IMG/VR virus record: IMGVR_UViG_3300029288_000002
Span: 32,001 to 96,000 of that record
DNA length: 64,000 nt
Reading direction: 5' to 3' (one strand)
Source: a virus
Taxonomy: Duplodnaviria; Caudoviricetes
Shown here: in pieces, positions 1-64,000 of the stretch
Numbering within the stretch: the first letter of the stretch is position 1
How the letters are laid out: each line of letters starts with the position of its first letter
Program-made: the position numbers and the translations under genes
The notes under the pieces: model-generated
Database searches by the model: none
Told to the model about the DNA's origin: nothing
The model's input: the letters and a program-made list of their open reading frames with translations, nothing else

Positions 1-823
1 AACGAGTACCGAGAATTTGGGGTTTTGCACCACCGTTCCACGCAGCCAACTTCTGAGCCAACTCAACCAACGTAGCCTGAGTATAACCAGCAAAGCGAAG
101 AGCGTCATCGCCAGCATTGTCCAAAGCAGCCATACAAGTATTGAACGCAGCATACGCTTCCACAGTCACCTGGGACTCCATTGAGCGAATAGCCTTAGCA
201 GTGAAATCAGCCAACGACTCCAAACCGCACAGTACACGATACAGAGAAACTTCAACACTCATAACATGATTGTCAGGGTTCAGCGTAACAGAAGTATTGA
301 ACTGCTTGTTACCAACCCCTGCTTTCATAGCACGACCACTCTTCGACACAATGAACAGGTCACGAGGCTTAAGATCAAACTTTGCAGTATCACCCCAGCC
401 AATATTGCGGACATCAGCGAAGAAGCCCAAAGAGTTAATCATAGTCTGAGGAAGTACCATATCAATAACAGCAGTAACTAAAGCATAAGCAGCCCACTGA
501 ACATTTGGGTTCACAGACCACATGGCAGTTGAAATGCCGCCAGTATTGAAATTGGGAACATTTGCAGCTTCCGCAACCAGAGACCAGAACGTATCATTGA
601 TGGTCTTTTCTTTAGCATCAAACGACAAAGAAGTATCAAACTGCAAAGGCATGAACTTCTTAGCACTCTTCATCCACATTTTCTTACCGTTGTGGTCTTC
701 GCTCTGATTGTAATAATCAACAAAAGCATCTGCGAAATCCATAACCTTTTTACCAAAAGCGGAGTCGCCAGTTCCTTTAGTCTGAGCAAAGTTTAAAACA
801 CTTACAGGATATTTATTAGCCAT
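1..823 (-). CDS. Major capsid protein (YonB-like), 3' end runs off window
   Basis: Own translation from ATG 823 after GGGAGG RBS: MANKYPVSVLNFAQ...FADVRNIGWGDTAKFDLKPRDLFIVSKSG...VEVSLYRVLCG; open to window edge; lies after scaffold and decoration genes as in SPbeta yonD-yonC-yonB. Confidence 0.85.
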   Translation of the reverse strand, partial: MANKYPVSVLNFAQTKGTGDSAFGKKVMDFADAFVDYYNQSEDHNGKKMWMKSAKKFMPLQFDTSLSFDAKEKTINDTFWSLVAEAANVPNFNTGGISTAMWSVNPNVQWAAYALVTAVIDMVLPQTMINSLGFFADVRNIGWGDTAKFDLKPRDLFIVSKSGRAMKAGVGNKQFNTSVTLNPDNHVMSVEVSLYRVLCGLESLADFTAKAIRSMESQVTVEAYAAFNTCMAALDNAGDDALRFAGYTQATLVELAQKLAAWNGGAKPQILGTR

Positions 824-852
824 TTTCTTATATTCCTCCCTTTCCTATACCA

Positions 853-1410
853 CTAATTATATAAAACTTCAAAACGATGGATCGTAACACGGTTAGTACC
901 AATTGTATTGGTAATCGCAGATACAGGTAAACTGTAGTAATGATCCCCTAACAGTCTAAAGGAAGTAACGCTGGCAGTCTGAGTAGCACCCCAATACATA
1001 TTGTAGCCACCAGTAGTATCCGTAGCGTTTACAAAAGTATTAGACCCTTGAGTATTAGCCAAGCAAGCATCAGTCAACCAAATCTCATCTGCTACTTCGA
1101 GGTGAAACACCGAAAAGACCTTCGTACCAGCGGTATACGCTAAACGAGGATCAACATTGATGTTACGAACCGTGATATAGGTGTCAGTAATTTGCGATAC
1201 TTCAGGTTCATGCACCATCCACAGATTAGCCAAAGTACCAGTAGCGGGCTTTGCAGCCGTCCATAGATCACTCGATGTAGCAGTGATGCCAGTTAAAGCT
1301 ACCACCCAGCCATTATCAACAGCATCTGCAGCAGTCACGGCAGACCGATTCAACGATTCAATATTTTTTGCGGCAACTTTCGCGCCAATAACGAGACCAT
1401 GATAAGCCAT
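853..1410 (-). CDS. Putative capsid decoration/cement protein (YonC-like position)
   Basis: 185 aa, Ala/Thr-rich, 'AVDNGWVVAL' motif; between protease/scaffold and MCP. Confidence 0.65.
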   Translation of the reverse strand: MAYHGLVIGAKVAAKNIESLNRSAVTAADAVDNGWVVALTGITATSSDLWTAAKPATGTLANLWMVHEPEVSQITDTYITVRNINVDPRLAYTAGTKVFSVFHLEVADEIWLTDACLANTQGSNTFVNATDTTGGYNMYWGATQTASVTSFRLLGDHYYSLPVSAITNTIGTNRVTIHRFEVLYN

Positions 1411-1423
1411 ATTATATTCTCCT

Positions 1424-3523
1424 TTACTTCTTTGTCTTCAATCTATCCCATACAGATAAATTTTCACTATTAACTTCTTCTTTCCCTAAATTGAACCAGG
1501 GTAAAGCAGCTTTAACAATATTGTCACCAGTAGATTTAGATGTTTTTAGTGCATAATTAAATGCCTTAGCTTTAGCTTTAGTTTCCCATTCGCTAATAGC
1601 AGCATAACCACACATATCTGCTTCTTCTTTGACTGATTTCATTTCTTCTTCTGGCATACCAGACGCTTTTAATTGAGCCATTACAGTGTCAATCGTTGCC
1701 ATTTTCTTTTGCTCTTCAACTGATGCGCGATACTTTTTTAGTTCATCGTTCTCAGCCATGTATGCTTTGTTTTCTTCATCCTTTTTGGATAAGTCTTCTG
1801 CCATTTTGCACATTTTAGTTTCAGCTTCTTTTGCTTTTACAGACATTTTCTTTACTAAAGCAAACATTCCGTTGACTGCCATTCGAGTATTGCAAAACTC
1901 GCCTTTTTTAACTTCATCAGCAGCCATTTTACACATGGCAAAATCCATATCCTCTAAGTCCTCTTTATGAGATTCTGTCTCAGCTTCAAGCATAGCTAAA
2001 AGATAAGCCATATCCACATAAGAATCCAAAGACATTTTCTCTTCTTTTTCATTGCCCCCCGTCTCTTCTTTCTTTTCCTCTTCAGGAGTTTCTTTTTTTT
2101 CTTCCTTTGGAGTCTCTTCCTTCTCTGGTACAACAGCCATTTCTTCTTTCTTGTCTTCTTCTAATTCATCCACACTCATTGCCTCCTTCTGGGGTTCTTC
2201 TACCCCCATTTTTTTGCGTATCCCATTTATTTTGCTTACTATTTCACTTTCACCTTCTTTTTCAGCATACCCTAACGCAGTGCCTAATGCCCCGCGATTA
2301 TATACTGCTGTGTCGCCCACAATTTGCATTACTGGATATTTCAGCAAGCCAGTATTCTTTTTATAGTCACCCGCCTCTATTTTCATATAAACAGCATGTA
2401 CTAATTCAGAATAGTTTTTAGCCTTCATTACCTTATGCAAAAGTGCAGTCTTATCTACATCGCCCCATGAGGAATTGCTCATTGAGTCTTTCGACTTGTC
2501 TATTTTTATAGTTTCGCCTGTCCCCCAATCTTCTGGATTTGCAAAATATGTAGCCATTCTTTTATCACTCTCCTCCATGTCACGCACTAACTTTGTTGCA
2601 AATGACATTCCTTCTCTACCCCCATGCAAAGCATATCTTATTGCTTCTGGCGACTCATTGTCTGAAAAATCGTGTATGGTTGTTCGTTTACTAAAGAAAT
2701 GACTCATTTGTCTAAGTTTTTCTTGTGACGCTTTTTCATTGTTCACTATATGTCGAGCAACAGACAACGATACAGCATTAGCTCCAACGCCTTTCTGCTT
2801 ATATAAGTCTAACCCTTTTTGAGCATTTGTTTTTACTTTAGCAGGAATCGTAAAATCTAAATTAGAATAATGACCAAATTCTAAACGATAGGCTTCTTCA
2901 TACTTTGCAGTTTCTTCTTTAGCAAAGAATAATATTTCCATAAAACTTTTTGGGCTTGCTTCTCTAATATCATCACCTAAAATTGTTACAGCCTCAAAGC
3001 TAAAATCTAACAACTCTTCTAATGTATCATTGTCAATCATTGCGCTATCATATACCAACATTTCAACTGATACACTCTTACGATTACCCTTAGATTGTCT
3101 AAACAACTCTAAGCATTTACCAGAGTACAATGACCAAATTAGAGCATCAACTTTAATTACTTTGCGAATACCATCTTCTGCATCTTCTACTCTGGCAGTA
3201 TTTGGTAATACAAATCCGCACGGGACAGTCGTTCTATTTTCGTTTCCATTACCATAATAGTCATCAAAGTTATTACCATTAGATGTTTGTATGCTATGCG
3301 ATCCGAAGTCGTTTTTATATTTGTTTAGTTCAAAGATAATAGGTTTATTATCTAATGTTCCTTTGGTTTTATCTAATGTCTCTGCACTGCAATATGTCTG
3401 GTGTAAACTAACGCCCGAATGAAACACGCTAAGAGTTGCACGAGCGAAAGAATGGGGCTTTTCATTTTCTTCATCTGCAAATTCTATTTTCTCTATCTCG
3501 AAAACTAATTTTTTTATTCCCAT
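1424..3523 (-). CDS. Prohead protease-scaffold protein (YonD-like)
   Basis: N-terminal 'VFHSG..NKPII..FGSH..VPCGFV..LIWSLY..KSVSVEM..AVTILG' protease-like domain; acidic E/K-rich coiled-coil C-terminus. Confidence 0.8.
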   Translation of the reverse strand: MGIKKLVFEIEKIEFADEENEKPHSFARATLSVFHSGVSLHQTYCSAETLDKTKGTLDNKPIIFELNKYKNDFGSHSIQTSNGNNFDDYYGNGNENRTTVPCGFVLPNTARVEDAEDGIRKVIKVDALIWSLYSGKCLELFRQSKGNRKSVSVEMLVYDSAMIDNDTLEELLDFSFEAVTILGDDIREASPKSFMEILFFAKEETAKYEEAYRLEFGHYSNLDFTIPAKVKTNAQKGLDLYKQKGVGANAVSLSVARHIVNNEKASQEKLRQMSHFFSKRTTIHDFSDNESPEAIRYALHGGREGMSFATKLVRDMEESDKRMATYFANPEDWGTGETIKIDKSKDSMSNSSWGDVDKTALLHKVMKAKNYSELVHAVYMKIEAGDYKKNTGLLKYPVMQIVGDTAVYNRGALGTALGYAEKEGESEIVSKINGIRKKMGVEEPQKEAMSVDELEEDKKEEMAVVPEKEETPKEEKKETPEEEKKEETGGNEKEEKMSLDSYVDMAYLLAMLEAETESHKEDLEDMDFAMCKMAADEVKKGEFCNTRMAVNGMFALVKKMSVKAKEAETKMCKMAEDLSKKDEENKAYMAENDELKKYRASVEEQKKMATIDTVMAQLKASGMPEEEMKSVKEEADMCGYAAISEWETKAKAKAFNYALKTSKSTGDNIVKAALPWFNLGKEEVNSENLSVWDRLKTKK

Positions 3524-3742
3524 TTATCCCCCTTTCGCCAGTTTTGAGTATAACCATTCTTGTAATTTTATTAGCGCAGGTTCTATTTTTAATAGATTGC
3601 GCAGTTCTTCTGTATCTGAAAACCAGTAAAAATCAGCGTCTTTATTTAGTGGAGGTAAGTTAAACTCTTCTGTTAGCCAATCACCAAGAGGATAATGACA
3701 TCGAAAAGTTCTTTTCATGTTTTGAGGATTTAATACTCTCAT
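3524..3742 (-). CDS. Small hypothetical protein (DUF5659-like)
   Basis: 72 aa, 'FYWFSDTEELRNLL' pattern; tightly packed in head operon. Confidence 0.6.
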   Translation of the reverse strand: MRVLNPQNMKRTFRCHYPLGDWLTEEFNLPPLNKDADFYWFSDTEELRNLLKIEPALIKLQEWLYSKLAKGG

Positions 3743-3744
3743 GA

Positions 3745-4242
3745 CTATTTCTCCAGTAATAAGTATAGATTAAACCAATTATTACCAGAAAGGTTAACTC
3801 TATCTTGAAAAGTTGTACATTCCTCAGTCTCTTTAATTTGCCACATCAGCATTTCTCTCATTGCTCCTTCAACCAATGGCGCAGCAGGAGAAGGGTCATT
3901 TATCGCCAAATCTCTAATCGCAGTCAAACTCTCAGTAGTCTCTACTTCTCGTTCTACAAACTTGTCGCTAATATCAGAAGGTAACGTGATCGTAAAGTCG
4001 CCAGAGTCTATTTCACCAATAGAATAATCTACGTTCAAGTCAGTTAACAATTTTAGTATGTATAAACTGTGTTTAATTTCTTCTGCCGCTTGATCTAAAA
4101 ACACTTCATATGTTTTGTCAAATCCTCTAAACGCCAGAGCAGAGGCTATTCGTAAATACAAGGAGTTGTTAAATCTCTCACTACAGTATTGGTTCTGTAG
4201 CACTTCTATCAAACTATCGCTAAGTAATTTTGTTTCAGCCAT
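3745..4242 (-). CDS. Ferritin-like protein
   Basis: 'LQNQYCSERFNNSLY..QAAEEIKHS..EREVETT..WQIKETEE' four-helix ferroxidase-type pattern; AGGAG RBS. Confidence 0.8.
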   Translation of the reverse strand: MAETKLLSDSLIEVLQNQYCSERFNNSLYLRIASALAFRGFDKTYEVFLDQAAEEIKHSLYILKLLTDLNVDYSIGEIDSGDFTITLPSDISDKFVEREVETTESLTAIRDLAINDPSPAAPLVEGAMREMLMWQIKETEECTTFQDRVNLSGNNWFNLYLLLEK

Positions 4243-4254
4243 TCATTTTCCTCC

Positions 4255-4488
4255 TTAATTTTCAGGAGGTACTTCTGCCTCCGATTTTGTAAACGGATGA
4301 GTCTTTTTATATTCATTCCATTCTTGTAATACTCTGTCTACATCTTCTGTTACGATATATAGTTTATACGGTCGCTTCGATACAGGATGTAAACCTTTTG
4401 TTTCATATCGCATGTCGTGTAACGCTAACCAATGATATAAGTGATCACTATAACAGTAAAATAGTCGCTGTGATTCTTGCTGTTCCAT
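4255..4488 (-). CDS. Hypothetical protein (DUF5659-like)
   Basis: 'FYCYSDHLYHWL..GLHPVSKRPYKLY..VDRVLQEWN'; start moved to ATG 4488 after AAGGA RBS. Confidence 0.65.
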   Translation of the reverse strand: MEQQESQRLFYCYSDHLYHWLALHDMRYETKGLHPVSKRPYKLYIVTEDVDRVLQEWNEYKKTHPFTKSEAEVPPEN

Positions 4489-4588
4489 GTAATATTCCTT
4501 TGTTAATAAGAGTAACCCCCTGTAATAGAAAAGAGAGTACATATACTGTACTCTCTTGTTGTAAGTGTTATTTTGTTGTAGACTGTGG

Positions 4589-5749
4589 CTATAGGTTAAG
4601 ATAGTCGGTTAAGATTTCTTCTATATCGTTGAAGTTTTTATAGGATATGCGCAGAAGAGGGATCGCATTGTCTGCACAATATTTTGTTTTGATAGAGTCG
4701 CGCCTTTTAATTTTTTCAAACTCCTTTTTTGCATGTTCTTCATCTTTTCCTGAAAAATCTATAGGAACAAAGTGTTGCTCCCCGTCTGCTTCAATCAAAC
4801 CCATTAGACAATTATTTTTATCAAAAACAGCAAAATCAAAAAATAAAGGCTTAATGTGTTTACAATATTTTATGGAATATTCATGAATATAACTAATATT
4901 TGCGTTTTTTAAAACTTTTTCCACTATTAGTTCGGCTTTTGAAGAATTACAATGAGGGCATCCTGTCTTTCTTTTGGCAGTTCTGTTATGGGGAGACGCT
5001 TCCCAACTTTTTCCACATTGTTTACACAACCACCAGTATTTTTTACAACTGGCAAAAGATATGTTGTTTATATCAACCCCTGTGTTTTTAATAATATCAA
5101 ACTCTTCTATTATTTCAGGAAACAATAACGCCAAACTGTTTTTGTCTGTAACCACATGCCCCGAACAAGAAGAACAAGTCTTATCTTGCATACTATGAAC
5201 ATCGCATTTCCATTCATATAAACAAACAGGACATTTCCAAAATACCGTTTTTCGGCTTCCTCTTGCTACTTCTTCCGGTAAAATAGTATTCTTTTCGTAA
5301 TCCCAATATTTTAAATATTTTTCATTTGTCATAACAATATTATAAAAATCACTACATTTTTCTCCGTTACAATAATAACAGCCATCACCCCGCCATATAC
5401 TTTCCCATATTTTAACAAACGTTTTATTACATTTATGGCATCTTAAATTTAGTTTGCTTTTACTACCGGAATATTTGTTATTGTCAGTTAATGAAAACGG
5501 TTTATTGTTTTCAATTAGCCATAAAGAAATGTTTTCTAAACTATATGGATTATGTACATCTACGCGGTTGGGGTTCTTGTGTACGTGTGATTTTTTACAA
5601 ATATGAGATAATACAAGATCATATTTATAACCTTGTTGATCACATATTATTACTCGAAGTTTTAAATTTTTGCTATAATAACTAATAAGAGAATATCCTT
5701 TATTTGCAAGAATATTCTCAATTTCATTCTTTGTTTTTCCGAATCTCAT
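4589..5749 (-). CDS. Zinc-ribbon repeat protein with C-terminal Vsr/DUF559-like endonuclease (putative homing endonuclease)
   Basis: Repeated 'WDYEKN..WKCPVC..W..CSSC' and 'WWLCKQCGKSW..GCPHC' zinc ribbons; C-terminal 'FFDF..IEADGEQHF..RDSIK..LLRISY'; start 5749 after AAGGAG. Confidence 0.8.
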   Translation of the reverse strand: MRFGKTKNEIENILANKGYSLISYYSKNLKLRVIICDQQGYKYDLVLSHICKKSHVHKNPNRVDVHNPYSLENISLWLIENNKPFSLTDNNKYSGSKSKLNLRCHKCNKTFVKIWESIWRGDGCYYCNGEKCSDFYNIVMTNEKYLKYWDYEKNTILPEEVARGSRKTVFWKCPVCLYEWKCDVHSMQDKTCSSCSGHVVTDKNSLALLFPEIIEEFDIIKNTGVDINNISFASCKKYWWLCKQCGKSWEASPHNRTAKRKTGCPHCNSSKAELIVEKVLKNANISYIHEYSIKYCKHIKPLFFDFAVFDKNNCLMGLIEADGEQHFVPIDFSGKDEEHAKKEFEKIKRRDSIKTKYCADNAIPLLRISYKNFNDIEEILTDYLNL

Positions 5750-5779
5750 ATTGCTCCTTTTATACTTAGACATTATTGT

Positions 5780-5808
5780 ATTATAACACACACTAATGTA
5801 TTTGTCAA
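5780..5808 (-). promoter_or_regulatory. Sigma70-type promoter of the endonuclease gene
   Basis: TTGACA-17-TATAAT on minus strand. Confidence 0.75.
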
Positions 5809-5822
5809 GGATCAATATTTAC

Positions 5823-6500
5823 TTACATCCCCATCATAGCAATCCACAATATCTTTGTGCCATTTGGTGTTCCGGCAGTTACATACAAATTTTTACTAAT
5901 ATCAGTTGCATCTACTGATACAGTAAAACCTGTATCTACAGTACCATAAAAACTTCCAGCAATAACTTGTGCAGTATTACTCAGTCGGATTGGGAGTCCA
6001 AAAGTATTAACTGTTCCAATCGTAATCGCATCACTGGCGGCACCACGAGTCGGAACAACTGCTTGGGAGATCGTCTTGAACGATTTTACAGAATTTACAG
6101 TTGCAGTTCCGTTGATTACGAGAGTGTCTGAAATTACAACACCCTCAATGTCTGTCCCTGTCAAAACAAGGTTTCCTGTACATGTCGCTTGATTCCCCGT
6201 AACACTAACTAAACGAGGAAACGTAATAGCTGAAAAGCCAGTAGTTACAGTAGTAGTACCTGATGTCGGTTGTGTAATGCTGGCATGAACCAATGCTGCG
6301 CCAGCATTAGCAGGAGCAAAAGTATAGTAAACCAAATAACCAGTACCATAAGTTGAACCTGTAGGCATCGTAGTTACCAGAGTACCTGCGTCTTGCATTT
6401 TCTTCGCCAATGTACCCAGTCCGCCAGCGAACTCGCGTTGAGCGCGTCCTGATTTATCCAATTTTGTTGCTTGACTTGTAGTTGCAATCGTAATAGTCAT
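5823..6500 (-). CDS. Putative virion structural protein (head fibre/decoration)
   Basis: Thr/Gly/Ala-rich beta protein; start moved to ATG 6500 after GGGAGG. Confidence 0.55.
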   Translation of the reverse strand: MTITIATTSQATKLDKSGRAQREFAGGLGTLAKKMQDAGTLVTTMPTGSTYGTGYLVYYTFAPANAGAALVHASITQPTSGTTTVTTGFSAITFPRLVSVTGNQATCTGNLVLTGTDIEGVVISDTLVINGTATVNSVKSFKTISQAVVPTRGAASDAITIGTVNTFGLPIRLSNTAQVIAGSFYGTVDTGFTVSVDATDISKNLYVTAGTPNGTKILWIAMMGM

Positions 6501-6592
6501 AATTCTAAACCTCCCTGAATTATTATATATATTATCATACATATAACATAATGCAATTATTCCGCTACTTCATTATAGAATAGCCTTTCCAT

Positions 6593-7513
6593 TTATTCCA
6601 CTACTTTCTGCAAATAAGTTCTATTATTGTCCTGCACGCAACACCACTTTGCATCAGTAGGCGAAATTTGAACCCAAGCACCACCAAATGCACCAGCCAC
6701 ATTGTACACGCTAACCACATCACCCTTTTTCAACTTATACAACGATGCGCCATTAGTACTCGGCAAACTACGCACGTTTAGCGTATCAACAATAACCTTC
6801 ATTTTCAACATATCACAACCATCCTCTATTGGTACTGGAATCGGTATAGGATCAATAACAACTGGCGTTTTACTATACTGATTGAAATATTCAATTTTCA
6901 TATAGTTCATATCTAAAGACTTAGACTCCATGCCATATTTCAACCCGTCTCCATTAGAAGTATATTGCCAAAGAAAACAATCAGTCCAGGGTTTAGGCAT
7001 TTCTGCTAAAGTAGGATAAGTTGTATTATAATGAGCAAGCCATAATTTATAACTCCCCCAATATGAGTCTGCTCCATTAGAATACTGATCAAAAAACGAC
7101 TTTGCGGTGTAGATCATAATATCTGAACTTTTCTTTCCAGATATAGTCTTAAATCTTTCAAGAAAATTGTACAATATGTCATAAGCATTAGGTGGCACAG
7201 TACTCCACCATTCCCAATCGTCAACAACTGGTAATTCGCCTGGATCATCTTTTATAGTTTCCCAAAAGAACTCTGCCTGTTTTATTGGATTATCCCACGT
7301 CATAAAGTGATAACTTCCAATAAGCAAAGGAGTTTTACGACAATTTGCGCGATCTCGTTTATAATTAGAATCAGCATACACGTTCTGACTTGCTTTGATA
7401 TAGTTGAATCTCATTCCCTGGTCATACGCTTTTTGAAAATCTGGTACATAACTGGTTTCTGCTATATCATCCCAAACTGAGGAATCCATACCTAAAATTA
7501 AGTTATCAGTCAT
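6593..7513 (-). CDS. GH25 muramidase (lysin) with C-terminal SH3-like domain
   Basis: 'GMDSSVW..YIKASQ..GSYHF..VDDWE..LWLAHY..LWQYT..LDMN'; Pro linker; 'LNVRSLPST..LKKGDVV..WVQI'. Confidence 0.9.
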   Translation of the reverse strand: MTDNLILGMDSSVWDDIAETSYVPDFQKAYDQGMRFNYIKASQNVYADSNYKRDRANCRKTPLLIGSYHFMTWDNPIKQAEFFWETIKDDPGELPVVDDWEWWSTVPPNAYDILYNFLERFKTISGKKSSDIMIYTAKSFFDQYSNGADSYWGSYKLWLAHYNTTYPTLAEMPKPWTDCFLWQYTSNGDGLKYGMESKSLDMNYMKIEYFNQYSKTPVVIDPIPIPVPIEDGCDMLKMKVIVDTLNVRSLPSTNGASLYKLKKGDVVSVYNVAGAFGGAWVQISPTDAKWCCVQDNNRTYLQKVVE

Positions 7514-7522
7514 AATATAATC

Positions 7523-9166
7523 CTATTTCTCTACAGTATTCTGACCAGTACTACGAGTTGATTCCCCGCCTTCTGATAATTTATCATCTTCTACCTGTGG
7601 TCTACCGCCGGTAGATGCACCTGCTTTACCCATAGTAAACGAAGTTTGAATTGGGGTCAGTTTATCAACAAATCCCATTGCTTTACCCTCTTCTATCATT
7701 CTCAGGAAATTATGATATTCCATACCTAAACTTGATGCAAGCTTCTGTGGCATACAAATACCAAGACTAAGCAAATCCTTTTGAGTTTGAAACTTCTTTT
7801 CATAATCACCAGGAAAACGGCAACCCTCAAATTCAAACGAGAACTTGTTTTTAGTTCTCATATTGATATAATAGTCCATAAAATCGTTGAACTGAGGATA
7901 TAAGGATTCAACCAATTGTTCATCTACTGCTAAACTTAACAGACTCTCCTGAACATTAGCTTTTACATCTGATGTAAATATTAGCGATGTGTTGATACCA
8001 CTTGTAGCTAACGCAGATTTTAAATATGAATTATAGACTTTAGAGTTATCACCAACTAAATCAAAACTCTTAGTCTCCATATTAGTTAGTGGAGCAGCAG
8101 CAACCTTAATAACTTCGCTATTTATTGCCTGTTTCACCAAATTCATAAATATATTAAGCTCTTGCGGTGACAGTGCTAACATATCACTAATCTTCAAGGC
8201 TTTAGTGTCTTTGTTTAGCATAGGTATCTCACCTACAATTAGTTTGCTGGCAGCAGCAATAAATATATTCCGCTGAAGTCCTCTCATCAAAGGTTGCAAA
8301 ACCAAATCTGAATACATAGAGCTAAAAAAGGGAACAATTGACGCCATCTCAGGACTAAGTTTGAATACAAAGAAACCCAAGTCTGGTTCACAACCGCACC
8401 ATTGAGCAAAGACATTTTCGGTTCTGTGGTTTAAAGCAATATGAGGATTATAAAAATAAGACGCTTCTCCCTTAGAACGTTCCTTTGCTTCTTTCGCATT
8501 CATATGAAACGTGTTCATAAACATAGTCTTAAAAATAGGTGGATAAAGATCAATATCAACTGTTGGTTGCAAAAACCAAGTCATATCAAAATCAAAAAGA
8601 AATCCATATCCAAAACGACCTGTTAACAAGCATCTGTCAGTAGGAAGTTGTTGAATAAAATATCTATCCCCCTCAGCCCATAAACAACCATAAAAGATTT
8701 CCTCTTTTAGCAATTGTTTAGTGACCATTCTAAATTGTTTTTCGGCTTTGAACTTAGTCATAAAGTCAGTAATAGTCTTTACATCTTTTTTATAGGCTTT
8801 GCTATTATAGTCATCAGTATCAGACGTATAAGTATAATCAAAAGCTAACATATTAGCAAGATATTCTATAATCCTTTTAAACGGCATACTCGCAGTATAG
8901 AAATATTCAGAATATCCTCGTAACGTTTTTTCATTAGAACGAGGATCAAGCATTGCCGCGTCTATATTCTCTTGTGTTGCAACTACAGGGTTATAGTTAA
9001 TATTTTGCATTTGGGCATTTATTGTTTGAGGAGTCCAAGCACCTCCACCATAAATACCAGGAAAATTAGCAGTAATAGCATTTGCAAAAGTAAGTATCTT
9101 TACAACTTGATCTACAGTCATTTCTTCAACATTCTCAGTCTCATTTTTTACATTTTCTTCACTCAA
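7523..9166 (-). CDS. Portal protein (YonE-like)
   Basis: 547 aa immediately downstream of terminase; 'QQLPTDRC..FDFDMTWF', C-terminal 'PIQTSFT..GGRP'. Confidence 0.85.
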   Translation of the reverse strand: MSEENVKNETENVEEMTVDQVVKILTFANAITANFPGIYGGGAWTPQTINAQMQNINYNPVVATQENIDAAMLDPRSNEKTLRGYSEYFYTASMPFKRIIEYLANMLAFDYTYTSDTDDYNSKAYKKDVKTITDFMTKFKAEKQFRMVTKQLLKEEIFYGCLWAEGDRYFIQQLPTDRCLLTGRFGYGFLFDFDMTWFLQPTVDIDLYPPIFKTMFMNTFHMNAKEAKERSKGEASYFYNPHIALNHRTENVFAQWCGCEPDLGFFVFKLSPEMASIVPFFSSMYSDLVLQPLMRGLQRNIFIAAASKLIVGEIPMLNKDTKALKISDMLALSPQELNIFMNLVKQAINSEVIKVAAAPLTNMETKSFDLVGDNSKVYNSYLKSALATSGINTSLIFTSDVKANVQESLLSLAVDEQLVESLYPQFNDFMDYYINMRTKNKFSFEFEGCRFPGDYEKKFQTQKDLLSLGICMPQKLASSLGMEYHNFLRMIEEGKAMGFVDKLTPIQTSFTMGKAGASTGGRPQVEDDKLSEGGESTRSTGQNTVEK

Positions 9167-9192
9167 AATATTATACCTCCTTTACTGCTAAT

Positions 9193-11022
9193 TTAGACAA
9201 CACACACAAATTGACTTAAATAATCTAACATTGATTCTTCTTTTTGTTCTTTGAGTAGGTTTATATCGAAACAATTAGCTATAATATAGTTCGCGTACAG
9301 CATTGTCGTAAATCTATCTTTTACATGACCGGATTGTTCAGTTAATCTAACTAAGCCATTTACAATGCTCATATCCAAATTAACACACTCGTTTATCAAC
9401 AAGTTTGTTTGAGTATATGGATTCATCAAATAGCTATAAGTGTCAGGGTCTTCGTTTGAAGCTAAAAATTCTTTGTTGTTTTTTAATAGCCATACTTCGG
9501 CATCACTGTCTGTAATAAGAAACTTCCACATTTTGCGTTGTAATGACGCCCTCAATGACGCTGCCATTACACTGTTTAATTGCTGAGTTGCTCTAATTGG
9601 ATATATTACTGGTAACGCATCTACCCCCATTGTTGCAGCCCGTAATTCCTTAGCTAAAATATCATCTACAATAAGATCATCAACTACTGTAAACGCAGGA
9701 TAGGGAATCCCTCGTTCTTCGTGTGTCAAAGATTGGCTAAGTATGTCGAATACTGACTTCCCTGCTTGTTGCAAATCAAGAACAACATAATCTGCCCCAA
9801 AATCAAAAAATGTTTCTTTTATTTTTTGAGATTGTAAAACAACATTTGCCCCTTTATATGATTCCATACCTACCAAATATCTATCGTATCCTTTTCCTTG
9901 CATTGGCAGTAGGCGAATGGTTGATATAACAGAGTTATCATTCCCTCTTCCTGCACGAGTAGCAATATCTACTGATACTATTCTAATCTCACCAAGAGCT
10001 TTAGGCATAGATAATGTGGTTTTACGCTTATTGAAATCTTCGTTTTTTGTGACATAAAAAGCACGACTAACATTTCGAGTAAAAAACGCTGGCTTGAAAT
10101 AACTTTTTCCACTTGTACCAGAAGGAATATTTAAATATTCCATTTGTACAGCCATAGGGTCAGTATCTTTCATTTCATTGCGTAGCATTAGCTTAGTCTT
10201 AATATTATGATGTATTGCAACACTATAATCCAACGCCATAAACTTATTGCTAACGTCCCCTGCTACCATAGACTTAATTACAGATTTCACTGCACTAAAC
10301 CAATATTCTGATTTATACCACGCAGACGTAATATAACTAATTCTACCTTCTTCAATATACCTTTTATCGTTAGTATATTGTTTGTCAGTTCTAAATAAAG
10401 GAGTGCGCGAATATAAAAAAGGTCGAAGAACCGACTCGATAATTTCTCGCGGTACTAACTTAGATTCTTCAACAATAATATAATTTGCTCTGTGACCTAA
10501 ACTATTAACACTTGCTGAAACAACTTCGATTGTCGAACCGCAATTAAAATATGCTTTATATTCGTTAGAGTTAGTAGTAATTTTAGTAATTTCTCTGGCC
10601 ACATTAGAATATTTATCTTGAAGACTTTTCAGTTTATCACTTAAAATTAAACCACCTTGCTTGATTGTCTTAGCACATATAACCACTTGCATACCAGGAT
10701 ACAATACAGCCAGTGTTAAAGCCCAAACAGCAATAATCCACGATTTACCAATAGCGCGTGATGCCACAATATATGCAATATTACTATTGTTTAGCATCCA
10801 TATCATAACAACTTGATAAGGATATAACTTTATTTGAAAGTATTGCTCAATAAAGATATGCGGGTTTTGTCGGTAAAATGTTATCCAGCGTTTTAGTCTT
10901 TCTTTCTTTTTATCACTAATAGTATCAGCAAGAGTCTTAGAACCGCCTAATGGTTTTGAGGCAGGATTTTTACTCTTTGCTCTTTGTAAATATTCGTTTT
11001 GATAATTTTTTACAGAAGGCAT
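9193..11022 (-). CDS. terL: Terminase large subunit (YonF-like)
   Basis: Walker A 'ASRAIGKS', Walker B 'IIVEES', 'YITSAW', nuclease 'VSVDIA..NDNS', 'KDRF'. Confidence 0.92.
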   Translation of the reverse strand: MPSVKNYQNEYLQRAKSKNPASKPLGGSKTLADTISDKKKERLKRWITFYRQNPHIFIEQYFQIKLYPYQVVMIWMLNNSNIAYIVASRAIGKSWIIAVWALTLAVLYPGMQVVICAKTIKQGGLILSDKLKSLQDKYSNVAREITKITTNSNEYKAYFNCGSTIEVVSASVNSLGHRANYIIVEESKLVPREIIESVLRPFLYSRTPLFRTDKQYTNDKRYIEEGRISYITSAWYKSEYWFSAVKSVIKSMVAGDVSNKFMALDYSVAIHHNIKTKLMLRNEMKDTDPMAVQMEYLNIPSGTSGKSYFKPAFFTRNVSRAFYVTKNEDFNKRKTTLSMPKALGEIRIVSVDIATRAGRGNDNSVISTIRLLPMQGKGYDRYLVGMESYKGANVVLQSQKIKETFFDFGADYVVLDLQQAGKSVFDILSQSLTHEERGIPYPAFTVVDDLIVDDILAKELRAATMGVDALPVIYPIRATQQLNSVMAASLRASLQRKMWKFLITDSDAEVWLLKNNKEFLASNEDPDTYSYLMNPYTQTNLLINECVNLDMSIVNGLVRLTEQSGHVKDRFTTMLYANYIIANCFDINLLKEQKEESMLDYLSQFVCVV

Positions 11023-11024
11023 TT

Positions 11025-12110
11025 TTATTCATCTCCTTCTTCTACTGGCATATCCTCGTCAACATCTTGCGATTCGTCTGTATCTCCCAAATCATCATCA
11101 ACACCAGAATAATCACGAGAACCAGTAATAAACGATTTTATAGGTCTTGTAATATGCTTATTAAAATAATACTCTATATTATCAACGTCTTTAAACACTT
11201 CCCGCCCTTCAAGCCAATCGGCAGGTTCGGTTTCTTCTATCATATTTACAAATCCACTAAATGTTTGTGCAGCTTGTCCACCATTAGCAGCACTAACTTT
11301 ACCAGGGTCAATGCTTGCGGTTTTCATCAAATCCTGCAACTGCTTTACACCATCGCGTAGTTCTTTCCAATCCCCTTCGAGTCTACACTTCTGAATGTGC
11401 AATTCCTCAAAGCATATTTGTCGTAGCAAACTTACTTCGGGAGCAGTACTACTTCTGCATGTGGCTGAATATTCTGCAAACTTATTCTCTAAAAATAAAT
11501 AATCTCCATATTCATAACCATCACCCCAAGTTTGAGCAAAGGTGCGCTTTGCATCATCAAATGCTTCTGCTTCATCTATGCTTTTTTCAGAGGACTCGTC
11601 ATAGCTATAGCATAATGACTTTTCTTCTTCTGTATCTGCATCTTTTATAGATAGCATCAACAGCTTTTTGTATTCGCCAAAAACCTTTTCGTCATCTAAA
11701 GACTTGTGTTGTAATTCAAGATTTTGTTTCATGAACACAACAGTCTCATGTGAATATTTTACATTGATCATTCTACACAGTCTATTTAGAGTGTTGTTGA
11801 TGTCATATTTCTCTTCTTGAAATATAGTTTTATATAGTGTATTGATACATTCTTGACAAATAGACATATATCCATTTGTGTCTAACGGATCAACAGCCGC
11901 ATAAAACTTTGCTTTAGGTAAATCCCGTTGACATTTACGACAATATAATTTCTTCTTTGCAGTCTTAGTTGCTTGTGCGATTTTGCCAAAATCAGGTACA
12001 CCCTCAGTAGTAGTAGCCATTGGGGGTCTACCACGATGTAATCCCATTAGACTTCTTCCTGTCTCTGGAATATCAGAATTTTCAAAATTATTCGCTTTAT
12101 CTCTGGTCAT
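11025..12110 (-). CDS. Zinc-finger protein, putative terminase small subunit (YonG-like)
   Basis: 'CRKC..FY..ICQEC', 'TWGDGY..DYLFLE..QICFEEL'; directly upstream of terL. Confidence 0.65.
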   Translation of the reverse strand: MTRDKANNFENSDIPETGRSLMGLHRGRPPMATTTEGVPDFGKIAQATKTAKKKLYCRKCQRDLPKAKFYAAVDPLDTNGYMSICQECINTLYKTIFQEEKYDINNTLNRLCRMINVKYSHETVVFMKQNLELQHKSLDDEKVFGEYKKLLMLSIKDADTEEEKSLCYSYDESSEKSIDEAEAFDDAKRTFAQTWGDGYEYGDYLFLENKFAEYSATCRSSTAPEVSLLRQICFEELHIQKCRLEGDWKELRDGVKQLQDLMKTASIDPGKVSAANGGQAAQTFSGFVNMIEETEPADWLEGREVFKDVDNIEYYFNKHITRPIKSFITGSRDYSGVDDDLGDTDESQDVDEDMPVEEGDE

Positions 12111-12562
12111 TGTTCACCTATATCACTTTCAATACCAATATTATCAGATTTACTGGAATCAAAAAGACCAGATAAGTCTGGTCTTTGAGAAGTTATTACT
12201 TTTTCGGTTTCACTCATTTGTCTAAGTATTCTTTTCCCATATTGAAAAGGAAACAGAATCTCTTTTTCATCTTCTGGTACACGCCAATCCACATATCTAA
12301 TTAACTCTCGCATGGCAGAAAATGTATTCAGAGCAAAAGATATAAACTGCGCATATTCGTAAGAAGGTTTGCCAGTAAAAGGGTTTCGTATATCCTTTGC
12401 TATAATCCATTCTTCTTTATGATACCAGACATTTTTTCTTTTACTGGTTGGTATTGCAGATTTAATCCTTACTCTTGTTCTAATTTCAGCATATATATTA
12501 TATACAAGCTGGTTATTTTCATCTAATGAACTTTCCGATACCCATTTAATTTCATCGCCCAT
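12107..12562 (-). CDS. Hypothetical protein
   Basis: 151 aa; ATGA overlap with next gene. Confidence 0.7.
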   Translation of the reverse strand: MGDEIKWVSESSLDENNQLVYNIYAEIRTRVRIKSAIPTSKRKNVWYHKEEWIIAKDIRNPFTGKPSYEYAQFISFALNTFSAMRELIRYVDWRVPEDEKEILFPFQYGKRILRQMSETEKVITSQRPDLSGLFDSSKSDNIGIESDIGEQ

Positions 12563-12568
12563 AACTAA

Positions 12569-13576
12569 TTATACAAGCAATATTTTACGCTTCTCCTTCG
12601 TTAATAAATTAGTCTTAGCTCTGCCCATGCTACCGCAATTATCACAATGACAAACTTGATATTTTGCAGTAGCAGTATAGTAATAGTCATTTCCCCAAAC
12701 AAGAACGTCACTACCGCAATTCTTACAAACTGGCTGTTCGCCTTCTACCCAAACATTTAAATTCGGGTGATTAGTAATCCAGGGAAGAATCTTCAAGTAC
12801 AACATCTCAGTAATAGCAACATCGTTCTTATTATACTTTTGCATAGTGGCTAATGCTTCACTATCGCCAAAATAACACTTCTTCCAAAGCTCAAAGCCAC
12901 CAGTTTCAATTTTTTGTTCAAGACCAAGAAAGGCATTCACATAATCAAGTTTATTACTGGTCATAGAGAACTTGCTCTTCATCACCTTATACAAATCAAC
13001 AGAATGCTTATACTGGTTTGGCAGTAACAAACCATTCTTGATAAATCTACTATTCAACTTCTTTAAATCAAAACTATCGCCATTATATGTAACAACAATG
13101 TCTGCTTCATTGATCAGATTCCAAATTGACCTACAAATCCTATCATCATCGTGACTATTAGCTTCATCCGACGTTAGAACATCTGACATAATTTCTTTTT
13201 CAAATAACCATTTTGCCGACCAAGAAAACATTACATAGTCTTGAATGATATTACTTGGCTGAATTGTTTGATCATACGCACCCCACACAAACGCCAATAG
13301 AGGAGAGGTTTCAATATCAAAAACTAAAATCTTAGGTAAATCTTTTTTGGCTATTGTCTTTTGAGTAGTATACTCAGAAGTATTATCTAATGTATCAAAA
13401 TTACTTTGCTTAATTTTCAAGGATAAACCACGCGCTTTTCTTGCACGCTGGTACTTCTTACGCAAAGCATTTGCTGAACTAAATCCATAGAATAATGCTA
13501 ACTTATTCCAAAACTCTTTCTCATTAGCCTCATAGTGCTTAGAACACTCGTTAAATAATTCGTCATTCATTTTCAA
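12569..13576 (-). CDS. DnaQ/RNase H-like (DEDD) exonuclease with C-terminal zinc ribbon
   Basis: ExoI 'FDIET', ExoII 'YNGDSFD', ExoIII 'YNKND'; CKNC..CDNC. Confidence 0.85.
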   Translation of the reverse strand: MKMNDELFNECSKHYEANEKEFWNKLALFYGFSSANALRKKYQRARKARGLSLKIKQSNFDTLDNTSEYTTQKTIAKKDLPKILVFDIETSPLLAFVWGAYDQTIQPSNIIQDYVMFSWSAKWLFEKEIMSDVLTSDEANSHDDDRICRSIWNLINEADIVVTYNGDSFDLKKLNSRFIKNGLLLPNQYKHSVDLYKVMKSKFSMTSNKLDYVNAFLGLEQKIETGGFELWKKCYFGDSEALATMQKYNKNDVAITEMLYLKILPWITNHPNLNVWVEGEQPVCKNCGSDVLVWGNDYYYTATAKYQVCHCDNCGSMGRAKTNLLTKEKRKILLV

Positions 13577-14259
13577 TATCCTTTAATATCCTTTCCATAT
13601 TTAATCTCATAATAGAGATTTTCGTTTTCGTTATTCAACCTTGTTATTGCATCCATTGTATCTGTCACTTTAGCATTAAGCGCAAGCTCTTCTTTAGAAA
13701 CAACATCCCCTGTTTCAAGATCAGTACACACAATGTATAACATATTATCCTCTGGAATATCCTCAATGTCTAAATTATCATTGCTGAATTCGTCTTTTAC
13801 CATTGTTAAGTCTAATACAGGCAGTGGTCTTTTGAAAGCAGTCTCTTGTCGTATATCATCAGGTAAACTACTATCAGTATATCGTTCATTCCTTAGCCAT
13901 TTAGCTTTACGCATAAAATGCGAAGCAGTAAATCTAACATAGTCAACGCCTTCAATTACTCTATCGTAAAGATTAGACTTCCACTTATCGCCCTTATGAT
14001 ACACTCTCATTGCAAAGAAATTATTCCAATTTACTCCGTTACCCTCAGAAGCAGCTAAAAGAAAGAACTCTTCTATGCCTCTGATAACAAGATCAACCTT
14101 TTTCATTGGAATACCTGTTTGTTTTGATACCCATCTAACAAAGTGTTTACGCGCATATCTGCACGCAGTAACAGGGGGTTCTTTTCTACCTTTACCTTTG
14201 AAATTTCGGTAATTTGGATTCACACCAAGTTTCACTGTAATTATACCTACGCCTTTCAC
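13573..14259 (-). CDS. HU/IHF-like DNA-binding protein with C-terminal extension
   Basis: 'FVRWVSKQTGIPMKKVDLVI..GNGVNWNNFFAM..VRFTAS'; yonN-like position next to the YonO module. Confidence 0.65.
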   Translation of the reverse strand: MKGVGIITVKLGVNPNYRNFKGKGRKEPPVTACRYARKHFVRWVSKQTGIPMKKVDLVIRGIEEFFLLAASEGNGVNWNNFFAMRVYHKGDKWKSNLYDRVIEGVDYVRFTASHFMRKAKWLRNERYTDSSLPDDIRQETAFKRPLPVLDLTMVKDEFSNDNLDIEDIPEDNMLYIVCTDLETGDVVSKEELALNAKVTDTMDAITRLNNENENLYYEIKYGKDIKGY

Positions 14260-14342
14260 TATGCTTTTGTACCAATTTATATGTTTCTTCGTTACATTAT
14301 CATATTATACGAAGTCATTTTATTATGATTACACGAAAATAC

Positions 14343-14939
14343 TTAATAATTTAATTCGTATAAAAAATTAAAAATATTTCCTTTTGTATTAAACCTATAA
14401 ACTGCACACTTATAATATTTATGATTCTTTATATAAGATGCGTTTATAGTAGATGTTTCTTCATTATCGCTTATCTTAGAAATCTCTTTTTCAATGTCTT
14501 TTAATCTAACAGAAAACACTTTGCAGGTCTTCTTGCTTTCGTTAACAATTGAAAATACAATCCACACAGGAGTCGTTCTCTTTTGTATTTCGATATATTG
14601 TCTAATTTTGTATACCTCAACGTCTATGGTTGAATACGAATCATTTCCAGAAGCCTTACTTTCAACCCAAAAATAAAAATCTCTTTTTGACTTAAACAAC
14701 ATATCAGGCATTATAAATATAGCATCTTCAAATAAAAGCCTGTGACCATGCAAAATGCCATATTCATCATAACCAGGTTCAATATATTGACAATTAAACC
14801 TGTTTTCAATAAACTCATAATTTTCTACTTCACCATCTTTTGCGCCAGCTATAAATTCCCATCCCTTAATTTCATATAACGAATCTCGCAAAAAGTTTTC
14901 AATGTTTTGTCCAAAAGAGTCTGTTTTTGATTTATTCAT
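14343..14939 (-). CDS. PD-(D/E)XK-family nuclease (module copy 1)
   Basis: 'MPDMLF..FWVESK'; paralogue of 20890-21471. Confidence 0.65.
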   Translation of the reverse strand: MNKSKTDSFGQNIENFLRDSLYEIKGWEFIAGAKDGEVENYEFIENRFNCQYIEPGYDEYGILHGHRLLFEDAIFIMPDMLFKSKRDFYFWVESKASGNDSYSTIDVEVYKIRQYIEIQKRTTPVWIVFSIVNESKKTCKVFSVRLKDIEKEISKISDNEETSTINASYIKNHKYYKCAVYRFNTKGNIFNFLYELNY

Positions 14940-15367
14940 TTGTTGCGAATATAACCCCTTTCTACTTTAGTATAGTTTGAGTTATTTTCAATAGTTTCTT
15001 TATAAACCTCGTCATCCTCTAATTCAGCAAATGTAATTAGTACTGGCTGATAACTTTGTTCAACTTCTCTTCGATATTTAGTGTCAAACTTCAAACAATC
15101 ATTCCAAGTTAAATCATCTTCGTGATTGAATGTGTATTTCTTCCATCTCTTCAATAACGCATTCTTTGGATTGGAACAACTTTGCCAAGATAGATATTTG
15201 CGAATAGCCTTTTCGGGAATCAAATAGTCTGGCGAACCTACCATAGTAAACTTAATTTCCATATAAACAAAAAGAATTGTTTGATAGGTTGATTTCCCAA
15301 AATACTGTAGTGATAAAGATTCTAAGTTTTCCAAATATAGAATTTCTTCTAAATCTTCATTGGTCAT
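14936..15367 (-). CDS. Nuclease-partner protein (module copy 1)
   Basis: 'LSLQYFGK..QTI..EK..RK..WQS..H.DDLTW..C'; paralogue of 21464-21874 and 61899-62360. Confidence 0.75.
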   Translation of the reverse strand: MTNEDLEEILYLENLESLSLQYFGKSTYQTILFVYMEIKFTMVGSPDYLIPEKAIRKYLSWQSCSNPKNALLKRWKKYTFNHEDDLTWNDCLKFDTKYRREVEQSYQPVLITFAELEDDEVYKETIENNSNYTKVERGYIRNK

Positions 15368-15399
15368 ATTATCATCTCCTTTTAGACTCGACTATCTGT

Positions 15400-15428
15400 A
15401 GTATACACCCTCCCACTTACTTTGTCAA
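15400..15428 (-). promoter_or_regulatory. Sigma70-type promoter of module copy 1
   Basis: TTGACA-17-TATACT; the -35 overlaps the TGA of the upstream gene. Confidence 0.75.
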
Positions 15429-16225
15429 GTACCAGTTTCTTTCCCTCTAAACCTTTTCACATTTTGTCTAACCTTTTCCTTGCGCCGTAATTCTGCACAG
15501 TCTTTACAATACTTCTGATTTCTACGTTTAACAAACTCTTTACCACATGACTCACACGTGATTTTATCACCTAAATAACGATTACATTTGTCTAAAATAT
15601 CTATTTTACTTTTTATGTCTATTTCAAATGCAAACTCTGATGTATCATTTGCATATAACACCTTGATACTATCCATTTCACCAGCAATACCATCTATCAA
15701 TCCCCTTTGGTAAAACTCATATAACCATTCTTGTGTAACCTTTTTCTTACTTATGCTAATGTGTGCAGTCTGGATAATCTCCCATATATATTTGTTTGCA
15801 ACATAGTACCCATACATCTTTGGATATTCGTTCTCAATATCTCTTTTAGCAGTTGTGTATTTTAAAATCTTCGCATAACATAAAAGAATAAGTAGAAACT
15901 TGCGCTTTACAAAACCTTCTATTGACATAATCTTATCTACTTCGCCTTTTGTTATTGTCATACCTCCTACCTTTCTTAATTTAAATCTCATTCCTTGCTT
16001 TACTGCATTCTGAATTGCTTTGGCTTTCTTATATTCGTTGAAGTCGTTATAAGCCAATTCACATGCCGCAACTAACATTTGTTCTATTCGCACTTCGCCA
16101 AATCCTAAATTTCTTAGATGTTTAGCAAGTAAGGCAACTTGCCAAAAGGTAAAGTTGCCTACTTCTAAACCACACGTATAATATTGCTCTGCTAAGTCAT
16201 ATTCATTATAAATGTACTTTTGCAT
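15425..16225 (-). CDS. YonO-adjacent protein with C-terminal zinc ribbon
   Basis: 'CESCGKEF..QKYCKDC'; TAATG coupling to RNAP gene. Confidence 0.7.
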   Translation of the reverse strand: MQKYIYNEYDLAEQYYTCGLEVGNFTFWQVALLAKHLRNLGFGEVRIEQMLVAACELAYNDFNEYKKAKAIQNAVKQGMRFKLRKVGGMTITKGEVDKIMSIEGFVKRKFLLILLCYAKILKYTTAKRDIENEYPKMYGYYVANKYIWEIIQTAHISISKKKVTQEWLYEFYQRGLIDGIAGEMDSIKVLYANDTSEFAFEIDIKSKIDILDKCNRYLGDKITCESCGKEFVKRRNQKYCKDCAELRRKEKVRQNVKRFRGKETGT

Positions 16226-18909
16226 TATTCTCCAAGTTTTGTTTCAACGAGTTTATACTTTCCCCATAAATATTCTATATCGCCATCATCATCTTGTACA
16301 TACTCTTTCACTATCCCGCTACTATTAGATATAATGTTCAACAGTAACCCTTCTGGAAACATCTTCCATGCGAAATCTAAACTCTTATTGTTCTGATAGG
16401 TTACTAATACTGCGAGAGTCGCTAACTCTTGTTCATTACTCAAAATATCCAATGCTTCATTGTGTAATTCAAGCAAATATCCAGATAAATCTTCTTTGTC
16501 ATGCTTATTGTGCTTTATGGAAATATACTTCTTTAGTAAACCTTTCATCTTTTCTTCGTTTTCTAAACAATAGTTATCACCATTACCTAATAAAACATGC
16601 CAATCATAATCATTATTGCTTTTCCCATTCTTCTTTTGAATATATTCTAATTGTGACTGCATGTAATGGCTAATATTATTCATTAGACTATTGTTGTCTA
16701 TAAAATAACTAAACCGCTTGTATCTTTGCGATAATTCTAACGACTCTTCTGTCTTATCTTCTAATTTTTCATTGAAAGACTTCCCGTATCTAAGATAACA
16801 TAAATTATCATAACTGCGAATTTCTTTTCTATACTTCTTTAGATAATGAGGATATAGCCAAGTAAAGAAATAAGGTCTTTGTAATACTGCCACTCGATTG
16901 TTAAACTTTGCTTTTTCTATTTCGTCATCACTCATATCAGTAGTTGTTTTAGTATACTGAGTCCAATGTGCGGGCATCTTCTCTAATGTTCCAGTTTTAG
17001 CTCTATCAATCTCACTACCTTGATAAAATCGAGTAAGCAATATTCTGTGCCGCAATTCTACTGCTTCTGGGCTATTCACATCAAATTCAGCCAATAGAGT
17101 CTGCATTGATGTACTGGTATTCGTAATATAACCAATTGCAGTACCCAAACTCTTTTTCTCAGTATCCCTTAATCTATTTTCTGTAATGAGAACCTTTTCA
17201 GCAATCAGTTTATCATAATATACTGGATTACCGCCTCTTGCAGCTTTTCGTATAACTTCACTATCGGTAGAACAACATAAGTCGCCATCCCAATCACTGT
17301 CGGCATGTCGTAATACTGAGTCGTCGCGAATATTGTAGATTATACCCGAAGTAATATAACTATACCAGTCATTCTTTTCATATACGAAACTTAGCTTTTT
17401 CACATTAACTTCTGATGCAATAGTTAATGGTGCGCGGAACAAAGTTATTTCAGCAGGCATGTTTTCTACAAACAACCAATAATAACTATATGCTTCTCCC
17501 TCTTTCAATAATCCTTCAACTCTTTTACCACATATCCATTCCATCTGTGCTACAGGATCACTTATCATTATTTGATAGTTACCGTGTACTAAAAGATTAC
17601 CCAAATATGACTCTTTGACTTTTCCTATTAAATCGCGTTGTATTCTTTGTCTTACATATGGGTCGTTTGCTACTTCTGAATTTACACTCATCGCTCTAAT
17701 AACTATATCAACTGTGTTATCCTTTAGAAAGTTTTGCTTTTGTGTACACTCGCCTGCAAGAAACAATAACGCCATATCAGACTCATTGTTTGCAACATTG
17801 TTTATCCAAGTTACTGTGTCTTGACACAACAATGGTATTTCTTCTTTGGCTATATCAAGAGTCTGCAAAAATTGGTAATTCATAAACGAATGAGTTTTGT
17901 CTCTTTCAGGAGCATAACGCGATACACCAAAGTATAAATCGTTTATGTAACATCCTTCAAGCCATTGTTCGCAAGAGTCATAGCATTGCCACATTTTCAT
18001 TTGACTCGCAGATAAAAACACGTCTACAGTTTCAATCCTGTGTTTCTTTCCCCACACATCGGTAACATATTCTGCATTACTAACTTGCGCAAATTTACGA
18101 GTATCAAATGTAACAAGATTACCTTTCGTCCAGTTACCGCGTATAATGAACCAGGAAGGCACATAAGCCAAATCTAATTCATCAGCCCATTGTCTTGCAT
18201 ATTCTTTAGATATAAGCCCCTGACCATCAAAACAATTGAACTCAATTGGTACTACTTCTTCTGTTATTGTAGCACCGTGATCTTTTACATAGTCTACTTT
18301 TGTATTGCGTGTTATCTTATAATCAGGCACTACTACAATGTTGGGAGTAGACACTCTAAGCGTTGCACTCGAATTGAGTCCCATATATGCAAGGAACTTA
18401 GCAGGTACAATCTTTACATTTTCGTTTCTATCATTATTTAACGTTGTAAAAACTGCTTTGCGAATAGACTCTTCTACAAAAAATATAGTGCTTCTGCGTA
18501 AACTACCAGAAGAAGACAATAGTCTAATAAAACGTTTACCGTTTATCTCAAACCCGTTTACAATCTTATCGTAATGTTTATTACTATCAAACATAACCGA
18601 GACTAAATAAGGGCAGTATAGCATTCCGTCAATTTCACTATTTAATTTTAGTAATCTCTCTCTGTTGCTTTCATTATCTGGCAACCTTGCTATTCTTTCT
18701 TTCTCTTTAATTTTCCAATCTAACAGTTCTTGATTATGATACTTCCCTGTGATTTGGCGTATTGTATCTAATAATTGACAATTACCTATTCTTACAATTT
18801 CACCATTGTTACGAAAATCAGCAAGACTACCCACAATTTTTAGTTTGCTGTGGCGTAGCCTTGTTGATGTTAGTTTGACTATTTCAAAAGATTGTAGTTT
18901 TCTTGACAA
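16225..18909 (-). CDS. YonO-like single-subunit RNA polymerase (RdRP-like two-barrel fold)
   Basis: 894 aa; 'FDGQGLIS', 'IRGNWTKG', 'FRAP', catalytic 'DSDWDGD', 'IGYITN', 'EIDRAK'. Confidence 0.9.
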   Translation of the reverse strand: MSRKLQSFEIVKLTSTRLRHSKLKIVGSLADFRNNGEIVRIGNCQLLDTIRQITGKYHNQELLDWKIKEKERIARLPDNESNRERLLKLNSEIDGMLYCPYLVSVMFDSNKHYDKIVNGFEINGKRFIRLLSSSGSLRRSTIFFVEESIRKAVFTTLNNDRNENVKIVPAKFLAYMGLNSSATLRVSTPNIVVVPDYKITRNTKVDYVKDHGATITEEVVPIEFNCFDGQGLISKEYARQWADELDLAYVPSWFIIRGNWTKGNLVTFDTRKFAQVSNAEYVTDVWGKKHRIETVDVFLSASQMKMWQCYDSCEQWLEGCYINDLYFGVSRYAPERDKTHSFMNYQFLQTLDIAKEEIPLLCQDTVTWINNVANNESDMALLFLAGECTQKQNFLKDNTVDIVIRAMSVNSEVANDPYVRQRIQRDLIGKVKESYLGNLLVHGNYQIMISDPVAQMEWICGKRVEGLLKEGEAYSYYWLFVENMPAEITLFRAPLTIASEVNVKKLSFVYEKNDWYSYITSGIIYNIRDDSVLRHADSDWDGDLCCSTDSEVIRKAARGGNPVYYDKLIAEKVLITENRLRDTEKKSLGTAIGYITNTSTSMQTLLAEFDVNSPEAVELRHRILLTRFYQGSEIDRAKTGTLEKMPAHWTQYTKTTTDMSDDEIEKAKFNNRVAVLQRPYFFTWLYPHYLKKYRKEIRSYDNLCYLRYGKSFNEKLEDKTEESLELSQRYKRFSYFIDNNSLMNNISHYMQSQLEYIQKKNGKSNNDYDWHVLLGNGDNYCLENEEKMKGLLKKYISIKHNKHDKEDLSGYLLELHNEALDILSNEQELATLAVLVTYQNNKSLDFAWKMFPEGLLLNIISNSSGIVKEYVQDDDGDIEYLWGKYKLVETKLGE

Positions 18910-18974
18910 TAGTTTATCTCCTTTAGATACGGTTTTAGACTATCCCTCGACGCTCTCTTGCATAAACCCGCCTT

Positions 18975-19445
18975 TTAGTAGTATATTTCTTCAATAATCT
19001 TTTGAATATCAATCTTCTTCCAATAGCTCAAATCCATATTAGCATCTAAATATCTGGTTAGAATTTCCAGCTTCTCATTCTTACCAACCATATACCAATC
19101 TCTGCATTCGCACAACTTATAGTTTATATCATCTTTGGGAATGTGAACATATTCTGTAAACGACACCTTTTCGTTGCGGTTGTATACAGTGTCGCGTCTG
19201 TAAAACAAACACGCTGGTTCTTCACCATCACCGCCATCCATATATGCAGCTATATAAACCTCTGTTTTATTATCTCCTGTAACAGTACTGTCCTTCCAAT
19301 CAGCAATAATTTGTCCGTTTTCATACTCTTCGATCAATCCTGTTTCTAAAAGAATATTTGACAACACATCTCTCATTGCCAAAGTAAACTCACTAAAAGC
19401 ATAGTATTCTACCGTAATCTTGCCTGCCAAATTCGTAATATCCAT
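18975..19445 (-). CDS. Hypothetical protein
   Basis: 156 aa with AAGGAG RBS. Confidence 0.7.
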   Translation of the reverse strand: MDITNLAGKITVEYYAFSEFTLAMRDVLSNILLETGLIEEYENGQIIADWKDSTVTGDNKTEVYIAAYMDGGDGEEPACLFYRRDTVYNRNEKVSFTEYVHIPKDDINYKLCECRDWYMVGKNEKLEILTRYLDANMDLSYWKKIDIQKIIEEIYY

Positions 19446-19455
19446 ATTCTTCTCC

Positions 19456-19806
19456 TTATATAACCCAACAAGTATAATTTATTACAAACGGTTTCTCAAT
19501 AGATAAAAAGAAACTCTCGCTATAACCAAACCAAATCGCTACACTTTCAGGAAGTCCGACCACATCTGCGATCTGTTCCCCTTTTGTTTTTAATAATACA
19601 ACATTGAATTCTGAATTATAGCCGGTATAATCCTTATCCTCAAAACGAATAACACTATTGTAGCAACAGCCACCACTCATAGAGACTTTAAAATATTGTG
19701 CTGTGGACTCTTTATATGAGCAAAGAGTAACAGAATTATCGCTTAGAAACTCTACCCCTTGAATAACAGAACCTCGCAAATCTTGTAAACATTCTCGCAT
19801 GTTCAT
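19456..19806 (-). CDS. Hypothetical protein, 'LxG' paralogue family
   Basis: 'LQDLRGSVIQGVEF'; TAATG coupling gives start 19806. Confidence 0.65.
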   Translation of the reverse strand: MNMRECLQDLRGSVIQGVEFLSDNSVTLCSYKESTAQYFKVSMSGGCCYNSVIRFEDKDYTGYNSEFNVVLLKTKGEQIADVVGLPESVAIWFGYSESFFLSIEKPFVINYTCWVI

Positions 19807-20195
19807 TAGTATGAATATTCTCCCTTTTCGCCTTTCCACATGAAGTATTCATAGTTTGCAGGAATATCTTCTGGCGCAAGAGACATCCACAACTCATAGT
19901 CTTCTTTTTCTAACATAATTAGTAAACCGATATCATCTATAAAAACCACATCTGTTACAGTCATGGGCAAACAATCGTTGTCCTCAAACACAGACATCAT
20001 ATTCGTCTCAATTGTTCCAGTAGTTATAAAAGTATAAACCCGATCAAACATGCTCCAGGCATTACCGTCTCTATCAGTTGTTGTACGAATAAATGTTAAT
20101 TGGGTTATACCTTCCGCGTATTCCGCCTTAGCTAATTCTACATGGAAATTATCACCGTTAGCAGTAATTTCATTTATAAACTGTTGTTTATTCAT
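19806..20195 (-). CDS. Hypothetical protein
   Basis: 129 aa, coupled to neighbours. Confidence 0.7.
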   Translation of the reverse strand: MNKQQFINEITANGDNFHVELAKAEYAEGITQLTFIRTTTDRDGNAWSMFDRVYTFITTGTIETNMMSVFEDNDCLPMTVTDVVFIDDIGLLIMLEKEDYELWMSLAPEDIPANYEYFMWKGEKGEYSY

Positions 20196-20464
20196 TTCTT
20201 TTCAATCCTTGTTATTTTACCACACTGATCAAACCATATAACACAAATAACCTTTATACTATTATCTTCCAATATTTGAAAAATACGAAACCAATTATCG
20301 TTTAAACTTTGTGACCAAATGTATTCGGACAAATTAATCTTTACGCCATTAGCTAACAAAAGGTGGGCATCGTTTTTATAACTATATAAATTTTCCCATG
20401 CGACACCCACATAATCAAACGAGTTTTCTAAAAAGGAGAGTAGTGTAATTTCGTAATATCCCAT
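20192..20464 (-). CDS. Hypothetical protein
   Basis: Start moved to ATG 20464 after GAAAGG. Confidence 0.6.
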   Translation of the reverse strand: MGYYEITLLSFLENSFDYVGVAWENLYSYKNDAHLLLANGVKINLSEYIWSQSLNDNWFRIFQILEDNSIKVICVIWFDQCGKITRIEKK

Positions 20465-20465
20465 A

Positions 20466-20879
20466 TTATTGCCTTTCTGGTGTATAAGTAACACTATTAT
20501 TGCTAAACAAATAAGTACCCTTCCCATAATCTCTAACTATAACATCAAATTTATAAGTAGATATACTTACAGGAATATAGTCTTCCCCGTTGTAGTATAA
20601 ACACAAAAATACTTCATCTGCTGAAACTCGATTTAATACAAAAATATGTTTAATGTTGAGATCAACAGATTGAGATAATGCTGTCATAGCATCTAATATA
20701 TCGTTATTCGCATAGCCTTCCCGTTGGACTTATACTTTAGAAGTTAAACCTTTCCCCGCAAAGATTAGTGTTACATCATTTTGCTGTAAACTAATTTCCG
20801 TTAGCGATTTACCAACTAAACATTGAAACATACTTTTTAAATTTTCTTGTAAAACATATTCGTCATCAGTTAGTTTCAT
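20466..20879 (-). pseudogene. 'LxG' family gene interrupted by one in-frame TAA (20730-20732)
   Basis: ORFs 20730-20915 and 20466-20687 share a frame, with 14 sense codons between the TAA and the next ATG. Confidence 0.65.
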
Positions 20880-20889
20880 TTCGTTATCT

Positions 20890-21471
20890 TTAATCATATT
20901 CGCCTTCGTATACAAAATAAAAACAATCCCAAATTGTATTTACTCTATAACATTCTTTTCCCCAACATTGGTTTTCTGCTTTTATAACGTGTTCCGAATT
21001 AAATAATACAACATCATAAATTTTATCTATTTCGCCAAGATATACTTTGCATTTGTTTTTATTTTTGAGAATAATACAAATCCAAACATCTGTATGAGTA
21101 GCCGCTCTAAACATCCAATACTCGTGAAATCTGTCACACGGAATATCAACACTTTGGTAGTTTTCATTATTGTTTAGTTTGCTTTCAATCCAAAGAAAGC
21201 CTTCTAAATCTCTTTTTCTAAACAACATATCAGGCAATGTATATATAACATCATTCAATAATACTTGTGGCCCATGAGAATCACTGGTATAAGTATCATC
21301 GTCTGGTGAAATGTAAACGCACTTAAATATTTCTTCAATTAATTCTGTGTTTACCATTTTGCCATCATGATTTCCGGCAACAAAAGAATATCCCTTCTTG
21401 GGAAAAAGTCTACTTAAGAAGTTCTCGCCGCGACTTCCTTTCTCATAGTTTTCTTTAAATTTATTAGCCAT
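20890..21471 (-). CDS. PD-(D/E)XK-family nuclease (module copy 2)
   Basis: 'LPDMLF..LWIESK'; paralogue of 14343-14939. Confidence 0.65.
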   Translation of the reverse strand: MANKFKENYEKGSRGENFLSRLFPKKGYSFVAGNHDGKMVNTELIEEIFKCVYISPDDDTYTSDSHGPQVLLNDVIYTLPDMLFRKRDLEGFLWIESKLNNNENYQSVDIPCDRFHEYWMFRAATHTDVWICIILKNKNKCKVYLGEIDKIYDVVLFNSEHVIKAENQCWGKECYRVNTIWDCFYFVYEGEYD

Positions 21472-21874
21472 TTAAGCAATCCATATTGAAATCTGTTTTT
21501 TGATTAGCACTCAGTTTTGCATTTGCTTCTCTATCATCCTCGCGCAATAAAGCGTCTGCTTTTGCACATTCTAACCAAGTCAAGTCATCTTTGTGATCAA
21601 AAGGAACATCGCCAAAAGCATATAAAAGAGAATGCTTCTTTGGAAAACTTCGGGATTGCCATTTGAAGAATTTGCGTAGTACCTTTTCCGAAGGCACATA
21701 CCCTTCAACCTTTTCAATGGTTGCAGAATGTTCCAAAGTGAAAAACATAATTGTTTGGCAGTTAACTTTGCCAAAATATTGCAAAGACAATTCTGTAATA
21801 TGCTTACGATAGCGAATTTCTAATTGGTTATTCAACTCTGCTGGATCGGTAATTGTGCGCAGATCTATTTCCAT
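21464..21874 (-). CDS. Nuclease-partner protein (module copy 2)
   Basis: 'LSLQYFGKVNCQTI..SEKVLRKFFKWQS..HKDDLTWLEC'. Confidence 0.75.
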   Translation of the reverse strand: MEIDLRTITDPAELNNQLEIRYRKHITELSLQYFGKVNCQTIMFFTLEHSATIEKVEGYVPSEKVLRKFFKWQSRSFPKKHSLLYAFGDVPFDHKDDLTWLECAKADALLREDDREANAKLSANQKTDFNMDCLNG

Positions 21875-21893
21875 ATCATTTCTCCTTTCTTGT

Positions 21894-21922
21894 ATTATAC
21901 ACCTTTATTTTATACTTGTCAA
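21894..21922 (-). promoter_or_regulatory. Sigma70-type promoter of module copy 2
   Basis: TTGACA-17-TATAAT followed by AAAGGAG RBS. Confidence 0.8.
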
Positions 21923-21925
21923 GGA

Positions 21926-22243
21926 CTAAATATAACCCGCGTTATATTCAAAAGGAGTATTGACATACAACCGCAAATTATCATTGTCAAAACGAATAAT
22001 CGTAACTGTTGATAACTCTTCAACCTTTGTTACTAACACCTTTTTAGCTAAATAAAATTTGTAGCGATATTCGTCATCTATTATGATAATATTACTTGCA
22101 CCGGCTATTGTTAGTCCAGAGGTGTTTGATATTGTAATTGACATCAGAGTCGTTTTATTTCTAAAGTTTAGAATGATAGTATTGTTGCTTGTATACCAAA
22201 GGTTATATAGCTCAAATCCAGTTAGATTATATAGATCGCTCAT
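21926..22243 (-). CDS. Hypothetical protein, 'LxG' family
   Basis: 'LYNLTGFELYNL'; ATGA overlap with MTase gene. Confidence 0.65.
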   Translation of the reverse strand: MSDLYNLTGFELYNLWYTSNNTIILNFRNKTTLMSITISNTSGLTIAGASNIIIIDDEYRYKFYLAKKVLVTKVEELSTVTIIRFDNDNLRLYVNTPFEYNAGYI

Positions 22244-23715
22244 AGCCCTAATCTTTCCTTTACAATATCATAATATTTTTGTTCTTTCTCTATTCCAATA
22301 AATCTACGATTTAAGTTCTTACACGCGAGTCCTGTAGTACCCGAACCCATACAATTGTCTAAAACTAAATCCTCTTCGTTTGTATACATCTTGACTAAGT
22401 ATTTTAATAAAGACAAAGGTTTCTGAGTTGGATGTAGTTTATTCTTTTGATCCGCATTTGAAAAACTAATAATTGAAGTTGGATAATATAGGTTGTTAAT
22501 TGTTATCAAGTCATTTGTATTATTATAGCAACCTTTATTACCAGCTTGATAACCGCCCTTCTTTCTTGGTTTACCTCTTTCTACCATTTGAGGGTTATAT
22601 TTGATCTTATTTTTACCAAAAACGAGAACGTGTTCGTGCTGTCGTAGGGGCATTATTTTAGAATTTAGAAATCCTGTTGTACTAATCTTATTCCAAATAA
22701 TATCATACTTATACCAATCAGGGTTTGATAACATGCACAATCCAGTAAAGATTCCGTCTGCGTGTAATAGTATCGCGCAGTTATCTTTTATAATTCGTTT
22801 ATATTGTAACCATAATGGTTCAAAAGGAATTATTATATCCCATTTGTTTTTAGTTATAGAAAATGGCAAATCGCAAATTATAGAGTCTACACTTTTATCT
22901 GGTATTTGAGGCATTAGGTCTAAACAATTGCCAAGCCATAATTCTATATCATTCATAGTTAACAGTATCGGGTCTACTCGTTCTTGTGCCAGTTTGCAAT
23001 ATTCTTCTTCCTTCTCTATGCCTACACAATTCATATTCAACTTTTTGCATACGATTGCGGTTGTACCACTGTCAAGAAAACAGTCTAATACAGTATCGCC
23101 TTCTTTGCAATGTGCTTTGATGATACGATCTATAGCTTTTTCGGGTTTTGGTGTATAATGTAACTTGGTTGTATTTTGATTAGAATACCTCTTTACTCCA
23201 CTATCACCTAATGAAACTTCTGTTATATCTACCCAAACATTAGAATGTCTAAGAACATCTCTTCCGGTTCTTTCAATATCAGATTTAGTAAACCCTGTTT
23301 CAGATCGTTTAGTTTCACTGTACTGATTTTCAATATTCCATGTGAAACATTTGTTATTTTTCACAAACCACATAATCTCTTCGCGTGTGTACAACCAACC
23401 TTTGCGCATACCTATACCGCGTTGTTTCTTCCAAGTTATCAAATCTTTAAAATGCCACTCGTTTGAGAAAACAGGAAACCATTGTATCAGCGATTGACTC
23501 TTTTCACCTATACCGCACCAAACATATAATGAGCAAGAGTCTTTGGCTATTCTAAACAATTGTTTAGACAATTCTTCGTTTACTTGTTCTACCTTATCCC
23601 ACTTCTCTTTTGTAACTAAATATGGAGGATCACAAATAATTAAGTCTACGCTATTATCCGCTAATTTAGGCAATTCGTCTTGCCATGTCCCGTTTATAAT
23701 TTGAATATTGCTCAT
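22240..23715 (-). CDS. Tandem-fused beta-class N4/N6 DNA methyltransferase (two domains)
   Basis: Domain 1 'DPPY..HYTPKP..VLDCFLDSGTT'; domain 2 'DLPF..HPTQKP..VLDNCMGSGTT'; ATGA overlap gives start 23715. Confidence 0.9.
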   Translation of the reverse strand: MSNIQIINGTWQDELPKLADNSVDLIICDPPYLVTKEKWDKVEQVNEELSKQLFRIAKDSCSLYVWCGIGEKSQSLIQWFPVFSNEWHFKDLITWKKQRGIGMRKGWLYTREEIMWFVKNNKCFTWNIENQYSETKRSETGFTKSDIERTGRDVLRHSNVWVDITEVSLGDSGVKRYSNQNTTKLHYTPKPEKAIDRIIKAHCKEGDTVLDCFLDSGTTAIVCKKLNMNCVGIEKEEEYCKLAQERVDPILLTMNDIELWLGNCLDLMPQIPDKSVDSIICDLPFSITKNKWDIIIPFEPLWLQYKRIIKDNCAILLHADGIFTGLCMLSNPDWYKYDIIWNKISTTGFLNSKIMPLRQHEHVLVFGKNKIKYNPQMVERGKPRKKGGYQAGNKGCYNNTNDLITINNLYYPTSIISFSNADQKNKLHPTQKPLSLLKYLVKMYTNEEDLVLDNCMGSGTTGLACKNLNRRFIGIEKEQKYYDIVKERLGL

Positions 23716-24080
23716 TGCATACAATTTTTATATTCATCATATGACGAATATTTAGATAACCTGAAAAACGGGAACAAATCGTTCTGTTTTACTAATCTAA
23801 TTTTATCAAGAAGCCACTCAATAGGGAAGAAATCAATTACTATAATTTCTTGAGAATATTTTCTTCCTATAATTTTAGTTTTACTATCGTATTGAAACAC
23901 AACTCTTTTTCCAGTTGTAATATCTTTGTTTATCTCTTTCCTGAATAGTTTAAAATGCAATGTCTGAAAAGTTTTAAAACTCGGATATAATTTTATATTA
24001 TCTTTTAAATAATTCTTTCTTTCTTTGTACAGCAAAAATAATATAATCAAAACACATAATACAAAATTAGCAATTATCAT
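23712..24080 (-). CDS. Hypothetical protein with N-terminal membrane anchor
   Basis: Hydrophobic N-terminus; AGGAG RBS. Confidence 0.65.
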   Translation of the reverse strand: MIIANFVLCVLIILFLLYKERKNYLKDNIKLYPSFKTFQTLHFKLFRKEINKDITTGKRVVFQYDSKTKIIGRKYSQEIIVIDFFPIEWLLDKIRLVKQNDLFPFFRLSKYSSYDEYKNCMQ

Positions 24081-24147
24081 TCAATTTCTCCTTTTTATGA
24101 ATTTATCTGTTTATAACTTGTCATTTCGTAAAAGTACCATTTTGCTT

Positions 24148-24528
24148 TTACCTACTCACCAAATTATAGTCTCTATCAAAATACCGCCAAATATCGCTTA
24201 TACAAATTCCAATGTCTCCAATAATATCTATTTCGGCACCGTAATGCTCATTACAAATCCATATACCTAAATAAACACGGTCATATATAATATAATGAAC
24301 ATTTTCAACAACACAATCTATATAATCTGGCATTCCCATTATATCTATTATAGAATTAAAATGCTCGCCTCTATAATTAAACCATCGTAAAATGCTTTTT
24401 TCTTTATTATTATAAAACTCAAATTCGGCATACTCCTTAACAATTGTAATCTTGTTTAATTTCGTTCCTTTTAAAATATTCAGTAACAAAGAAGCATCTT
24501 TAATGTTTTTTAGTATTTTATCATCCAT
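24148..24528 (-). CDS. Hypothetical protein, 'LxG' family
   Basis: 'LNILKGTKLNKITI'. Confidence 0.65.
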   Translation of the reverse strand: MDDKILKNIKDASLLLNILKGTKLNKITIVKEYAEFEFYNNKEKSILRWFNYRGEHFNSIIDIMGMPDYIDCVVENVHYIIYDRVYLGIWICNEHYGAEIDIIGDIGICISDIWRYFDRDYNLVSR

Positions 24529-24544
24529 AATATCAATCCTTTAT

Positions 24545-24982
24545 TTAGCCACAAATAGCAATAGTATATTCTGCAATCTGACAATCTTCTAACTCCCACA
24601 CCTCTGGCTTTAAGTTATCAGTTAGTATAAACGACTTCCCACAAAAGCACAAATCGCAATATAACTTGTAAACACTCTCTCCATTTTGTACTTCTAATTC
24701 TATATAGTTTACATCTCGATTATCACGAAACTCGACATTGATTTTATTCACAATGGAATTGCATCGCCTTCGCCCATCAAATATAATCTCATTCATGTAT
24801 TTTTGTAAAAATATGCTATAGGGCGAATACAAACATTCTAACTCAAAACTCTTGTCGTTCTCTTTTAGAAACAAATATACTACTTTATCTGCGTGACAAC
24901 TAATCTTAGCAAGATTACAGTCAATCAATTGATCAAATATGTTTTGTAAGTTTGTTTTAGAAAGTTTTGTATAAATTTTCAT
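24545..24982 (-). CDS. Hypothetical protein, 'LxG'-like family
   Basis: 145 aa, AAGGAG RBS. Confidence 0.65.
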   Translation of the reverse strand: MKIYTKLSKTNLQNIFDQLIDCNLAKISCHADKVVYLFLKENDKSFELECLYSPYSIFLQKYMNEIIFDGRRRCNSIVNKINVEFRDNRDVNYIELEVQNGESVYKLYCDLCFCGKSFILTDNLKPEVWELEDCQIAEYTIAICG

Positions 24983-24986
24983 ATTG

Positions 24987-25226
24987 TCACTCCTTAAACT
25001 TGTAGTAACTCATTTCGTGCCAGCGATTGTCTAAACTATAGGAGTCTAATATCACAGACTCCTGATCATCAGACTCTACATCATAGTACCAACAAGAGTC
25101 GTCTGCTACTACAAATTCGTCCCACATCCAAACTAAATCAACAGATAATATGCCGCGACTCGGATAATCCTCATAATTCGTCTTTGGGTGTGTTTTCCTC
25201 ATGAGGAATACTCCTAACTTCATCAC
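24987..25226 (-). CDS. Hypothetical acidic protein
   Basis: Coupled ORF; true start probably 25202. Confidence 0.6.
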   Translation of the reverse strand: MMKLGVFLMRKTHPKTNYEDYPSRGILSVDLVWMWDEFVVADDSCWYYDVESDDQESVILDSYSLDNRWHEMSYYKFKE

Positions 25227-25656
25227 GATAAATAACCTCTTGACACTTCGGACATTGCAAAACGATCCAATTTTCTTTTGGTACTACAATATCTAACCCA
25301 CACTTACGACAAACAATAGTCATCTTGTTTTCATCTTTGACTCTCGCAGCACGTTGAACAGGGCAATTGCAGTCAATCCCATCACCAAATATATCGTTGG
25401 CTGTTATAAACATAACATCGCCACCATCTTGATTTTGCAATACCATTATACCTTGAATTGTATATGTTTCATAGCTGTTGTCAAGGTATGTTTCTGCCAA
25501 CATTCGTGCTTCATCAAAACTACTGGCTAAAAAGTGAAATTGTTCAGTTGACATAATGGCGCGATCTTCATATGTGTCACCTGTTTCAGCTTCTATAGCC
25601 GCAACCTCTTCTTCTGTCAATTGAACATCCACAAACACCCGCCATCCTTTTTGCAT
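25171..25656 (-). CDS. Acidic protein with C-terminal zinc ribbon
   Basis: CRKC..CPKC. Confidence 0.7.
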   Translation of the reverse strand: MQKGWRVFVDVQLTEEEVAAIEAETGDTYEDRAIMSTEQFHFLASSFDEARMLAETYLDNSYETYTIQGIMVLQNQDGGDVMFITANDIFGDGIDCNCPVQRAARVKDENKMTIVCRKCGLDIVVPKENWIVLQCPKCQEVIYRDEVRSIPHEENTPKDEL

Positions 25657-25691
25657 ATCTTTGTTACTCCTTTTATACTAAAATTCACTTT

Positions 25692-25979
25692 TTATGACTC
25701 TAACTGCTTCTTTGTATAGTTGAATTTTTCTATAATTACAAAAGTTGTTTCACCAGCAGTCACCTGCCAACCTTCAAAGTATATTTCCCAATAAACATAC
25801 TGTGAATTTGGTACATATTCGCTTGTATGAATTATCTTTTGGATAATTTCTTGCTCGACTAACTTCTCTGATAATTCTATGTCTGTATGGTTTCGTACAA
25901 TGTTGCTCTCGCTAACATATAACTGCCCCTCATCGTTTACGTCTACACTGCAATTACCAGCAAAATTTATAATATTCAT
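25692..25979 (-). CDS. Tandem paralogue family 'FAG..YFxG' copy 5
   Basis: 'NFAGNC..WEIYFEG'. Confidence 0.7.
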   Translation of the reverse strand: MNIINFAGNCSVDVNDEGQLYVSESNIVRNHTDIELSEKLVEQEIIQKIIHTSEYVPNSQYVYWEIYFEGWQVTAGETTFVIIEKFNYTKKQLES

Positions 25980-25990
25980 GCAATCTCCTT

Positions 25991-26287
25991 TTATTCTTCT
26001 GCATATTCATACGGATCAACTTTAATATACTCTAACCACACGTATCGAGTACCATTTTTGATTGTCAAACAACCTTGAAAATAGATTTCCCAAATCTTTA
26101 ATCCTGGAAATTCTTTTTGCATTTGAATTTTATTGACTATTTCTGATTTGAGTTCACTCCATAACGGAGGTATACTATAATCTTCGCAAACTAAATCTAA
26201 ATAGCCATCACATAACCAGAAGTCGGAGTTTGCATATTTGACTACGGTATTACCAGCAAAATGTAGAACCTGTGGCACAATGTTCAT
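25991..26287 (-). CDS. Tandem paralogue family copy 4
   Basis: 'HFAGNT..WEIYFQG'. Confidence 0.7.
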   Translation of the reverse strand: MNIVPQVLHFAGNTVVKYANSDFWLCDGYLDLVCEDYSIPPLWSELKSEIVNKIQMQKEFPGLKIWEIYFQGCLTIKNGTRYVWLEYIKVDPYEYAEE

Positions 26288-26574
26288 TCCATCTCCTGAA
26301 TATTCAAATATTGAAATGTTACCTTATATTTTTCATCTATTAGCGAAGGTTCAACCACATTTCCAAAAGCGTACACTAACCAAGAATGCCCTTCTTCATG
26401 ATTATTCCACAATGGATAATTCCTTTTAATTCTTTCACTTACAGCTTCTTCAATAATATTAACATCTGTAGAGGAGTCTTCCAGTAATTCACCAAAATTT
26501 TCCTCCCAATCATCTATTAGCAATTCTCCCCCTTCTAATGCCACACAACAACTAATTGCAAAATGAGCAGTCAT
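26284..26574 (-). CDS. Tandem paralogue family copy 3
   Basis: 'HFAISC..WLVYAFG'. Confidence 0.7.
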   Translation of the reverse strand: MTAHFAISCCVALEGGELLIDDWEENFGELLEDSSTDVNIIEEAVSERIKRNYPLWNNHEEGHSWLVYAFGNVVEPSLIDEKYKVTFQYLNIQEME

Positions 26575-26575
26575 A

Positions 26576-26890
26576 TTATAACCTCTTTATTCCATCTACA
26601 TAAAAGTCTTGTAGCAATATCCCCGCAGTTTCATCATATCTTACCACACCATCTTCTATTGTTTGGCTAATATCGTATATAATGCTTCCTGTAAAATAAA
26701 CATAGTATATCGCGTTGCTTTCTGGACTTTCTTTTGTATTGTACGCTCGCCAGATTTCCTCTTTTAGTTTACTATTATCTAATAATGCTAATGGAGTTTG
26801 TATTACTCTGGTCAATCCATAGATTACATCGCCAATTATATAGCATTGCCCTGAAAACTTTACTTCCTGCATATTATTCTTCCTCTGCAT
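26576..26890 (-). CDS. Tandem paralogue family copy 2
   Basis: 'KFSGQC..YYVYFTG'. Confidence 0.7.
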   Translation of the reverse strand: MQRKNNMQEVKFSGQCYIIGDVIYGLTRVIQTPLALLDNSKLKEEIWRAYNTKESPESNAIYYVYFTGSIIYDISQTIEDGVVRYDETAGILLQDFYVDGIKRL

Positions 26891-27158
26891 CAGTGTACGG
26901 ATCAGAACTAAGATAGTTTATATAAAACGAGTTTTTGTTTTTATTATGCACTCCCTCAAAAAATATACGCGACTCTTTATATCTCTTGTAATTACTTGCC
27001 CCTTTAATTTTTTCTATTAGTTCTTTTTCAACATCTAAAATAGTAAAACTGAGCAAGTCCCCGTCTTCTTGTATAATGTTATATATACCCAATATAAGAT
27101 TATCATTTTCTACTTCAACTGAGCAAACCCCCGCAAACTTTGTAATATTTCGTTCCAT
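26874..27158 (-). CDS. Tandem paralogue family copy 1
   Basis: 'KFAGVC..SRIFFEG'; start moved to ATG after AGGAGG. Confidence 0.7.
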   Translation of the reverse strand: MERNITKFAGVCSVEVENDNLILGIYNIIQEDGDLLSFTILDVEKELIEKIKGASNYKRYKESRIFFEGVHNKNKNSFYINYLSSDPYTDAEEE

Positions 27159-27187
27159 TCTACCTCCTTTTCGACTTTGATACATTG

Positions 27188-27261
27188 ATTATAGCATAGT
27201 ATATTAATCTTGTCAAGTACCAATATTCCTACTTGACAAGGCAATAACATCGTGCTATACT
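27188..27261. promoter_or_regulatory. Back-to-back divergent sigma70 promoters
   Basis: Minus: TTGACA(27216-27211)-17-TATAAT; plus: TTGACA(27233)-17-TATACT with TG extension. Confidence 0.85.
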
Positions 27262-27280
27262 ATAACAGAAAGGAGAGCAT

Positions 27281-27533
27281 ATGACAACAATACTACAAAA
27301 GCGTACAGAAGGCGGCTTCATAACTGTAAAACCAGAAAACGAAGTTTGGTTTTTAAAACTATTTGACATGGACTTCGGTTATCTTGTAACTCTACCAGTT
27401 ACCAGTATCAGATAAGATTATCAAACGATATTATGAGTTGGTGGAAATAGGCAGACTCGATCCTGTTAATTTTCAAGTTGTTGATGTAAACTGGTCGAAT
27501 TCGACCAGTTTAGAAAAAGGAGACTCCTTGTGA
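27281..27533 (+). pseudogene. Gene frameshifted by a 7-bp tandem duplication
   Basis: (TACCAGT)2 at 27393-27406; removing one copy gives a continuous ORF ending in a GTGA overlap with 27530. Confidence 0.7.
27487..27512. repeat. Perfect 26-bp palindrome TAAACTGGTCGAATTCGACCAGTTTA
   Basis: Read directly. Confidence 0.95.
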
Positions 27534-27862
27534 AGTATTATAGACTAATCAAATATGGTAATATTCGTTCTGCTGTATTCTTTGGTGAATACGGTAATTA
27601 TCTTTTTATTCCAGAGCCTGTTGCTCGGAATAGCAATTACGAAGGCTGTAATTGGGAATCTATTGAGGACTTGATGATTCACAGTGAGAATTTTATGCCC
27701 GATTCCCATAACTACTTTGGACTGTTGCATTTGTATTATGAATTGCAGACTTACGAAGATGACCAGCTTGTAGAAACTGCTTCTTTTTCTACTCGAAATG
27801 AGTTTCTAAAGATTATCTTTCCACTGTTACCTGCTATTGGTGAATATTTCAGAGAGGTGTAG
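27530..27862 (+). CDS. Hypothetical protein
   Basis: 110 aa, AGGAG RBS. Confidence 0.7.
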   Translation: MKYYRLIKYGNIRSAVFFGEYGNYLFIPEPVARNSNYEGCNWESIEDLMIHSENFMPDSHNYFGLLHLYYELQTYEDDQLVETASFSTRNEFLKIIFPLLPAIGEYFREV

Positions 27863-27865
27863 CTA

Positions 27866-28123
27866 ATGCTATATTCAACTTGTCTTATGGATGTCCCTTC
27901 AAAAAGCTATGAAACTTTTAGCATAGCTAAAGTGTGTGAGTTAACGTATAACTCGGATACTAAGTGCATTGTCGCTACATATGGAACTTGGTATTTTGAT
28001 ACTATCCCACAATCTGGTAGTTGGATTGGCACTCAGCATTTAGAAACTTATCTAAATGCTACTATGGAAAACTATAACCTGGCTATTGAAAACTTATTGA
28101 ATAAAGGATATACTAAACTATGA
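27866..28123 (+). CDS. Hypothetical protein
   Basis: Coupled operon; C-terminus 'LLNKGY' shared with next two genes. Confidence 0.7.
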   Translation: MLYSTCLMDVPSKSYETFSIAKVCELTYNSDTKCIVATYGTWYFDTIPQSGSWIGTQHLETYLNATMENYNLAIENLLNKGYTKL

Positions 28124-28344
28124 ATACGCAAGAGTTCACTTATTTAAAAACATCTCTAAATAAAGTCTACAGAATCTCATGGACTTATGATGTTGAAGCC
28201 GAAACAATTATCGCAACGTCTCAAACTGAAACAACTAATGGTAAAATTTCAGATTATACCTGGAATATTTATCCAAATATAACAGAAAAGGAAATGATTG
28301 CTATGCAAAAAGATTTGTATAGAAAAGGATTCAGTCTTCAATGA
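28120..28344 (+). CDS. Hypothetical protein
   Basis: ATGA overlap; ends 'LYRKGF'. Confidence 0.7.
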   Translation: MNTQEFTYLKTSLNKVYRISWTYDVEAETIIATSQTETTNGKISDYTWNIYPNITEKEMIAMQKDLYRKGFSLQ

Positions 28345-28685
28345 TTAAAAATTTTGTATTGCTAAAACAAAAGCATTTTGTTTCTACTGACTTGAGCATT
28401 GATTATCATTTGTACTTTTTAGTTTATTGTAATTATGACTGCCAAAAGTGGGTAGATTACCGCATTAAGGATAATGAGTGCCGCAAGGTTATCGGAGTCT
28501 ATTCGCAAGATGTTATTGATGATCTAAACTCTAAAGAAGATATTACATTAGAAGAAATTGAAAACCTCGCTTATGTAGATACTGTCTTTTGGGAGTGGTC
28601 TATGGAAGTTGTAGAGCCGGGTCGCTTTATGCGTAATCTAATTGCAGATGGTTATAGCCTAATTTATAAAGAAGAAGTAGACTAA
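28341..28685 (+). CDS. Hypothetical protein
   Basis: ATGA overlap; 'LIADGY'. Confidence 0.7.
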   Translation: MIKNFVLLKQKHFVSTDLSIDYHLYFLVYCNYDCQKWVDYRIKDNECRKVIGVYSQDVIDDLNSKEDITLEEIENLAYVDTVFWEWSMEVVEPGRFMRNLIADGYSLIYKEEVD

Positions 28686-29097
28686 ATATAAAACACCCAA
28701 AGAAGAAATTCTGAGGGTGTTTAACTTTTTATCACTAACCAGTACAACCGTCTATGTGAAAGTTGAATTATTTATACTTTTTAACAAAGCCCTTATGCCA
28801 AATTCAACAATTATTTTACTGTTAATTTGTGCCTTTTATAACATTGCTATACGAACCTCGTTAGTTTTTTATTATGCAAAGTCTTGTGAATTTATTTAAT
28901 TTTGTGGTGCTAATATGGTGTCACTTTATCCCGTTTATTATCTCTTTTTTGCAGGATTCTTCAATCTCAATTATGATTACATTGCTTCTATGTTTATGGA
29001 TGTATCACTATATAGTTTACTGTAGTCACTATATGCCTTGTAATTATTTTAAATACCATATAGCTAAAAAAAGACATTGTAATAAAATTGATAAACT

Positions 29098-29197
29098 TCA
29101 CAGGAAGCCCCACAATCAACGAAAATCTCTTCAAGGTCAAATACTACCTGTTTGAATTTTTCTTTCGTCTCAAGCCTTCCTGTGAGCCTACAAAGGC
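29098..29197. repeat. Dispersed core+arm element, copy A
   Basis: TCACAGGAAG..CTTCCTGTGA inverted arms around core AAGGTCAAATACTACCT (29133-29149). Confidence 0.7.
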
Positions 29198-29379
29198 AAT
29201 CTCGCGTTATATTCTAACTCAATTTTATAGTTGTAATTTCATATCAAGTTTCAACTGCTTTGTAATGCTTTTGTAACTAAAAAAAGTTAGTGCAGCGTTA
29301 CCTGAAATTAAGGGCGAAAAAGTTGAACAAAATTCGCAAAAATAATGCTCCGCTATATCGTAAAAATACGATTTTACTC

Positions 29380-29680
29380 AGTGAAACTTTTTCGCCTATT
29401 TAATATAATATATAGTTTATTGTGATTAATTAAATATATTCTAAAATATAGTATTATTTCTTTATTATAGAATCTATAGTATATTTTAGATTGATCTTAA
29501 TTAATCAGATTGATCTCTTTATAATATGATCTTAAATACTCTTTAAGTATAAAAAATGGATATTATGAAATAATATCCATTTTTTTATACTTTAAAGACT
29601 CTTTTAATAGACTCTTATAGACTCTTTTATACTTTAAAGACTCTTTTAGAATAGACTATGAGAGTCTATAATTAAATTAT
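29380..29680. other. Candidate replication origin (AT-rich, AGACTCTT repeats, long inverted repeat)
   Basis: Four AGACTCTT copies at about 29596-29645; AAGTATAAAAAATGGATATTA..TAATATCCATTTTTTTATACTT inverted repeat; inside about 1.7 kb without credible ORFs. Confidence 0.45.
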
Positions 29681-30413
29681 GTGTGCTTACCTAAACCACC
29701 ACCCATACTAACCCTAACCAAGTATTATCACACTCAATGCTGTTATCCTATTTGGCTATACCGCCTTTTATATTGTAAATAATTTGATGCTTTTCTCGTT
29801 GTATTTTTTGACTAATTTGCAGGATTGTTATATCTTTTCTATAAATTTAAGGTGCTAATACGACACCACCAGTAGTGTCACTTTAGCTATTTTTTACGTC
29901 TTTTGCTGGTTATCATTTTAGAAAACTAAGCCTTATTTCGTATATCAAAATAATAAAAATTCAACAATTTGCTTGACGACTTTTGTTGAATCTAATCCTA
30001 TTATTTATATAATTTTTATGCCTTCTTTAGTACATTTGTCTATATGCTGTTTTCTTCAATTATATAGATTCTTATACGATTCTTATAAAAGCGACTTGTT
30101 CTTTTGGCGATTGTTTGTTACATTTGTATATTCTTTGTCACTCAACTATCATATTTAGCTATTTTAGTAACATAATATATAACAACTGCCCATATCCAAT
30201 AATATACATTCTTTGTATACTATCCAATATGGGCTGTTCCTTTTTAGCTATTTTTCTGAAAATAAAGGTGAGAGTAAGACGCTTGCTAAAGACTACGCCA
30301 ACTTCGTTCCTGCGCGTCTTACGCTACGCGGTAAATGCTATACAGTGGATACACACAAATCAACTTCACCCGTCACTAAAAAATTATACCACACATTGCC
30401 ATTTTCCTTTAGT

Positions 30414-30725
30414 CTATTTCTCTGTACTCGGTGTGAGGGCAGCCATAATTATATTTTCGCTAATCCCTAATTCTATACACTTATCTATCAATTCTATAAT
30501 CTTGTTGTGACTTGTGTTATACCCTATCAGAAAATAATATAGATTCATATACCCTCTCGGTACTGCATTGTCTACAACTTTACCAATATTATATTCTAAA
30601 TTATCACTAACATTATACCCTAATGCCGATGCTATACCTTTTAGTGTATCCCTCAACTTTTTCTGATATTCTGCTTCCGGTAAATCTTCTCGCTCTCTAT
30701 GTAATTCGCTCAATGTGTATGACAT
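30414..30725 (-). CDS. Hypothetical protein
   Basis: 103 aa with AAGGA RBS. Confidence 0.65.
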   Translation of the reverse strand: MSYTLSELHREREDLPEAEYQKKLRDTLKGIASALGYNVSDNLEYNIGKVVDNAVPRGYMNLYYFLIGYNTSHNKIIELIDKCIELGISENIIMAALTPSTEK

Positions 30726-30800
30726 TATATTCCTTTTACTTAACTTATATCCAGATAAAGACGCTGCGTAAACTTGCGTCTTTCCCGCTATCGCGGGATT

Positions 30801-31211
30801 CTACCCCTCTGTTTCTCCTTTTAACTTGTTGTGCGGGCAATATCCATAGAACCCCTTTGCACAGTTACAGTTGTGACATAATATTTGATATTCAGGAGGA
30901 TAGTCATGATCTACTATATGTTTGTATATTTTTATGCTACCTCCTAATCTCTTCCTGTCTTCTGCTCCATCATTGTTTACATGATCTATCGCTAAAAACT
31001 CATATGTGCTTTCACCACAGCACGCACATTTACCACCGTAATGCTCTATACATAAGTCTCTGTATCTTTTGTTGTTTCTTCTCGCCCTCGCATTATCTTT
31101 CTCTTTGTATTTCTCATGATAATTTTTGTTTTGTTCACTCCTCGCTATCTTTTGCCTTTCTTCTTCTGGCATAGCTTTCCATTCCTTAGTGTTATGTCTC
31201 CAACGTGCCAT
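30801..31211 (-). CDS. HNH endonuclease
   Basis: 'YGGKCACCGE..LAIDHVNN..YQILCHNCNCAKG'; start moved to ATG 31211; own promoter TTGACA-16-TACAAT at 31276-31249. Confidence 0.85.
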   Translation of the reverse strand: MARWRHNTKEWKAMPEEERQKIARSEQNKNYHEKYKEKDNARARRNNKRYRDLCIEHYGGKCACCGESTYEFLAIDHVNNDGAEDRKRLGGSIKIYKHIVDHDYPPEYQILCHNCNCAKGFYGYCPHNKLKGETEG

Positions 31212-32082
31212 ATCCCTCTCCTTTGTTTTGGTTATTCCCCTCGCTATTATTGTACCATATATGCACAGTTTGTCAAGTACCACTATCTGTTACTGTATCA
31301 GTGATCCCGTTTCGTGTCTAATTCTATATCAGTGTCTATACATCTGAGTCTGTGTGCGCGTGTTATAGTTCCTATCTATTTCGTCTAATAGTGTATAGTG
31401 TTTTGTGTAATCATCTATACCTATTTTTTGTGTAAATGCGCGAGAGTTATTACTTTCTGTACACTTTATTATATTATACTGTTAATTCTAACTTATGATG
31501 CGTGAGTTTTATGTAAAATTGTTTATACGTCGTTTTATCTAATAGTGCGTGAGAGAATGTGCTATATGCCATGATACGCCTGCTACCAGACCTGACACGT
31601 ATACCTACCCCTACTCATCATATCCAACTATAATGATACTAACATCCTATACTCTTGTACATGCTACTATCTATCTAACACTAACACACAATATACTCTG
31701 ATTCCGATCCTGCTGTCATATCAGTAGCAATGTTACACGCATAGAACATATGTACTACAATGTGATACTGCGACATTGCTATTATATGAAGAGAGTATCA
31801 TCTACTGGATAGCGATTGTACATAGTGATACTGTATAGTTGTTATGATACTATCTATTGTTATAGTTGTATAGGTGTATGTGTATGTGATGATACTGGTA
31901 GGTTGGAGGCGTGTATAATATGTGATTATCATTAAATAGGACTATAATAAGAGATTAATTGTAATAGTACTACAATATACTACTATCATATGTAGCATTA
32001 CAATATATACTACTACTACACTACTACTACACATATACACAACACTACTACACACAACTCACAGTATCACACTACACAGCGT

Positions 32083-32218
32083 ATTAATAAACCGACCGTT
32101 GGTTTATTAATTATATATGATCTATCACATATAAGACGAGTCTTATATGTATCACACTGCAAGTGATACTCAAATAAGATAAACTTAGTAAAGAATCAAC
32201 TGTTAACCGGTTAACAGT
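32083..32218. promoter_or_regulatory. Cluster of four operator-like palindromes
   Basis: ATTAATAAACCGACCGTTGGTTTATTAAT; ACATATAAGAC-GA-GTCTTATATGT; GTATCAC-7-GTGATAC; ACTGTTAACCGGTTAACAGT. Confidence 0.6.
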
Positions 32219-32667
32219 AATAATATCAACATTATCATATATCAATCTATACCTGGTGATCACTATGCTATAATCTACAATAGACATATAGAATGACCTT
32301 GATCGAATATAAAACGATTGTAGACCTTGCTATACAATACTTAATATTAGTTATAGTATAACAATAGATAGTATCTAACTATATACAACACAGCAACCTT
32401 ATACAGAACTGATCCACAACATTATCAAAATGTCAATACCCCAAATCCTTACAAAATTGCAAAGTGAAAAAAGGGATATTGGTGTCAAAAAAGGGGTAAA
32501 AGCATTGACAAGGTATGGTATACTAATAGCGTAAGATGATCATTAACAAGGTAGCAAGATACACCAGCTACCACACAGGACGAAACACCTACACGCGCAA
32601 AGCGTGATATTGGATGGATTAACTGGTACGCAAGTATCAGACCTATGACAGATAAGGATTAACCAGA

Positions 32668-32838
32668 ATGAAAAAAGCTATTTTGGCAGAAATTGAACTC
32701 TTGAAAAAACAGATTGAAATGAGCGAAATTGAAGCTATCCGCGCAGGTAAAGGCTTATTAACTGCGTACAATGACGGGAAGATTGAAGGATTAAAAAGTG
32801 GTATTGCAAGTTTAGAAATTTTACTTGCAAAGCTTTAA
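32668..32838 (+). CDS. Hypothetical protein, 56 aa (not in ORF track)
   Basis: MKKAILAEIELLKKQIE..; AAGGA RBS; followed by 15-bp perfect hairpin 32855-32886. Confidence 0.7.
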   Translation: MKKAILAEIELLKKQIEMSEIEAIRAGKGLLTAYNDGKIEGLKSGIASLEILLAKL

Positions 32839-32912
32839 TCACTTAACCGCGATATTCCTACTACTCTCACCTGAGAGTAGTAGGAAACCCAGACTCGAAA
32901 AAGGATAGCAGA

Positions 32913-33065
32913 ATGAAACACAGGAATATTTTGAACATCCGGGCTACATGCGCAAACGCGGCATTGGTAAGAGCCATCACTTGTGATGGCTGGTTCAAAA
33001 CTCCCCACACATGGAATTACAGTAATACCATTAATACCATTACTGTAATATGGAAAAAACCATGA
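32913..33065 (+). CDS. Hypothetical protein, 50 aa
   Basis: AAGGA RBS; terminator follows. Confidence 0.55.
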   Translation: MKHRNILNIRATCANAALVRAITCDGWFKTPHTWNYSNTINTITVIWKKP

Positions 33066-33078
33066 ACCTTAGAACCTT

Positions 33079-33101
33079 AAACCGCCGCAAGGCGGTTTTT
33101 T
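33079..33101 (+). terminator. Intrinsic terminator
   Basis: AAACCGCC-GCAA-GGCGGTTTTTT. Confidence 0.85.
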
Positions 33102-34638
33102 GTTGTCTTCTTACAAACTTACTTAGTTAACCTTACTAACTAAGTATAAAATCGCTCATATTGCACAATAATCACGTCATACACGCGCGTACACAGCAAT
33201 AATCATAGATTCTCGTGTTAAAGTAGTGCATCTTACACGATGCAAGCGAGAGTCATGCCTCCATTACGCAGAGTCAAGGATATTCAGACTTTTGAATGTC
33301 TTTGCGCGATTCGTGTTTTTTATATCACAAGATCACAGACTCCTGTGCATTTTTAGACACCTTGTATACAATAAAGCACACTGTTTACAAATAGACACAG
33401 TGTATAATAATCAACACAGAGTCTATTATCTAACACCGTGTACGATAACAGACAAGTGTACAGAATCCAACAAAATGTATCATATACAAAACGAGTATAC
33501 AATTGTAAACGAATAGACACAAGATCACGTCAATTTTAGCTTCACATGCGAATAGAACAAAAGTTTATTTTTAAAACCTTAAGAATCTTAAAAATTAGTA
33601 TAAAGATAATACAATAATGGCATAACTAAAATAAAGAAAATTGAAAGTACAATAGAAAATTTACAGAAAATCAATATTTTAGAATTTACAAAAACGGCTA
33701 TACTGGCTATCATCCTTTTTAAAATTGCGTTCTGGTGGCATCGTACAAGCGAGTTTAAGAATATTATGTTCTATTGAATAATATTAAGTTTTGAGTTTAA
33801 GAATCTTGAGTTTTCATACTTCTTTTTAGCTATAGAATTGAATATTTTGTATTTTCTTTTAGTCAATTTGAATTTAATCAATGTACCGGTCGGTATAACA
33901 TGCGAATTGTGAATATTCAGACTCGTTCTATCAGAAAATACTCATGCCTGTATAATATTATGACATATAATGTCTTATATACATAGGTAAACAACGTATA
34001 CTGCACAAATAATGATCTGATCAATAGAGTCAATAGAATCAATAAGATTATAAATATGATTAGAACAAAATATCTAATCATATGATCATTACAAGAATAG
34101 TCAACATACCAATTTATTAGTTGAAAATATAGCGAATTTGTACAAATTGATCGAACAGCCATTGTATGACACTGAGAAGGGCTGAGAGCGATTTTAAAAA
34201 ATAAAGGTATATTATGACCTGTGAGCTTTAGTGCATATAAAAGTGGTGAAAAGATAGAAGATTCTACGCACAATAAATAGTACACAACAAAAAGAGTATG
34301 AATCTGTAAAGTTTATAGTGTACATCATAAAGTTGTAAAATTGCGCAGTTTATAGTGTACAGGTAAATGTATACACTGTTATACTTAATATTAGTAAACA
34401 ATAAAATTGTAAAAAGTTATACTCATTATAGAGACAACAAATAATATATAAAATTATAGAATAAATAGTACAAACTGCGGATGACTGCTTTCCAACCGCT
34501 TGTATAAGGTTGCAGTCATGGAGACGAGTCAAACATTATACAAGACGTACCAGGTGACAATCAAGTTAGTGTAATATATACGTTTAGTTAAAATCGGCGG
34601 AATATTGCATATAATGGAAGATAGCCGAAACACTGAGT

Positions 34639-34755
34639 AAAATCGCGCTCAACCCTTCCTGGTGGCGCACAAGGGCAACTGGTATATAAAGGTCAAACAC
34701 TACCTTATGACGGTTAAAATCGCTCTCACTCGTTCTGGAGGGCTTGCAGGGGTAT
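34639..34755 (+). repeat. Dispersed core+arm element, copy C (two arms in tandem)
   Basis: AAAATCGCGCTCAACCCTTCCTGGTGGCGCACAAGGGC, then AAGGTCAAACACTACCT-10-AAAATCGCTCTCA.. Confidence 0.7.
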
Positions 34756-34929
34756 TGTAGCATAGAGTCTAAAAATGAATAGAACTATAATTTTAGTTGC
34801 AGCCCAGGCGTATAGAACAAATTACAACTATTGATAGAACAAATTGTAATTATCTTGCAACACACAGAAACCGAAATAGTGCTATCATAAGCATAGAAAT
34901 TCTACTACTCACAAAAAGGACACTTTCCG

Positions 34930-35145
34930 ATGAAACAAACCATTGCTTTACTTTTAGTTGTTGCGATCATCTTAGTCGCGTTCGTATTCGTAGTTTTGCC
35001 AGCGTTCAACGCGCTGGCAAACAACCCGGGTGAAGCAATTCGCCAAAACTACGCCTCCGCCGAAGAAGCGCAGCAGCAGCTCGAAACAAAAATGCAAAAT
35101 TGCGAGAATGACTTCTCTCAATGCGTGAATATCCTGCAACCGTAG
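34930..35145 (+). CDS. Small membrane-anchored/secreted protein
   Basis: N-terminal hydrophobic helix; RBS; terminator 35161-35190. Confidence 0.75.
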   Translation: MKQTIALLLVVAIILVAFVFVVLPAFNALANNPGEAIRQNYASAEEAQQQLETKMQNCENDFSQCVNILQP

Positions 35146-35325
35146 ACCCCCACACACAACAAAAAAGAGACTCTAACCAGTCTCTTTTTTAGTACCTGCA
35201 AATAGAACAAAATTTCTATCACGCAGGTACTACACCAGGATGACAATTAGAACATTTGTACCCTTTACAGGTGGTAAAAATCGAGTAAAATAAAGGTACA
35301 ATCTTTTTAGTCATGGAGTTTTACA

Positions 35326-35496
35326 ATGTCATACACAGTCATTTTAACAATGTCTAACGGCGAAACTCGCCCGACAAACCAATATTTTAGCAACCCCCAA
35401 ACCGCGATCATGGTTGCAAAAATAATCGAGAACCATGTTGCAGGGGTTGTATCTGCAACCCCGATTCCGGTTGTGGTGCCGGGCACAATCGTCTGA
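35326..35496 (+). CDS. Hypothetical protein, 56 aa (not in ORF track)
   Basis: GGAG RBS; upstream promoter; terminator 35517-35554. Confidence 0.65.
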   Translation: MSYTVILTMSNGETRPTNQYFSNPQTAIMVAKIIENHVAGVVSATPIPVVVPGTIV

Positions 35497-35516
35497 TAGA
35501 TTATACCTGCTACCAC

Positions 35517-35554
35517 AAAAAAACGAGAGTCTGCCGGTCAGACTCTCGTTTTTT
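35517..35554. terminator. Bidirectional intrinsic terminator
   Basis: A7-CGAGAGTCTG..CAGACTCTCG-T6. Confidence 0.85.
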
Positions 35555-35702
35555 GTTGCTTCTCTGTGTCCTATAAAATATGTAAAAACGGTGAGAATTT
35601 GACCAAGAATTAGTAACACCAAAACGCCAAAATCGTGTATAATCAATATCGTAGCAAGTTGAGAGCGGAAACGCTCCAAACCAACAACTTGCGGAGGAAA
35701 AA

Positions 35703-35906
35703 ATGGCAGTGAAATTTTACGGCAAACAGCAGGAAGAATACGAGTCAATTTGCGCACAATTGCGCGAAATTGAAGAAGAAGTAGAACGCGAATATATACC
35801 GCCAACAGTTGCACAAAACCTTAAAAATTTTGTGCGCAATAACGTTGTTAGTGTATACGCACGCTCTATCCTACTTCACATCGAATTATTTTTTCGTAAT
35901 TTGTAA
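35703..35906 (+). CDS. Hypothetical protein
   Basis: GGAGG RBS; terminator 35925-35955. Confidence 0.7.
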   Translation: MAVKFYGKQQEEYESICAQLREIEEEVEREYIPPTVAQNLKNFVRNNVVSVYARSILLHIELFFRNL

Positions 35907-36576
35907 ATAATTTTTATTATTTTTAAACCGCTATCCCTACCAGATAGCGGTTTTTGTTGTCTTAAAGTGTCCTATAAAACAACGATTTTACGGCTGGTCG
36001 GTAAACTATCCTATAAAATGGTAATTTTAGGTATAATTTGTCATATTTGTAGGTATAAAAATACCCCAGGTGGCAATCACCTGGGGTATAGTATACAAGA
36101 CTAAAGATAATTACGTGCATATTCGAGATCATTATCTGTAATAATGATCTCGCGGCGGGCGTTCCACACGCGCAAGCGAGGAAGGTCAACCAATTCGCCG
36201 TTTTCGTCAATTTTTGACGAAACGTTTAGATTCAAGGGTTCGTAAAAACGCGGCGTAAAGTGTAACACTTTGCATACCTTACGCGCTGTAGACGAAAGAA
36301 AATTTGCAGTAAACATTTTACAATTCCTTTTTTCAAAATTTCAGAATATCATCATATACCAGTATAGCCTTTTTTTATTGCCAAAAAATGACTTTCTAAA
36401 AACGATAGAAATTATACCTGGTGAAACCTACTTAAAGATAGTACGTAGATAAAAATTACCTTTTATGTCTGAAAACTGGTAGGAATAACTCCCTACCAGT
36501 TTTATTTTACCTATTGACAAAATAAGGATGATCGGTTAAGATGATAGCATACTCCGATTACAAAGGAATTACAGCA

Positions 36577-36984
36577 ATGGAAATTACAACCGCAAACTTA
36601 GACAAGGTTCTACATACACCAGGGTTAAAATCCTTGTGTGTTGAATTGGTAGCAAAGCGCAAAGAAGTTGAAAATTTGCGTAAAATTGTTGACTCTTTGT
36701 GGTTAGAATTTACTGGTGTACCTGAGAATAGGTCGTACCAGTTAGAAGAAAATATTTTTCGGCGGGCATTAATTGACATTGACCGGATTTTAAAAGAAGA
36801 AGGAATTAAACCCTTATCAATGGATATGGAACGCTGCCCGTTTTTAGTTGCACAAAACGAATTAAACCTCATCGAAAATAAAATTTTAGATATTACTGCG
36901 AAACCGTTTAATTTAAATATGGATTTGCTAAAAAATAGGCAATTATGGTTAGCCAAAATTCTGGAGGGGATGAAATACCAGTAA
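36577..36984 (+). CDS. Hypothetical early protein
   Basis: TTGACA-17-TAAGAT promoter, AAGGA RBS, terminator 37000-37030. Confidence 0.75.
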   Translation: MEITTANLDKVLHTPGLKSLCVELVAKRKEVENLRKIVDSLWLEFTGVPENRSYQLEENIFRRALIDIDRILKEEGIKPLSMDMERCPFLVAQNELNLIENKILDITAKPFNLNMDLLKNRQLWLAKILEGMKYQ

Positions 36985-37135
36985 ATAATTTTCACGCAGT
37001 AAAGCGAGTCTGACAGTCAGACTCGCTTTTATTTTAGCTATAAATTAGAACAAAGATTCTACCATTTTACCCTTGACTCTGGGGTAGGATATGGTAAGAT
37101 AGTAGCATACTCTGATTTAAGGATGATAACAAACC

Positions 37136-37459
37136 ATGAATACCAGCGTTAAACACTTTGAGCGAAACGGCTTTCCAGAATTTTTGCAAGATATTTCAGG
37201 CGATAATTTGCCATTGTACGTTAAAAAGTTTTTTGAAAGTAAACCATATGAAAAGGCTTTACACACAAAAAACGGAAAAGTTAGCTACTTTGTACCATGC
37301 AAGAACGCGCCCGTAAATGTATACCTTTCACGTCATTTTATTTTACCTGATAATTTAGCCCATCAATTATACTGGAAAATTACGATCAATCAGGTAATTT
37401 ATTATCTGATGTATGACCGTGATAACACCTGTTATGCTGTAGCTGTAGAAATAGCATAA
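37136..37459 (+). CDS. Hypothetical early protein
   Basis: Promoter-RBS-ORF-terminator cassette. Confidence 0.75.
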   Translation: MNTSVKHFERNGFPEFLQDISGDNLPLYVKKFFESKPYEKALHTKNGKVSYFVPCKNAPVNVYLSRHFILPDNLAHQLYWKITINQVIYYLMYDRDNTCYAVAVEIA

Positions 37460-37650
37460 TAACCCAAACCGCTTGACGTAAAAATCAAGCGGTTAAATTT
37501 TAGCCACAAATCAGACAAAATTTACCATAAAAAGAAGATTTTATCTGAGAATTTGCGCCAAACCTGATAGGCTAAAAGGCTTGACAAAATAAAGTACTTG
37601 AGATAAAATCAATACAGATTGACCAACCTATGACCAAAGAGGATAACGCT

Positions 37651-38001
37651 ATGAGCAATTATTACCGCACTACGTTAGAAACGCCTGAAGAAAAAAAGAC
37701 GGGTTTAACAAGTATCCAACAGGATGTTATTGTTACCTTTTCAAGTCTTATTGAACAAAGGATTAAGGTTTATACAAACCTTAATAACAACGGTTCTCAA
37801 ATGGGTGAGAAGTGGTGTAAAGCGCAAGACAAGAAAATGGATAAGATGTATACCCGTGAGCAAGAATTAATGACGGGATGGGGTATTACCCTTGATTATC
37901 CCGGGCTTTATCCTTGCTACAATTTCACCCATAACGGAAAGAGTTATCAGGAATTAAGTCTTGTAAATGCTTTCCGCAGAATAAACGGATTTTACGACTA
38001 A
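37651..38001 (+). CDS. Hypothetical early protein
   Basis: TTGACA-17-TAAAAT, GAGGA RBS, terminator 38022-38049. Confidence 0.75.
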   Translation: MSNYYRTTLETPEEKKTGLTSIQQDVIVTFSSLIEQRIKVYTNLNNNGSQMGEKWCKAQDKKMDKMYTREQELMTGWGITLDYPGLYPCYNFTHNGKSYQELSLVNAFRRINGFYD

Positions 38002-38154
38002 AATTGTCATATTCTCACTTGAAACCGCGTATACTGATACGCGGTTTTTGTTGGTCAAACCGGTATAAAATAAGTTTACAAAAACCCTTGACATGGGATA
38101 ATTTTGTGGTAAAATGGTTATAGAGTAAGATATACTACTAACAAGGATTAAACA

Positions 38155-38514
38155 ATGCACACTTTTGAGATTGAACGCGCAATTAAGGATTATTGCTTAG
38201 TTAATCGCTTGAAGATTTTTCCGAAATTTTCAGCGGTTGTCAAGAATAAACCGTCAGTATGTATAAATGACATTATAGACGATACAGAAGAATTTGAATG
38301 CGATTATTACCACTTATCAGAACCCCTTATTATAGACATATACGACAATAATACTTTAGTATTACACTGTGAAGATTTTCCACTTGACCCTTATCACCTG
38401 AAAATTTTGATTGTAAATTTTCAAAACTGCGTAGCATGGGATTTAAGAGATGTTTGTAGTAATGCTTTGAGCGAATTGCGGCGTTATACTGACATTAAAC
38501 CGCCAAAACAATAA
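38155..38514 (+). CDS. Hypothetical early protein
   Basis: Cassette; terminator 38537-38569. Confidence 0.75.
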   Translation: MHTFEIERAIKDYCLVNRLKIFPKFSAVVKNKPSVCINDIIDDTEEFECDYYHLSEPLIIDIYDNNTLVLHCEDFPLDPYHLKILIVNFQNCVAWDLRDVCSNALSELRRYTDIKPPKQ

Positions 38515-39041
38515 AATATTTTCGCTCCCGTCTACAGAAATAGCCTATACTCGCAGTATAGGCTATTTCTATTCTGGTAAAATTTTCGCTCAAAATTTGC
38601 CCGAAAATTGCTTATACCAATTGCTTGACAAAACAAAATAACCATGCTACAATCAGACCAGATTGAAATACTGACAGAAAAGGACAGCTAAAATGGACGA
38701 GTACAAGGTTTGGTTGCAAATGGAGAAGGATTATAGCCAACAAAGGATTGATGCCATTGCTCACCCTTCTTGGTTTCGTGATCCTAACTATGTAGAACAT
38801 TGCGATAAGATGCTGGTGATTATCCGTGATAACCTTAAACGGTTAGAACAAAGTTAAATTAAAATTTTCGCTCAAAGAATAGGCTATACAGGTATTGTAT
38901 AGCCTATTTATGTTAGTAAAAGCACGGTTTTATCATCAGATTCATCAGATCATTACAAAATAGTTGCAAAGGTTGAAAAGGCTTGCGTTTTATATTTTTT
39001 GTGATAAACTATATATAATCTTAGGTGAAAAGGAAACCGAA

Positions 39042-39233
39042 ATGAGATCAACAATTAACGCCAGTGAAGCTACTTCTATTTTGAAAATTTTACGCGGGGT
39101 TTCGCGTGAAAAAAGGTGCGTGGTTTGTGGTAAACCTATTCCAACGAAATATTGGTTTTTTGAGTTTACCGGAAACCATGCTGTAGGTTTATGCCAACAT
39201 TGTAAGCCTGCGCAAACTGTAATTTACTACTAA
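39042..39233 (+). CDS. Small zinc-finger protein
   Basis: CVVC..CQHC; start after AAGGA. Confidence 0.7.
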   Translation: MRSTINASEATSILKILRGVSREKRCVVCGKPIPTKYWFFEFTGNHAVGLCQHCKPAQTVIYY

Positions 39234-39385
39234 TTAGACAAAATACCTCAGATTATTCTGGGGTATTTTGTTGTCAGTATTTCATTGCAACTATCTTGCA
39301 ACGAAATTGCAATGCACAAAAAGGATATTCTGTGATAAGATTAGTACATCGAACAAGGATTTTATCACTGAAAGGACTTGCACAC

Positions 39386-39793
39386 ATGGACGAATCTAGT
39401 GAAAAAATGATTTCTCGTAAATTCGAGGTTGCTGCCGGTACGAATGAAAACGGCGAGTATGAAGTGTACGCCAGTGAAGTATGGCATGATAATTTTCGCA
39501 ATAAGGACTATGATTATAGTCGTTGGATGTCATGCCATGAAACGCAAGAGCAAGCGAAACACGAAGCTGCCCAAATGAACAAGGGTTGTTATTACTGGAA
39601 ACCTTTTGGCCAATCAGCAAAGAAGCTGGCGTTATATCATAGTCATAAGGTTAATATGTTGGGTTGTGTTATTTGCAACGATAATGACACTTGGAACGTT
39701 TATTCTAGTGATACTGCAACCACTGAAAGAATCGGAAGTGAAAAAAAGGTAAATGTAGCAATGACATTGTTAGAAAATTACTACACAAAATAA
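39386..39793 (+). CDS. Hypothetical early protein
   Basis: Start after AAGGA; terminator 39811-39843. Confidence 0.75.
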   Translation: MDESSEKMISRKFEVAAGTNENGEYEVYASEVWHDNFRNKDYDYSRWMSCHETQEQAKHEAAQMNKGCYYWKPFGQSAKKLALYHSHKVNMLGCVICNDNDTWNVYSSDTATTERIGSEKKVNVAMTLLENYYTK

Positions 39794-40111
39794 TCAAAAA
39801 ATTACTCGACAAAATAGGCTATACTTTGCAGTATAGCCTATTTATTTTACCTTGTTTTGTACAATTTTCCTTGTATAAAAATACACTTTTATATGTAATT
39901 TGCGCGTGAGCCTTTGCGGAGGCGTACAAGTGTATTTTTAGTTTAACTGGTATTTCATCGTTTTCACTGGTAAAATCGCTTAGAATCGCTCCCAATAAAC
40001 TACACAGGCATTGTATAATAGGAGTTTACCGCAAAACTGGTTAATATTGGGGTATTGACAGATAAAAAAGAATGTGATATGATGAAACCAATCTTAGGAA
40101 AGGATTAAACC

Positions 40112-40723
40112 ATGAAAAAAGAAAGAATGATAGAAATACCTGATCAAAATAGCTATACTGGTTATTCCAGTATAGAAGTTGAGTTTTTAGGGAAAGGTTC
40201 TTTCTGTACTTGCTATGTTTGGCAACCTGTACTAGAAGATATTTGGGTAATCTCTTTTCTGAGAATCGGAAATAAAGAATCTGATTATAGTAAAGAAGCA
40301 ATCGCGCTTTACTGCGATAATTCGTTTATACCCCAGATTGAAAACTTAGGGTATAGTAAAGATGAACGATTTATGGTATTCAAATCACCTTTTTACGCTA
40401 AACTTGAGAAGAAGTTTACAGAAGCATGGTTGCAAGCAAAAATGCTGAAAAAAGCATATGACGAAATTGTATATACCTCTGATAACCGCAAATTAACCGG
40501 CTATGAGATTAATCTAAAAATCATAGATCGCTTGACTGAAATGAATTTGAATGAGCGTTTATTAGATGCACTAATCGAATTAAACGACTCACTATGCAAT
40601 TATGATGACAGTTACCGTTTTGAATTTCCTACCAGAAATTTAAAGGTAGATGAAAAGGGTAATTTAATCCTGTTAGATGTAATTTTCAACAGTAAAGCGT
40701 TACGGGATCGCTTTGAAAGTTAA
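40112..40723 (+). CDS. Protein-kinase-like protein (atypical)
   Basis: Gly loop 'FLGKGSF', catalytic-loop-like 'EFPTRNL', 'LILLD'; own promoter and terminator. Confidence 0.6.
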   Translation: MKKERMIEIPDQNSYTGYSSIEVEFLGKGSFCTCYVWQPVLEDIWVISFLRIGNKESDYSKEAIALYCDNSFIPQIENLGYSKDERFMVFKSPFYAKLEKKFTEAWLQAKMLKKAYDEIVYTSDNRKLTGYEINLKIIDRLTEMNLNERLLDALIELNDSLCNYDDSYRFEFPTRNLKVDEKGNLILLDVIFNSKALRDRFES

Positions 40724-40879
40724 AAATAAATTTACTCCAACAAACAAAAAAGACGGCTAACGACCGTCTTTTATTTTGCATAGAAATATGACAATTTTTA
40801 TACAAAACATCAGATTGTCAAAAAGGCTTGACAATTCCCAAAAAGAGAGTAAAATTATAGACAAGAAAGGAACTAAGCT

Positions 40880-41089
40880 ATGGATACAATCGAGTTTACA
40901 AAGTTAGATGAAAACATGCAAGAAACAATTAGCTTGTATGCTTACATGAATAATTGTACAATCGAAGATTTTTTGCGCTTGTTTTGGGTAATTGTGCTTG
41001 ATACCCATTTTCGCTATTTGTTAGACAGTGAAATGACAAAATCATTTTACACGATATTCTGCGAAATGGGTTATAAACTGGTGATTTAA
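40880..41089 (+). CDS. Hypothetical protein
   Basis: Promoter + RBS. Confidence 0.7.
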   Translation: MDTIEFTKLDENMQETISLYAYMNNCTIEDFLRLFWVIVLDTHFRYLLDSEMTKSFYTIFCEMGYKLVI

Positions 41090-41155
41090 CCTTTTCGCCC
41101 GTGATATGGTAAACTTAGCAAGGCTTAACCAACCACTAAGAAGGAGGAATTAGCC

Positions 41156-41380
41156 ATGAAAAAGCAAAAACAGCAACTGCAGTCATACTCTTTCAAAAGA
41201 GAAATGATTATTATATTTGTCAATAGTCAAACTGATGATCAATTAGACCCCTCTATTTTTCAAAAATTTATTATTACAGGTGAAGCGATTCATTCTGCAG
41301 GATTGGGTAACTGGTTAGTAAAATCTACCAGTATTGACTTACTAAACAACAAAATGTTTGTGTATCTTGAACCAGTATAA
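41156..41380 (+). CDS. Hypothetical protein
   Basis: AGGAGG RBS. Confidence 0.7.
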   Translation: MKKQKQQLQSYSFKREMIIIFVNSQTDDQLDPSIFQKFIITGEAIHSAGLGNWLVKSTSIDLLNNKMFVYLEPV

Positions 41381-41493
41381 TCTTTTCTCGTAGTAATAGA
41401 ACAAAGATTCTATAGAAAAAGGCTTGACAAATAGCAAGAAAGGGCTATAATTATTACATACTGACAGAAGGAAAAAAGGACAATACAACAAAC

Positions 41494-41688
41494 ATGAAAC
41501 GGTTAATCGCAGAAGCTATTTTGAATGTTTTGACCAGCCGATGGTTTCAGAACTGGTATCGGTCTGGTAATTTTTACAAATACCTTACCTCTACAGGTAA
41601 AGTAATTCCTACTAAAGTCCAGATATTGCAAGAAATCGAAAATAATTTTCTTGAATATGTGGACTTTTCAAACGAGGTAGCAAAATGA
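41494..41688 (+). CDS. Hypothetical protein
   Basis: TTGACA-16-TATAAT promoter. Confidence 0.7.
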   Translation: MKRLIAEAILNVLTSRWFQNWYRSGNFYKYLTSTGKVIPTKVQILQEIENNFLEYVDFSNEVAK

Positions 41689-42037
41689 AATACATTCTAG
41701 GCGCATGTTTAGCCACCAGAAAAAAATATGCGCGTATTTTACACAGGAACAACGAGTAAATACAGGCGAATGGATTGAATGGCAAGAAATTTCAGGATTT
41801 GATTTAGCGTGTGAAACATGGAAGTTTTTTACAGGTAACGATCTGAAAGAAGAAGATTTTAACTAAACAAATAAAAAGACTTCTCCCACAAAGAGAAGTT
41901 TTTATTTAGTTATAATCTTGACAATATTTATCTATAAAATACAAAATTTACGCGCAAATTAGCCTGAAAACTGGTCATAAGAACCCTTGACTCTGGGTGA
42001 ATTTGTGGTAAAATAGATTTAATCTTTCAGACATAAG

Positions 42038-42385
42038 GTGACTAAAATGGCTTCTGCAATTGAAATTAAGAACGGAATTATTGAACCTGTCACAGATAAA
42101 CACGGTTTCTATGATATGGTTAAATATTCTATAGCAATTGAGAAATTGCTAATGGCAGCAACTGCCAATGAGATTAAGTTTATGTGGAATAACTATATTG
42201 TCACACTGCCATTAAACATTTTAACTATTTCAAAAGTAAAATATGTGTATAAAGGCAAGGTTAAATGGACAGGTAGCATTAAATTTAAACTCGTTAGCCT
42301 CGAGTTTGTCGAATTTATGATGAATGATGATATTAGACATGATTTTATGCTACCAAAAGAAGTAATTTTTGAGTTGATAAAGTAA
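42038..42385 (+). CDS. Hypothetical protein
   Basis: Cassette; terminator 42400-42431. Confidence 0.7.
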   Translation: MTKMASAIEIKNGIIEPVTDKHGFYDMVKYSIAIEKLLMAATANEIKFMWNNYIVTLPLNILTISKVKYVYKGKVKWTGSIKFKLVSLEFVEFMMNDDIRHDFMLPKEVIFELIK

Positions 42386-42581
42386 AATTGCTCAAATCTA
42401 AAAAAGACTCTGGTCGTTCCAGAGTCTTTTTATTGCATAAAACGCAAGATTTACAACCATTTTGCAATGTAATTGTAATGCAAAACCCTTGCAATAATTA
42501 GAAAGTTTGGTATACTTATATATATGAATGGTAAAGGAAACGCGAAAGCGAAAATTCAACCTTTACTAAGAAGAGGATAGA

Positions 42582-42809
42582 ATGGCTAATAATATTGTAG
42601 AAATTACTGCTGAAACGAAGCTCGTAGAGTTAAATCAGGATTATGAAAATGCTCAGGCTGTAGGCGACGATACCTACAGTTTATGGGGCGAAATTTGTAA
42701 ATATTCAAAACTGCCTGAAACTCAGGTAGTAGAATATCGGATTTTAACTGCCGACGGATACTGGTCATTTGAAACCCGCGAGGAGGCGGCGGATCACATG
42801 ACTCAATAA
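42582..42809 (+). CDS. Hypothetical acidic protein
   Basis: GAGGA RBS. Confidence 0.7.
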   Translation: MANNIVEITAETKLVELNQDYENAQAVGDDTYSLWGEICKYSKLPETQVVEYRILTADGYWSFETREEAADHMTQ

Positions 42810-43010
42810 ATGCGGTATTGCGGTAGATAGAATTACCGCAATGAAAGTCGTTGAAAATTGTTTTGGCTAATTCTAAAATCCCTTTGACCAAAATCGAAGG
42901 GATTTTTATTTTACCCCTTGACAAATTTTAGCAAGTGCGCTAAAATAAATACAGATAAACATACCAGATAGCCAGAAGCTAAAAATCAACTGGTACGAAA
43001 AGAGGACAAA

Positions 43011-43340
43011 ATGAGAACGATTGAAATGACTTGCGATCAGTGTGATCGCGTACATACTGTGGAGTTTGGGGAATCCTTTGAATGCGAATGCGGAAACCCC
43101 ATATCTGCACCAGACTTTAGCGATTATACTGATACCTTCATGATCTATGGCACATATAATTGTGCAACTTGCTACGATTGGGGATGGGGCGGCGAGGGAT
43201 GTCCTGAGTGTGGGCTGGTAAATTCTCCTTGCCCTTCTGAAAGAGAAGATGAGTGTCCACAGTGTCACGACATGGGCGCAAGCCCAGAATGTTGTCATTG
43301 TGGAAAGTCGGTTCGTCGGCTTTCCACAGACGAGGAGTAA
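43011..43340 (+). CDS. Cys-rich acidic multi-zinc-ribbon protein
   Basis: Six CxxC/CxC clusters in 109 aa. Confidence 0.7.
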   Translation: MRTIEMTCDQCDRVHTVEFGESFECECGNPISAPDFSDYTDTFMIYGTYNCATCYDWGWGGEGCPECGLVNSPCPSEREDECPQCHDMGASPECCHCGKSVRRLSTDEE

Positions 43341-43341
43341 T

Positions 43342-43575
43342 ATGACCAATCAACTTTGGATTCAAATGCTAAAAGATAACGATAGTGGATTGCTCGCGCA
43401 ATTCCCCTATCTGTCCGATCAGCGCATTGTTGATCAGCAAGATGATCTTGCTGAAACAGATGTAATGTGGTACATTGTTGATCTTGCAGAAATGCAAGAT
43501 ACCACTGGAGCGCAAGATATTTTCCTTCGCTCGCATCAGGACGAAATCCTGACATGGGAAGTAGGGAAATATTAA
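43342..43575 (+). CDS. Hypothetical acidic protein
   Basis: GAGGAG RBS; terminator 43574-43613. Confidence 0.7.
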   Translation: MTNQLWIQMLKDNDSGLLAQFPYLSDQRIVDQQDDLAETDVMWYIVDLAEMQDTTGAQDIFLRSHQDEILTWEVGKY

Positions 43576-43711
43576 AAAAAAAAGACTTCTTAGAAATAAG
43601 AAGTCTTCTTTTTGTATAATTACAACTTGGTTGCAATCGCTAAAACCAGTTGCATTTGCAGAAAAATGAGTTATAATATTATTATCTTGACTGACAAAAA
43701 GGAATTGACAT

Positions 43712-43975
43712 ATGAAACACTTTTACGCTTTACATTCGTATATGGGCTTGAATTTTACTTATGATAGTCCCTGCTGGTCTGTGTATCGCTTTGACTCGCA
43801 GAAAGAACGTGAGTTATGGATGAAAGATCATGAGTATTGTGACAACAAGTGGGTTGCACAGGTAGCAACCCGCAAAGAAGCTGAAAAAGTGCGTAAGTAT
43901 TTTACACCAGTATATTGGAACGAATTAGAAAAGGATTTTTGCCCAGGCGAACAGGAAGATTTTAAACCAGAATAA
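43712..43975 (+). CDS. Hypothetical protein
   Basis: Promoter + AAGGA RBS. Confidence 0.7.
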   Translation: MKHFYALHSYMGLNFTYDSPCWSVYRFDSQKERELWMKDHEYCDNKWVAQVATRKEAEKVRKYFTPVYWNELEKDFCPGEQEDFKPE

Positions 43976-44027
43976 TCAAAGATAAATTGCACAAAATAGC
44001 CTGATAACTCATTATTTTATAGCATTC

Positions 44028-44130
44028 TTACCAGAAAGCGTTATAAACGATTATTAGCGTAACGGGCATAAGAACTACCTTTTCATCAGCAAAATCGCTC
44101 TCAGTCTTTTCTGGTGGCATACAGAGGCAT
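44028..44130 (+). repeat. Dispersed core+arm element, copy D
   Basis: CCAGAAAG..GGGCATAAGAACTACCT-10-AAAATCGCTCTCAGTCTTTTCTGGTGGCATACAGAGGC. Confidence 0.7.
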
Positions 44131-44206
44131 TGCAGAAAGGCAACTAAAAGTAAAATTGGTGTAAATTGGGGGATTGACAAATACAGAAAAAAGACTATAA
44201 TAAATA

Positions 44207-44392
44207 ATGTAAGACACAAGAAAGAACGTCTTACAAAGACTAACGGTAACTGAGTACCGTTCCCGATCCGGCAGGGTTAATCCGAGTTACACCTGTGAGT
44301 TCAGTCTAACCAATGGTACAAGCACAGGCAGAAATGAACGTGACAAGTTGGGATAAACAGGCGGCTTGATACCGTAGGATAGACTCAACTAA
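44207..44392 (+). ncRNA. Candidate structured non-coding RNA
   Basis: Follows TTGACA-16-TATAAT (44174-44201); no ORF; many nested complementary segments. Confidence 0.5.
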
Positions 44393-44505
44393 AACAACAC
44401 TTTTATGACCGAAAAAGAGGACAGTATGAACCTTTTAGAACAAAGAGCAAGAGAGAGAGTTGATACTATGGGGTTTACCCAAAACGAAGAAGAGGAAAAT
44501 CTATA

Positions 44506-44712
44506 ATGAATCAATCGCCTTTTTGGTCAAAGGATGAGAAGAAATCTGATTTGTGGTGGTATACCCCCAACATATTAGATAAACCAATGGGGAAAATTCG
44601 TAAATCTGATACTGTTTGGATTTGGGCTTGCTATTTTGACAAACGGGATTCTGGTTGTGCTAATACTGACGAAGAAGCTAAACAGGAAATTCTAAAGCGA
44701 TGGTATAAATAG
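44506..44712 (+). CDS. Hypothetical Trp-rich protein
   Basis: GAGGA RBS. Confidence 0.7.
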   Translation: MNQSPFWSKDEKKSDLWWYTPNILDKPMGKIRKSDTVWIWACYFDKRDSGCANTDEEAKQEILKRWYK

Positions 44713-44847
44713 CCACTAAAACGGGCATCAAATCCGCTTTTTATCAACAAAGAAGCTACCGAAAATTGGTAGCTTCTTTTCGTAAATTGCTTATTGACTT
44801 TTTGGGTATAAGTGGTTATACCGTAAGTACAAATCGCTCAAAGGAGT

Positions 44848-45141
44848 TTGGCAATGACACAAGAAAACAAAGTTAAGACATATAAGAAATCCGCTATAGC
44901 GTTACAAAATAGCGGAAAATATCACGGGAACATTGTATCTTTTGTTCCTGTTGGTATGAAATTGTCGGATAGACTTGCTGTAGTCTATCCTAATGGCAGC
45001 AAAGGGGATAACTGGACATTTATTGTCGGTAAAGGTACTACTGCAATGAACGAGGCTGCCGGTACTATGCCAACAGAAGAGCAGTCAATTGCAGCAGTAT
45101 GGGCTATTCTTTCTATTTTGGATATTGTGAAAGAAGGGTAA
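44848..45141 (+). CDS. Hypothetical protein
   Basis: AAGGAG RBS. Confidence 0.7.
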   Translation: MAMTQENKVKTYKKSAIALQNSGKYHGNIVSFVPVGMKLSDRLAVVYPNGSKGDNWTFIVGKGTTAMNEAAGTMPTEEQSIAAVWAILSILDIVKEG

Positions 45142-45143
45142 TA

Positions 45144-45344
45144 ATGCCACAAACGATTGACCAAAAAAGATTTAACGCAGTTATGAAGAGTATCAATAAT
45201 TGGTCACTGTGGCCAGTGGATATTATTCCTACTGACGTAAGAGAAAGCACAGGTAATGCTATCAAAGCATTACCGGATAATCTAAGAGACGAAGTTAAAG
45301 ATAGACTCGAAGAGTTATATGGTAATAATGCTGATAAGTATTAA
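45144..45344 (+). CDS. Hypothetical protein
   Basis: Coupled to previous gene. Confidence 0.7.
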   Translation: MPQTIDQKRFNAVMKSINNWSLWPVDIIPTDVRESTGNAIKALPDNLRDEVKDRLEELYGNNADKY

Positions 45345-45624
45345 AACTGCCCCTTGACAAAATTTGAAAAGGGTGTATGATTTAAAAAGGTAGATAAGTT
45401 TATTTTTATTTACCTTCCTTTTTATTTACCGATAATATGAGGAGGTTTATGCTTACTTTTATCGTAATTGTAGTGCTGTTCGTTTTGTTAATTTGTAGTC
45501 TGGTAAAATCGCCAATTAGTTAAAAGAGTCTGCTTATAAGCAAACTCTTTTGTTATGATATTGCAATACTATTTTGGCTAAACTGTGATAGAATAGTATT
45601 ATCTTTCAAATAGGAGAAAGCATT

Positions 45625-45888
45625 ATGTTTTCAAAAGAGGCGCGGTATTTATTGCTTAGTGATTGTATTCAGTTTGGATTATACAATCGCCGCTACATTG
45701 AAACGGTTGTACACGCTAATACTGCTGAAGAATTATCTTGGATGTATTCTGGTCATACCGTTATTGCAAGTTTTAATACAGATGGAAAAATGATCAATGA
45801 CAAGAAGGATTCTCAAACAGTAGTTGATTTTTATGAAAGTAAACTACAATGGTTAAAAGATAATTCTGAAACGTATATTGAATTGTAA
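45625..45888 (+). CDS. Hypothetical protein
   Basis: AGGAG RBS. Confidence 0.7.
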   Translation: MFSKEARYLLLSDCIQFGLYNRRYIETVVHANTAEELSWMYSGHTVIASFNTDGKMINDKKDSQTVVDFYESKLQWLKDNSETYIEL

Positions 45889-45959
45889 TGCGATTGTAAT
45901 ACTACTTTGTGATAACAGTAGTATAATGAGTATAGTAATCAACCAAATAGGAGTTTACG

Positions 45960-46244
45960 ATGGGTACACTTCAACCAGACGGTTCTTATATTTATCTTCC
46001 CGTTACACGGGAAGAATTGGGGAAAATGGTTAGTAATAATATCGTTGAGTATATTGACCCTGTAAAGTTAACAAGGAATACACGAAGTGTTGTTGCTGGT
46101 GATTTTGGCAATAACCACGAATTAGAAATTATGTTTTGTTTAAATGATTTTCCAGTAAGCACAGAACAATTTGATTCGTTGGATTTTGACAAATTTCTTG
46201 ATCGTCTGTTAGAAATTTCAGACGACTGGCATATTCAAAACTGA
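45960..46244 (+). CDS. Hypothetical protein
   Basis: AGGAG RBS. Confidence 0.7.
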   Translation: MGTLQPDGSYIYLPVTREELGKMVSNNIVEYIDPVKLTRNTRSVVAGDFGNNHELEIMFCLNDFPVSTEQFDSLDFDKFLDRLLEISDDWHIQN

Positions 46245-46337
46245 TAATCGCAACTTCATAACAACACTATAAACCCTATTGACATAATAGGCGATAGGGT
46301 TTATAATTTAGGCATCAGTTGAAAAGGAGTTAACAAC

Positions 46338-46667
46338 ATGAAATTAACATTCAAGAAAGAAGCGAGAGAAACGGGGTTGAGGGCAGTGGTAAATCCTACG
46401 CCCTCAACAATTATTAAAATTGAGGGTAAAGAATGGGGACATATATGGGGACATATAATCCCTGCAAGTAGCCACTCTGATTTATTTGCCTGGTCAATCC
46501 AATTTTCCATTGTCAAAAAAGATATTATGGAAGATAAAAACCCAAATTGTATTTGGCGTAATGTCACATTAAAACAAAAATTTAGCAGTGAACCAGAAGC
46601 AAGGGATTGGCTAAAGACAAACTTAGATATGCTGTCTGAAAAATTTACTTTTTATTTACATGAATAA
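46338..46667 (+). CDS. Hypothetical protein
   Basis: TTGACA-17-TATAAT, AAGGAG RBS. Confidence 0.75.
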   Translation: MKLTFKKEARETGLRAVVNPTPSTIIKIEGKEWGHIWGHIIPASSHSDLFAWSIQFSIVKKDIMEDKNPNCIWRNVTLKQKFSSEPEARDWLKTNLDMLSEKFTFYLHE

Positions 46668-46830
46668 AGAAAAAACGGAAGAACGTTAGAAAGAGTTTAA
46701 CCAAAAAAGCGCATAAATTCTGCCTTTTATGCAATTATTCTGTAATTCAATTGCAACACACAAATTACAGGATAGTAGTATAATAGAAACAAGAACGAAA
46801 TCAACCAAAGTAACACTAAAGGAGTTTGAG

Positions 46831-47046
46831 ATGTACACTTTTGAAAAGCGAGGAGATTACTTTTGTGTTTATAACAAAGGGGAATTTATCAATGCTTTCT
46901 ATTCTGCAAAAGAAGCAGATAAGAGTTGTAAGGTTTGGAACAGTTTAGATAATTACCCAAGGTTTACAATCCGTGAATTTTTAGAAACACATAAATTGGA
47001 GATTATTGCCAGTGGTAAATGCCCTTATCCGAAAGTTGTAGCGTGA
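46831..47046 (+). CDS. Hypothetical protein
   Basis: Start after AAGGAG. Confidence 0.7.
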   Translation: MYTFEKRGDYFCVYNKGEFINAFYSAKEADKSCKVWNSLDNYPRFTIREFLETHKLEIIASGKCPYPKVVA

Positions 47047-47168
47047 AGACCTTTTAAAATGGTCTGATAAAATGACACAATATTTAAATATTTAGTGCAA
47101 TTTCAAAACTAATATAAAAAAAAGACTTCTGGATTATCAGAAGTCTTTTTTTATATCCCTGCAGTAAT

Positions 47169-47270
47169 ATCTCTGTAAGCCACCATAAGACACAGAGAGC
47201 GAAGTTGTACATACAAACGCATAATTCTATACATTATAAATTTTAAACGATTGTGGGCTTTCCTGTGAGG
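47169..47270 (-). repeat. Dispersed core+arm element, copy E (reverse orientation)
   Basis: Reverse complement of 47169-47206 matches the 38-bp arm; GATTGTGGGCTTTCCTGTGA matches the reverse complement of the copy A left arm. Confidence 0.7.
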
Positions 47271-47360
47271 TTCAAATTGATAGCTTTTAGGGTATTGACT
47301 TCTACGAGAAAGGGGGTATAATAATTACAGATTGAAAAACTTTTAGATAAGGAGAATGAC

Positions 47361-47735
47361 ATGGGTACAATTCGTGAAGACTTTCTAAGCATGATTGGTG
47401 AAATTGACAATGCTGAATATACTGAAGAGACCGGCGGGGATTTGCAATTAATCTCTATTAAGGGAATTGCAGAAGAAGGATGGCTTCAGCAGGGGTTTCT
47501 TTTTGAAACAGACGAAGATGCACAGAAATTCTTTGAAGAACACAAAACGGAAATCAATAGTATTTTAGCAAAACTGCTAAAAGAAAATGGCTGTGGGTTT
47601 TCAGAGTTGTGTGATATTTATGATCTTTTCTGTGAAGAAGGCGATCCTTTATTTATGTATGTTTTCAATCAAGGGAACGTTGTAAACATTGTCTTGATTG
47701 ATTTATCTCAAAAATTATTAGCCGAAAAGGAGTAA
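47361..47735 (+). CDS. Acidic protein, possible Ocr-like DNA mimic
   Basis: Very D/E-rich; 'DAQKFFEEHKTEINSIL..GDPL..NQ' resembles Ocr-like phage proteins. Confidence 0.45.
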   Translation: MGTIREDFLSMIGEIDNAEYTEETGGDLQLISIKGIAEEGWLQQGFLFETDEDAQKFFEEHKTEINSILAKLLKENGCGFSELCDIYDLFCEEGDPLFMYVFNQGNVVNIVLIDLSQKLLAEKE

Positions 47736-47739
47736 AATT

Positions 47740-48087
47740 ATGTTGATTATCACAAATGCTTTTAGTTTATCTATGCTTGATGGTAACTTTTCATGTAAAC
47801 GGTTTGAAAAGATTACACAACAAGAAGCCGCGCAATGTTTCAATGAATATCGCAACAACTATGACTCTTATATTGGTCATAAGGACACAGGAAGTATTGT
47901 TGCTGATATGTTGGGATATTTTGGTACTTTGTGGGATTCGACTCGCCGCTCTTATGTAGATAAGGATGGTGATTTTATTTTGGTAGCACAATATTCTGGC
48001 ACTCGTTTACCAGAAGGGTCTACAACACTTCCACAAGGGGCTAAGATTGAATTTTGGCTGGTGCAGGAACAACGCTTGCTATATTAA
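47740..48087 (+). CDS. acrIII-1: AcrIII-1 / DUF1874 (YddF, STIV B116-like) cA4 ring nuclease anti-CRISPR
   Basis: 'NAFSLSML..SYIGHKDT..GDFILVAQYSGTRLPEGSTTLP..IEFW' family signature with catalytic GH and RLPEG. Confidence 0.85.
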   Translation: MLIITNAFSLSMLDGNFSCKRFEKITQQEAAQCFNEYRNNYDSYIGHKDTGSIVADMLGYFGTLWDSTRRSYVDKDGDFILVAQYSGTRLPEGSTTLPQGAKIEFWLVQEQRLLY

Positions 48088-48197
48088 CAACTGTTATAGA
48101 ATTTGACATTTTAGTTATGGAATTGCAATGGAAAACCCATTGCAATTTTTAGTTTAAGTGCTATACTATATCTAACCTTTGATATGGAGTAACGATT

Positions 48198-48698
48198 ATG
48201 ACAGTAGAACAAATGATTGATGAAGTGAAACGCCAGGCAGTAATCCGCAGTTTTTCTATGCCTGAACACGGCTTTATGGCCAATAAAGAAAGTTCTATTG
48301 CAAAGCGGATTGTTGAGCAATCCGCTTTGGCTGAGTACTTTGCTTGTTTAGTTTATCATGCAAAATACAGCAATCTAAACACTAAAGGCGGCGATGGCGG
48401 TTATGACTTTGTTTTACCAAAAACAGGTAAAACTGTTGAGGTAAAGTGGTTAGGATATGTTGGTGGTACAACTACTCCTCGCAGGGAGGGTCATATTCTG
48501 GTACGTGAATCGCGTGGGCTACATGCTGATATTTATGTAGCAGTAATTGGGGATGAAACTACGGGTTTTGAAATTGCTGGCTGGTGTACGCAGCAAGAAT
48601 TATTTGATTCGCCGCGCTTTACTGGCAAAGCGCAAAAAGATGGAACTACTAACAATTATGCAATTCATACCAGTAAATTGCATAAGACCAAACTCTAA
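48198..48698 (+). CDS. PD-(D/E)XK restriction-endonuclease-like protein
   Basis: 'AE..GDGGYDFVL..TVEVK..ADIYVAV..IAGW'. Confidence 0.6.
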   Translation: MTVEQMIDEVKRQAVIRSFSMPEHGFMANKESSIAKRIVEQSALAEYFACLVYHAKYSNLNTKGGDGGYDFVLPKTGKTVEVKWLGYVGGTTTPRREGHILVRESRGLHADIYVAVIGDETTGFEIAGWCTQQELFDSPRFTGKAQKDGTTNNYAIHTSKLHKTKL

Positions 48699-48755
48699 AA
48701 ACCCTTGACATTTTTAGAGTTATCCTTTACAATTAAAGTATAAGGAGATTAAACG

Positions 48756-48968
48756 ATGAATAAGATTCACAACTGGTATGAGGGTTGGATTGTAACTGCT
48801 TTTTACGAGCAGTATGAGGGTGTAGAAAAGTCATTCAAACTTCCCCGTATCAGAGTTGGTAGGTACGGGAAAAAGTCATGGACTATTTCTCCCTGGTTTT
48901 ACTATCTCCCTTATGCCGAAAGTATTTTGGCACATGAGGAGAATCAAAGAGAGAAATTTGAGTATTAA
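48756..48968 (+). CDS. Hypothetical protein
   Basis: Promoter + RBS. Confidence 0.7.
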   Translation: MNKIHNWYEGWIVTAFYEQYEGVEKSFKLPRIRVGRYGKKSWTISPWFYYLPYAESILAHEENQREKFEY

Positions 48969-49265
48969 TTTTTAGTAAATAATAGACAAAATCCTCTTGG
49001 CGAGCGTTTCTTAAAATGCTGTTGGGATTACAACAGAAATACAGACATAGATTTAAAATCCTTGTCTGTTAAATCCAACAAAACAATTTGGGTATTTGAT
49101 ATAACTGACCCATATAATAGTTATGAAACCACCGCATATCTTTTTTATAAAAAGTGCATGATACGGTTAGGTCGTAAATACTAAAAACGTATTACAACTA
49201 TTTTGTAATACGTTTTTCTGTAAAAGGTAGTATAATATATTCAATCTTAGATAAGGAGTTTTACT

Positions 49266-49529
49266 ATGAAAGCAACAAAGACTGCGAAAGTGTTGAATAC
49301 TATTGATGATAGATACGCTTTAAGCAGTTATGGATGTGAGATTTTAGACAGAGTTATTCGCAAATGCGAACCCCCAACAAACAGGTTTGATGTTTGGAAT
49401 TTGAAATCTATTAATGACGGCAGTGGGTTTTTCTATAGTGTTTGGCGCAATTCTTGGAAAGAAGGGGCTGTTCAAAATTTTCGTGAAATGGCAGATATAT
49501 TTATCTACATTGTAAAATATTATAATTAG
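49266..49529 (+). CDS. Hypothetical protein
   Basis: AAGGAG RBS. Confidence 0.7.
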   Translation: MKATKTAKVLNTIDDRYALSSYGCEILDRVIRKCEPPTNRFDVWNLKSINDGSGFFYSVWRNSWKEGAVQNFREMADIFIYIVKYYN

Positions 49530-49608
49530 TAAAATTGATGCTTGACTTTTGAACGAATGTGCTGTATACTTGAACCAAGATTGATTTTAGACAAAGGAGA
49601 ATTGAAAC

Positions 49609-49857
49609 ATGAAAAAGATTGATCGTTTATGTTCTGAATTAGCGCAAGCACATATGAGTGCGGCAAAAAGTAACGTTACATTTCATAATTCTTTTTGCAC
49701 AACATATGTGGAAGTATATTATAACGAAGAAACAAAAAAGTATTCTGTTTATGATGGAGATTCAAATCATTTAGGAGATTATGGTTTTGATAATGCTGAA
49801 AATTTATTGGCGAAACTGATTAAAACTGAAATTGTTAAATCACTTAATTTAGCATAA
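49609..49857 (+). CDS. Hypothetical protein
   Basis: Promoter + RBS. Confidence 0.7.
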   Translation: MKKIDRLCSELAQAHMSAAKSNVTFHNSFCTTYVEVYYNEETKKYSVYDGDSNHLGDYGFDNAENLLAKLIKTEIVKSLNLA

Positions 49858-49869
49858 AAGGTATAAATT

Positions 49870-50202
49870 ATGGAAAATCCTTATTCTCATTTTTACTTGT
49901 ACGCAAAGGGTTGGTATAAAGAAACCAACCAAACTGACGACCTTTTAAAAATCTTGTCTAATTACAACGGACAACCGCTCAAATATTGTACAGTGCATGA
50001 TTTACAGGTTGTATTGTCACAACCTGTTTACAATGAACTAACAAAGAATTGGTCACGTTATACCTTCCTGGAATTTTGTAGTAATATGGCTAAAGATAAC
50101 AATATCATTACAACCTATTTACGGGTATTGTGTTTAGCTGCAGTTTATGATACACTGGATTTACCAGACAGTAATATTTTGCCGTTGAAAAAGGAGAATT
50201 GA
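49870..50202 (+). CDS. Hypothetical protein
   Basis: Operon member. Confidence 0.7.
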   Translation: MENPYSHFYLYAKGWYKETNQTDDLLKILSNYNGQPLKYCTVHDLQVVLSQPVYNELTKNWSRYTFLEFCSNMAKDNNIITTYLRVLCLAAVYDTLDLPDSNILPLKKEN

Positions 50203-50203
50203 A

Positions 50204-50503
50204 ATGGGTTACTTTACTGCAGACGGCAGAGATGAATATATGGGGGATTATCGCACAAACAACACTGTTAAATATTTATTGACTGTTGAAAGCAATGGTG
50301 ATACTTATCTAACAGGACACGAAACCATTGCTGAGTGTGAAGAAGAATTGAAAAAGTATTCTTCTTATAATGCACTTTTGCAAGTTCGGGTTGAGGGTGG
50401 TTTGCATGGGTATTCTGCCCTTTGTGATTGGAGTGGAAACGTTATGCCGGTTACAAGCAACGAAGAGTATTTTGCATGGCTGGCAACCGCTAAGATTGCA
50501 TAG
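50204..50503 (+). CDS. Hypothetical protein
   Basis: AGGAG RBS. Confidence 0.7.
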   Translation: MGYFTADGRDEYMGDYRTNNTVKYLLTVESNGDTYLTGHETIAECEEELKKYSSYNALLQVRVEGGLHGYSALCDWSGNVMPVTSNEEYFAWLATAKIA

Positions 50504-50913
50504 AAAGGATATTTTAGATATGAAAATTAAAAACAAACTTTTACTTTTTGCGTTTCGACAAGACTGGAAGTTTGGGAAATGGGAGCTTTCAGCAGGAATT
50601 TATTCAAAAAGGGTTCTGTATCGTTTCCCATTTTTACAGATTGATGTTTTTTACGATTAGTAATAAAAGGAGATTAGATATGCCTAATTATGAAACGACT
50701 CGACAGAAATTTGAAAAAATGCTTGTTAATAATGGCAAGAAAGGAGCACAATAATGTTAACATTTCTTTGCATATTTTTAGTTGTTATCTTTGTGATTTA
50801 CAAGAAATTCGATTAGGTGAGGTGTTTTTTGTTATGATGTTGCAATTCTAAACTGTTGTAATTATAACCAGAAGTGGTATAATTGTTGTAATAATTCAGA
50901 TAAGGAGAAACCA

Positions 50914-51252
50914 GTGAAACAACAAGATTTAGAACGTATTATGAACGAAACGCAAGATGCCTATATGCGTAAGTATTTTACAGAAGAATCGTGGCAAAAA
51001 AGTGTCGAAAATCTATTTACCGCCGGTTATACTGTAAAGGCTATTCTTGAAATTATGAGAAGTTTATATATGCGCTGGGCATATGAGGATTTTGCAAAAA
51101 AGGTTGAAACGCCTGATAATGAAGACGATTTCATACTTGTTGCAGACGGCAGTGAGATTATGAAATATGTTGCAAAGACTTATCACTTTCCCTGGTGTAG
51201 CAAGAGACAGAAATACCAAGAATTTTTAGAAACTTTTGAACAAATTTGGTAA
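50914..51252 (+). CDS. Hypothetical protein
   Basis: AAGGAG RBS, GTG start. Confidence 0.7.
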   Translation: MKQQDLERIMNETQDAYMRKYFTEESWQKSVENLFTAGYTVKAILEIMRSLYMRWAYEDFAKKVETPDNEDDFILVADGSEIMKYVAKTYHFPWCSKRQKYQEFLETFEQIW

Positions 51253-51334
51253 AATGCGCGATAGATGGGGAAATAACAGAGAGTTTTGTGTTTGTTAAAT
51301 CAATTTGTGCTTTCATTTCTTTACAGGAGTATTA

Positions 51335-51673
51335 ATGTTTACAGAAAAAGATTTCTCAATGTTGGTGGCTTTTTTGAAAAAGAACGATTTTTTAATGGCT
51401 ACTGAGTATAACAATGGTGCTTTTGTAGCACACGGTAATAACGGCGATGTACTTGTACGATTTGCGTGTTGTGAATATCCGGGACAAGATTGGTATACTC
51501 AAACTACTTATAACAGGATTGCAGCACATACTGTAAAAGGTTTTGACAAATGGCGATTTCCTGATATGGTGATTGCGTTACCGGCAGATAAGGATTATAT
51601 TCTACTGCAATTGCGAAACCTTGCTTTAGGCAAAATTGAAGATTTACCTTTTGAAGAATATGAAGGAGAATAA
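51335..51673 (+). CDS. Hypothetical protein
   Basis: AGGAG RBS. Confidence 0.7.
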   Translation: MFTEKDFSMLVAFLKKNDFLMATEYNNGAFVAHGNNGDVLVRFACCEYPGQDWYTQTTYNRIAAHTVKGFDKWRFPDMVIALPADKDYILLQLRNLALGKIEDLPFEEYEGE

Positions 51674-51674
51674 T

Positions 51675-51866
51675 ATGATTACCATTGCAGAAGTTTACTC
51701 TTGTTTTAATGTTTTGTGCTTGGTTATAATGTTTCTCTCTTTTGCGAAGAGTCTGTTTATTGGTAGCAAATTCAGTTTTATTTTGTACTTTAAGTATGGT
51801 AAGAAATACTACTCCTGGTACAAGTATACTATTTTAGATGCAAAGTTTCCAGACAATTTGAAATAA
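51675..51866 (+). CDS. Small membrane protein
   Basis: AGGAG RBS; hydrophobic segment. Confidence 0.6.
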   Translation: MITIAEVYSCFNVLCLVIMFLSFAKSLFIGSKFSFILYFKYGKKYYSWYKYTILDAKFPDNLK

Positions 51867-51876
51867 AGGAGTTTTT

Positions 51877-52200
51877 ATGAAACCTATTTACCGCAAAAGC
51901 CCTCGTTTTGAGCATTTGAATCGGTGTATTTTAAATAATGTTTATTGGGGAAAAGATGCTGCTTTAGAACCATATTGTATTGCATTAGTCGTATTTTCAC
52001 CGATTGGAGATATGTATACTCGTGATAACAATACAGTTATTGGTCAAATTGCAAAGGATTATAACAAGGTTTTAAAGCAGTTTAAGGAAAACAAAGGAAA
52101 AACAATTTCTATAGTATACGAAGCAGAAGGTAGCGATACGAGGTTATATCAATTTGTATTTGTTGAAGGCAACAATATAAGTTTTGAAACATGGAAATAG
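51877..52200 (+). CDS. Hypothetical protein
   Basis: AAGGAG RBS. Confidence 0.7.
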   Translation: MKPIYRKSPRFEHLNRCILNNVYWGKDAALEPYCIALVVFSPIGDMYTRDNNTVIGQIAKDYNKVLKQFKENKGKTISIVYEAEGSDTRLYQFVFVEGNNISFETWK

Positions 52201-52222
52201 AATCTTGTTTTTATGAAAAAGG

Positions 52223-52450
52223 ATGTTGAGTAGGACTAAAAGGACTCCGACACAAGAAGGTTGTTTCTGGTTTTATGGTAATCCATATGAGTATGGTGAT
52301 TTAAACCCTTCTCATTTGCGGCTGTGTCTTGTGGAAATTAAACTGCTACCTTCCCGTTCTTATTTATATTGGTATGACAGTTGTGAATTGTATAACACCA
52401 TTGGATATTGGCAAGAAATTTTACAGCCCCAATTACCAGAGGTTGAATGA
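52223..52450 (+). CDS. Hypothetical protein
   Basis: ATGA overlap with macrodomain gene. Confidence 0.65.
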   Translation: MLSRTKRTPTQEGCFWFYGNPYEYGDLNPSHLRLCLVEIKLLPSRSYLYWYDSCELYNTIGYWQEILQPQLPEVE

Positions 52451-52899
52451 TTACATATCTTGTAGGAGATGCCACATATCCGCAAGGATTAGGGCTAAAG
52501 ATTATTGCTCATGTTTGCAACAATAAAGGCGGGTGGGGTAAAGGGTTTGTTTTGGCTATTTCTAAACGATGGAAAGAGCCAGAGCAATATTATCGAGAAT
52601 TTCACGATATATACAAACTTGGCATGACTCAATTTGTTAGTGTTGGTTATAATCTGTTTGTAGCCAACATGATTGCGCAAGATGGATATAGCACTAAAAA
52701 TAAGCAAGCGTTATCACATGATGCTTTAGAAAAGTGCTTAATGATTGTAAATACTACTGCTAAAAATTACAACGCTTCTATCCACATGCCTCGAATTGGT
52801 ATTGGTTTAGGCGGCGGTAATTGGGAAACTATAGAACAAATTATCAACAGTTGTTGCAATGTGCCGGTATTTGTATACGATTTACCCAAAAAGGAGTAA
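52447..52899 (+). CDS. Macrodomain ADP-ribose-processing protein (TARG1/DarG-like subclass)
   Basis: 'GDAT..IIAHVCN..GGWGKGF..AISKRW..ANMIAQ..IHMPRIGIGLGGGNW'. Confidence 0.88.
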   Translation: MITYLVGDATYPQGLGLKIIAHVCNNKGGWGKGFVLAISKRWKEPEQYYREFHDIYKLGMTQFVSVGYNLFVANMIAQDGYSTKNKQALSHDALEKCLMIVNTTAKNYNASIHMPRIGIGLGGGNWETIEQIINSCCNVPVFVYDLPKKE

Positions 52900-52902
52900 A
52901 CC

Positions 52903-53130
52903 TTGCATTCACCATTTTTATGTTGGTGTCCGTATGGCAGAAACGAATGGAATCTATATGATGACAAAATTATTATTGTTTATGTTGGCATAGATGAAGA
53001 TAGACCGTTATGGGTATATGAATGTTACTTTTGGGGAAGGTTCAAACACGGGACTCGAAATAGTAAAAAAGAAGCGCAGAAGAAGGTAATGGAAGAATAC
53101 GCCAGGTGTGAAGTTGTAGAAGTCGCATAA
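52903..53130 (+). CDS. Hypothetical Trp-rich protein
   Basis: AAGGAG RBS, TTG start. Confidence 0.6.
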   Translation: MHSPFLCWCPYGRNEWNLYDDKIIIVYVGIDEDRPLWVYECYFWGRFKHGTRNSKKEAQKKVMEEYARCEVVEVA

Positions 53131-53263
53131 ATGTGATATTTTAGTTGTAAATTCTCATGTTTAAACATGAGAATTTTGTTATAAAATTGCAATATTTTGC
53201 CTATTGTAATTTTGACAGAATGTAGTATAATGATTATATCTTGATAAGGAAAGGACATAAGCA

Positions 53264-53614
53264 ATGAGAAACAATATTGTACTAACAACCTGGGCAAAGT
53301 CTTATCCTACTCGCTCAAAGAATCCTGAAAAGGATATTAAATACTATCATGTAGGCACAAGCAGTTTATGGGTAGTATGTGACAAAAGCGAAGTATTTGA
53401 AGACGATCCTGGTCGTGGTACACCTGCTATGGTGTATAGAGTTGACAGAAGCGGCGAAGTATTAGAAAGTGCAACTTTCTGGTGTGCTTTGGATAATGGA
53501 TTAGATGGTTATGAATTAACCAATGCCCAGGATCAGTGGTTATCAAGCATTCAAAACAAGGTCAATAAGTTTTTATATAGCGATTCGTCGTGGGGAGTGT
53601 GCAAATATGACTAA
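53264..53614 (+). CDS. Hypothetical protein
   Basis: Promoter + RBS. Confidence 0.7.
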   Translation: MRNNIVLTTWAKSYPTRSKNPEKDIKYYHVGTSSLWVVCDKSEVFEDDPGRGTPAMVYRVDRSGEVLESATFWCALDNGLDGYELTNAQDQWLSSIQNKVNKFLYSDSSWGVCKYD

Positions 53615-53816
53615 CAGCAATGCTATGAACAAAATGTTATCTATGAATTGTCCGCAAGATTTAGAAAACGGGTTACTCGGATTTTATTTTGAACTTCATT
53701 GCACAGCAGTTTTTATTACTGCAAAAAAGATTAAAGAGTATAATCCTTTTTCTGGATTTGCAGAATATGAAATTGTTTCTTTTAAAGAAGTGGATGTGAG
53801 GAGTGAACAAGAATGA
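53607..53816 (+). CDS. Hypothetical protein
   Basis: GGGGAG RBS, overlap with neighbours. Confidence 0.6.
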   Translation: MTNSNAMNKMLSMNCPQDLENGLLGFYFELHCTAVFITAKKIKEYNPFSGFAEYEIVSFKEVDVRSEQE

Positions 53817-54010
53817 CTAAAAAGAAACGTGTAAAACTACACGGCAACAAAAAGAAAGAACAACCCAAGTTTGATTGGGAGTTTAAGTATTTTGTTTCTG
53901 GTCTAACTGAAGAAAAAGCAGACTATCTATCCGAGATTTTCATGTATGGTATAGATATTGCGGGTGAAGGCGGTATTGGTTTTTATAGCAAGATTGAAGA
54001 TAAGGAGTAG
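53813..54010 (+). CDS. Hypothetical protein (paralogue of next)
   Basis: Lys-rich N-terminus, 'GLTEEKADYL'. Confidence 0.7.
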   Translation: MTKKKRVKLHGNKKKEQPKFDWEFKYFVSGLTEEKADYLSEIFMYGIDIAGEGGIGFYSKIEDKE

Positions 54011-54012
54011 AA

Positions 54013-54198
54013 ATGGCTAAGAAAAATAAAAAGCAGAAGAAGCATTTGATGGAAGTTGATTTGCTCATTGAAAATTTGACTAATGAGCAGGCAGATCGGT
54101 TATTAGATATTATTTGTAATTATGCAGATTCACATGGCGCAGTTGTTGTTGGTCATATAGGTATTCACAAGAAGGATAAATGTGATGTCAAAGCATAG
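54013..54198 (+). CDS. Hypothetical protein (paralogue of previous)
   Basis: Lys-rich N-terminus, 'NLTNEQADRL'. Confidence 0.7.
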   Translation: MAKKNKKQKKHLMEVDLLIENLTNEQADRLLDIICNYADSHGAVVVGHIGIHKKDKCDVKA

Positions 54199-54448
54199 TA
54201 AAGACCTCGAACACTGTAAAGATTATAAAGATTTTGAGCGGTTTATGTTAGATAACGGGTTTGAATATGACCATAGTACTGGGGGTCATAACTTTTATAA
54301 ACCTCCAAACTGCGGGAGAAGCATTCCGTTATCTGCTCATACCAAAGAGCCGTCCAAAGATTTATTAAATCGCTTAAAGAAGGAAATCTTAGCAGCAATG
54401 GGATTACTCACTATAGTTGTTGTTCTTTTGATTATGTTTATTCATTGA
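54185..54448 (+). CDS. HicA-like toxin domain with C-terminal hydrophobic tail
   Basis: 'ML.NGFEYDHSTGGHNFYKP..IPLSAH.KEPSKDLL'; ends 'LLTIVVVLLIMFIH'. Confidence 0.7.
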   Translation: MSKHSKDLEHCKDYKDFERFMLDNGFEYDHSTGGHNFYKPPNCGRSIPLSAHTKEPSKDLLNRLKKEILAAMGLLTIVVVLLIMFIH

Positions 54449-54484
54449 TAAATTTTGGGATTTTATAATTGAAAAGGAGTAAAA

Positions 54485-54718
54485 ATGACAGAGACATTAT
54501 TATCGCCAGAAAAGAAATGGTTTAAATTTACTAATAGGTTTGAAGATACTTATGGCTTAGTTTATGCCACAGACGAAAATGATGTGATGCTACAAGTGTG
54601 TGGGTATTTATCTGAGTTAAAAGAGTCTGATGATAACTACCTCATGTTTTTAGTTGAAGTGATTGCTAATATAGAAGATGCCAAAGCCAATTGGCATTAT
54701 AAGTATGTAATCGAATAA
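54485..54718 (+). CDS. Hypothetical protein
   Basis: AAGGAG RBS. Confidence 0.7.
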   Translation: MTETLLSPEKKWFKFTNRFEDTYGLVYATDENDVMLQVCGYLSELKESDDNYLMFLVEVIANIEDAKANWHYKYVIE

Positions 54719-54761
54719 AGGAGATTTGAAATGATTATTATTAACGTTGATATGGATAATC

Positions 54762-54872
54762 CTGAGCATCATTACAAGTTTTTGCGCCAGGCTCTACGGA
54801 CAAAGAAGAAGTAAGCGAAAAACAGAGAAGATCATAGCCGAATTGGAGCTAATCGAAGGAGAGGAAAGCTGA
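54762..54872 (+). pseudogene. tnpA: C-terminal remnant of IS607-type serine-recombinase TnpA
   Basis: Translates to LSIITSFCARLYGQRRSKRKTEKIIAELELIEGEES*, the IS607 TnpA C-terminal signature; TGATG-coupled to tnpB. Confidence 0.85.
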
Positions 54873-56101
54873 TGCAACTGGTAGAGCAGCACGTAATCCG
54901 CAAGGGTGACAACCGATATGCAGAGATTGACCGTGCCTGCTTTGCATCGAAGAACCTCTACAATCTGGCAACATACACTGTTCGACAGGCTTTCATCGCG
55001 GATGAAAGCAATTACCTGAATTGGTACGCAGTGGATAAGATACTGCAATCGTCGGAAGCCTATCAGACTTTACCGGCAAAAGTATCTCAGCAAGTTCTCA
55101 AACAAGTGCATGAGACCTGGATAGGCTTCTTTGCCGCAATCAAGGTTTGGAAAGCCAATCCGGGTGCATTTCTTGGCCGGCCACGCATGCCTGGGTATAA
55201 AGACAAGCAGTCGGGTCGGAATATGCTGATCTATACTGACCAGGCATTCAGCAAGAAAAGCCTGAGAGAGGGGATCATCAAGCCCTCAAGGCTGAATATA
55301 GAGGTGAAAACAAGACAAACGCGGATTAATCAGGTCAGGATCATTCCGCGCAATAGGTTCTATGTGGTTGAGGTAGTGTACACGCGAGAACCGATACAGG
55401 CCGAATTGGATGCAGGGCTTGTGGCTGGGATAGACATTGGATTGAACAATTTAGCCACTCTAACATCAAACAAACCTGGGTTTCGACCAGTGATTGTTAA
55501 CGGGAGGCCGCTGAAGTCGCTCAATCAATTCTACAACAAGCGCAAAGCGGAACTGCAATCCAGACTAGCGAATGGTCAGCACACCTCAGAGCAAATCATC
55601 AGGCTTTCTATCAAGCGCAATTGGAGAATACGGCACTACCTGCATACTACCAGCCGTAGGTTCGTTGAACTTTTGGTAAAAGAACGGATTGCCACACTGA
55701 TTGTAGGAAAAAACAGCGCATGGAAACAGGAGATCAACCTGGGTACGAGAACCAATCAGAACTTCGTTTCTATTCCTCATGCGCAACTGATCGAGATGCT
55801 GCGATATAAGTGCCAGCTTGTTGGGATTGAAGTCATTATCCATGAAGAGAGCTACACCTCAAAGTGTTCTTTCCTGGATATGGAACCAATCGAAAAGCAT
55901 GAGACCTACCAGGGCAAGCGCATCAGTCGGGGCATGTTCCGTTCTGCTACAGGTGAAAAGATCAACGCCGACGTAAACGCCGCATACAATATCATCCGAA
56001 AAGTAATCCCCAATGCTTTTGCTGAGGGGATAGTGGGGCTTGTAGTTGCCCCTGTCAGATTTACTCTGCAAACCAAGATTGCCTCATTTTGTGGCAGTTA
56101 A
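54872..56101 (+). CDS. tnpB: TnpB RNA-guided nuclease
   Basis: 'SKNLYN', 'RPRMPGYK', RuvC-I 'GIDIGLNNL', 'EESYTSKCS', RuvC-III 'NADVNAAYNI'. Confidence 0.92.
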   Translation: MQLVEQHVIRKGDNRYAEIDRACFASKNLYNLATYTVRQAFIADESNYLNWYAVDKILQSSEAYQTLPAKVSQQVLKQVHETWIGFFAAIKVWKANPGAFLGRPRMPGYKDKQSGRNMLIYTDQAFSKKSLREGIIKPSRLNIEVKTRQTRINQVRIIPRNRFYVVEVVYTREPIQAELDAGLVAGIDIGLNNLATLTSNKPGFRPVIVNGRPLKSLNQFYNKRKAELQSRLANGQHTSEQIIRLSIKRNWRIRHYLHTTSRRFVELLVKERIATLIVGKNSAWKQEINLGTRTNQNFVSIPHAQLIEMLRYKCQLVGIEVIIHEESYTSKCSFLDMEPIEKHETYQGKRISRGMFRSATGEKINADVNAAYNIIRKVIPNAFAEGIVGLVVAPVRFTLQTKIASFCGS

Positions 56102-56142
56102 GGAAACTATAATATTATTATACAATTGAAAAGGAGATTGAT

Positions 56143-56355
56143 ATGAGCAAACCCGTTTTGAATCATTATTGGTTCAGTAAAAAACAATTGGTATTAGCGC
56201 GAGAAATAATAAGAGAAATAGACTATAAGGACACATATTGTAATATTAATGGTGATGTTTTACAATATACAGAATGCACTTCTTCGAGCCATCCTCTTGG
56301 CACATGGGATGATTATAAATATCTAGGTATTGGCGTATTCGATCACGCAGAATAG
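56143..56355 (+). CDS. Hypothetical protein
   Basis: AAGGAG RBS. Confidence 0.7.
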   Translation: MSKPVLNHYWFSKKQLVLAREIIREIDYKDTYCNINGDVLQYTECTSSSHPLGTWDDYKYLGIGVFDHAE

Positions 56356-56364
56356 GAAAACAGT

Positions 56365-56622
56365 ATGCAACCCGTAATTATGTATTTGTCGGAAGAGTCT
56401 ACATTTGGAAAGAATACTGACCGTTTTCTTGGTATTCACTTTCCCAAAGACGCAGACGTGAAAGGTGTAGTCGAAAAGGTTCTTTCAACTACTAATGGTG
56501 TAAAATCCTTTTATGATTATAAGGATGACTTTTTGCAAAATTTTTTAGTATGTTATATGAAAGGTGCTGTACCAAAAGATGTGAATGCTGCCGTTCGAGA
56601 GTCTATCGAAGCAGCTTTTTAA
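56365..56622 (+). CDS. Hypothetical protein
   Basis: Operon member. Confidence 0.7.
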   Translation: MQPVIMYLSEESTFGKNTDRFLGIHFPKDADVKGVVEKVLSTTNGVKSFYDYKDDFLQNFLVCYMKGAVPKDVNAAVRESIEAAF

Positions 56623-56636
56623 AAAAGGAGATTGAT

Positions 56637-56804
56637 ATGTATAAAATTCAGTATAGCGAAGACGGGATTGTGCGTTGTAATGTAGTAGAGCCTACTAATA
56701 AAAAGCCCTTGTTATTCGATACTAAAGAAGAGGCTAAAGCATGGATTGAAGATTCAATGATCTGTGCGTTATACGAATATTGGTATTATGTACCCGTTGA
56801 ATAG
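56637..56804 (+). CDS. Hypothetical protein
   Basis: AAGGAG RBS. Confidence 0.65.
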   Translation: MYKIQYSEDGIVRCNVVEPTNKKPLLFDTKEEAKAWIEDSMICALYEYWYYVPVE

Positions 56805-56818
56805 AGAGGAATAAAGAT

Positions 56819-57151
56819 ATGACTGCAAACAAGACTTGTGAATATTTGATTGAAGAAGTGTCAAACAATAATGTGCTACAGGGGTTTTATGTGTATCTTG
56901 ATTTTATTGCCGCGAAATACTTTTACGATACTATGAAAGATTGTAGTGAAGAATATTTTTTGTGGACAACCATGATTCATATAGGCTGTGTGTTTGTAAA
57001 GTGTGACCCTCGATATGGAAAAAAGGCGATGAAACTAAAGCTGAAGGATAGAATTATCAATGCTATTGGTGAAGATAAAAAGCGCAAAGAAGCGTTAGAA
57101 GAAGTTGAAAACGAAGAGACAAACGAGAATAGTTGTGCTGATTATGAATAA
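56819..57151 (+). CDS. Hypothetical protein
   Basis: GAGGA RBS. Confidence 0.7.
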   Translation: MTANKTCEYLIEEVSNNNVLQGFYVYLDFIAAKYFYDTMKDCSEEYFLWTTMIHIGCVFVKCDPRYGKKAMKLKLKDRIINAIGEDKKRKEALEEVENEETNENSCADYE

Positions 57152-57219
57152 AGTTAGAAACAACTTTTTTCTAACGAAGAAGCCTAAAACCCAGAGGACT
57201 CTATTGAGGAGGTGTAAAT

Positions 57220-57507
57220 ATGACTAACAAAGCATATTTTGAAGTAGTAGAATTAATGGATAACTGGTCGCATGACCCTTGTTGGGATATTGAAAATACC
57301 AAAGGGTTTGAAGAGTGGAAACCTCAATTGTTAGAATATCGGCTGACAAAAGAAAAAGAATGGAGCGACGAGTATGATAAGAGAATTTCTAATACTGCGG
57401 TTGAACTGGATTGCAGTTATGCTTTAGCAAAATATATTTTGTTACTACGCAAACATATTACTGATCTCGAAGAAAAGATTGACAAAATTGAATATGGAGG
57501 GGCATAG
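57220..57507 (+). CDS. Hypothetical protein
   Basis: GAGGAGG RBS; 'W..DPCWDIE.T.GFEE' motif. Confidence 0.75.
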   Translation: MTNKAYFEVVELMDNWSHDPCWDIENTKGFEEWKPQLLEYRLTKEKEWSDEYDKRISNTAVELDCSYALAKYILLLRKHITDLEEKIDKIEYGGA

Positions 57508-57828
57508 ATGAGCAAGCAAGAAGTTATACAATTTCTAAAAATCATATGGGGGTTTATTGTAATTGTGTTGGTTATTTCTGGATTAGCTTTTGGAATATTT
57601 TGGGCGGTAGATGACCTAATTAATTATTCAAGTTACAATTCCCCTGACGGGTATTATTACATTCGTGATATGGGGGTATATAATGCCTCTATATGGAATT
57701 GTGATGTTGTTAGATTAGATAATTTAATTCTGAAGATGTTTGTTGTATGCACCGATAAACAAGGTAACACAGATGTAGGCTATACTCAATTTTTCAAATT
57801 ATATAAACCAAACGGAGACTCAAAATGA
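57508..57828 (+). CDS. Membrane-anchored protein
   Basis: N-terminal TM helix. Confidence 0.7.
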   Translation: MSKQEVIQFLKIIWGFIVIVLVISGLAFGIFWAVDDLINYSSYNSPDGYYYIRDMGVYNASIWNCDVVRLDNLILKMFVVCTDKQGNTDVGYTQFFKLYKPNGDSK

Positions 57829-58076
57829 GACTGGATAAATCTGATTTCTATTGGGAACAAACACCTTTTTGTAATTGGTTATATACAAACAATAAAGATG
57901 TAGTGGGGGCTTTATATCATCATCACAATAATATGTGGGAATGGGAAATATATTGTTATTTAGATGGTTTTGACCAGCAAAGGATTATTGCAAGTGGATC
58001 AGGTAATAGTTTGCCGTTTAATGTAGCAAAAGAGACTGCCGAATATTTATTGTATCAATACGGAGTAATTTATTAA
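57825..58076 (+). CDS. Hypothetical Trp-rich protein
   Basis: ATGA-type overlap. Confidence 0.7.
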   Translation: MRLDKSDFYWEQTPFCNWLYTNNKDVVGALYHHHNNMWEWEIYCYLDGFDQQRIIASGSGNSLPFNVAKETAEYLLYQYGVIY

Positions 58077-58444
58077 TGTATCTAAAAATTTATTTAGAAG
58101 AAGAGTTATATAACAATAAAGAGTTCTTTGAAATTCTAATGAGCTATCCCCAGGTTTGTGAAAAAGGAACTGTTATCAAAAAGGGATTTTGTAATATCGC
58201 ATTCTTTTTTCAGGACGGTGTAGCAAAGAGAGACGTTACTGAAATATTAGAACAAATTATATCAGAGATTACTACTGCGCTCAAATTATATCCTGATAAT
58301 ATGTGTCCTAATTGTAGTAACAGAGTCACTTGGGATTATCCTTATATTTATTGGAGGTTTTCAGACAGTGGGAATTATCTAAAGGGATTTTGCTTTGAAT
58401 GTGGTAGTGATTATTTGTATAATGCAAGAAATTTAAAGGGATAG
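58076..58444 (+). CDS. Protein with C-terminal zinc ribbon
   Basis: CPNC..CFEC. Confidence 0.7.
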   Translation: MYLKIYLEEELYNNKEFFEILMSYPQVCEKGTVIKKGFCNIAFFFQDGVAKRDVTEILEQIISEITTALKLYPDNMCPNCSNRVTWDYPYIYWRFSDSGNYLKGFCFECGSDYLYNARNLKG

Positions 58445-58448
58445 AATC

Positions 58449-58658
58449 ATGAAAACATATATTGTATATATTAGTTATCGTGAAAATCATAATAATTGGG
58501 ACGAAACATATATTGTTATAGCCAATTCAGAAGAAGAGTGCTTTGATATTTTAAAAGAAGACGGAGTCAATCTTACAGGCGACTGCGATTATACAAGGGA
58601 AGTCTTTCCTGGAAAAGCGATAAAAATACATGATAGCTGGGATGGCTTTTGTCAGTAA
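58449..58658 (+). CDS. Hypothetical protein (paralogue of 62839-63027)
   Basis: 'MKTY..W.E.YIV.A..EEEC'. Confidence 0.7.
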   Translation: MKTYIVYISYRENHNNWDETYIVIANSEEECFDILKEDGVNLTGDCDYTREVFPGKAIKIHDSWDGFCQ

Positions 58659-58775
58659 ACGGTTGATTTTAGTAACGAAATTGCAACCAAAAGTACTTGC
58701 ATGAGGGTTATGATTGTGGTAGAACAATAATCAGTAAGGTAAACGCTTTACAATATTTTGAAAAGGAGATTTGGG

Positions 58776-58988
58776 ATGAAAGTTATTCTTGGTTGTTTGG
58801 GTTTAACGGCAGTAGCTCTAATTGTTTCCGCAGCAGAAGGCTGGATTGTAATGGTATTGTGGAATTGGATTATGCCTTATTTATTTAAATTACCAGAAAT
58901 AAATTTTTGGATGGCTTTGGGTTTGTTGTTTTTGGTTTCAATGTTGTTTGGTGCTTTGCGCGGAAATAATTCTTCTAACTCAAAATAA
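58776..58988 (+). CDS. Small membrane protein
   Basis: 'LWNWIMP.LF.LPEI.FW.ALGL' membrane-protein pattern. Confidence 0.75.
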   Translation: MKVILGCLGLTAVALIVSAAEGWIVMVLWNWIMPYLFKLPEINFWMALGLLFLVSMLFGALRGNNSSNSK

Positions 58989-59364
58989 TCTGTTTGTAAA
59001 ACTCGCTTGAAATATAGCGAGTTTTGTTATTATACTGTAACTTTATTACTCTTGCATGTTTAAAACAATATGGTATAATACTACTAAGATTAGAAATAAG
59101 GAGATATAGAAACTGGAAATTTCTCGTGGACAGTTATTTGAATGGCATTGCACTATAATGTCTTTAAAAGGGTTATCTTTTATGTCAGATTACTCTAATG
59201 ACATTCTTCCATCTACGGCAGAGTATGTGCTAAAATCGTTAGAAGAAATGTATGACGAAATTGAAAATGTTTCAGATGAAATGATTGTGTTATTGAAAGA
59301 AGATAAAGCAAAATAATTATTGCATAAAAACTTAGTTCGATAAACAAAAAAAAGGAGAATTATA

Positions 59365-59661
59365 ATGCTTGATAGTGAGATGAAAGGCTCTATTCTAATA
59401 AATTCATACCTTGTGTTTGAATGTGATAACAAGTACGAATTAGTATTACAATTTAGGAAGAACAAGTTTTTATCCTTCTTTGGTTACTTTTGGGAAAATA
59501 GTATTCGTGGTATTTCTATGACTAAAGATGAGTGTAACACCTTCGCAAATACTATTAAAGAATTTGAAGGACAAAAAATAACAATGGTTATTAATAATAA
59601 CAGACAAAATGTTTGTTTTCTTTTTTCTAATGGGAAAACAATCACTTTAAATTCTAACTGA
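59365..59661 (+). CDS. Hypothetical protein
   Basis: AGGAG RBS. Confidence 0.65.
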   Translation: MLDSEMKGSILINSYLVFECDNKYELVLQFRKNKFLSFFGYFWENSIRGISMTKDECNTFANTIKEFEGQKITMVINNNRQNVCFLFSNGKTITLNSN

Positions 59662-59769
59662 CTCCCCTGCCCTACTGAATAACAACAAGTTTAAATTTCA
59701 GCAGAATCGTCTACTATTCTCACATACATATGCGAATAGATAAACTTAGTCTTATTTAAAGGAAACCTC

Positions 59770-60096
59770 ATGACATTTTTTGACAATTATATAATAATCT
59801 TTTGGTCTAAAATATCCAAAGAAAAGGAGTTACCGGAATATATTGGCGAATATAATGGAGTTGTTGTTGGCAATGTATTTTTACAGTCTATAGAAAAGAC
59901 TAAAGTCAACAAGAAGATTCAGGCGAAGGAAAATTGGGTATGGGTATATCATTCGCCTAATAGTATGTATTCTTTGTCTAAAGGCTTCCTGTGTGTCTAC
60001 AGAGGCATTAAAGATAAGTATATTGATACCTCTATACAAGCAAAAAATATCGTTCAAAGCATGTTAGAACGAGAATTGGGTACTAAAAAGGCTTGA
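59770..60096 (+). CDS. Hypothetical protein
   Basis: AAGGA RBS. Confidence 0.65.
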   Translation: MTFFDNYIIIFWSKISKEKELPEYIGEYNGVVVGNVFLQSIEKTKVNKKIQAKENWVWVYHSPNSMYSLSKGFLCVYRGIKDKYIDTSIQAKNIVQSMLERELGTKKA

Positions 60097-60150
60097 CAAA
60101 CAAGAATAGTATGGTAGAATAGACTTACATTCGCCAAATAAAGGAGTAAA

Positions 60151-60402
60151 ATGACTACGTTTTTGTATTTTCCAGACGAAGAAAGCAATACTGTTACAGT
60201 AGAAAGTAACGATTTCTTAGAAGACCAAAACCTACCACATTTCATACAATATGTTGAAGGCGGAGATGTTATAATCATGTCTTCAAAACCTCCAACAGAA
60301 GGAGATGTTGAAACCTTATTTGATATAATTCGTTCTTTTATAAATGTCATTAAACGAGAAGCCAATAAACAACCACATCAGAAAAGCAAATATTTACAAT
60401 AA
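60151..60402 (+). CDS. Hypothetical protein
   Basis: TTGACA-16-TAGAAT promoter, AAGGAG. Confidence 0.7.
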   Translation: MTTFLYFPDEESNTVTVESNDFLEDQNLPHFIQYVEGGDVIIMSSKPPTEGDVETLFDIIRSFINVIKREANKQPHQKSKYLQ

Positions 60403-60594
60403 AAGCGAAAGGAATAATCATGAACTACAAAGATAATTTATTTAGAATAGACTGGTTGTTTCTTGCTTTTTATATCGGGCGAATCTGCGAGTTTAGGGTT
60501 TTCAACTCCTGTTATAGTTGTAGAAGCAATTTGCTTTACTGTATCAATATTGCTATTTGTTTTAGTTAATTATTTTATTTTTAAGGAGAATTAA

Positions 60595-60963
60595 ATGACC
60601 GGTAATACTATTGGAACTATGGAAGTATTGTGGACAAGTTTAGATGATGGCGGGCGTTGGATTGATTATTTTAAGTTTTCAGAAGAAATTGGTGAAAAGT
60701 TAGTAGGAAGTTTACCAAAGACAGAAGAGGAAGAACGGTATGACTCTACAATTTCGTCTTTGAATACGTGTACTCCTCGCTGGCTATTGGATGAACCTCC
60801 TGTTATTGATAATAGGGAATGGGATATTGTAAAGCGAGTTGAAGTTGTAGAAGAGCATATCGAAGATAAAATTTCATTGCCTGATTTTGTACAATTGTGC
60901 TATGAAGATGGAATTAGCGATACTGTAGAAATTATAGAAAAGTATAAAGGATTCTTCGGGTAA
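60595..60963 (+). CDS. Hypothetical acidic protein
   Basis: AAGGAG RBS. Confidence 0.7.
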   Translation: MTGNTIGTMEVLWTSLDDGGRWIDYFKFSEEIGEKLVGSLPKTEEEERYDSTISSLNTCTPRWLLDEPPVIDNREWDIVKRVEVVEEHIEDKISLPDFVQLCYEDGISDTVEIIEKYKGFFG

Positions 60964-60969
60964 AATAAA

Positions 60970-61686
60970 ATGAAAACTGAAAATAAAACAGACTGGATTG
61001 CTACTATGATTACATTTTTTGTAGTTGTAGTTGCTATACCTCGATGGGTGGGCGCGTTGATGGCTGCAGAAGGGTTTATTATTCCTACAAATTGGATGGG
61101 TTGGTGGATTCCAATGTCAGCGATTATGGCAGCAGGAATGGCTGTAGTTGAAGCAGCAAGTTTCGGCTATGTTTTTCACGCATGGAAAACACAAAAGGAT
61201 AAAAAGATTGCTCGAAATTTGCTAATTCTAACTATTTTCTCAGCATTGGTTTTTATTTTAGTCATTACACCATATATTGCGTCACAAGTTAAGCATACAA
61301 CAATAGATATAGTTTTACAAAATGACTTTTTTGTATTTGCCTGGGCAGCTTGTACTTCCGCAAGTACTATTACAATTGTGGCAAGCGTAGGATATGCACA
61401 ACGACCAGTGTCAAACATTGTAATGCAACCTGTAAAACCTTCTACACAAGCGGCAGCACCAGTAGATCAAACAGTTGCACCAGTGGTTGAAGCGATTGTA
61501 CAGCCAAAGAAAATTAAGCCTCCTCGTACAAACCCAACCAAAACGATGGTGTGCGAGTTATTTACAGCAAATACAAGCCTCAGTACAGCTAATTGCGCAA
61601 AACAATTAGGAAAAACAGTAGAAATCGTAAGACAATATCGGAACGAATTGATCGCAGAAGGAAAATTGCCTAAAAAGCAAGGTTAG
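60970..61686 (+). CDS. Multi-pass membrane protein with C-terminal helix-turn-helix
   Basis: About four hydrophobic segments, Pro/Gln linker, 'STANCAKQLGKTVEIVRQYRNELIAEG'. Confidence 0.7.
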   Translation: MKTENKTDWIATMITFFVVVVAIPRWVGALMAAEGFIIPTNWMGWWIPMSAIMAAGMAVVEAASFGYVFHAWKTQKDKKIARNLLILTIFSALVFILVITPYIASQVKHTTIDIVLQNDFFVFAWAACTSASTITIVASVGYAQRPVSNIVMQPVKPSTQAAAPVDQTVAPVVEAIVQPKKIKPPRTNPTKTMVCELFTANTSLSTANCAKQLGKTVEIVRQYRNELIAEGKLPKKQG

Positions 61687-61898
61687 TACTTGACAAATAT
61701 CTCTTATTGATGTAAAATAAAAGCATCAGTAAGAGATATTTTAGTAAAGGAGTTTTTCTTTATTGACAAGTGCCATTTTGATTTTGCAAGGGGCAAAACT
61801 TTAAGAGAAGCAAATGCAGTAATAGAAGAGCGACGTAGAACTATTTATAATCTGTAAATTTTATTGTAAAGAATGCGATAAAGGAGAGTTATAAGACT

Positions 61899-62360
61899 AT
61901 GAAAAAATTAGAAGAAAGTGAGATTTTAATGTTTGAAAACTTAAAACAATGTTCTATGAATTTATTTGGACATATTAGTTATCAAACATTGGCGTTTTGT
62001 AATATGGAAATATTTTTTGGGAATGTTGATAGTGAATGGTATAAATCCGAAGAATATGTGGCACGCAGATACATGCGATGGCAAAGTAATATTAGTCCCA
62101 AAGATAAATTTATCAATCGTTTTTTAGATTATACGTTCTTGCACGAAAATGATCTGCAATGGAAGGATTGCATTGAAATGAGTAAAAAATATCGCAAGGA
62201 GCTACTTGAATACAGAGAAAAATCAAAAAAAGAGATTAGGGTTATAACCTTTGAAGAATTAGAAAAAGACGAAATTCTCAAGGAGATAGTTGAAAATAAT
62301 CCTTATTATGATAAAACTGAAAAGGGATATATTCAAAATGACAAATTTCACAGACAGTAG
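61899..62360 (+). CDS. Nuclease-partner protein (module copy 3)
   Basis: 'SMNLFGH..YQTL..RRYMRWQS..PK..YTFLHENDLQWKDC..ITFEELE.DE..KE..ENN..Y.K.E.GYI'. Confidence 0.75.
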   Translation: MKKLEESEILMFENLKQCSMNLFGHISYQTLAFCNMEIFFGNVDSEWYKSEEYVARRYMRWQSNISPKDKFINRFLDYTFLHENDLQWKDCIEMSKKYRKELLEYREKSKKEIRVITFEELEKDEILKEIVENNPYYDKTEKGYIQNDKFHRQ

Positions 62361-62441
62361 AACTATAATACAAAAGTATATCAAATCAATCTTTCCTCAA
62401 AAATGTTAGAGCCATTATATGCTGGGAATTATCGTTATTAG
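62338..62441 (+). pseudogene. Decayed 5' remnant of the module nuclease
   Basis: MTNFTDSRTIIQKYIKSIFPQK, frameshift, then ..YAGNY; compare 'FLSRLFPKKGYSFVAGNH' of 20890-21471. Confidence 0.45.
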
Positions 62442-62542
62442 GTTGCAGTAATTGTTATATATTATGGGCGTTTTACAATTATCTTGCAACTTGACATTAT
62501 CCAATAAATGATTGTATAATATTAACAAAGGAGAAAGCCACA

Positions 62543-62812
62543 ATGTTTAATTTTCGAGATAAGGTTAGAGTTGTTGTCCCGTTAGAACCCTGGACTTTAG
62601 AAAGATTTGGTAATCAATATATGATTGAAGAGCGAACTAAAATTGGCTACATCATAGGGATTCAATATTTACCAAAAAATACTTCTTCGTTTAATAGCCT
62701 TGAAGATTTTGTTTTTGACAAAGACCAACCGGTTAATTACTTAGTTATATCTACAGACTCTTGTAGTTGGTTTAACGAAGATCAATTGGAAAAAGCAGAA
62801 AATGAAAATTAA
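62543..62812 (+). CDS. Hypothetical protein (SH3/KOW-like pattern)
   Basis: 'FNFRDKVRVV..WFNEDQLE'. Confidence 0.7.
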   Translation: MFNFRDKVRVVVPLEPWTLERFGNQYMIEERTKIGYIIGIQYLPKNTSSFNSLEDFVFDKDQPVNYLVISTDSCSWFNEDQLEKAENEN

Positions 62813-62838
62813 TATTTTAGCAACAAAAGGAAATAACT

Positions 62839-63027
62839 ATGAAAACTTTTAAAGTGACAGATAATCATTGGAGAATGAGGTATAGTTGGGAAGAAATTTA
62901 TATATTGCAAGCAGAAACAAAAGAAGACTGTTTGCAAATTGCAATGGGTAATGGTTTGTGGGATGAAATCCTCGTTGAAGAAATTGACATTTCAAAGCCG
63001 TATTTAGTAGTAGACACAAGCGATTAA
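62839..63027 (+). CDS. Hypothetical protein
   Basis: AAGGA RBS. Confidence 0.7.
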   Translation: MKTFKVTDNHWRMRYSWEEIYILQAETKEDCLQIAMGNGLWDEILVEEIDISKPYLVVDTSD

Positions 63028-63036
63028 AGGGGAAGT

Positions 63037-63372
63037 ATGGCAACAAAACCAGAACCTAATTCTATATTATATCAGGTTTGTTTTCCACAAACCATATTGT
63101 TGTTAAATTCAAAGTTTGAAGATGACACCAGGCGCGATATTGCAGTAAAAGAATATGGCACAGCATTAGAACTCATGGAGAAATATGACGCGGCTTTTAT
63201 TGCGGAAGTGATTGTATTTGATAACGGCAAAATGTATATAGATTGTATTTATCCAAAGGATGACGACATGGTTACTTTGGGCATTGATGCAATTGAGGCT
63301 ATTTGGGAACAAAAAACTCCTGTAGAAATGGACATTGTTGTATACGATAGTCTTAATGAGTTAATTTGGTAA
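63037..63372 (+). CDS. Hypothetical protein
   Basis: Operon member. Confidence 0.7.
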   Translation: MATKPEPNSILYQVCFPQTILLLNSKFEDDTRRDIAVKEYGTALELMEKYDAAFIAEVIVFDNGKMYIDCIYPKDDDMVTLGIDAIEAIWEQKTPVEMDIVVYDSLNELIW

Positions 63373-63377
63373 ACCTT

Positions 63378-63620
63378 ATGAAAACAAATATACCACTGAG
63401 GGAATTATATAACCTAATGAACGAATTAGAATATCTCTTAAAGACACTACAAGCCCTTCCAATCAATGCTACATTGACAACAGAGCAATTATGCTTGTGG
63501 CAATATAAAGGGCTTTCTGAGGATTTACAATGGCATAGTTTTCTGTGTCCACATCACCCTATTACTAATCGGCGTGAAACAGTAAAAATTCCAACAAAGA
63601 AGGAAAACTGCAATGGGTAA
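63378..63620 (+). CDS. Hypothetical protein
   Basis: Operon member. Confidence 0.55.
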   Translation: MKTNIPLRELYNLMNELEYLLKTLQALPINATLTTEQLCLWQYKGLSEDLQWHSFLCPHHPITNRRETVKIPTKKENCNG

Positions 63621-63822
63621 AAATTTACAAGCTCCCTGGTTTACACTTGAAGAATTGATTAATAATTATCCTCCCGATTATGGAGTATCTATTGTTTTAG
63701 CCATAGAAATGTTGGTATCGCAGGGCATAGTTGAAGAGCAAAACGGATTCTATAGAGTGAAAGTCACAGAAGAAGAAATGCTACGACTAATGGGGTATTC
63801 GTTTATAGGAAATCCAAACTAA
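63613..63822 (+). CDS. Hypothetical protein
   Basis: AAGGA RBS. Confidence 0.65.
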   Translation: MGKNLQAPWFTLEELINNYPPDYGVSIVLAIEMLVSQGIVEEQNGFYRVKVTEEEMLRLMGYSFIGNPN

Positions 63823-63888
63823 AACTGCCACTTGACAAGCAAAAGAAACTGTGCTAAAATTATACTATAAGAAACAAAGGAGAGTAAT

Positions 63889-64000
63889 ATGTGGAAAGTT
63901 CAATGTAAGCACAATTGCGAACAATTCTCCACACCCAATTGCAAAAATGAAAGGGCTGACGAATGGTGTGACTTGGATAATGAGTATTCATCGCAAGAAG
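63889..64000 (+). CDS. Partial Cys-containing protein (runs off window)
   Basis: TTGACA-17-TAAAAT promoter, AAGGAG RBS. Confidence 0.6.
   Translation, partial: MWKVQCKHNCEQFSTPNCKNERADEWCDLDNEYSSQE

Follow-up and report, generated by a model that had tools for sequence, protein, structure and literature searches.

The early regions of large phages often contain kilobases of non-coding sequence that no one has explained, and the repeat regions of phage T5 have gone without an explanation for decades. The locus considered here raises the same question on a small scale: what purpose do several different, mostly perfect palindromes have side by side in gene-free DNA of a large uncultivated phage with a 165-kb genome (coordinates refer to the window, a stretch of 64,000 nucleotides of it)? 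The initial annotation had read them as a dense array of operators for unrelated host transcription-factor families, acting as a possible DNA decoy or sponge. That observation is partly confirmed: the palindrome cluster is real and non-random, and some of the claimed sites are weak. The sites are most likely protein-binding control sites, and a sponge role is possible but unsupported. We favour, at a probability of about 0.42, the reading that the palindromes are operators gating early rightward transcription, of which at least one is probably recognised by a host protein or one from a co-resident element.

A palindrome cluster in gene-free DNA

Four inverted repeats (P1-P4) lie within 32083-32218 and a fifth (P5) at 33120-33146, and the coordinates and sequences first given for all five were correct on recheck. 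P1 (32083-32111) is an A+T-rich, perfect 11-7-11 inverted repeat, P2 (32127-32150) a perfect 11-2-11 inverted repeat, P3 (32149-32169) a 7-7-7 inverted pair of a local AGTATCAY repeat that overlaps the end of P2, P4 (32199-32218) a perfect 20-bp palindrome and P5 a perfect 10-7-10 inverted repeat. Each is present in a single copy in the whole genome. Perfect arms of 10-11 bp are found in three of the four inverted repeats of the 136-bp cluster; the interval 32060-32240 holds three inverted repeats with arms of at least 10 bp, where 500 dinucleotide shuffles averaged 0.006 and never gave three (0/500). On a wider scale, 27.2-36.5 kb carries 1.5 non-terminator palindromes per kb, about six times the 0.24 per kb of the remaining genome. 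All five palindromes failed a terminator test (a G+C-rich stem followed by a T run), in agreement with the earlier statement that none is a GC-stem terminator, and P1, P2, P4 and P5 have two to four G/C pairs per arm and are without a T or A run. The more distant sites fared less well. The proposed palindrome at 32364-32382 is no palindrome by itself but belongs to the right arm of a 19-bp long-range inverted repeat, the site at 33362 does contain a 10-bp palindrome but is embedded in a 19-bp tandem-repeat array, and those at 33882 and 35987 are imperfect repeats of poor quality.

The surrounding DNA had been described as gene-free, which was borne out by a Shine-Dalgarno and codon-usage screen that left a 1.4-kb tract (31212-32667) without genes at the divergence point of the phage's two gene arms. 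Within it, an array of the AGTATCAY repeat occupies 31571-32170 on both strands, with eight exact copies of AGTATCA in about 600 bp compared with 0.5 in shuffles (maximum 4); at about 31950 the prevailing strand of the copies changes from minus (left) to plus (right). The rest of the genome has at most 2-3 copies per 600 bp, making this array the sole such cluster, and P3, previously taken for a separate operator, is instead a member of this repeat family. The clustered palindromes are located at the edge of the array and between the arms of a perfect 19-bp long-range inverted repeat (left arm 31846-31864, right arm 32357-32375), which bracket both the cluster and the predicted rightward promoters; in 300 shuffles the longest separated inverted repeat averaged 11 bp and reached 16 bp at most. 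A bipartite motif, TRTACA-N17-TATCAT, occurs in three minus-strand copies at 31633-31917 and nowhere else in the genome; the copies may represent weak promoter-like sequences facing leftward, or binding sites of bipartite structure. Two adjacent blocks show extreme strand skew, 31810-31960 being depleted in C and 31990-32080 in G.

Non-coding DNA makes up about 5 kb of the 8-kb zone at 28.7-36.5 kb and abounds in tandem repeats, inverted repeats and palindromes. It is interspersed with single-gene cassettes and an HNH gene. A duplicated module was rejected, since 32040-32420 aligned locally with 33800-34150, 35900-36150 and 27150-27560 only at shuffle-level scores; a single large dyad was likewise rejected, the inverted-repeat pairs having no common centre. 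A 330-bp imperfect inverted alignment (z ~3.8 against a weak null) is suggestive only.

Predicted promoters and the cellular counterparts of P4

The left border of the tract is formed by a strong predicted sigma-A-type promoter on the minus strand (31249-31276, TTGACA-16-TACAAT with TG), assigned to the HNH endonuclease gene at 30801-31211. On the plus strand, a promoter-like site at 32211-32238 (TTAACA-16-TATCAT, 10/12) has a -35-like hexamer that overlaps P4, and an extended -10 of the TGnTATAAT type, TGCTATAAT, follows at 32266-32274, 50 bp downstream of P4; the 14-mer at the latter is identical to the -10 region of a consensus promoter at 27188-27216. P1-P4 lie roughly 30-200 bp upstream of the predicted rightward start sites. 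The first rightward transcription unit (32668-33098, plus strand) comprises two tiny ORFs of 56 aa (32668-32838) and 50 aa (32913-33065), neither of which gave a family match or an atlas lead. Between the ORFs lies a 15-2-15 hairpin (32855-32886) that lacks a T run, and an intrinsic terminator (33079-33098) closes the unit. P5 lies 22 bp past this terminator and overlaps a weak promoter-like site with TAAAAT as its -10. The earlier statement that most of the palindromes are not at promoters is therefore wrong for the main cluster, given the positions of P4 and P5 on promoter-like sites.

P4 is the one palindrome with informative matches elsewhere. Its 18-mer core has identical copies in at least 33 bacterial loci, at least six of which carry the full 20-mer. 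Among the matches listed, 22 of the 33 loci have a HigB-like gene within 700 bp, 19 of them together with HigA; these higBA loci are mostly from Burkholderiales and Acidobacteriota, and in them the palindrome is placed between the -35 and -10 of the operon. For the 16-mer core, 7 of 120 loci listed have a LacI-family gene no more than 350 bp away (these seven being mostly Bacillota), compared with about 0.2 such adjacencies expected by our own rough estimate; a LacI-family ORF anywhere in 8 kb was found for 10 listed 16-mer loci, the seven adjacent ones included. A Staphylococcus plasmid also carries a near-match to P4, 25 bp upstream of a MarR gene. These matches support the view that P4 is identical to operators of cellular helix-turn-helix (HTH) proteins, with HigA the likely binder at the higBA loci judging by the position of the palindrome. 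The outer C/G of P4 (positions +/-9) is of the higBA class, whereas LacI-linked sites carry A/T there. P4 shares its 16-mer with putative LacI-family operators, the central-CG palindromes beside autoregulated lacI-type genes, and does not fit the spacing of TGNAANCGNTTNCA; this generic LacI operator consensus had no match within one mismatch in 27186-36540. Because P4 fits a HigA/XRE, a LacI and nearly a MarR context equally, its family is not nameable from sequence alone.

The identity with the higBA operator, the proposed site of HigA, ends with the palindrome. The flanks of P4 show no homology to higBA promoters, the hexamers that would correspond to -35 and -10 (TCAACT and TAATAA) are weak, with only three to four of six consensus matches each, and no higB or higA homologue was found anywhere in the phage, so that P4 is not in the promoter of a higB-higA operon. 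Even so, P4 ties one element of the tract to concrete candidate ligands, namely a HigA-type antitoxin or a LacI/MarR-type repressor.

The assignment of the palindromes to five regulator families is mostly unsupported, and among P1-P5 only P4 could be linked to cellular regulators. P2 had been labelled an ArsR/SmtB 12-2-12 operator; its core occurs in 105 metagenome loci, among whose 86 neighbouring ORFs neither ArsR nor any other family is enriched, PadR being the sole regulator family seen twice (2/86). Matches of P1 and of P5 elsewhere were chance or irrelevant only, and twenty consensus sequences of Firmicute regulators were not enriched. LexA boxes were also considered and rejected: the region has no match to CGAAC-N4-GTTCG when up to two mismatches are allowed, and the window shows no enrichment of them. 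The claim that the window encodes no cognate regulators holds genome-wide at Pfam level, in a phage most of whose proteins are of unknown fold: HTH_3, LacI, MarR, ArsR, HTH_17 and sigma-70 region 2 domains were not found in its proteins, PF01381, PF01047 and PF01022 had zero matches, and TetR_N and RHH gave sub-threshold matches only. PF00440 had a single 17-bit match (56125-56199 of the window), and a 13-bit match to PF00356 is located in a LAGLIDADG endonuclease.

Probable operator sites and competing explanations

Under the favoured operator reading, the palindromes would be duplex-DNA sites for dimeric DNA-binding proteins, placed in a central control region that is bounded by the leftward promoter at 31276 on one side and by the first rightward unit on the other. 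Since P4 lies on a -35-like hexamer and P1-P4 lie upstream of the predicted starts, bound proteins would gate early rightward transcription, possibly assisted by looping between the 19-bp inverted repeats and by a protein that binds the AGTATCAY array. The protein that reads P4 probably comes from the host or a co-resident mobile element, because no HTH, RHH or sigma protein is recognisable in the phage and because P4 matches the apparent operators of HigA, LacI and nearly MarR proteins. The phage would then sense the state of its host via P4 instead of soaking the protein up. Such sensing has precedents in phi29, which uses Spo0A, and in GIL01, which uses LexA. The location of the cluster between divergent predicted promoters argues for operators, as does an RNA fold of 31920-32420 that is no stabler than shuffles (z = -0.95). 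On the other side, one promoter region would not usually have the four ligands that four different palindromes imply; the rightward promoters are predicted, the regulated unit consists of two tiny ORFs, and P4 is the only regulator-linked site. The higBA loci of Burkholderiales and Acidobacteriota also count against operators in a phage whose relatives and signals point to a Bacillota host. The palindromes may, moreover, have a phage-encoded ligand among the many proteins of unknown fold. Protein binding, the identity of the proteins and the regulatory outcome are what we infer from these arrangements. If host or mobile-element proteins do bind, a virulent-type phage would be reading or disturbing toxin-antitoxin or metabolic regulators by DNA sites alone; if they do not, the tract would be an ordinary, unusually ornate promoter and origin region.

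An origin or a packaging structure could account equally well for the AGTATCAY array, the 19-bp inverted repeat and the skew blocks. Encoding its own polymerase, clamp and primase, the phage needs an origin, and an initiator could bind the AGTATCAY repeats here, with the palindromes as auxiliary or as hairpin/primosome-loading sites. This is unlikely, although the genome-wide minima of cumulative AT skew (31933) and GC skew (35941), the divergence of the gene arms at the tract, the uniqueness of an array with repeats in both orientations, and the 19-bp inverted repeat with a DNA fold of z = -4.5 all fit it. The skew is confounded with the direction of transcription, the repeats are 8-mers compared with 17-22 bp for typical iterons, and neither a DnaA-box cluster in the region nor an adjacent initiator gene was found. 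The three most A+T-rich 120-bp windows of the zone (29397, 33559 and 34350) lie 1.4-2.7 kb from the cluster, and two of them, 29397 and 33559, are next to distinct 19-bp tandem-repeat arrays, which are origin candidates of at least equal merit. A cis site for packaging, terminus formation or injection, like the terminal-repeat regions and injection stop signal of T5, is a rather improbable explanation. The repeat-rich non-coding zone with its HNH gene has a T5-like make-up, and the contig was closed to a circle solely by a 127-bp assembly overlap. Pac sites are usually in or near the small terminase gene, a neighbourhood that would here be about 20 kb from this tract, and DnaA-box pairs were not found. 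The pac site of SPbeta is intergenic and beside the yonO RNA polymerase operon (bioRxiv 10.1101/2021.11.22.469490), which fits such a site, whereas the distant relative PMBT24 is a pac-type headful packager (PMC11035940), which we counted against a packaging or injection site. Also considered was the idea of a YonO promoter or terminator, which was set aside, the YonO promoter sequence being not known (PMC5467207).

Titration of host regulators or antitoxins by the sites as the phage genome amplifies, or coating of the entering DNA by such proteins, appears very unlikely. P4 has the sequence of a bona fide cellular operator whose cognate protein was not found in the phage, the palindromes are perfect, 'idealised' and mutually different, and it is established that multicopy DNA can titrate operator-binding proteins (PMC8599769, PMC3322331). 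Each palindrome is nevertheless present once per genome, where titration calls for many copies, though genome replication could raise the copy number; the cluster occupies the usual place of promoter control sites, with P4 and P5 overlapping promoter-like sites; a link to cellular regulators exists for one of the five palindromes only; and our literature search turned up no phage whose DNA acts as a transcription-factor decoy. A related and decidedly doubtful variant treats the cluster as a docking module for proteins of the host or its mobile elements, in which a HigA-type antitoxin or the HigBA complex would occupy P4 and further cellular dimeric regulators would occupy the remaining perfect palindromes. 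Loss of these labile proteins might then trigger an early counter-measure unit, or the sites, amplified a hundred-fold by replication, might titrate the proteins and rewire host defence and metabolism by means of non-coding DNA only. It is hardly probable that the palindromes instead form hairpins in a non-coding RNA or in a long 5' leader, whether transcription runs rightward from about 31920 or crosses the tract leftward. A TATAAT hexamer at 31914-31919 is followed by a G-free tract and three perfect hairpins, and the first rightward ORF would have a leader of about 390 nt, but the hexamer has neither a -35 element nor a proper TGn extension, the hairpins have no terminator downstream, the fold is at the shuffle level given above, no Rfam match appeared even at E <= 1, and P4 has a zero loop, as is typical of duplex-DNA sites. 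Two further candidates were rejected: an invertible switch, with no serine recombinase, one tyrosine recombinase 46 kb away and no strand-changing joints in the contigs, and a partition site, with no ParB found.

Relatives and comparable phage regions

No close relatives were found for comparison. Megablast and blastn searches of the region against phage records returned only an 80-bp match (79%, E 3e-6) to Salmonella phage Munch. The phage's RNA polymerase had no relative in IMG/VR, and its best match among 5.8 billion proteins is 41% identical. The same phage was found in a groundwater run and, its sequence being identical there, provides no comparative signal. PMBT24 has an ORF-poor zone spanning the ends of its record, and upstream of its RNA polymerase gene are three palindromes of low complexity made up of A and T only; no cluster of complex palindromes comparable to P1-P4 was found in it.

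The early/late switch of phi29 combines divergent promoters, several inverted-repeat protein sites (the p4 sites) and host Spo0A boxes. The tract resembles it as a short intergenic region between divergent promoters, here predicted, that holds several inverted-repeat sites. The two differ in that one phage protein acts on several similar sites in phi29, where the host sites fit their consensus, whereas the four palindromes here differ from one another. The Untranslated Repeat Regions 1-3 and injection stop signal of T5 are a further point of comparison. They lie in a mapped terminal repeat, contain eight paired DnaA boxes and are conserved in 25 relatives (bioRxiv 10.1101/866236), whereas the present phage is known from contigs alone and its tract has none of the boxes. 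Nevertheless, in both cases small early genes surround a non-coding stretch of kilobase scale that is interrupted by an HNH endonuclease gene and packed with direct repeats, inverted repeats and several different palindromes, and for both the binding of host proteins has been proposed.

The palindrome cluster and its surroundings

The window covers bases 32001-96000 of a 165,307-bp IMG/VR virus record. This record, obtained from a landfill metagenome, is rated complete by CheckV, with closure of the genome resting solely on a 127-bp assembly overlap, and represents a large tailed phage. Its minus-strand arm carries a YonO-like single-subunit RNA polymerase (best homologue anywhere only 41% identical), the portal and the large terminase, and its plus-strand arm carries the phage's own DNA polymerase, clamp, primase and ribonucleotide reductase. 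The hosts of distant relatives are Bacillus, Clostridium and Enterocloster. The phage has near-consensus promoters (TTGACA-17-TATAAT) and numerous intrinsic terminators. The two arms diverge within an unusually gene-poor 9-kb zone (27.2-36.5 kb), with just eight small gene-like ORFs in 28.6-36.6 kb and gene-free tracts at approximately 28.7-30.4, 31.2-32.7 and 33.1-34.9 kb. The genome-wide cumulative skew minima fall at 31933 (AT) and 35941 (GC). The same phage was found at low depth in groundwater sequenced for a separate metagenome study (run X2), with zero substitutions across 16 kb (26000-42000).

The palindrome cluster in this zone is real and non-random. Five main palindromes or inverted repeats, all correctly placed by the initial annotation, are P1 (32083-32111, 11-7-11), P2 (32127-32150, 11-2-11), P3 (32149-32169, 7-7-7), P4 (32199-32218, a perfect 20-mer) and P5 (33120-33146, 10-7-10), each present in one copy in the genome. 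Inverted repeats with arms of at least 10 bp number three in 32060-32240, compared with a mean of 0.006 in 500 dinucleotide shuffles, none of which reached three, and non-terminator palindromes are six times denser in the zone than in the remaining genome. P1-P5 all lack a G+C-rich stem and a T run, in agreement with the earlier statement that they are not terminators. The additional sites proposed at that stage fared less well: 32364-32382 is part of a larger 19-bp long-range inverted repeat, 33362 is weak and lies within a tandem array, and 33882 and 35987 are weak and imperfect.

The gene-free tract around the cluster (31212-32667) is bordered on the left by a strong leftward promoter (31276-31249) driving an HNH endonuclease gene, and on the right by the first rightward unit, which comprises ORFs of 56 and 50 aa and a terminator at 33079-33098. 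It holds several features missing from the initial annotation, including a repeat array, a bipartite motif, skew blocks and a long-range inverted repeat. The AGTATCA array has eight exact copies in 600 bp (0.5 in shuffles), mostly on the minus strand on its left side and mostly on the plus strand on its right, with no second such cluster in the genome, and P3 is an inverted pair of its repeat. The bipartite TRTACA-N17-TATCAT occurs three times in the tract and nowhere else in the genome, and alternating skew blocks of ~100-150 bp are nearly devoid of G or of C. A perfect 19-bp inverted repeat (31846-31864 and 32357-32375) flanks the palindromes on both sides and exceeds the longest found in 300 shuffles (16 bp); one higher-depth contig of run X2 has a 1-base shift in its left arm (31852/31855). 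The single-stranded DNA fold of 31540-32420 is better than that of shuffles (z = -4.5), and the RNA fold of 31920-32420 is not (z = -0.95). The two tiny ORFs of the rightward unit are separated by a perfect 15-2-15 hairpin (32855-32886) that lacks a T run and may serve as an attenuator, a processing site or a further protein site.

P4 and the -35-like hexamer of TTAACA-16-TATCAT (32211-32238) overlap, and an extended -10, TGCTATAAT (32266-32274), follows 50 bp downstream of P4. The 14-mer of this element matches exactly the -10 region of the consensus promoter at 27188-27216. P5 overlaps a weak promoter-like site right after the terminator of the first rightward unit. The earlier view that most of the sites are not at promoters therefore fails for the main cluster.

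Cellular counterparts and candidate ligands

A search for the 16-mer core of P4 in one genome per prokaryotic species returned at least 120 loci. Among the 120 matches listed, the P4 18-mer is common to 33 loci and the full 20-mer to six. Of these 33 loci, 22 have a HigB-like toxin gene no more than 700 bp away, and 19 of the 22 also have an HTH_3 HigA antitoxin, while neither gene was found at the 87 listed loci without the 18-mer. In higBA loci, a TTGACT -35 precedes the palindrome and a TAAT(A/C)T -10 follows it, immediately upstream of higB. A LacI-family gene lies within 350 bp of the 16-mer in seven of the matches listed, mostly from Bacillota, with one from Treponematales and one from Haploplasma, and a MarR gene on a Staphylococcus plasmid has a version with two mismatches 25 bp upstream. 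Judged by these sequence contexts (higBA, LacI and MarR), P4 appears to be an authentic type of cellular operator. As three regulator families are associated with P4 or a near-identical site, its sequence names no family. P4 does not fit the generic LacI spacing, its flanks have no homology to higBA promoters, and only one IMG/VR contig carries the 16-mer. Seven Bryobacterales/Terriglobia loci, which have the 18-mer without higBA, form a second bacterial family in which it makes up the middle of an extended palindrome, GGAAAG...CTTTCC; one of these loci adjoins a phage-integrase-family gene.

The P2 core was found in 105 metagenome loci, frequently as the tip of longer hairpins, and among 86 neighbouring ORFs no regulator family was repeated except PadR, twice. 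The P1 and P5 patterns occur in three viral contigs each, every one in coding sequence or a terminator, and plasmid searches with them gave E-values of 0.6 or worse. Twenty consensus sequences of well-known Firmicute regulators, e.g. CcpA, Rex, HrcA, Fur, PerR, CodY, Spo0A, LexA and DnaA, are not enriched in the zone. LexA-like boxes in the early region did not hold up at consensus stringency. The assignment of the sites to host operator families is thus mostly not borne out, with P1, P2 and P5 lacking a family link, and one striking identity is gained, that of P4 with a higBA/LacI-type operator.

The initial annotation had also stated that cognate regulators are not encoded, and this agrees with our searches. 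A six-frame search of the whole genome found no HTH_3, MarR, ArsR/HTH_5, HTH_17 or sigma-70 region 2; it returned a TetR_N-like stretch (17 bits, 56125-56199), a LacI-like stretch (13 bits) within a LAGLIDADG endonuclease and an RHH stretch (13 bits). No homologues of HigA, HigB or LacI were found in the phage, and the tested ORFs near the cluster matched no family. Because most phage proteins are of unknown fold, the ligand may be a new kind of phage DNA-binding protein. The stretch 54872-56199 holds a transposase gene (409 aa, phrog_506), situated in an island of elevated G+C (47%), and after it an 80-aa frame carrying the weak TetR_N-like helix-turn-helix. The genome's sole tyrosine recombinase gene is a 349-aa ORF (PF00589, E 2e-20) at 17735-18784 in genome coordinates (G000:C1).

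Readings of the cluster

We class the cluster with a known kind of feature, the non-coding control regions of large phages that are rich in palindromes. Its best explanation is ordinary operator logic, to which we give a probability of roughly 0.4 on account of the perfect dyad symmetry, single-copy status, unremarkable RNA fold and position of the sites. The operators would act in the tract that separates the divergent transcription units, at the first rightward promoters or upstream of them. For P4 at least, the protein that reads it probably comes from the host or from a mobile element, which would allow the phage to sense the state of the cell, as other phages do via host Spo0A or LexA.

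A replication origin is a serious rival, given the skew minimum, the long-range inverted repeat and a repeat array found nowhere else in the genome. The genome's most A+T-rich windows, however, are elsewhere, at 29.4, 33.6 and 34.4 kb, and the first two of these lie next to separate tandem-repeat arrays that are candidates at least as good. The whole zone is similar in make-up, HNH insertion included, to the untranslated repeat regions of phage T5, which is consistent with a T5-like genome end or injection site. The decoy proposed in the initial annotation, in which the array titrates host regulators, is physically plausible and compatible with palindromes that look 'idealised' and with the lack of cognate proteins, but nothing in the sequence demands such a role, a cellular counterpart was found for a single site, and a literature search gave no precedent. 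The palindrome cluster itself is real, while the decoy mechanism is unproven.

Other repeats and palindromes in the genome

Among all 120-bp windows of the genome, 29397-29516 is the richest in A+T (13% G+C). Beyond it lie a 16-3-16 bidirectional terminator (29551-29585) and a 19-bp tandem repeat of 3.3 copies with core AGACTCTT (29583-29657), and 29397-29657 is a good candidate for an alternative origin. At 33354-33442, two TAGACACACTGTATACAA-like arrays of 19-bp tandem repeats overlap each other and adjoin a 17% G+C window (33559-33678) within the 1.9-kb gene-free tract 33066-34929. A dispersed element of 38 bp, whose copies end in ...GAGAGCGATTTTA, is present in both orientations at 34158-34196, 34638-34676 and 34714-34736.

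Consensus divergent promoters stand back to back in 27186-27512 and have a common 11-10-11 inverted repeat (27209-27240). Two small plus-strand ORFs flank a perfect 26-bp palindrome (27487-27512), whose outer bases bear a loose likeness to BirA-type TGTAAACC half-sites (3 mismatches). The genome has seven zero-loop perfect palindromes of at least 18 bp, about one being expected by chance (estimate). Zero-spacer perfect palindromes at G000:C1 15634-15653 (20 bp) and window 53149-53176 (28 bp) have a common core, TCATGTTTAAACATGA, and could be operators or endonuclease targets. The motif (G)TGTCCTATAAAA (35569, 35970 and 36009) recurs just downstream of terminators and upstream of small genes, and may represent a phage-specific promoter class.

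Follow-up and report, generated by a model that had tools for sequence, protein, structure and literature searches.

Direct repeats of 6-7 bp recurring every 11 bp and standing beside the -35 box or replacing it are the classic geometry of the OmpR/PhoB family of response regulators, whose activators are thought to touch sigma region 4. A comparable layout is found in a 165-kb uncultivated phage, SPbeta-like and with a YonO homologue in its genome (IMG/VR record IMGVR_UViG_3300029288_000002), which was analysed here mainly in a window of 64,000 nucleotides (positions 32,001 to 96,000 of the record; coordinates are those of the window unless stated). As in the pho box of PhoB and other sites of the family (pho of Escherichia coli; PhoP and WalR of Bacillus subtilis), the phage sites are short tandem direct repeats with an 11-bp period, and, as in OmpR-family promoters, they lie beside or in place of a deficient -35 while a normal -10 is kept. 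Differently from PhoB-type sites, the phage sequence is TTGCAAY, the pair in the nearest register ends about 22 bp before the -10 rather than about 10 bp, sites also occur one or two turns further upstream, and no cognate Trans_reg_C-type protein was found in the phage.

The use of one type of site at whole-turn offsets is known from CRP (-41.5, -61.5 and -72.5) and from lambda cI, which touches sigma from OR2 at PRM; the near site there borders on the -35 region, as do the phage class 3 sites located 1 bp from TTGACA. However, CRP and cI bind inverted repeats as symmetric dimers, while the phage units are direct repeats, which imply head-to-tail binding. Middle promoters of T4 also keep the host -10, have the -35 swapped for a phage box and are interleaved with ordinary early promoters; the MotA box is, however, a single 9-bp element centred at -30, with AsiA as a required co-factor, whereas in the phage the units, two or three in number, lie at -41/-52 or more distant, and none of its proteins was recognised as MotA- or AsiA-like. 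Lambda CII, a small phage activator, acts on a TTGC direct repeat (TTGC-N6-TTGC) at promoters with a poor -35; its repeat has a 10-bp period and straddles the -35, unlike the 11-bp units of the phage, which are upstream of the -35.

SPbeta belongs to the same broad phage group and shares with this phage the YonO-type RNA polymerase and the arm layout. MrpR binds a repeated element, SPBRE, in ten SPbeta promoters (PMC10516654). Also in that case one phage protein reads a short element that recurs at about ten early promoters; conversely, SPBRE has the form of an inverted repeat (ATACA-N7-TGTAT), as deduced from seven SPbeta promoters, lies over or after the core promoter and serves repression. 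No copies of SPBRE are present in this genome, and MrpR (YopR) gave no match by tblastn. Literature searches yielded nothing relevant linking the hexamer with direct repeats, phage or a response regulator.

Number and distribution of the sites

The original prediction was of hexamers (TTGCAA, TTGTAA and TTACAA) repeated in exact 11-bp steps. A pair or triple is indeed present at every coordinate it listed, although the named hexamers account for all units in about nine of these 14 sites, the other five or so having distal variants with one or two mismatches. Exact pairs at 11 bp number 15 in the genome, against 0.64 expected from 300 first-order Markov simulations (mean 0.64, sd 0.79, maximum 4), and, when the distances between the three hexamers are tallied genome-wide, these 15 pairs form the only peak, at 11 bp, the other spacings having a mean of 1.6. 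When degenerate distal units are included, 22 sites are found, 15 in the window and seven further right. All 22 are on the plus strand, upstream of plus-strand genes; the other of the two gene arms, the minus-strand late arm, is without any motif site. The genome thus has 22 repeat-bearing promoters, and those in the window alone serve roughly 45 ORFs, so that the earlier figure of about a dozen early genes was an undercount. Sites absent from that prediction are 59024/59035, the seven right of the window and an orphan triple. The features are given below; the distance in bp is that from the last (proximal) unit to the -10, and all -10 and -35 boxes and transcription starts are predictions from sequence.

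29249-29277, plus strand: orphan triple in 11-bp steps, in an ORF-free stretch of about 2 kb between the gene arms
34844-34888, plus strand: class 1 promoter; units 34844 and 34855; no -35; TG-extended -10 TATCAT at 34883, 22 bp
38953-39019, plus strand: class 2 promoter; units 38953 and 38964; -35 TTGCGT; -10 TAAACT at 39005 (35 bp) or TATAAT at 39014 (44 bp)
39285-39341, plus strand: class 1 promoter with three units, 39285, 39296 and 39307; TG-extended -10 TAAGAT at 39336, 23 bp
42451-42516, plus strand: class 2 promoter with three units, 42451, 42462 and 42473; -35 TTGCAA at 42489; -10 TATACT at 42511, 32 bp
43620-43677, plus strand: class 2 promoter; units 43620 and 43631; -35 TTGCAT; -10 TATAAT at 43672, 35 bp
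45550-45594, plus strand: class 1 promoter; units 45550 (degenerate, TTGTTA) and 45561; TG-extended -10 TAGAAT at 45589, 22 bp
45883-45927, plus strand: class 1 promoter; units 45883 and 45894 (both TTGTAAT); -10 TATAAT at 45922, 22 bp
46729-46784, plus strand: class 1 promoter; units 46729 (ATGCAA) and 46740 (CTGTAA), both degenerate, and 46751; -10 TATAAT at 46779, 22 bp
48112-48167, plus strand: class 2 promoter; units 48112 (degenerate, TAGTTA) and 48123; -35 TTGCAA; -10 TATACT at 48162, 33 bp
49192-49236, plus strand: class 1 promoter heading a five-gene run; units 49192 and 49203; -10 TATAAT at 49231, 22 bp
50829-50883, plus strand: class 2 promoter heading a seven-gene run; units 50829 (degenerate, TTGTTA) and 50840; -35 TTGTAA; -10 TATAAT at 50878, 32 bp
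53176-53231, plus strand: class 2 promoter; units 53176 (degenerate, TTGTTA) and 53187; -35 TTGTAA; -10 TATAAT at 53226, 33 bp
58670-58725, plus strand: promoter with two in-phase -10 candidates; units 58670 (degenerate, TAGTAA) and 58681; -10 TATGAT at 58709 (class 1 geometry, 22 bp) or, with -35 TTGCAT, TAGAAC at 58720 (33 bp)
59024-59079, plus strand: class 2 promoter; units 59024 and 59035 (degenerate); -35 TTGCAT; TG-extended -10 TATAAT at 59074, 33 bp
62473-62520, plus strand: class 3 promoter; units 62473 and 62484, 1 bp from a canonical TTGACA -35; -10 TATAAT at 62515, 25 bp
63613-63822, plus strand: acidic protein of 69 aa, predicted to adopt a winged-helix fold; its gene belongs to the operon of the class 3 promoter 62473
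Near genome positions 101736, 108476, 109941, 122230, 127000, 131286 and 131849, plus strand: seven further sites right of the window

No -10 follows the orphan triple at any allowed distance.

Sequence of the sites

The information profile of the 22 sites consists of two 7-bp blocks, T-W-R-Y-A-A-Y and TTGYAAY, separated by four unconserved bases and bordered by unconserved flanks. In the proximal unit, with consensus TTGCAAY, the G is invariant and the C is present in 16 of 22 cases. Exact 5-mer self-repeat counting in the intergenic set was insensitive to this pattern, because the two halves of the site differ and the simple gene caller that was used placed some ORF starts within the TTG of a hexamer. 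Some promoters look alike beyond the motif in pairwise comparison (for example 45561/45894, 34855/46751, 50829/53176/45550), as if all derived by duplication from a single expression cassette, with repeats inherited without function. However, conservation is confined to the 7-bp blocks, the spacer, the flanks and the stretch to the -10 being near background, which argues for constraint on the blocks and against recent duplication; moreover, the quantised distances and the link to the -35 type described below would not survive neutral drift. Duplication is accordingly a very improbable explanation.

A second possibility is that the sites are bound by a host response regulator of the OmpR/PhoB family, WalR or another, and that the early programme is in part tied to a two-component signal. 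The 7-bp blocks, the 11-bp period and the placement beside or instead of the -35 agree with it, as does the absence of a recognisable regulator encoded by the phage itself; this geometry, from which the original prediction had started, is typical of the family but not exclusive to it. The TGTAAT-N5-TGTAAT reported at 45884 is literally there. Conversely, the WalR box TGTWAH-N5-TGTWAH to which it was assigned is fitted exactly by only three of the 22 sites (45883 and 59024, which are the only fits in the window, and genome 131286); the remaining 19 fail, the third base of the box being T and that of the proximal unit mostly C. To our knowledge, the motif matches none of the B. subtilis PhoP, ResD, CtsR and Spo0A boxes, and the nearest cultured phages, which come from several Bacillota hosts, lack it. 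Regulation by such a host protein is therefore considered unlikely, and the same holds for its fuller form, where more than 20 early-arm promoters and roughly 45 or more small ORFs of takeover or anti-defence type would be deployed according to the envelope or nutrient state of the host.

Position relative to the core promoter

An unconstrained search over 12-48 bp downstream of the proximal block places the best -10 only at 22-25, 32-35 or 43-44 bp, which are registers one helical turn apart; the distances originally proposed for class 1 (22-23 bp) and class 2 (32-35 bp) were right. In the 32-35 bp class the -35 is almost always TTGYAW, in place of the usual TTGACA of this phage. A pair 16-19 bp upstream of the -35 is present in 9 of 14 TTGYAW-type promoters and in none of 34 TTGACA promoters, two of which (2/34) have instead a pair directly abutting the -35. 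Among the 6-mers enriched upstream of -10 boxes, TTGCAA ranks second, preceded by the canonical -35. A two-hexamer sigma-70 scan does not see the class 1 promoters, between which a dozen canonical promoters, perfect or nearly so, are interspersed; in the whole phage about 34-38 canonical, constitutive-looking TTGACA promoters are interleaved with the repeat-bearing ones. The proposal of an activator-dependent class holds as far as it concerns distinct promoters with whole-turn offsets and a missing or weak -35, in which an upstream site is in helical phase with the -10; judged from the sequence, a class that depends on an activator would have this appearance. MerR-type long-spacer promoters and UP elements were considered and rejected on sequence grounds.

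The same data bear on two further explanations. In the first, the sites are repressor operators, used for temporal shut-off or by an immunity-type master repressor, and silence a subset of early promoters. A precedent exists in the same group, as MrpR acts on a repeated element in SPbeta promoters (PMC10516654), and the half-site-like TTGYAW of class 2 could be occluded by an extra protomer. However, repression needs neither a position upstream of the core promoter nor helical phase with the -10 over three registers, both of which the pairs display; class 1 has no -35 to occlude, and a distance of 16-19 bp puts the -35-like hexamer out of register with the pair. In addition, SPBRE, an inverted repeat that covers the core promoter, is unrelated to the motif, and the phage lacks homologues of MrpR, AimR, SprA and YonR. 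A repressor thus appears rather doubtful.

In the second, the pair is read directly by a sigma factor, as a sigma-54 -24/-12 element or as the -35 of an alternative sigma. Sigma-54 promoters have a 7+4+5 layout with an invariant GG at -24 and GC (TTGCW) at -12, and transcription starts 12 bp downstream. The pair shares this layout; its proximal unit agrees with the -12 element, and its units begin 11 bp apart, as do the two parts of the sigma-54 consensus. Conversely, the invariant GG is found in none of the 22 distal units, what follows is a strong sigma-A-type -10 box at 22-35 bp rather than a start site 12 bp away, and the phage encodes no sigma region 4 protein, so that this reading is extremely improbable.

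Search for the regulator

The repeat period is that of OmpR/PhoB sites, while a cognate protein is missing from the phage: Trans_reg_C (PF00486) gave no match in the 165-kb genome at E<=1. A profile search also showed that HTH_3 (XRE-type) proteins are absent from the phage genome, and no transcription-factor family was matched by about 195 small phage proteins (78 + 117) compared with Pfam, nor by the first 78 compared also with PHROGs. A phage-encoded OmpR-type regulator is therefore not supported. Among the regulators of SPbeta, YopR, AimR, YonR, SprA and others have no homologue in the phage, and only YonO has one. A weak Sigma70_r4 match turned out to be a LAGLIDADG homing endonuclease inside the RNA ligase gene. 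The winged-helix regulator for which a search had been suggested is represented at most by a single acidic protein without an OmpR-type domain, the 69-aa product of 63613-63822 (pI 4.3); it is the only lead of this kind, its fold matches are weak, and it may be regarded as a weak candidate for the binding factor.

Occurrence in other phages

None of the four nearest cultured phages has the motif, which is thus lineage-specific. No DNA match to the phage was found in the phage collection; relatives of its terminase in IMG/VR are four short contigs with about 50% identity, and three other phage proteins used as queries gave no close relatives. The promoter at 53176 heads a long gene run that includes a TnpB gene; the best matches of TnpB, about 60% identical, are in Chloroflexota and cyanobacteria and are uninformative on the host. 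Three phased units occur in IMG/VR at more than 120 loci, mostly as single 11-bp iteron arrays in unrelated phages. The proteins beside these arrays have no homologue in this phage, except for methyltransferases, and the commonest neighbour of the arrays, a protein of about 500 aa, suggests replication origins.

Proposed mechanism

On balance, we favour by a modest degree the view that the repeats are putative sites for a sequence-specific protein that activates a separate class of early-arm promoters. What the sequence shows is the motif with its statistics, its geometry and its association with weak -35 boxes; protein binding, activation and the coding origin of the factor are inferred. The factor would bind head-to-tail, with two or occasionally three protomers following one another at intervals of one helical turn, and the promoters downstream of it would be those of the main sigma factor of the host. 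The pair would be centred near -43/-45, -54 or possibly -65, with every register on the same face of the helix. In the near register without a -35, the factor would stand in for this box and touch sigma region 4; alternatively, in the same register a canonical -35 directly adjoins the site. In the far register, the -35 is weakened to TTGYAW and polymerase would be recruited by the factor from a position one turn more distant. Such geometry is what one would expect of an activator that acts from one face of the helix and makes up for weak or missing -35 boxes, and its role would most likely be the activation of an early-arm promoter class separately timed or conditioned. Against it count the failure of the domain searches to reveal a binding protein in the phage and two features of the promoters: three class 1 promoters have a TG-extended -10 and might fire unaided, and the class 2 -35, resembling a half-site, would also fit a protein that competes with sigma. 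As for the origin of the activator, we rate a host protein as somewhat less likely than one encoded by the phage and belonging to no known family. It may represent a novel family of phage activators reading the tandem, -35-like TTGCAA as a movable surrogate for the contact between the -35 and sigma region 4.

Significance for SPbeta-like phages

The motif-bearing promoters carry a well-supported regulatory motif of an ordinary kind, whose sequence is itself new; gene control in this phage is of a familiar type, and the sites look like docking sites for an activator. Large SPbeta-like phages have long arms of single-gene cassettes, the timing logic of which is almost unknown. Here the cis-code can be read straight from the sequence, with about 34-38 canonical promoters on one side and at least 22 with a two-part site on the other, and it yields a ready-made regulon, the prediction that a half-turn shift would abolish activity, and bait DNA for the regulator. 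If the latter were a host signalling protein, the phage would offer a clear case of takeover genes conditioned on host physiology; if it were a phage ORFan, a new activator family would be defined.

Occurrence and anatomy of the repeat

Throughout the phage genome, 15 pairs of the three hexamers TTGCAA, TTGTAA and TTACAA have a spacing of exactly 11 bp and 6 have one of 22 bp, against a mean of 1.6 at other spacings. In 300 first-order Markov simulations the chance level at 11 bp was 0.64 +/- 0.79 pairs, with a maximum of 4, and no spacing ever exceeded 5. TTGCAA also ranks second in enrichment among 6-mers of the 64-bp stretches that precede candidate -10 boxes, after the canonical CTTGACAA, in a ranking made independently of the sites of the original prediction. 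A direct sequence check found repeats as described at every coordinate of that prediction; the three hexamers it named are present at these sites, except for five distal units, which are variants with one or two mismatches.

Overall, 22 promoter-associated sites were catalogued, each formed by two 7-bp units, distal and proximal, and sometimes by three, 11 bp apart; 15 are inside the window, including 59024/59035, which was missing from the original prediction, and seven are to its right:

Near genome 101736, 108476, 109941, 122230, 127000, 131286 and 131849, + strand: promoter-associated repeat sites

Every site is on the plus strand, ahead of plus-strand genes, and none of the 22 lies in the minus-strand arm. 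A further array is found between the gene arms, in a stretch of about 2 kb (window 28700-30600) with very low G+C and no convincing ORF:

Window 29249-29277: orphan triple of repeat units, inside the ORF-poor stretch

Alignment of the 22 sites on the proximal unit revealed that only two 7-bp blocks carry information. The proximal one reads TTGYAAY, with G in 22/22 sites and C (16) or T (6) as fourth base, and the distal one is less strict (T-W-R-Y-A-A-Y); the 4-bp spacer is almost free, with a slight gaaa/tatc preference, and the flanks do not rise above background. Such a restriction speaks for constraint on the blocks themselves, rather than for recent copying of whole cassettes.

Promoter architecture

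The top-scoring -10 box was taken over 12-48 bp past the proximal unit, with no class preset. The predicted distances are 22 (six sites), 23, 24 (two), 25, 32 (three), 33 (four), 35 (two), 43 and 44 bp (two), where, for the three calls at 43-44, an in-phase -10 at 33-35 is just as plausible and the call for the proximal unit at genome 101747 is doubtful, as it overlaps the ribosome-binding site. Distances of 26-31 and 36-42 bp are empty in the searched range, and the three successive clusters are separated by one helical turn; under uniform distances over that range, every one of the 22 sites would take one of these ten values with a probability of about 1e-13, a figure that is post hoc yet far from marginal.

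Three predicted promoter classes can be distinguished by this distance and by the kind of -35. Class 1 comprises six sites at 22-23 bp without a -35, the top TTGACA match at a 16-18-bp spacer reaching 3/6 positions (4/6 at 39307 only); three of the six have a TG-extended -10. Class 2 comprises twelve sites at 32-35 bp, where the -35 is TTGCAA, TTGTAA or TTGCAT in ten and the A-tract found before canonical -35 boxes is usually retained. In class 3, which comprises the site at 62473 and three others beyond the right end of the window (24-25 bp), a TTGACA-like -35, exact in two cases and with one mismatch in two, lies 1 bp from the proximal unit.

On the plus strand, 14 sequences have TTGYAW followed by 16-18 bp and a -10, and in nine of them a pair precedes the -35 by 16-19 bp; this offset is found in 0 of 34 TTGACA promoters, two of which have a directly abutting pair. 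An independent two-hexamer scan identified a dozen canonical promoters scoring 11-12/12 interspersed with the repeat-bearing ones, scored class 2 at 10/12 and missed class 1 altogether. Thus, the plus-strand arm appears to hold two promoter populations, of which the weak one is accompanied by the repeat. Several canonical TTGACA promoters in window 36503-42915 are preceded by a common ATTTTACC-like word, located directly after the upstream terminator, which might represent another part of a shared cassette or else a binding site.

A site kept on one face of the helix at -43/-45, -54 and perhaps -65, combined with a missing or weakened -35, would represent the signature of an activator. In the near position the factor would contact the polymerase at the -35 or in its place, as do lambda cI at PRM and PhoB at pho boxes; from the position an additional turn upstream, recruitment would be of class I type. 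Since the units are direct repeats, protomers would bind head-to-tail. This model leaves unexplained why the class 2 -35 is uniformly half-site-like (TTGYAW) yet out of register, 16-19 bp from the pair, a feature that leaves room for the sites being read by a repressor, or by a factor whose specificity resembles that of sigma region 4. The helix-phased sites and the missing or weak -35 make an activator-dependent promoter class, as originally proposed, the best explanation, with moderate confidence.

Genome context and candidate binding factors

The IMG/VR record is 165,307 bp long (the window being its bases 32001-96000), and its 'direct terminal repeat', 127 bp at genome 1-127 and 165181-165307 with 100% identity, is most likely a circular-assembly overlap and not a true long terminal redundancy. 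A low-G+C Bacillota host is suggested by the promoters, the ribosome-binding sites and a G+C content of 34%. Terminases of Thomasclavelia, Lysinibacillus, Clostridioides and SPbeta-group Bacillus phages share 33-36% identity with that of the present phage, and the layout of the arms is the same as in SPbeta: the minus-strand arm (genome 16.5-59 kb) contains apparent late genes and an 894-aa ORF (window 16225-18909, minus strand), and from about 64.5 kb small genes on the plus strand make up a long second arm. The 894-aa product matches the Pfam RdRP family and aligns with SPbeta YonO (27% identity), indicating a putative YonO-type single-subunit RNA polymerase, by which the late arm is probably transcribed. 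By heuristic gene calls, about 90% of early-arm ORFs have no family match; a STIV B116-like (AcrIII-1 type) protein (window 47740-48087, plus strand) is preceded by a canonical promoter, and the other Pfam matches are HicA-toxin and Macro-domain only.

Wiring to a host WalR/OmpR-type regulator, one of the two options originally proposed, is unsupported, though it retains a low probability. For WalR itself, the box fits only 3/22 sites, and a C occupies the consensus position at which WalR requires T. A search for a phage-encoded regulator found neither Trans_reg_C nor HTH_3 domains in the genome, and no transcription-factor family match among 78 predicted proteins of window 28-64 kb and 117 of the right arm. 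The sole lead is a 69-aa protein (window 63613-63822), which has DsrD, MarR and BlaI-type winged helices as neighbours in the ESM-Atlas (TM 0.6-0.69). In a Foldseek comparison of its AlphaFold model (pLDDT 80), the matches, to winged helices of IclR, ArsR and MarR, were all weak (E > 0.1); the protein is rated low as a candidate because it is acidic. The only Sigma70_r4 hint in the phage is a LAGLIDADG homing endonuclease. An RNA ligase gene (genome 101802-103780), just downstream of the pair at genome 101736, is apparently split by a 275-aa LAGLIDADG/HTH homing endonuclease ORF.

Distribution in other phages

In SPbeta, a dispersed promoter element, SPBRE, is bound by the master repressor MrpR (PMC10516654). 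Its sequence, as derived here from seven promoters of SPbeta, is an inverted repeat, ATACA-N7-TGTAT, that overlaps or follows the core promoter and bears no relation to the present direct repeat; neither SPBRE-like sequences nor homologues of MrpR, AimR, YonR or SprA were found in the present phage. The motif described here has no occurrence in SPbeta, Lysinibacillus phage LC76P1 and Clostridioides phage LIBA2945 and one in Thomasclavelia phage TR-TP1, so that it is lineage-specific, which mildly favours a reader that is phage-encoded and likewise lineage-specific.

An IMG/VR scan revealed more than 120 viral contigs (L009-L128) in which iterons of TTGCAAC or TTGTAAC type recur every 11 bp. 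In many cases there is a single array, close to a conserved protein of about 500 aa, and such arrays, given this position, are probably replication origins; L064 and L114 are among the few at a class 2-like distance from a TTGACA promoter. Two unrelated contigs of 47-48% G+C, L024 (10078-10106, minus strand) and L081 (10060-10088, plus strand), carry a TTGCAAY triple with the same tatc and gaat spacers and a -10-like box exactly 22 bp past the last unit; an operon follows, with an ERF recombinase among its genes in L081. Since the class 1 geometry thus recurs in another phage lineage, readers of this kind may occur more widely. The repeat is a new regulon motif, of a familiar kind.
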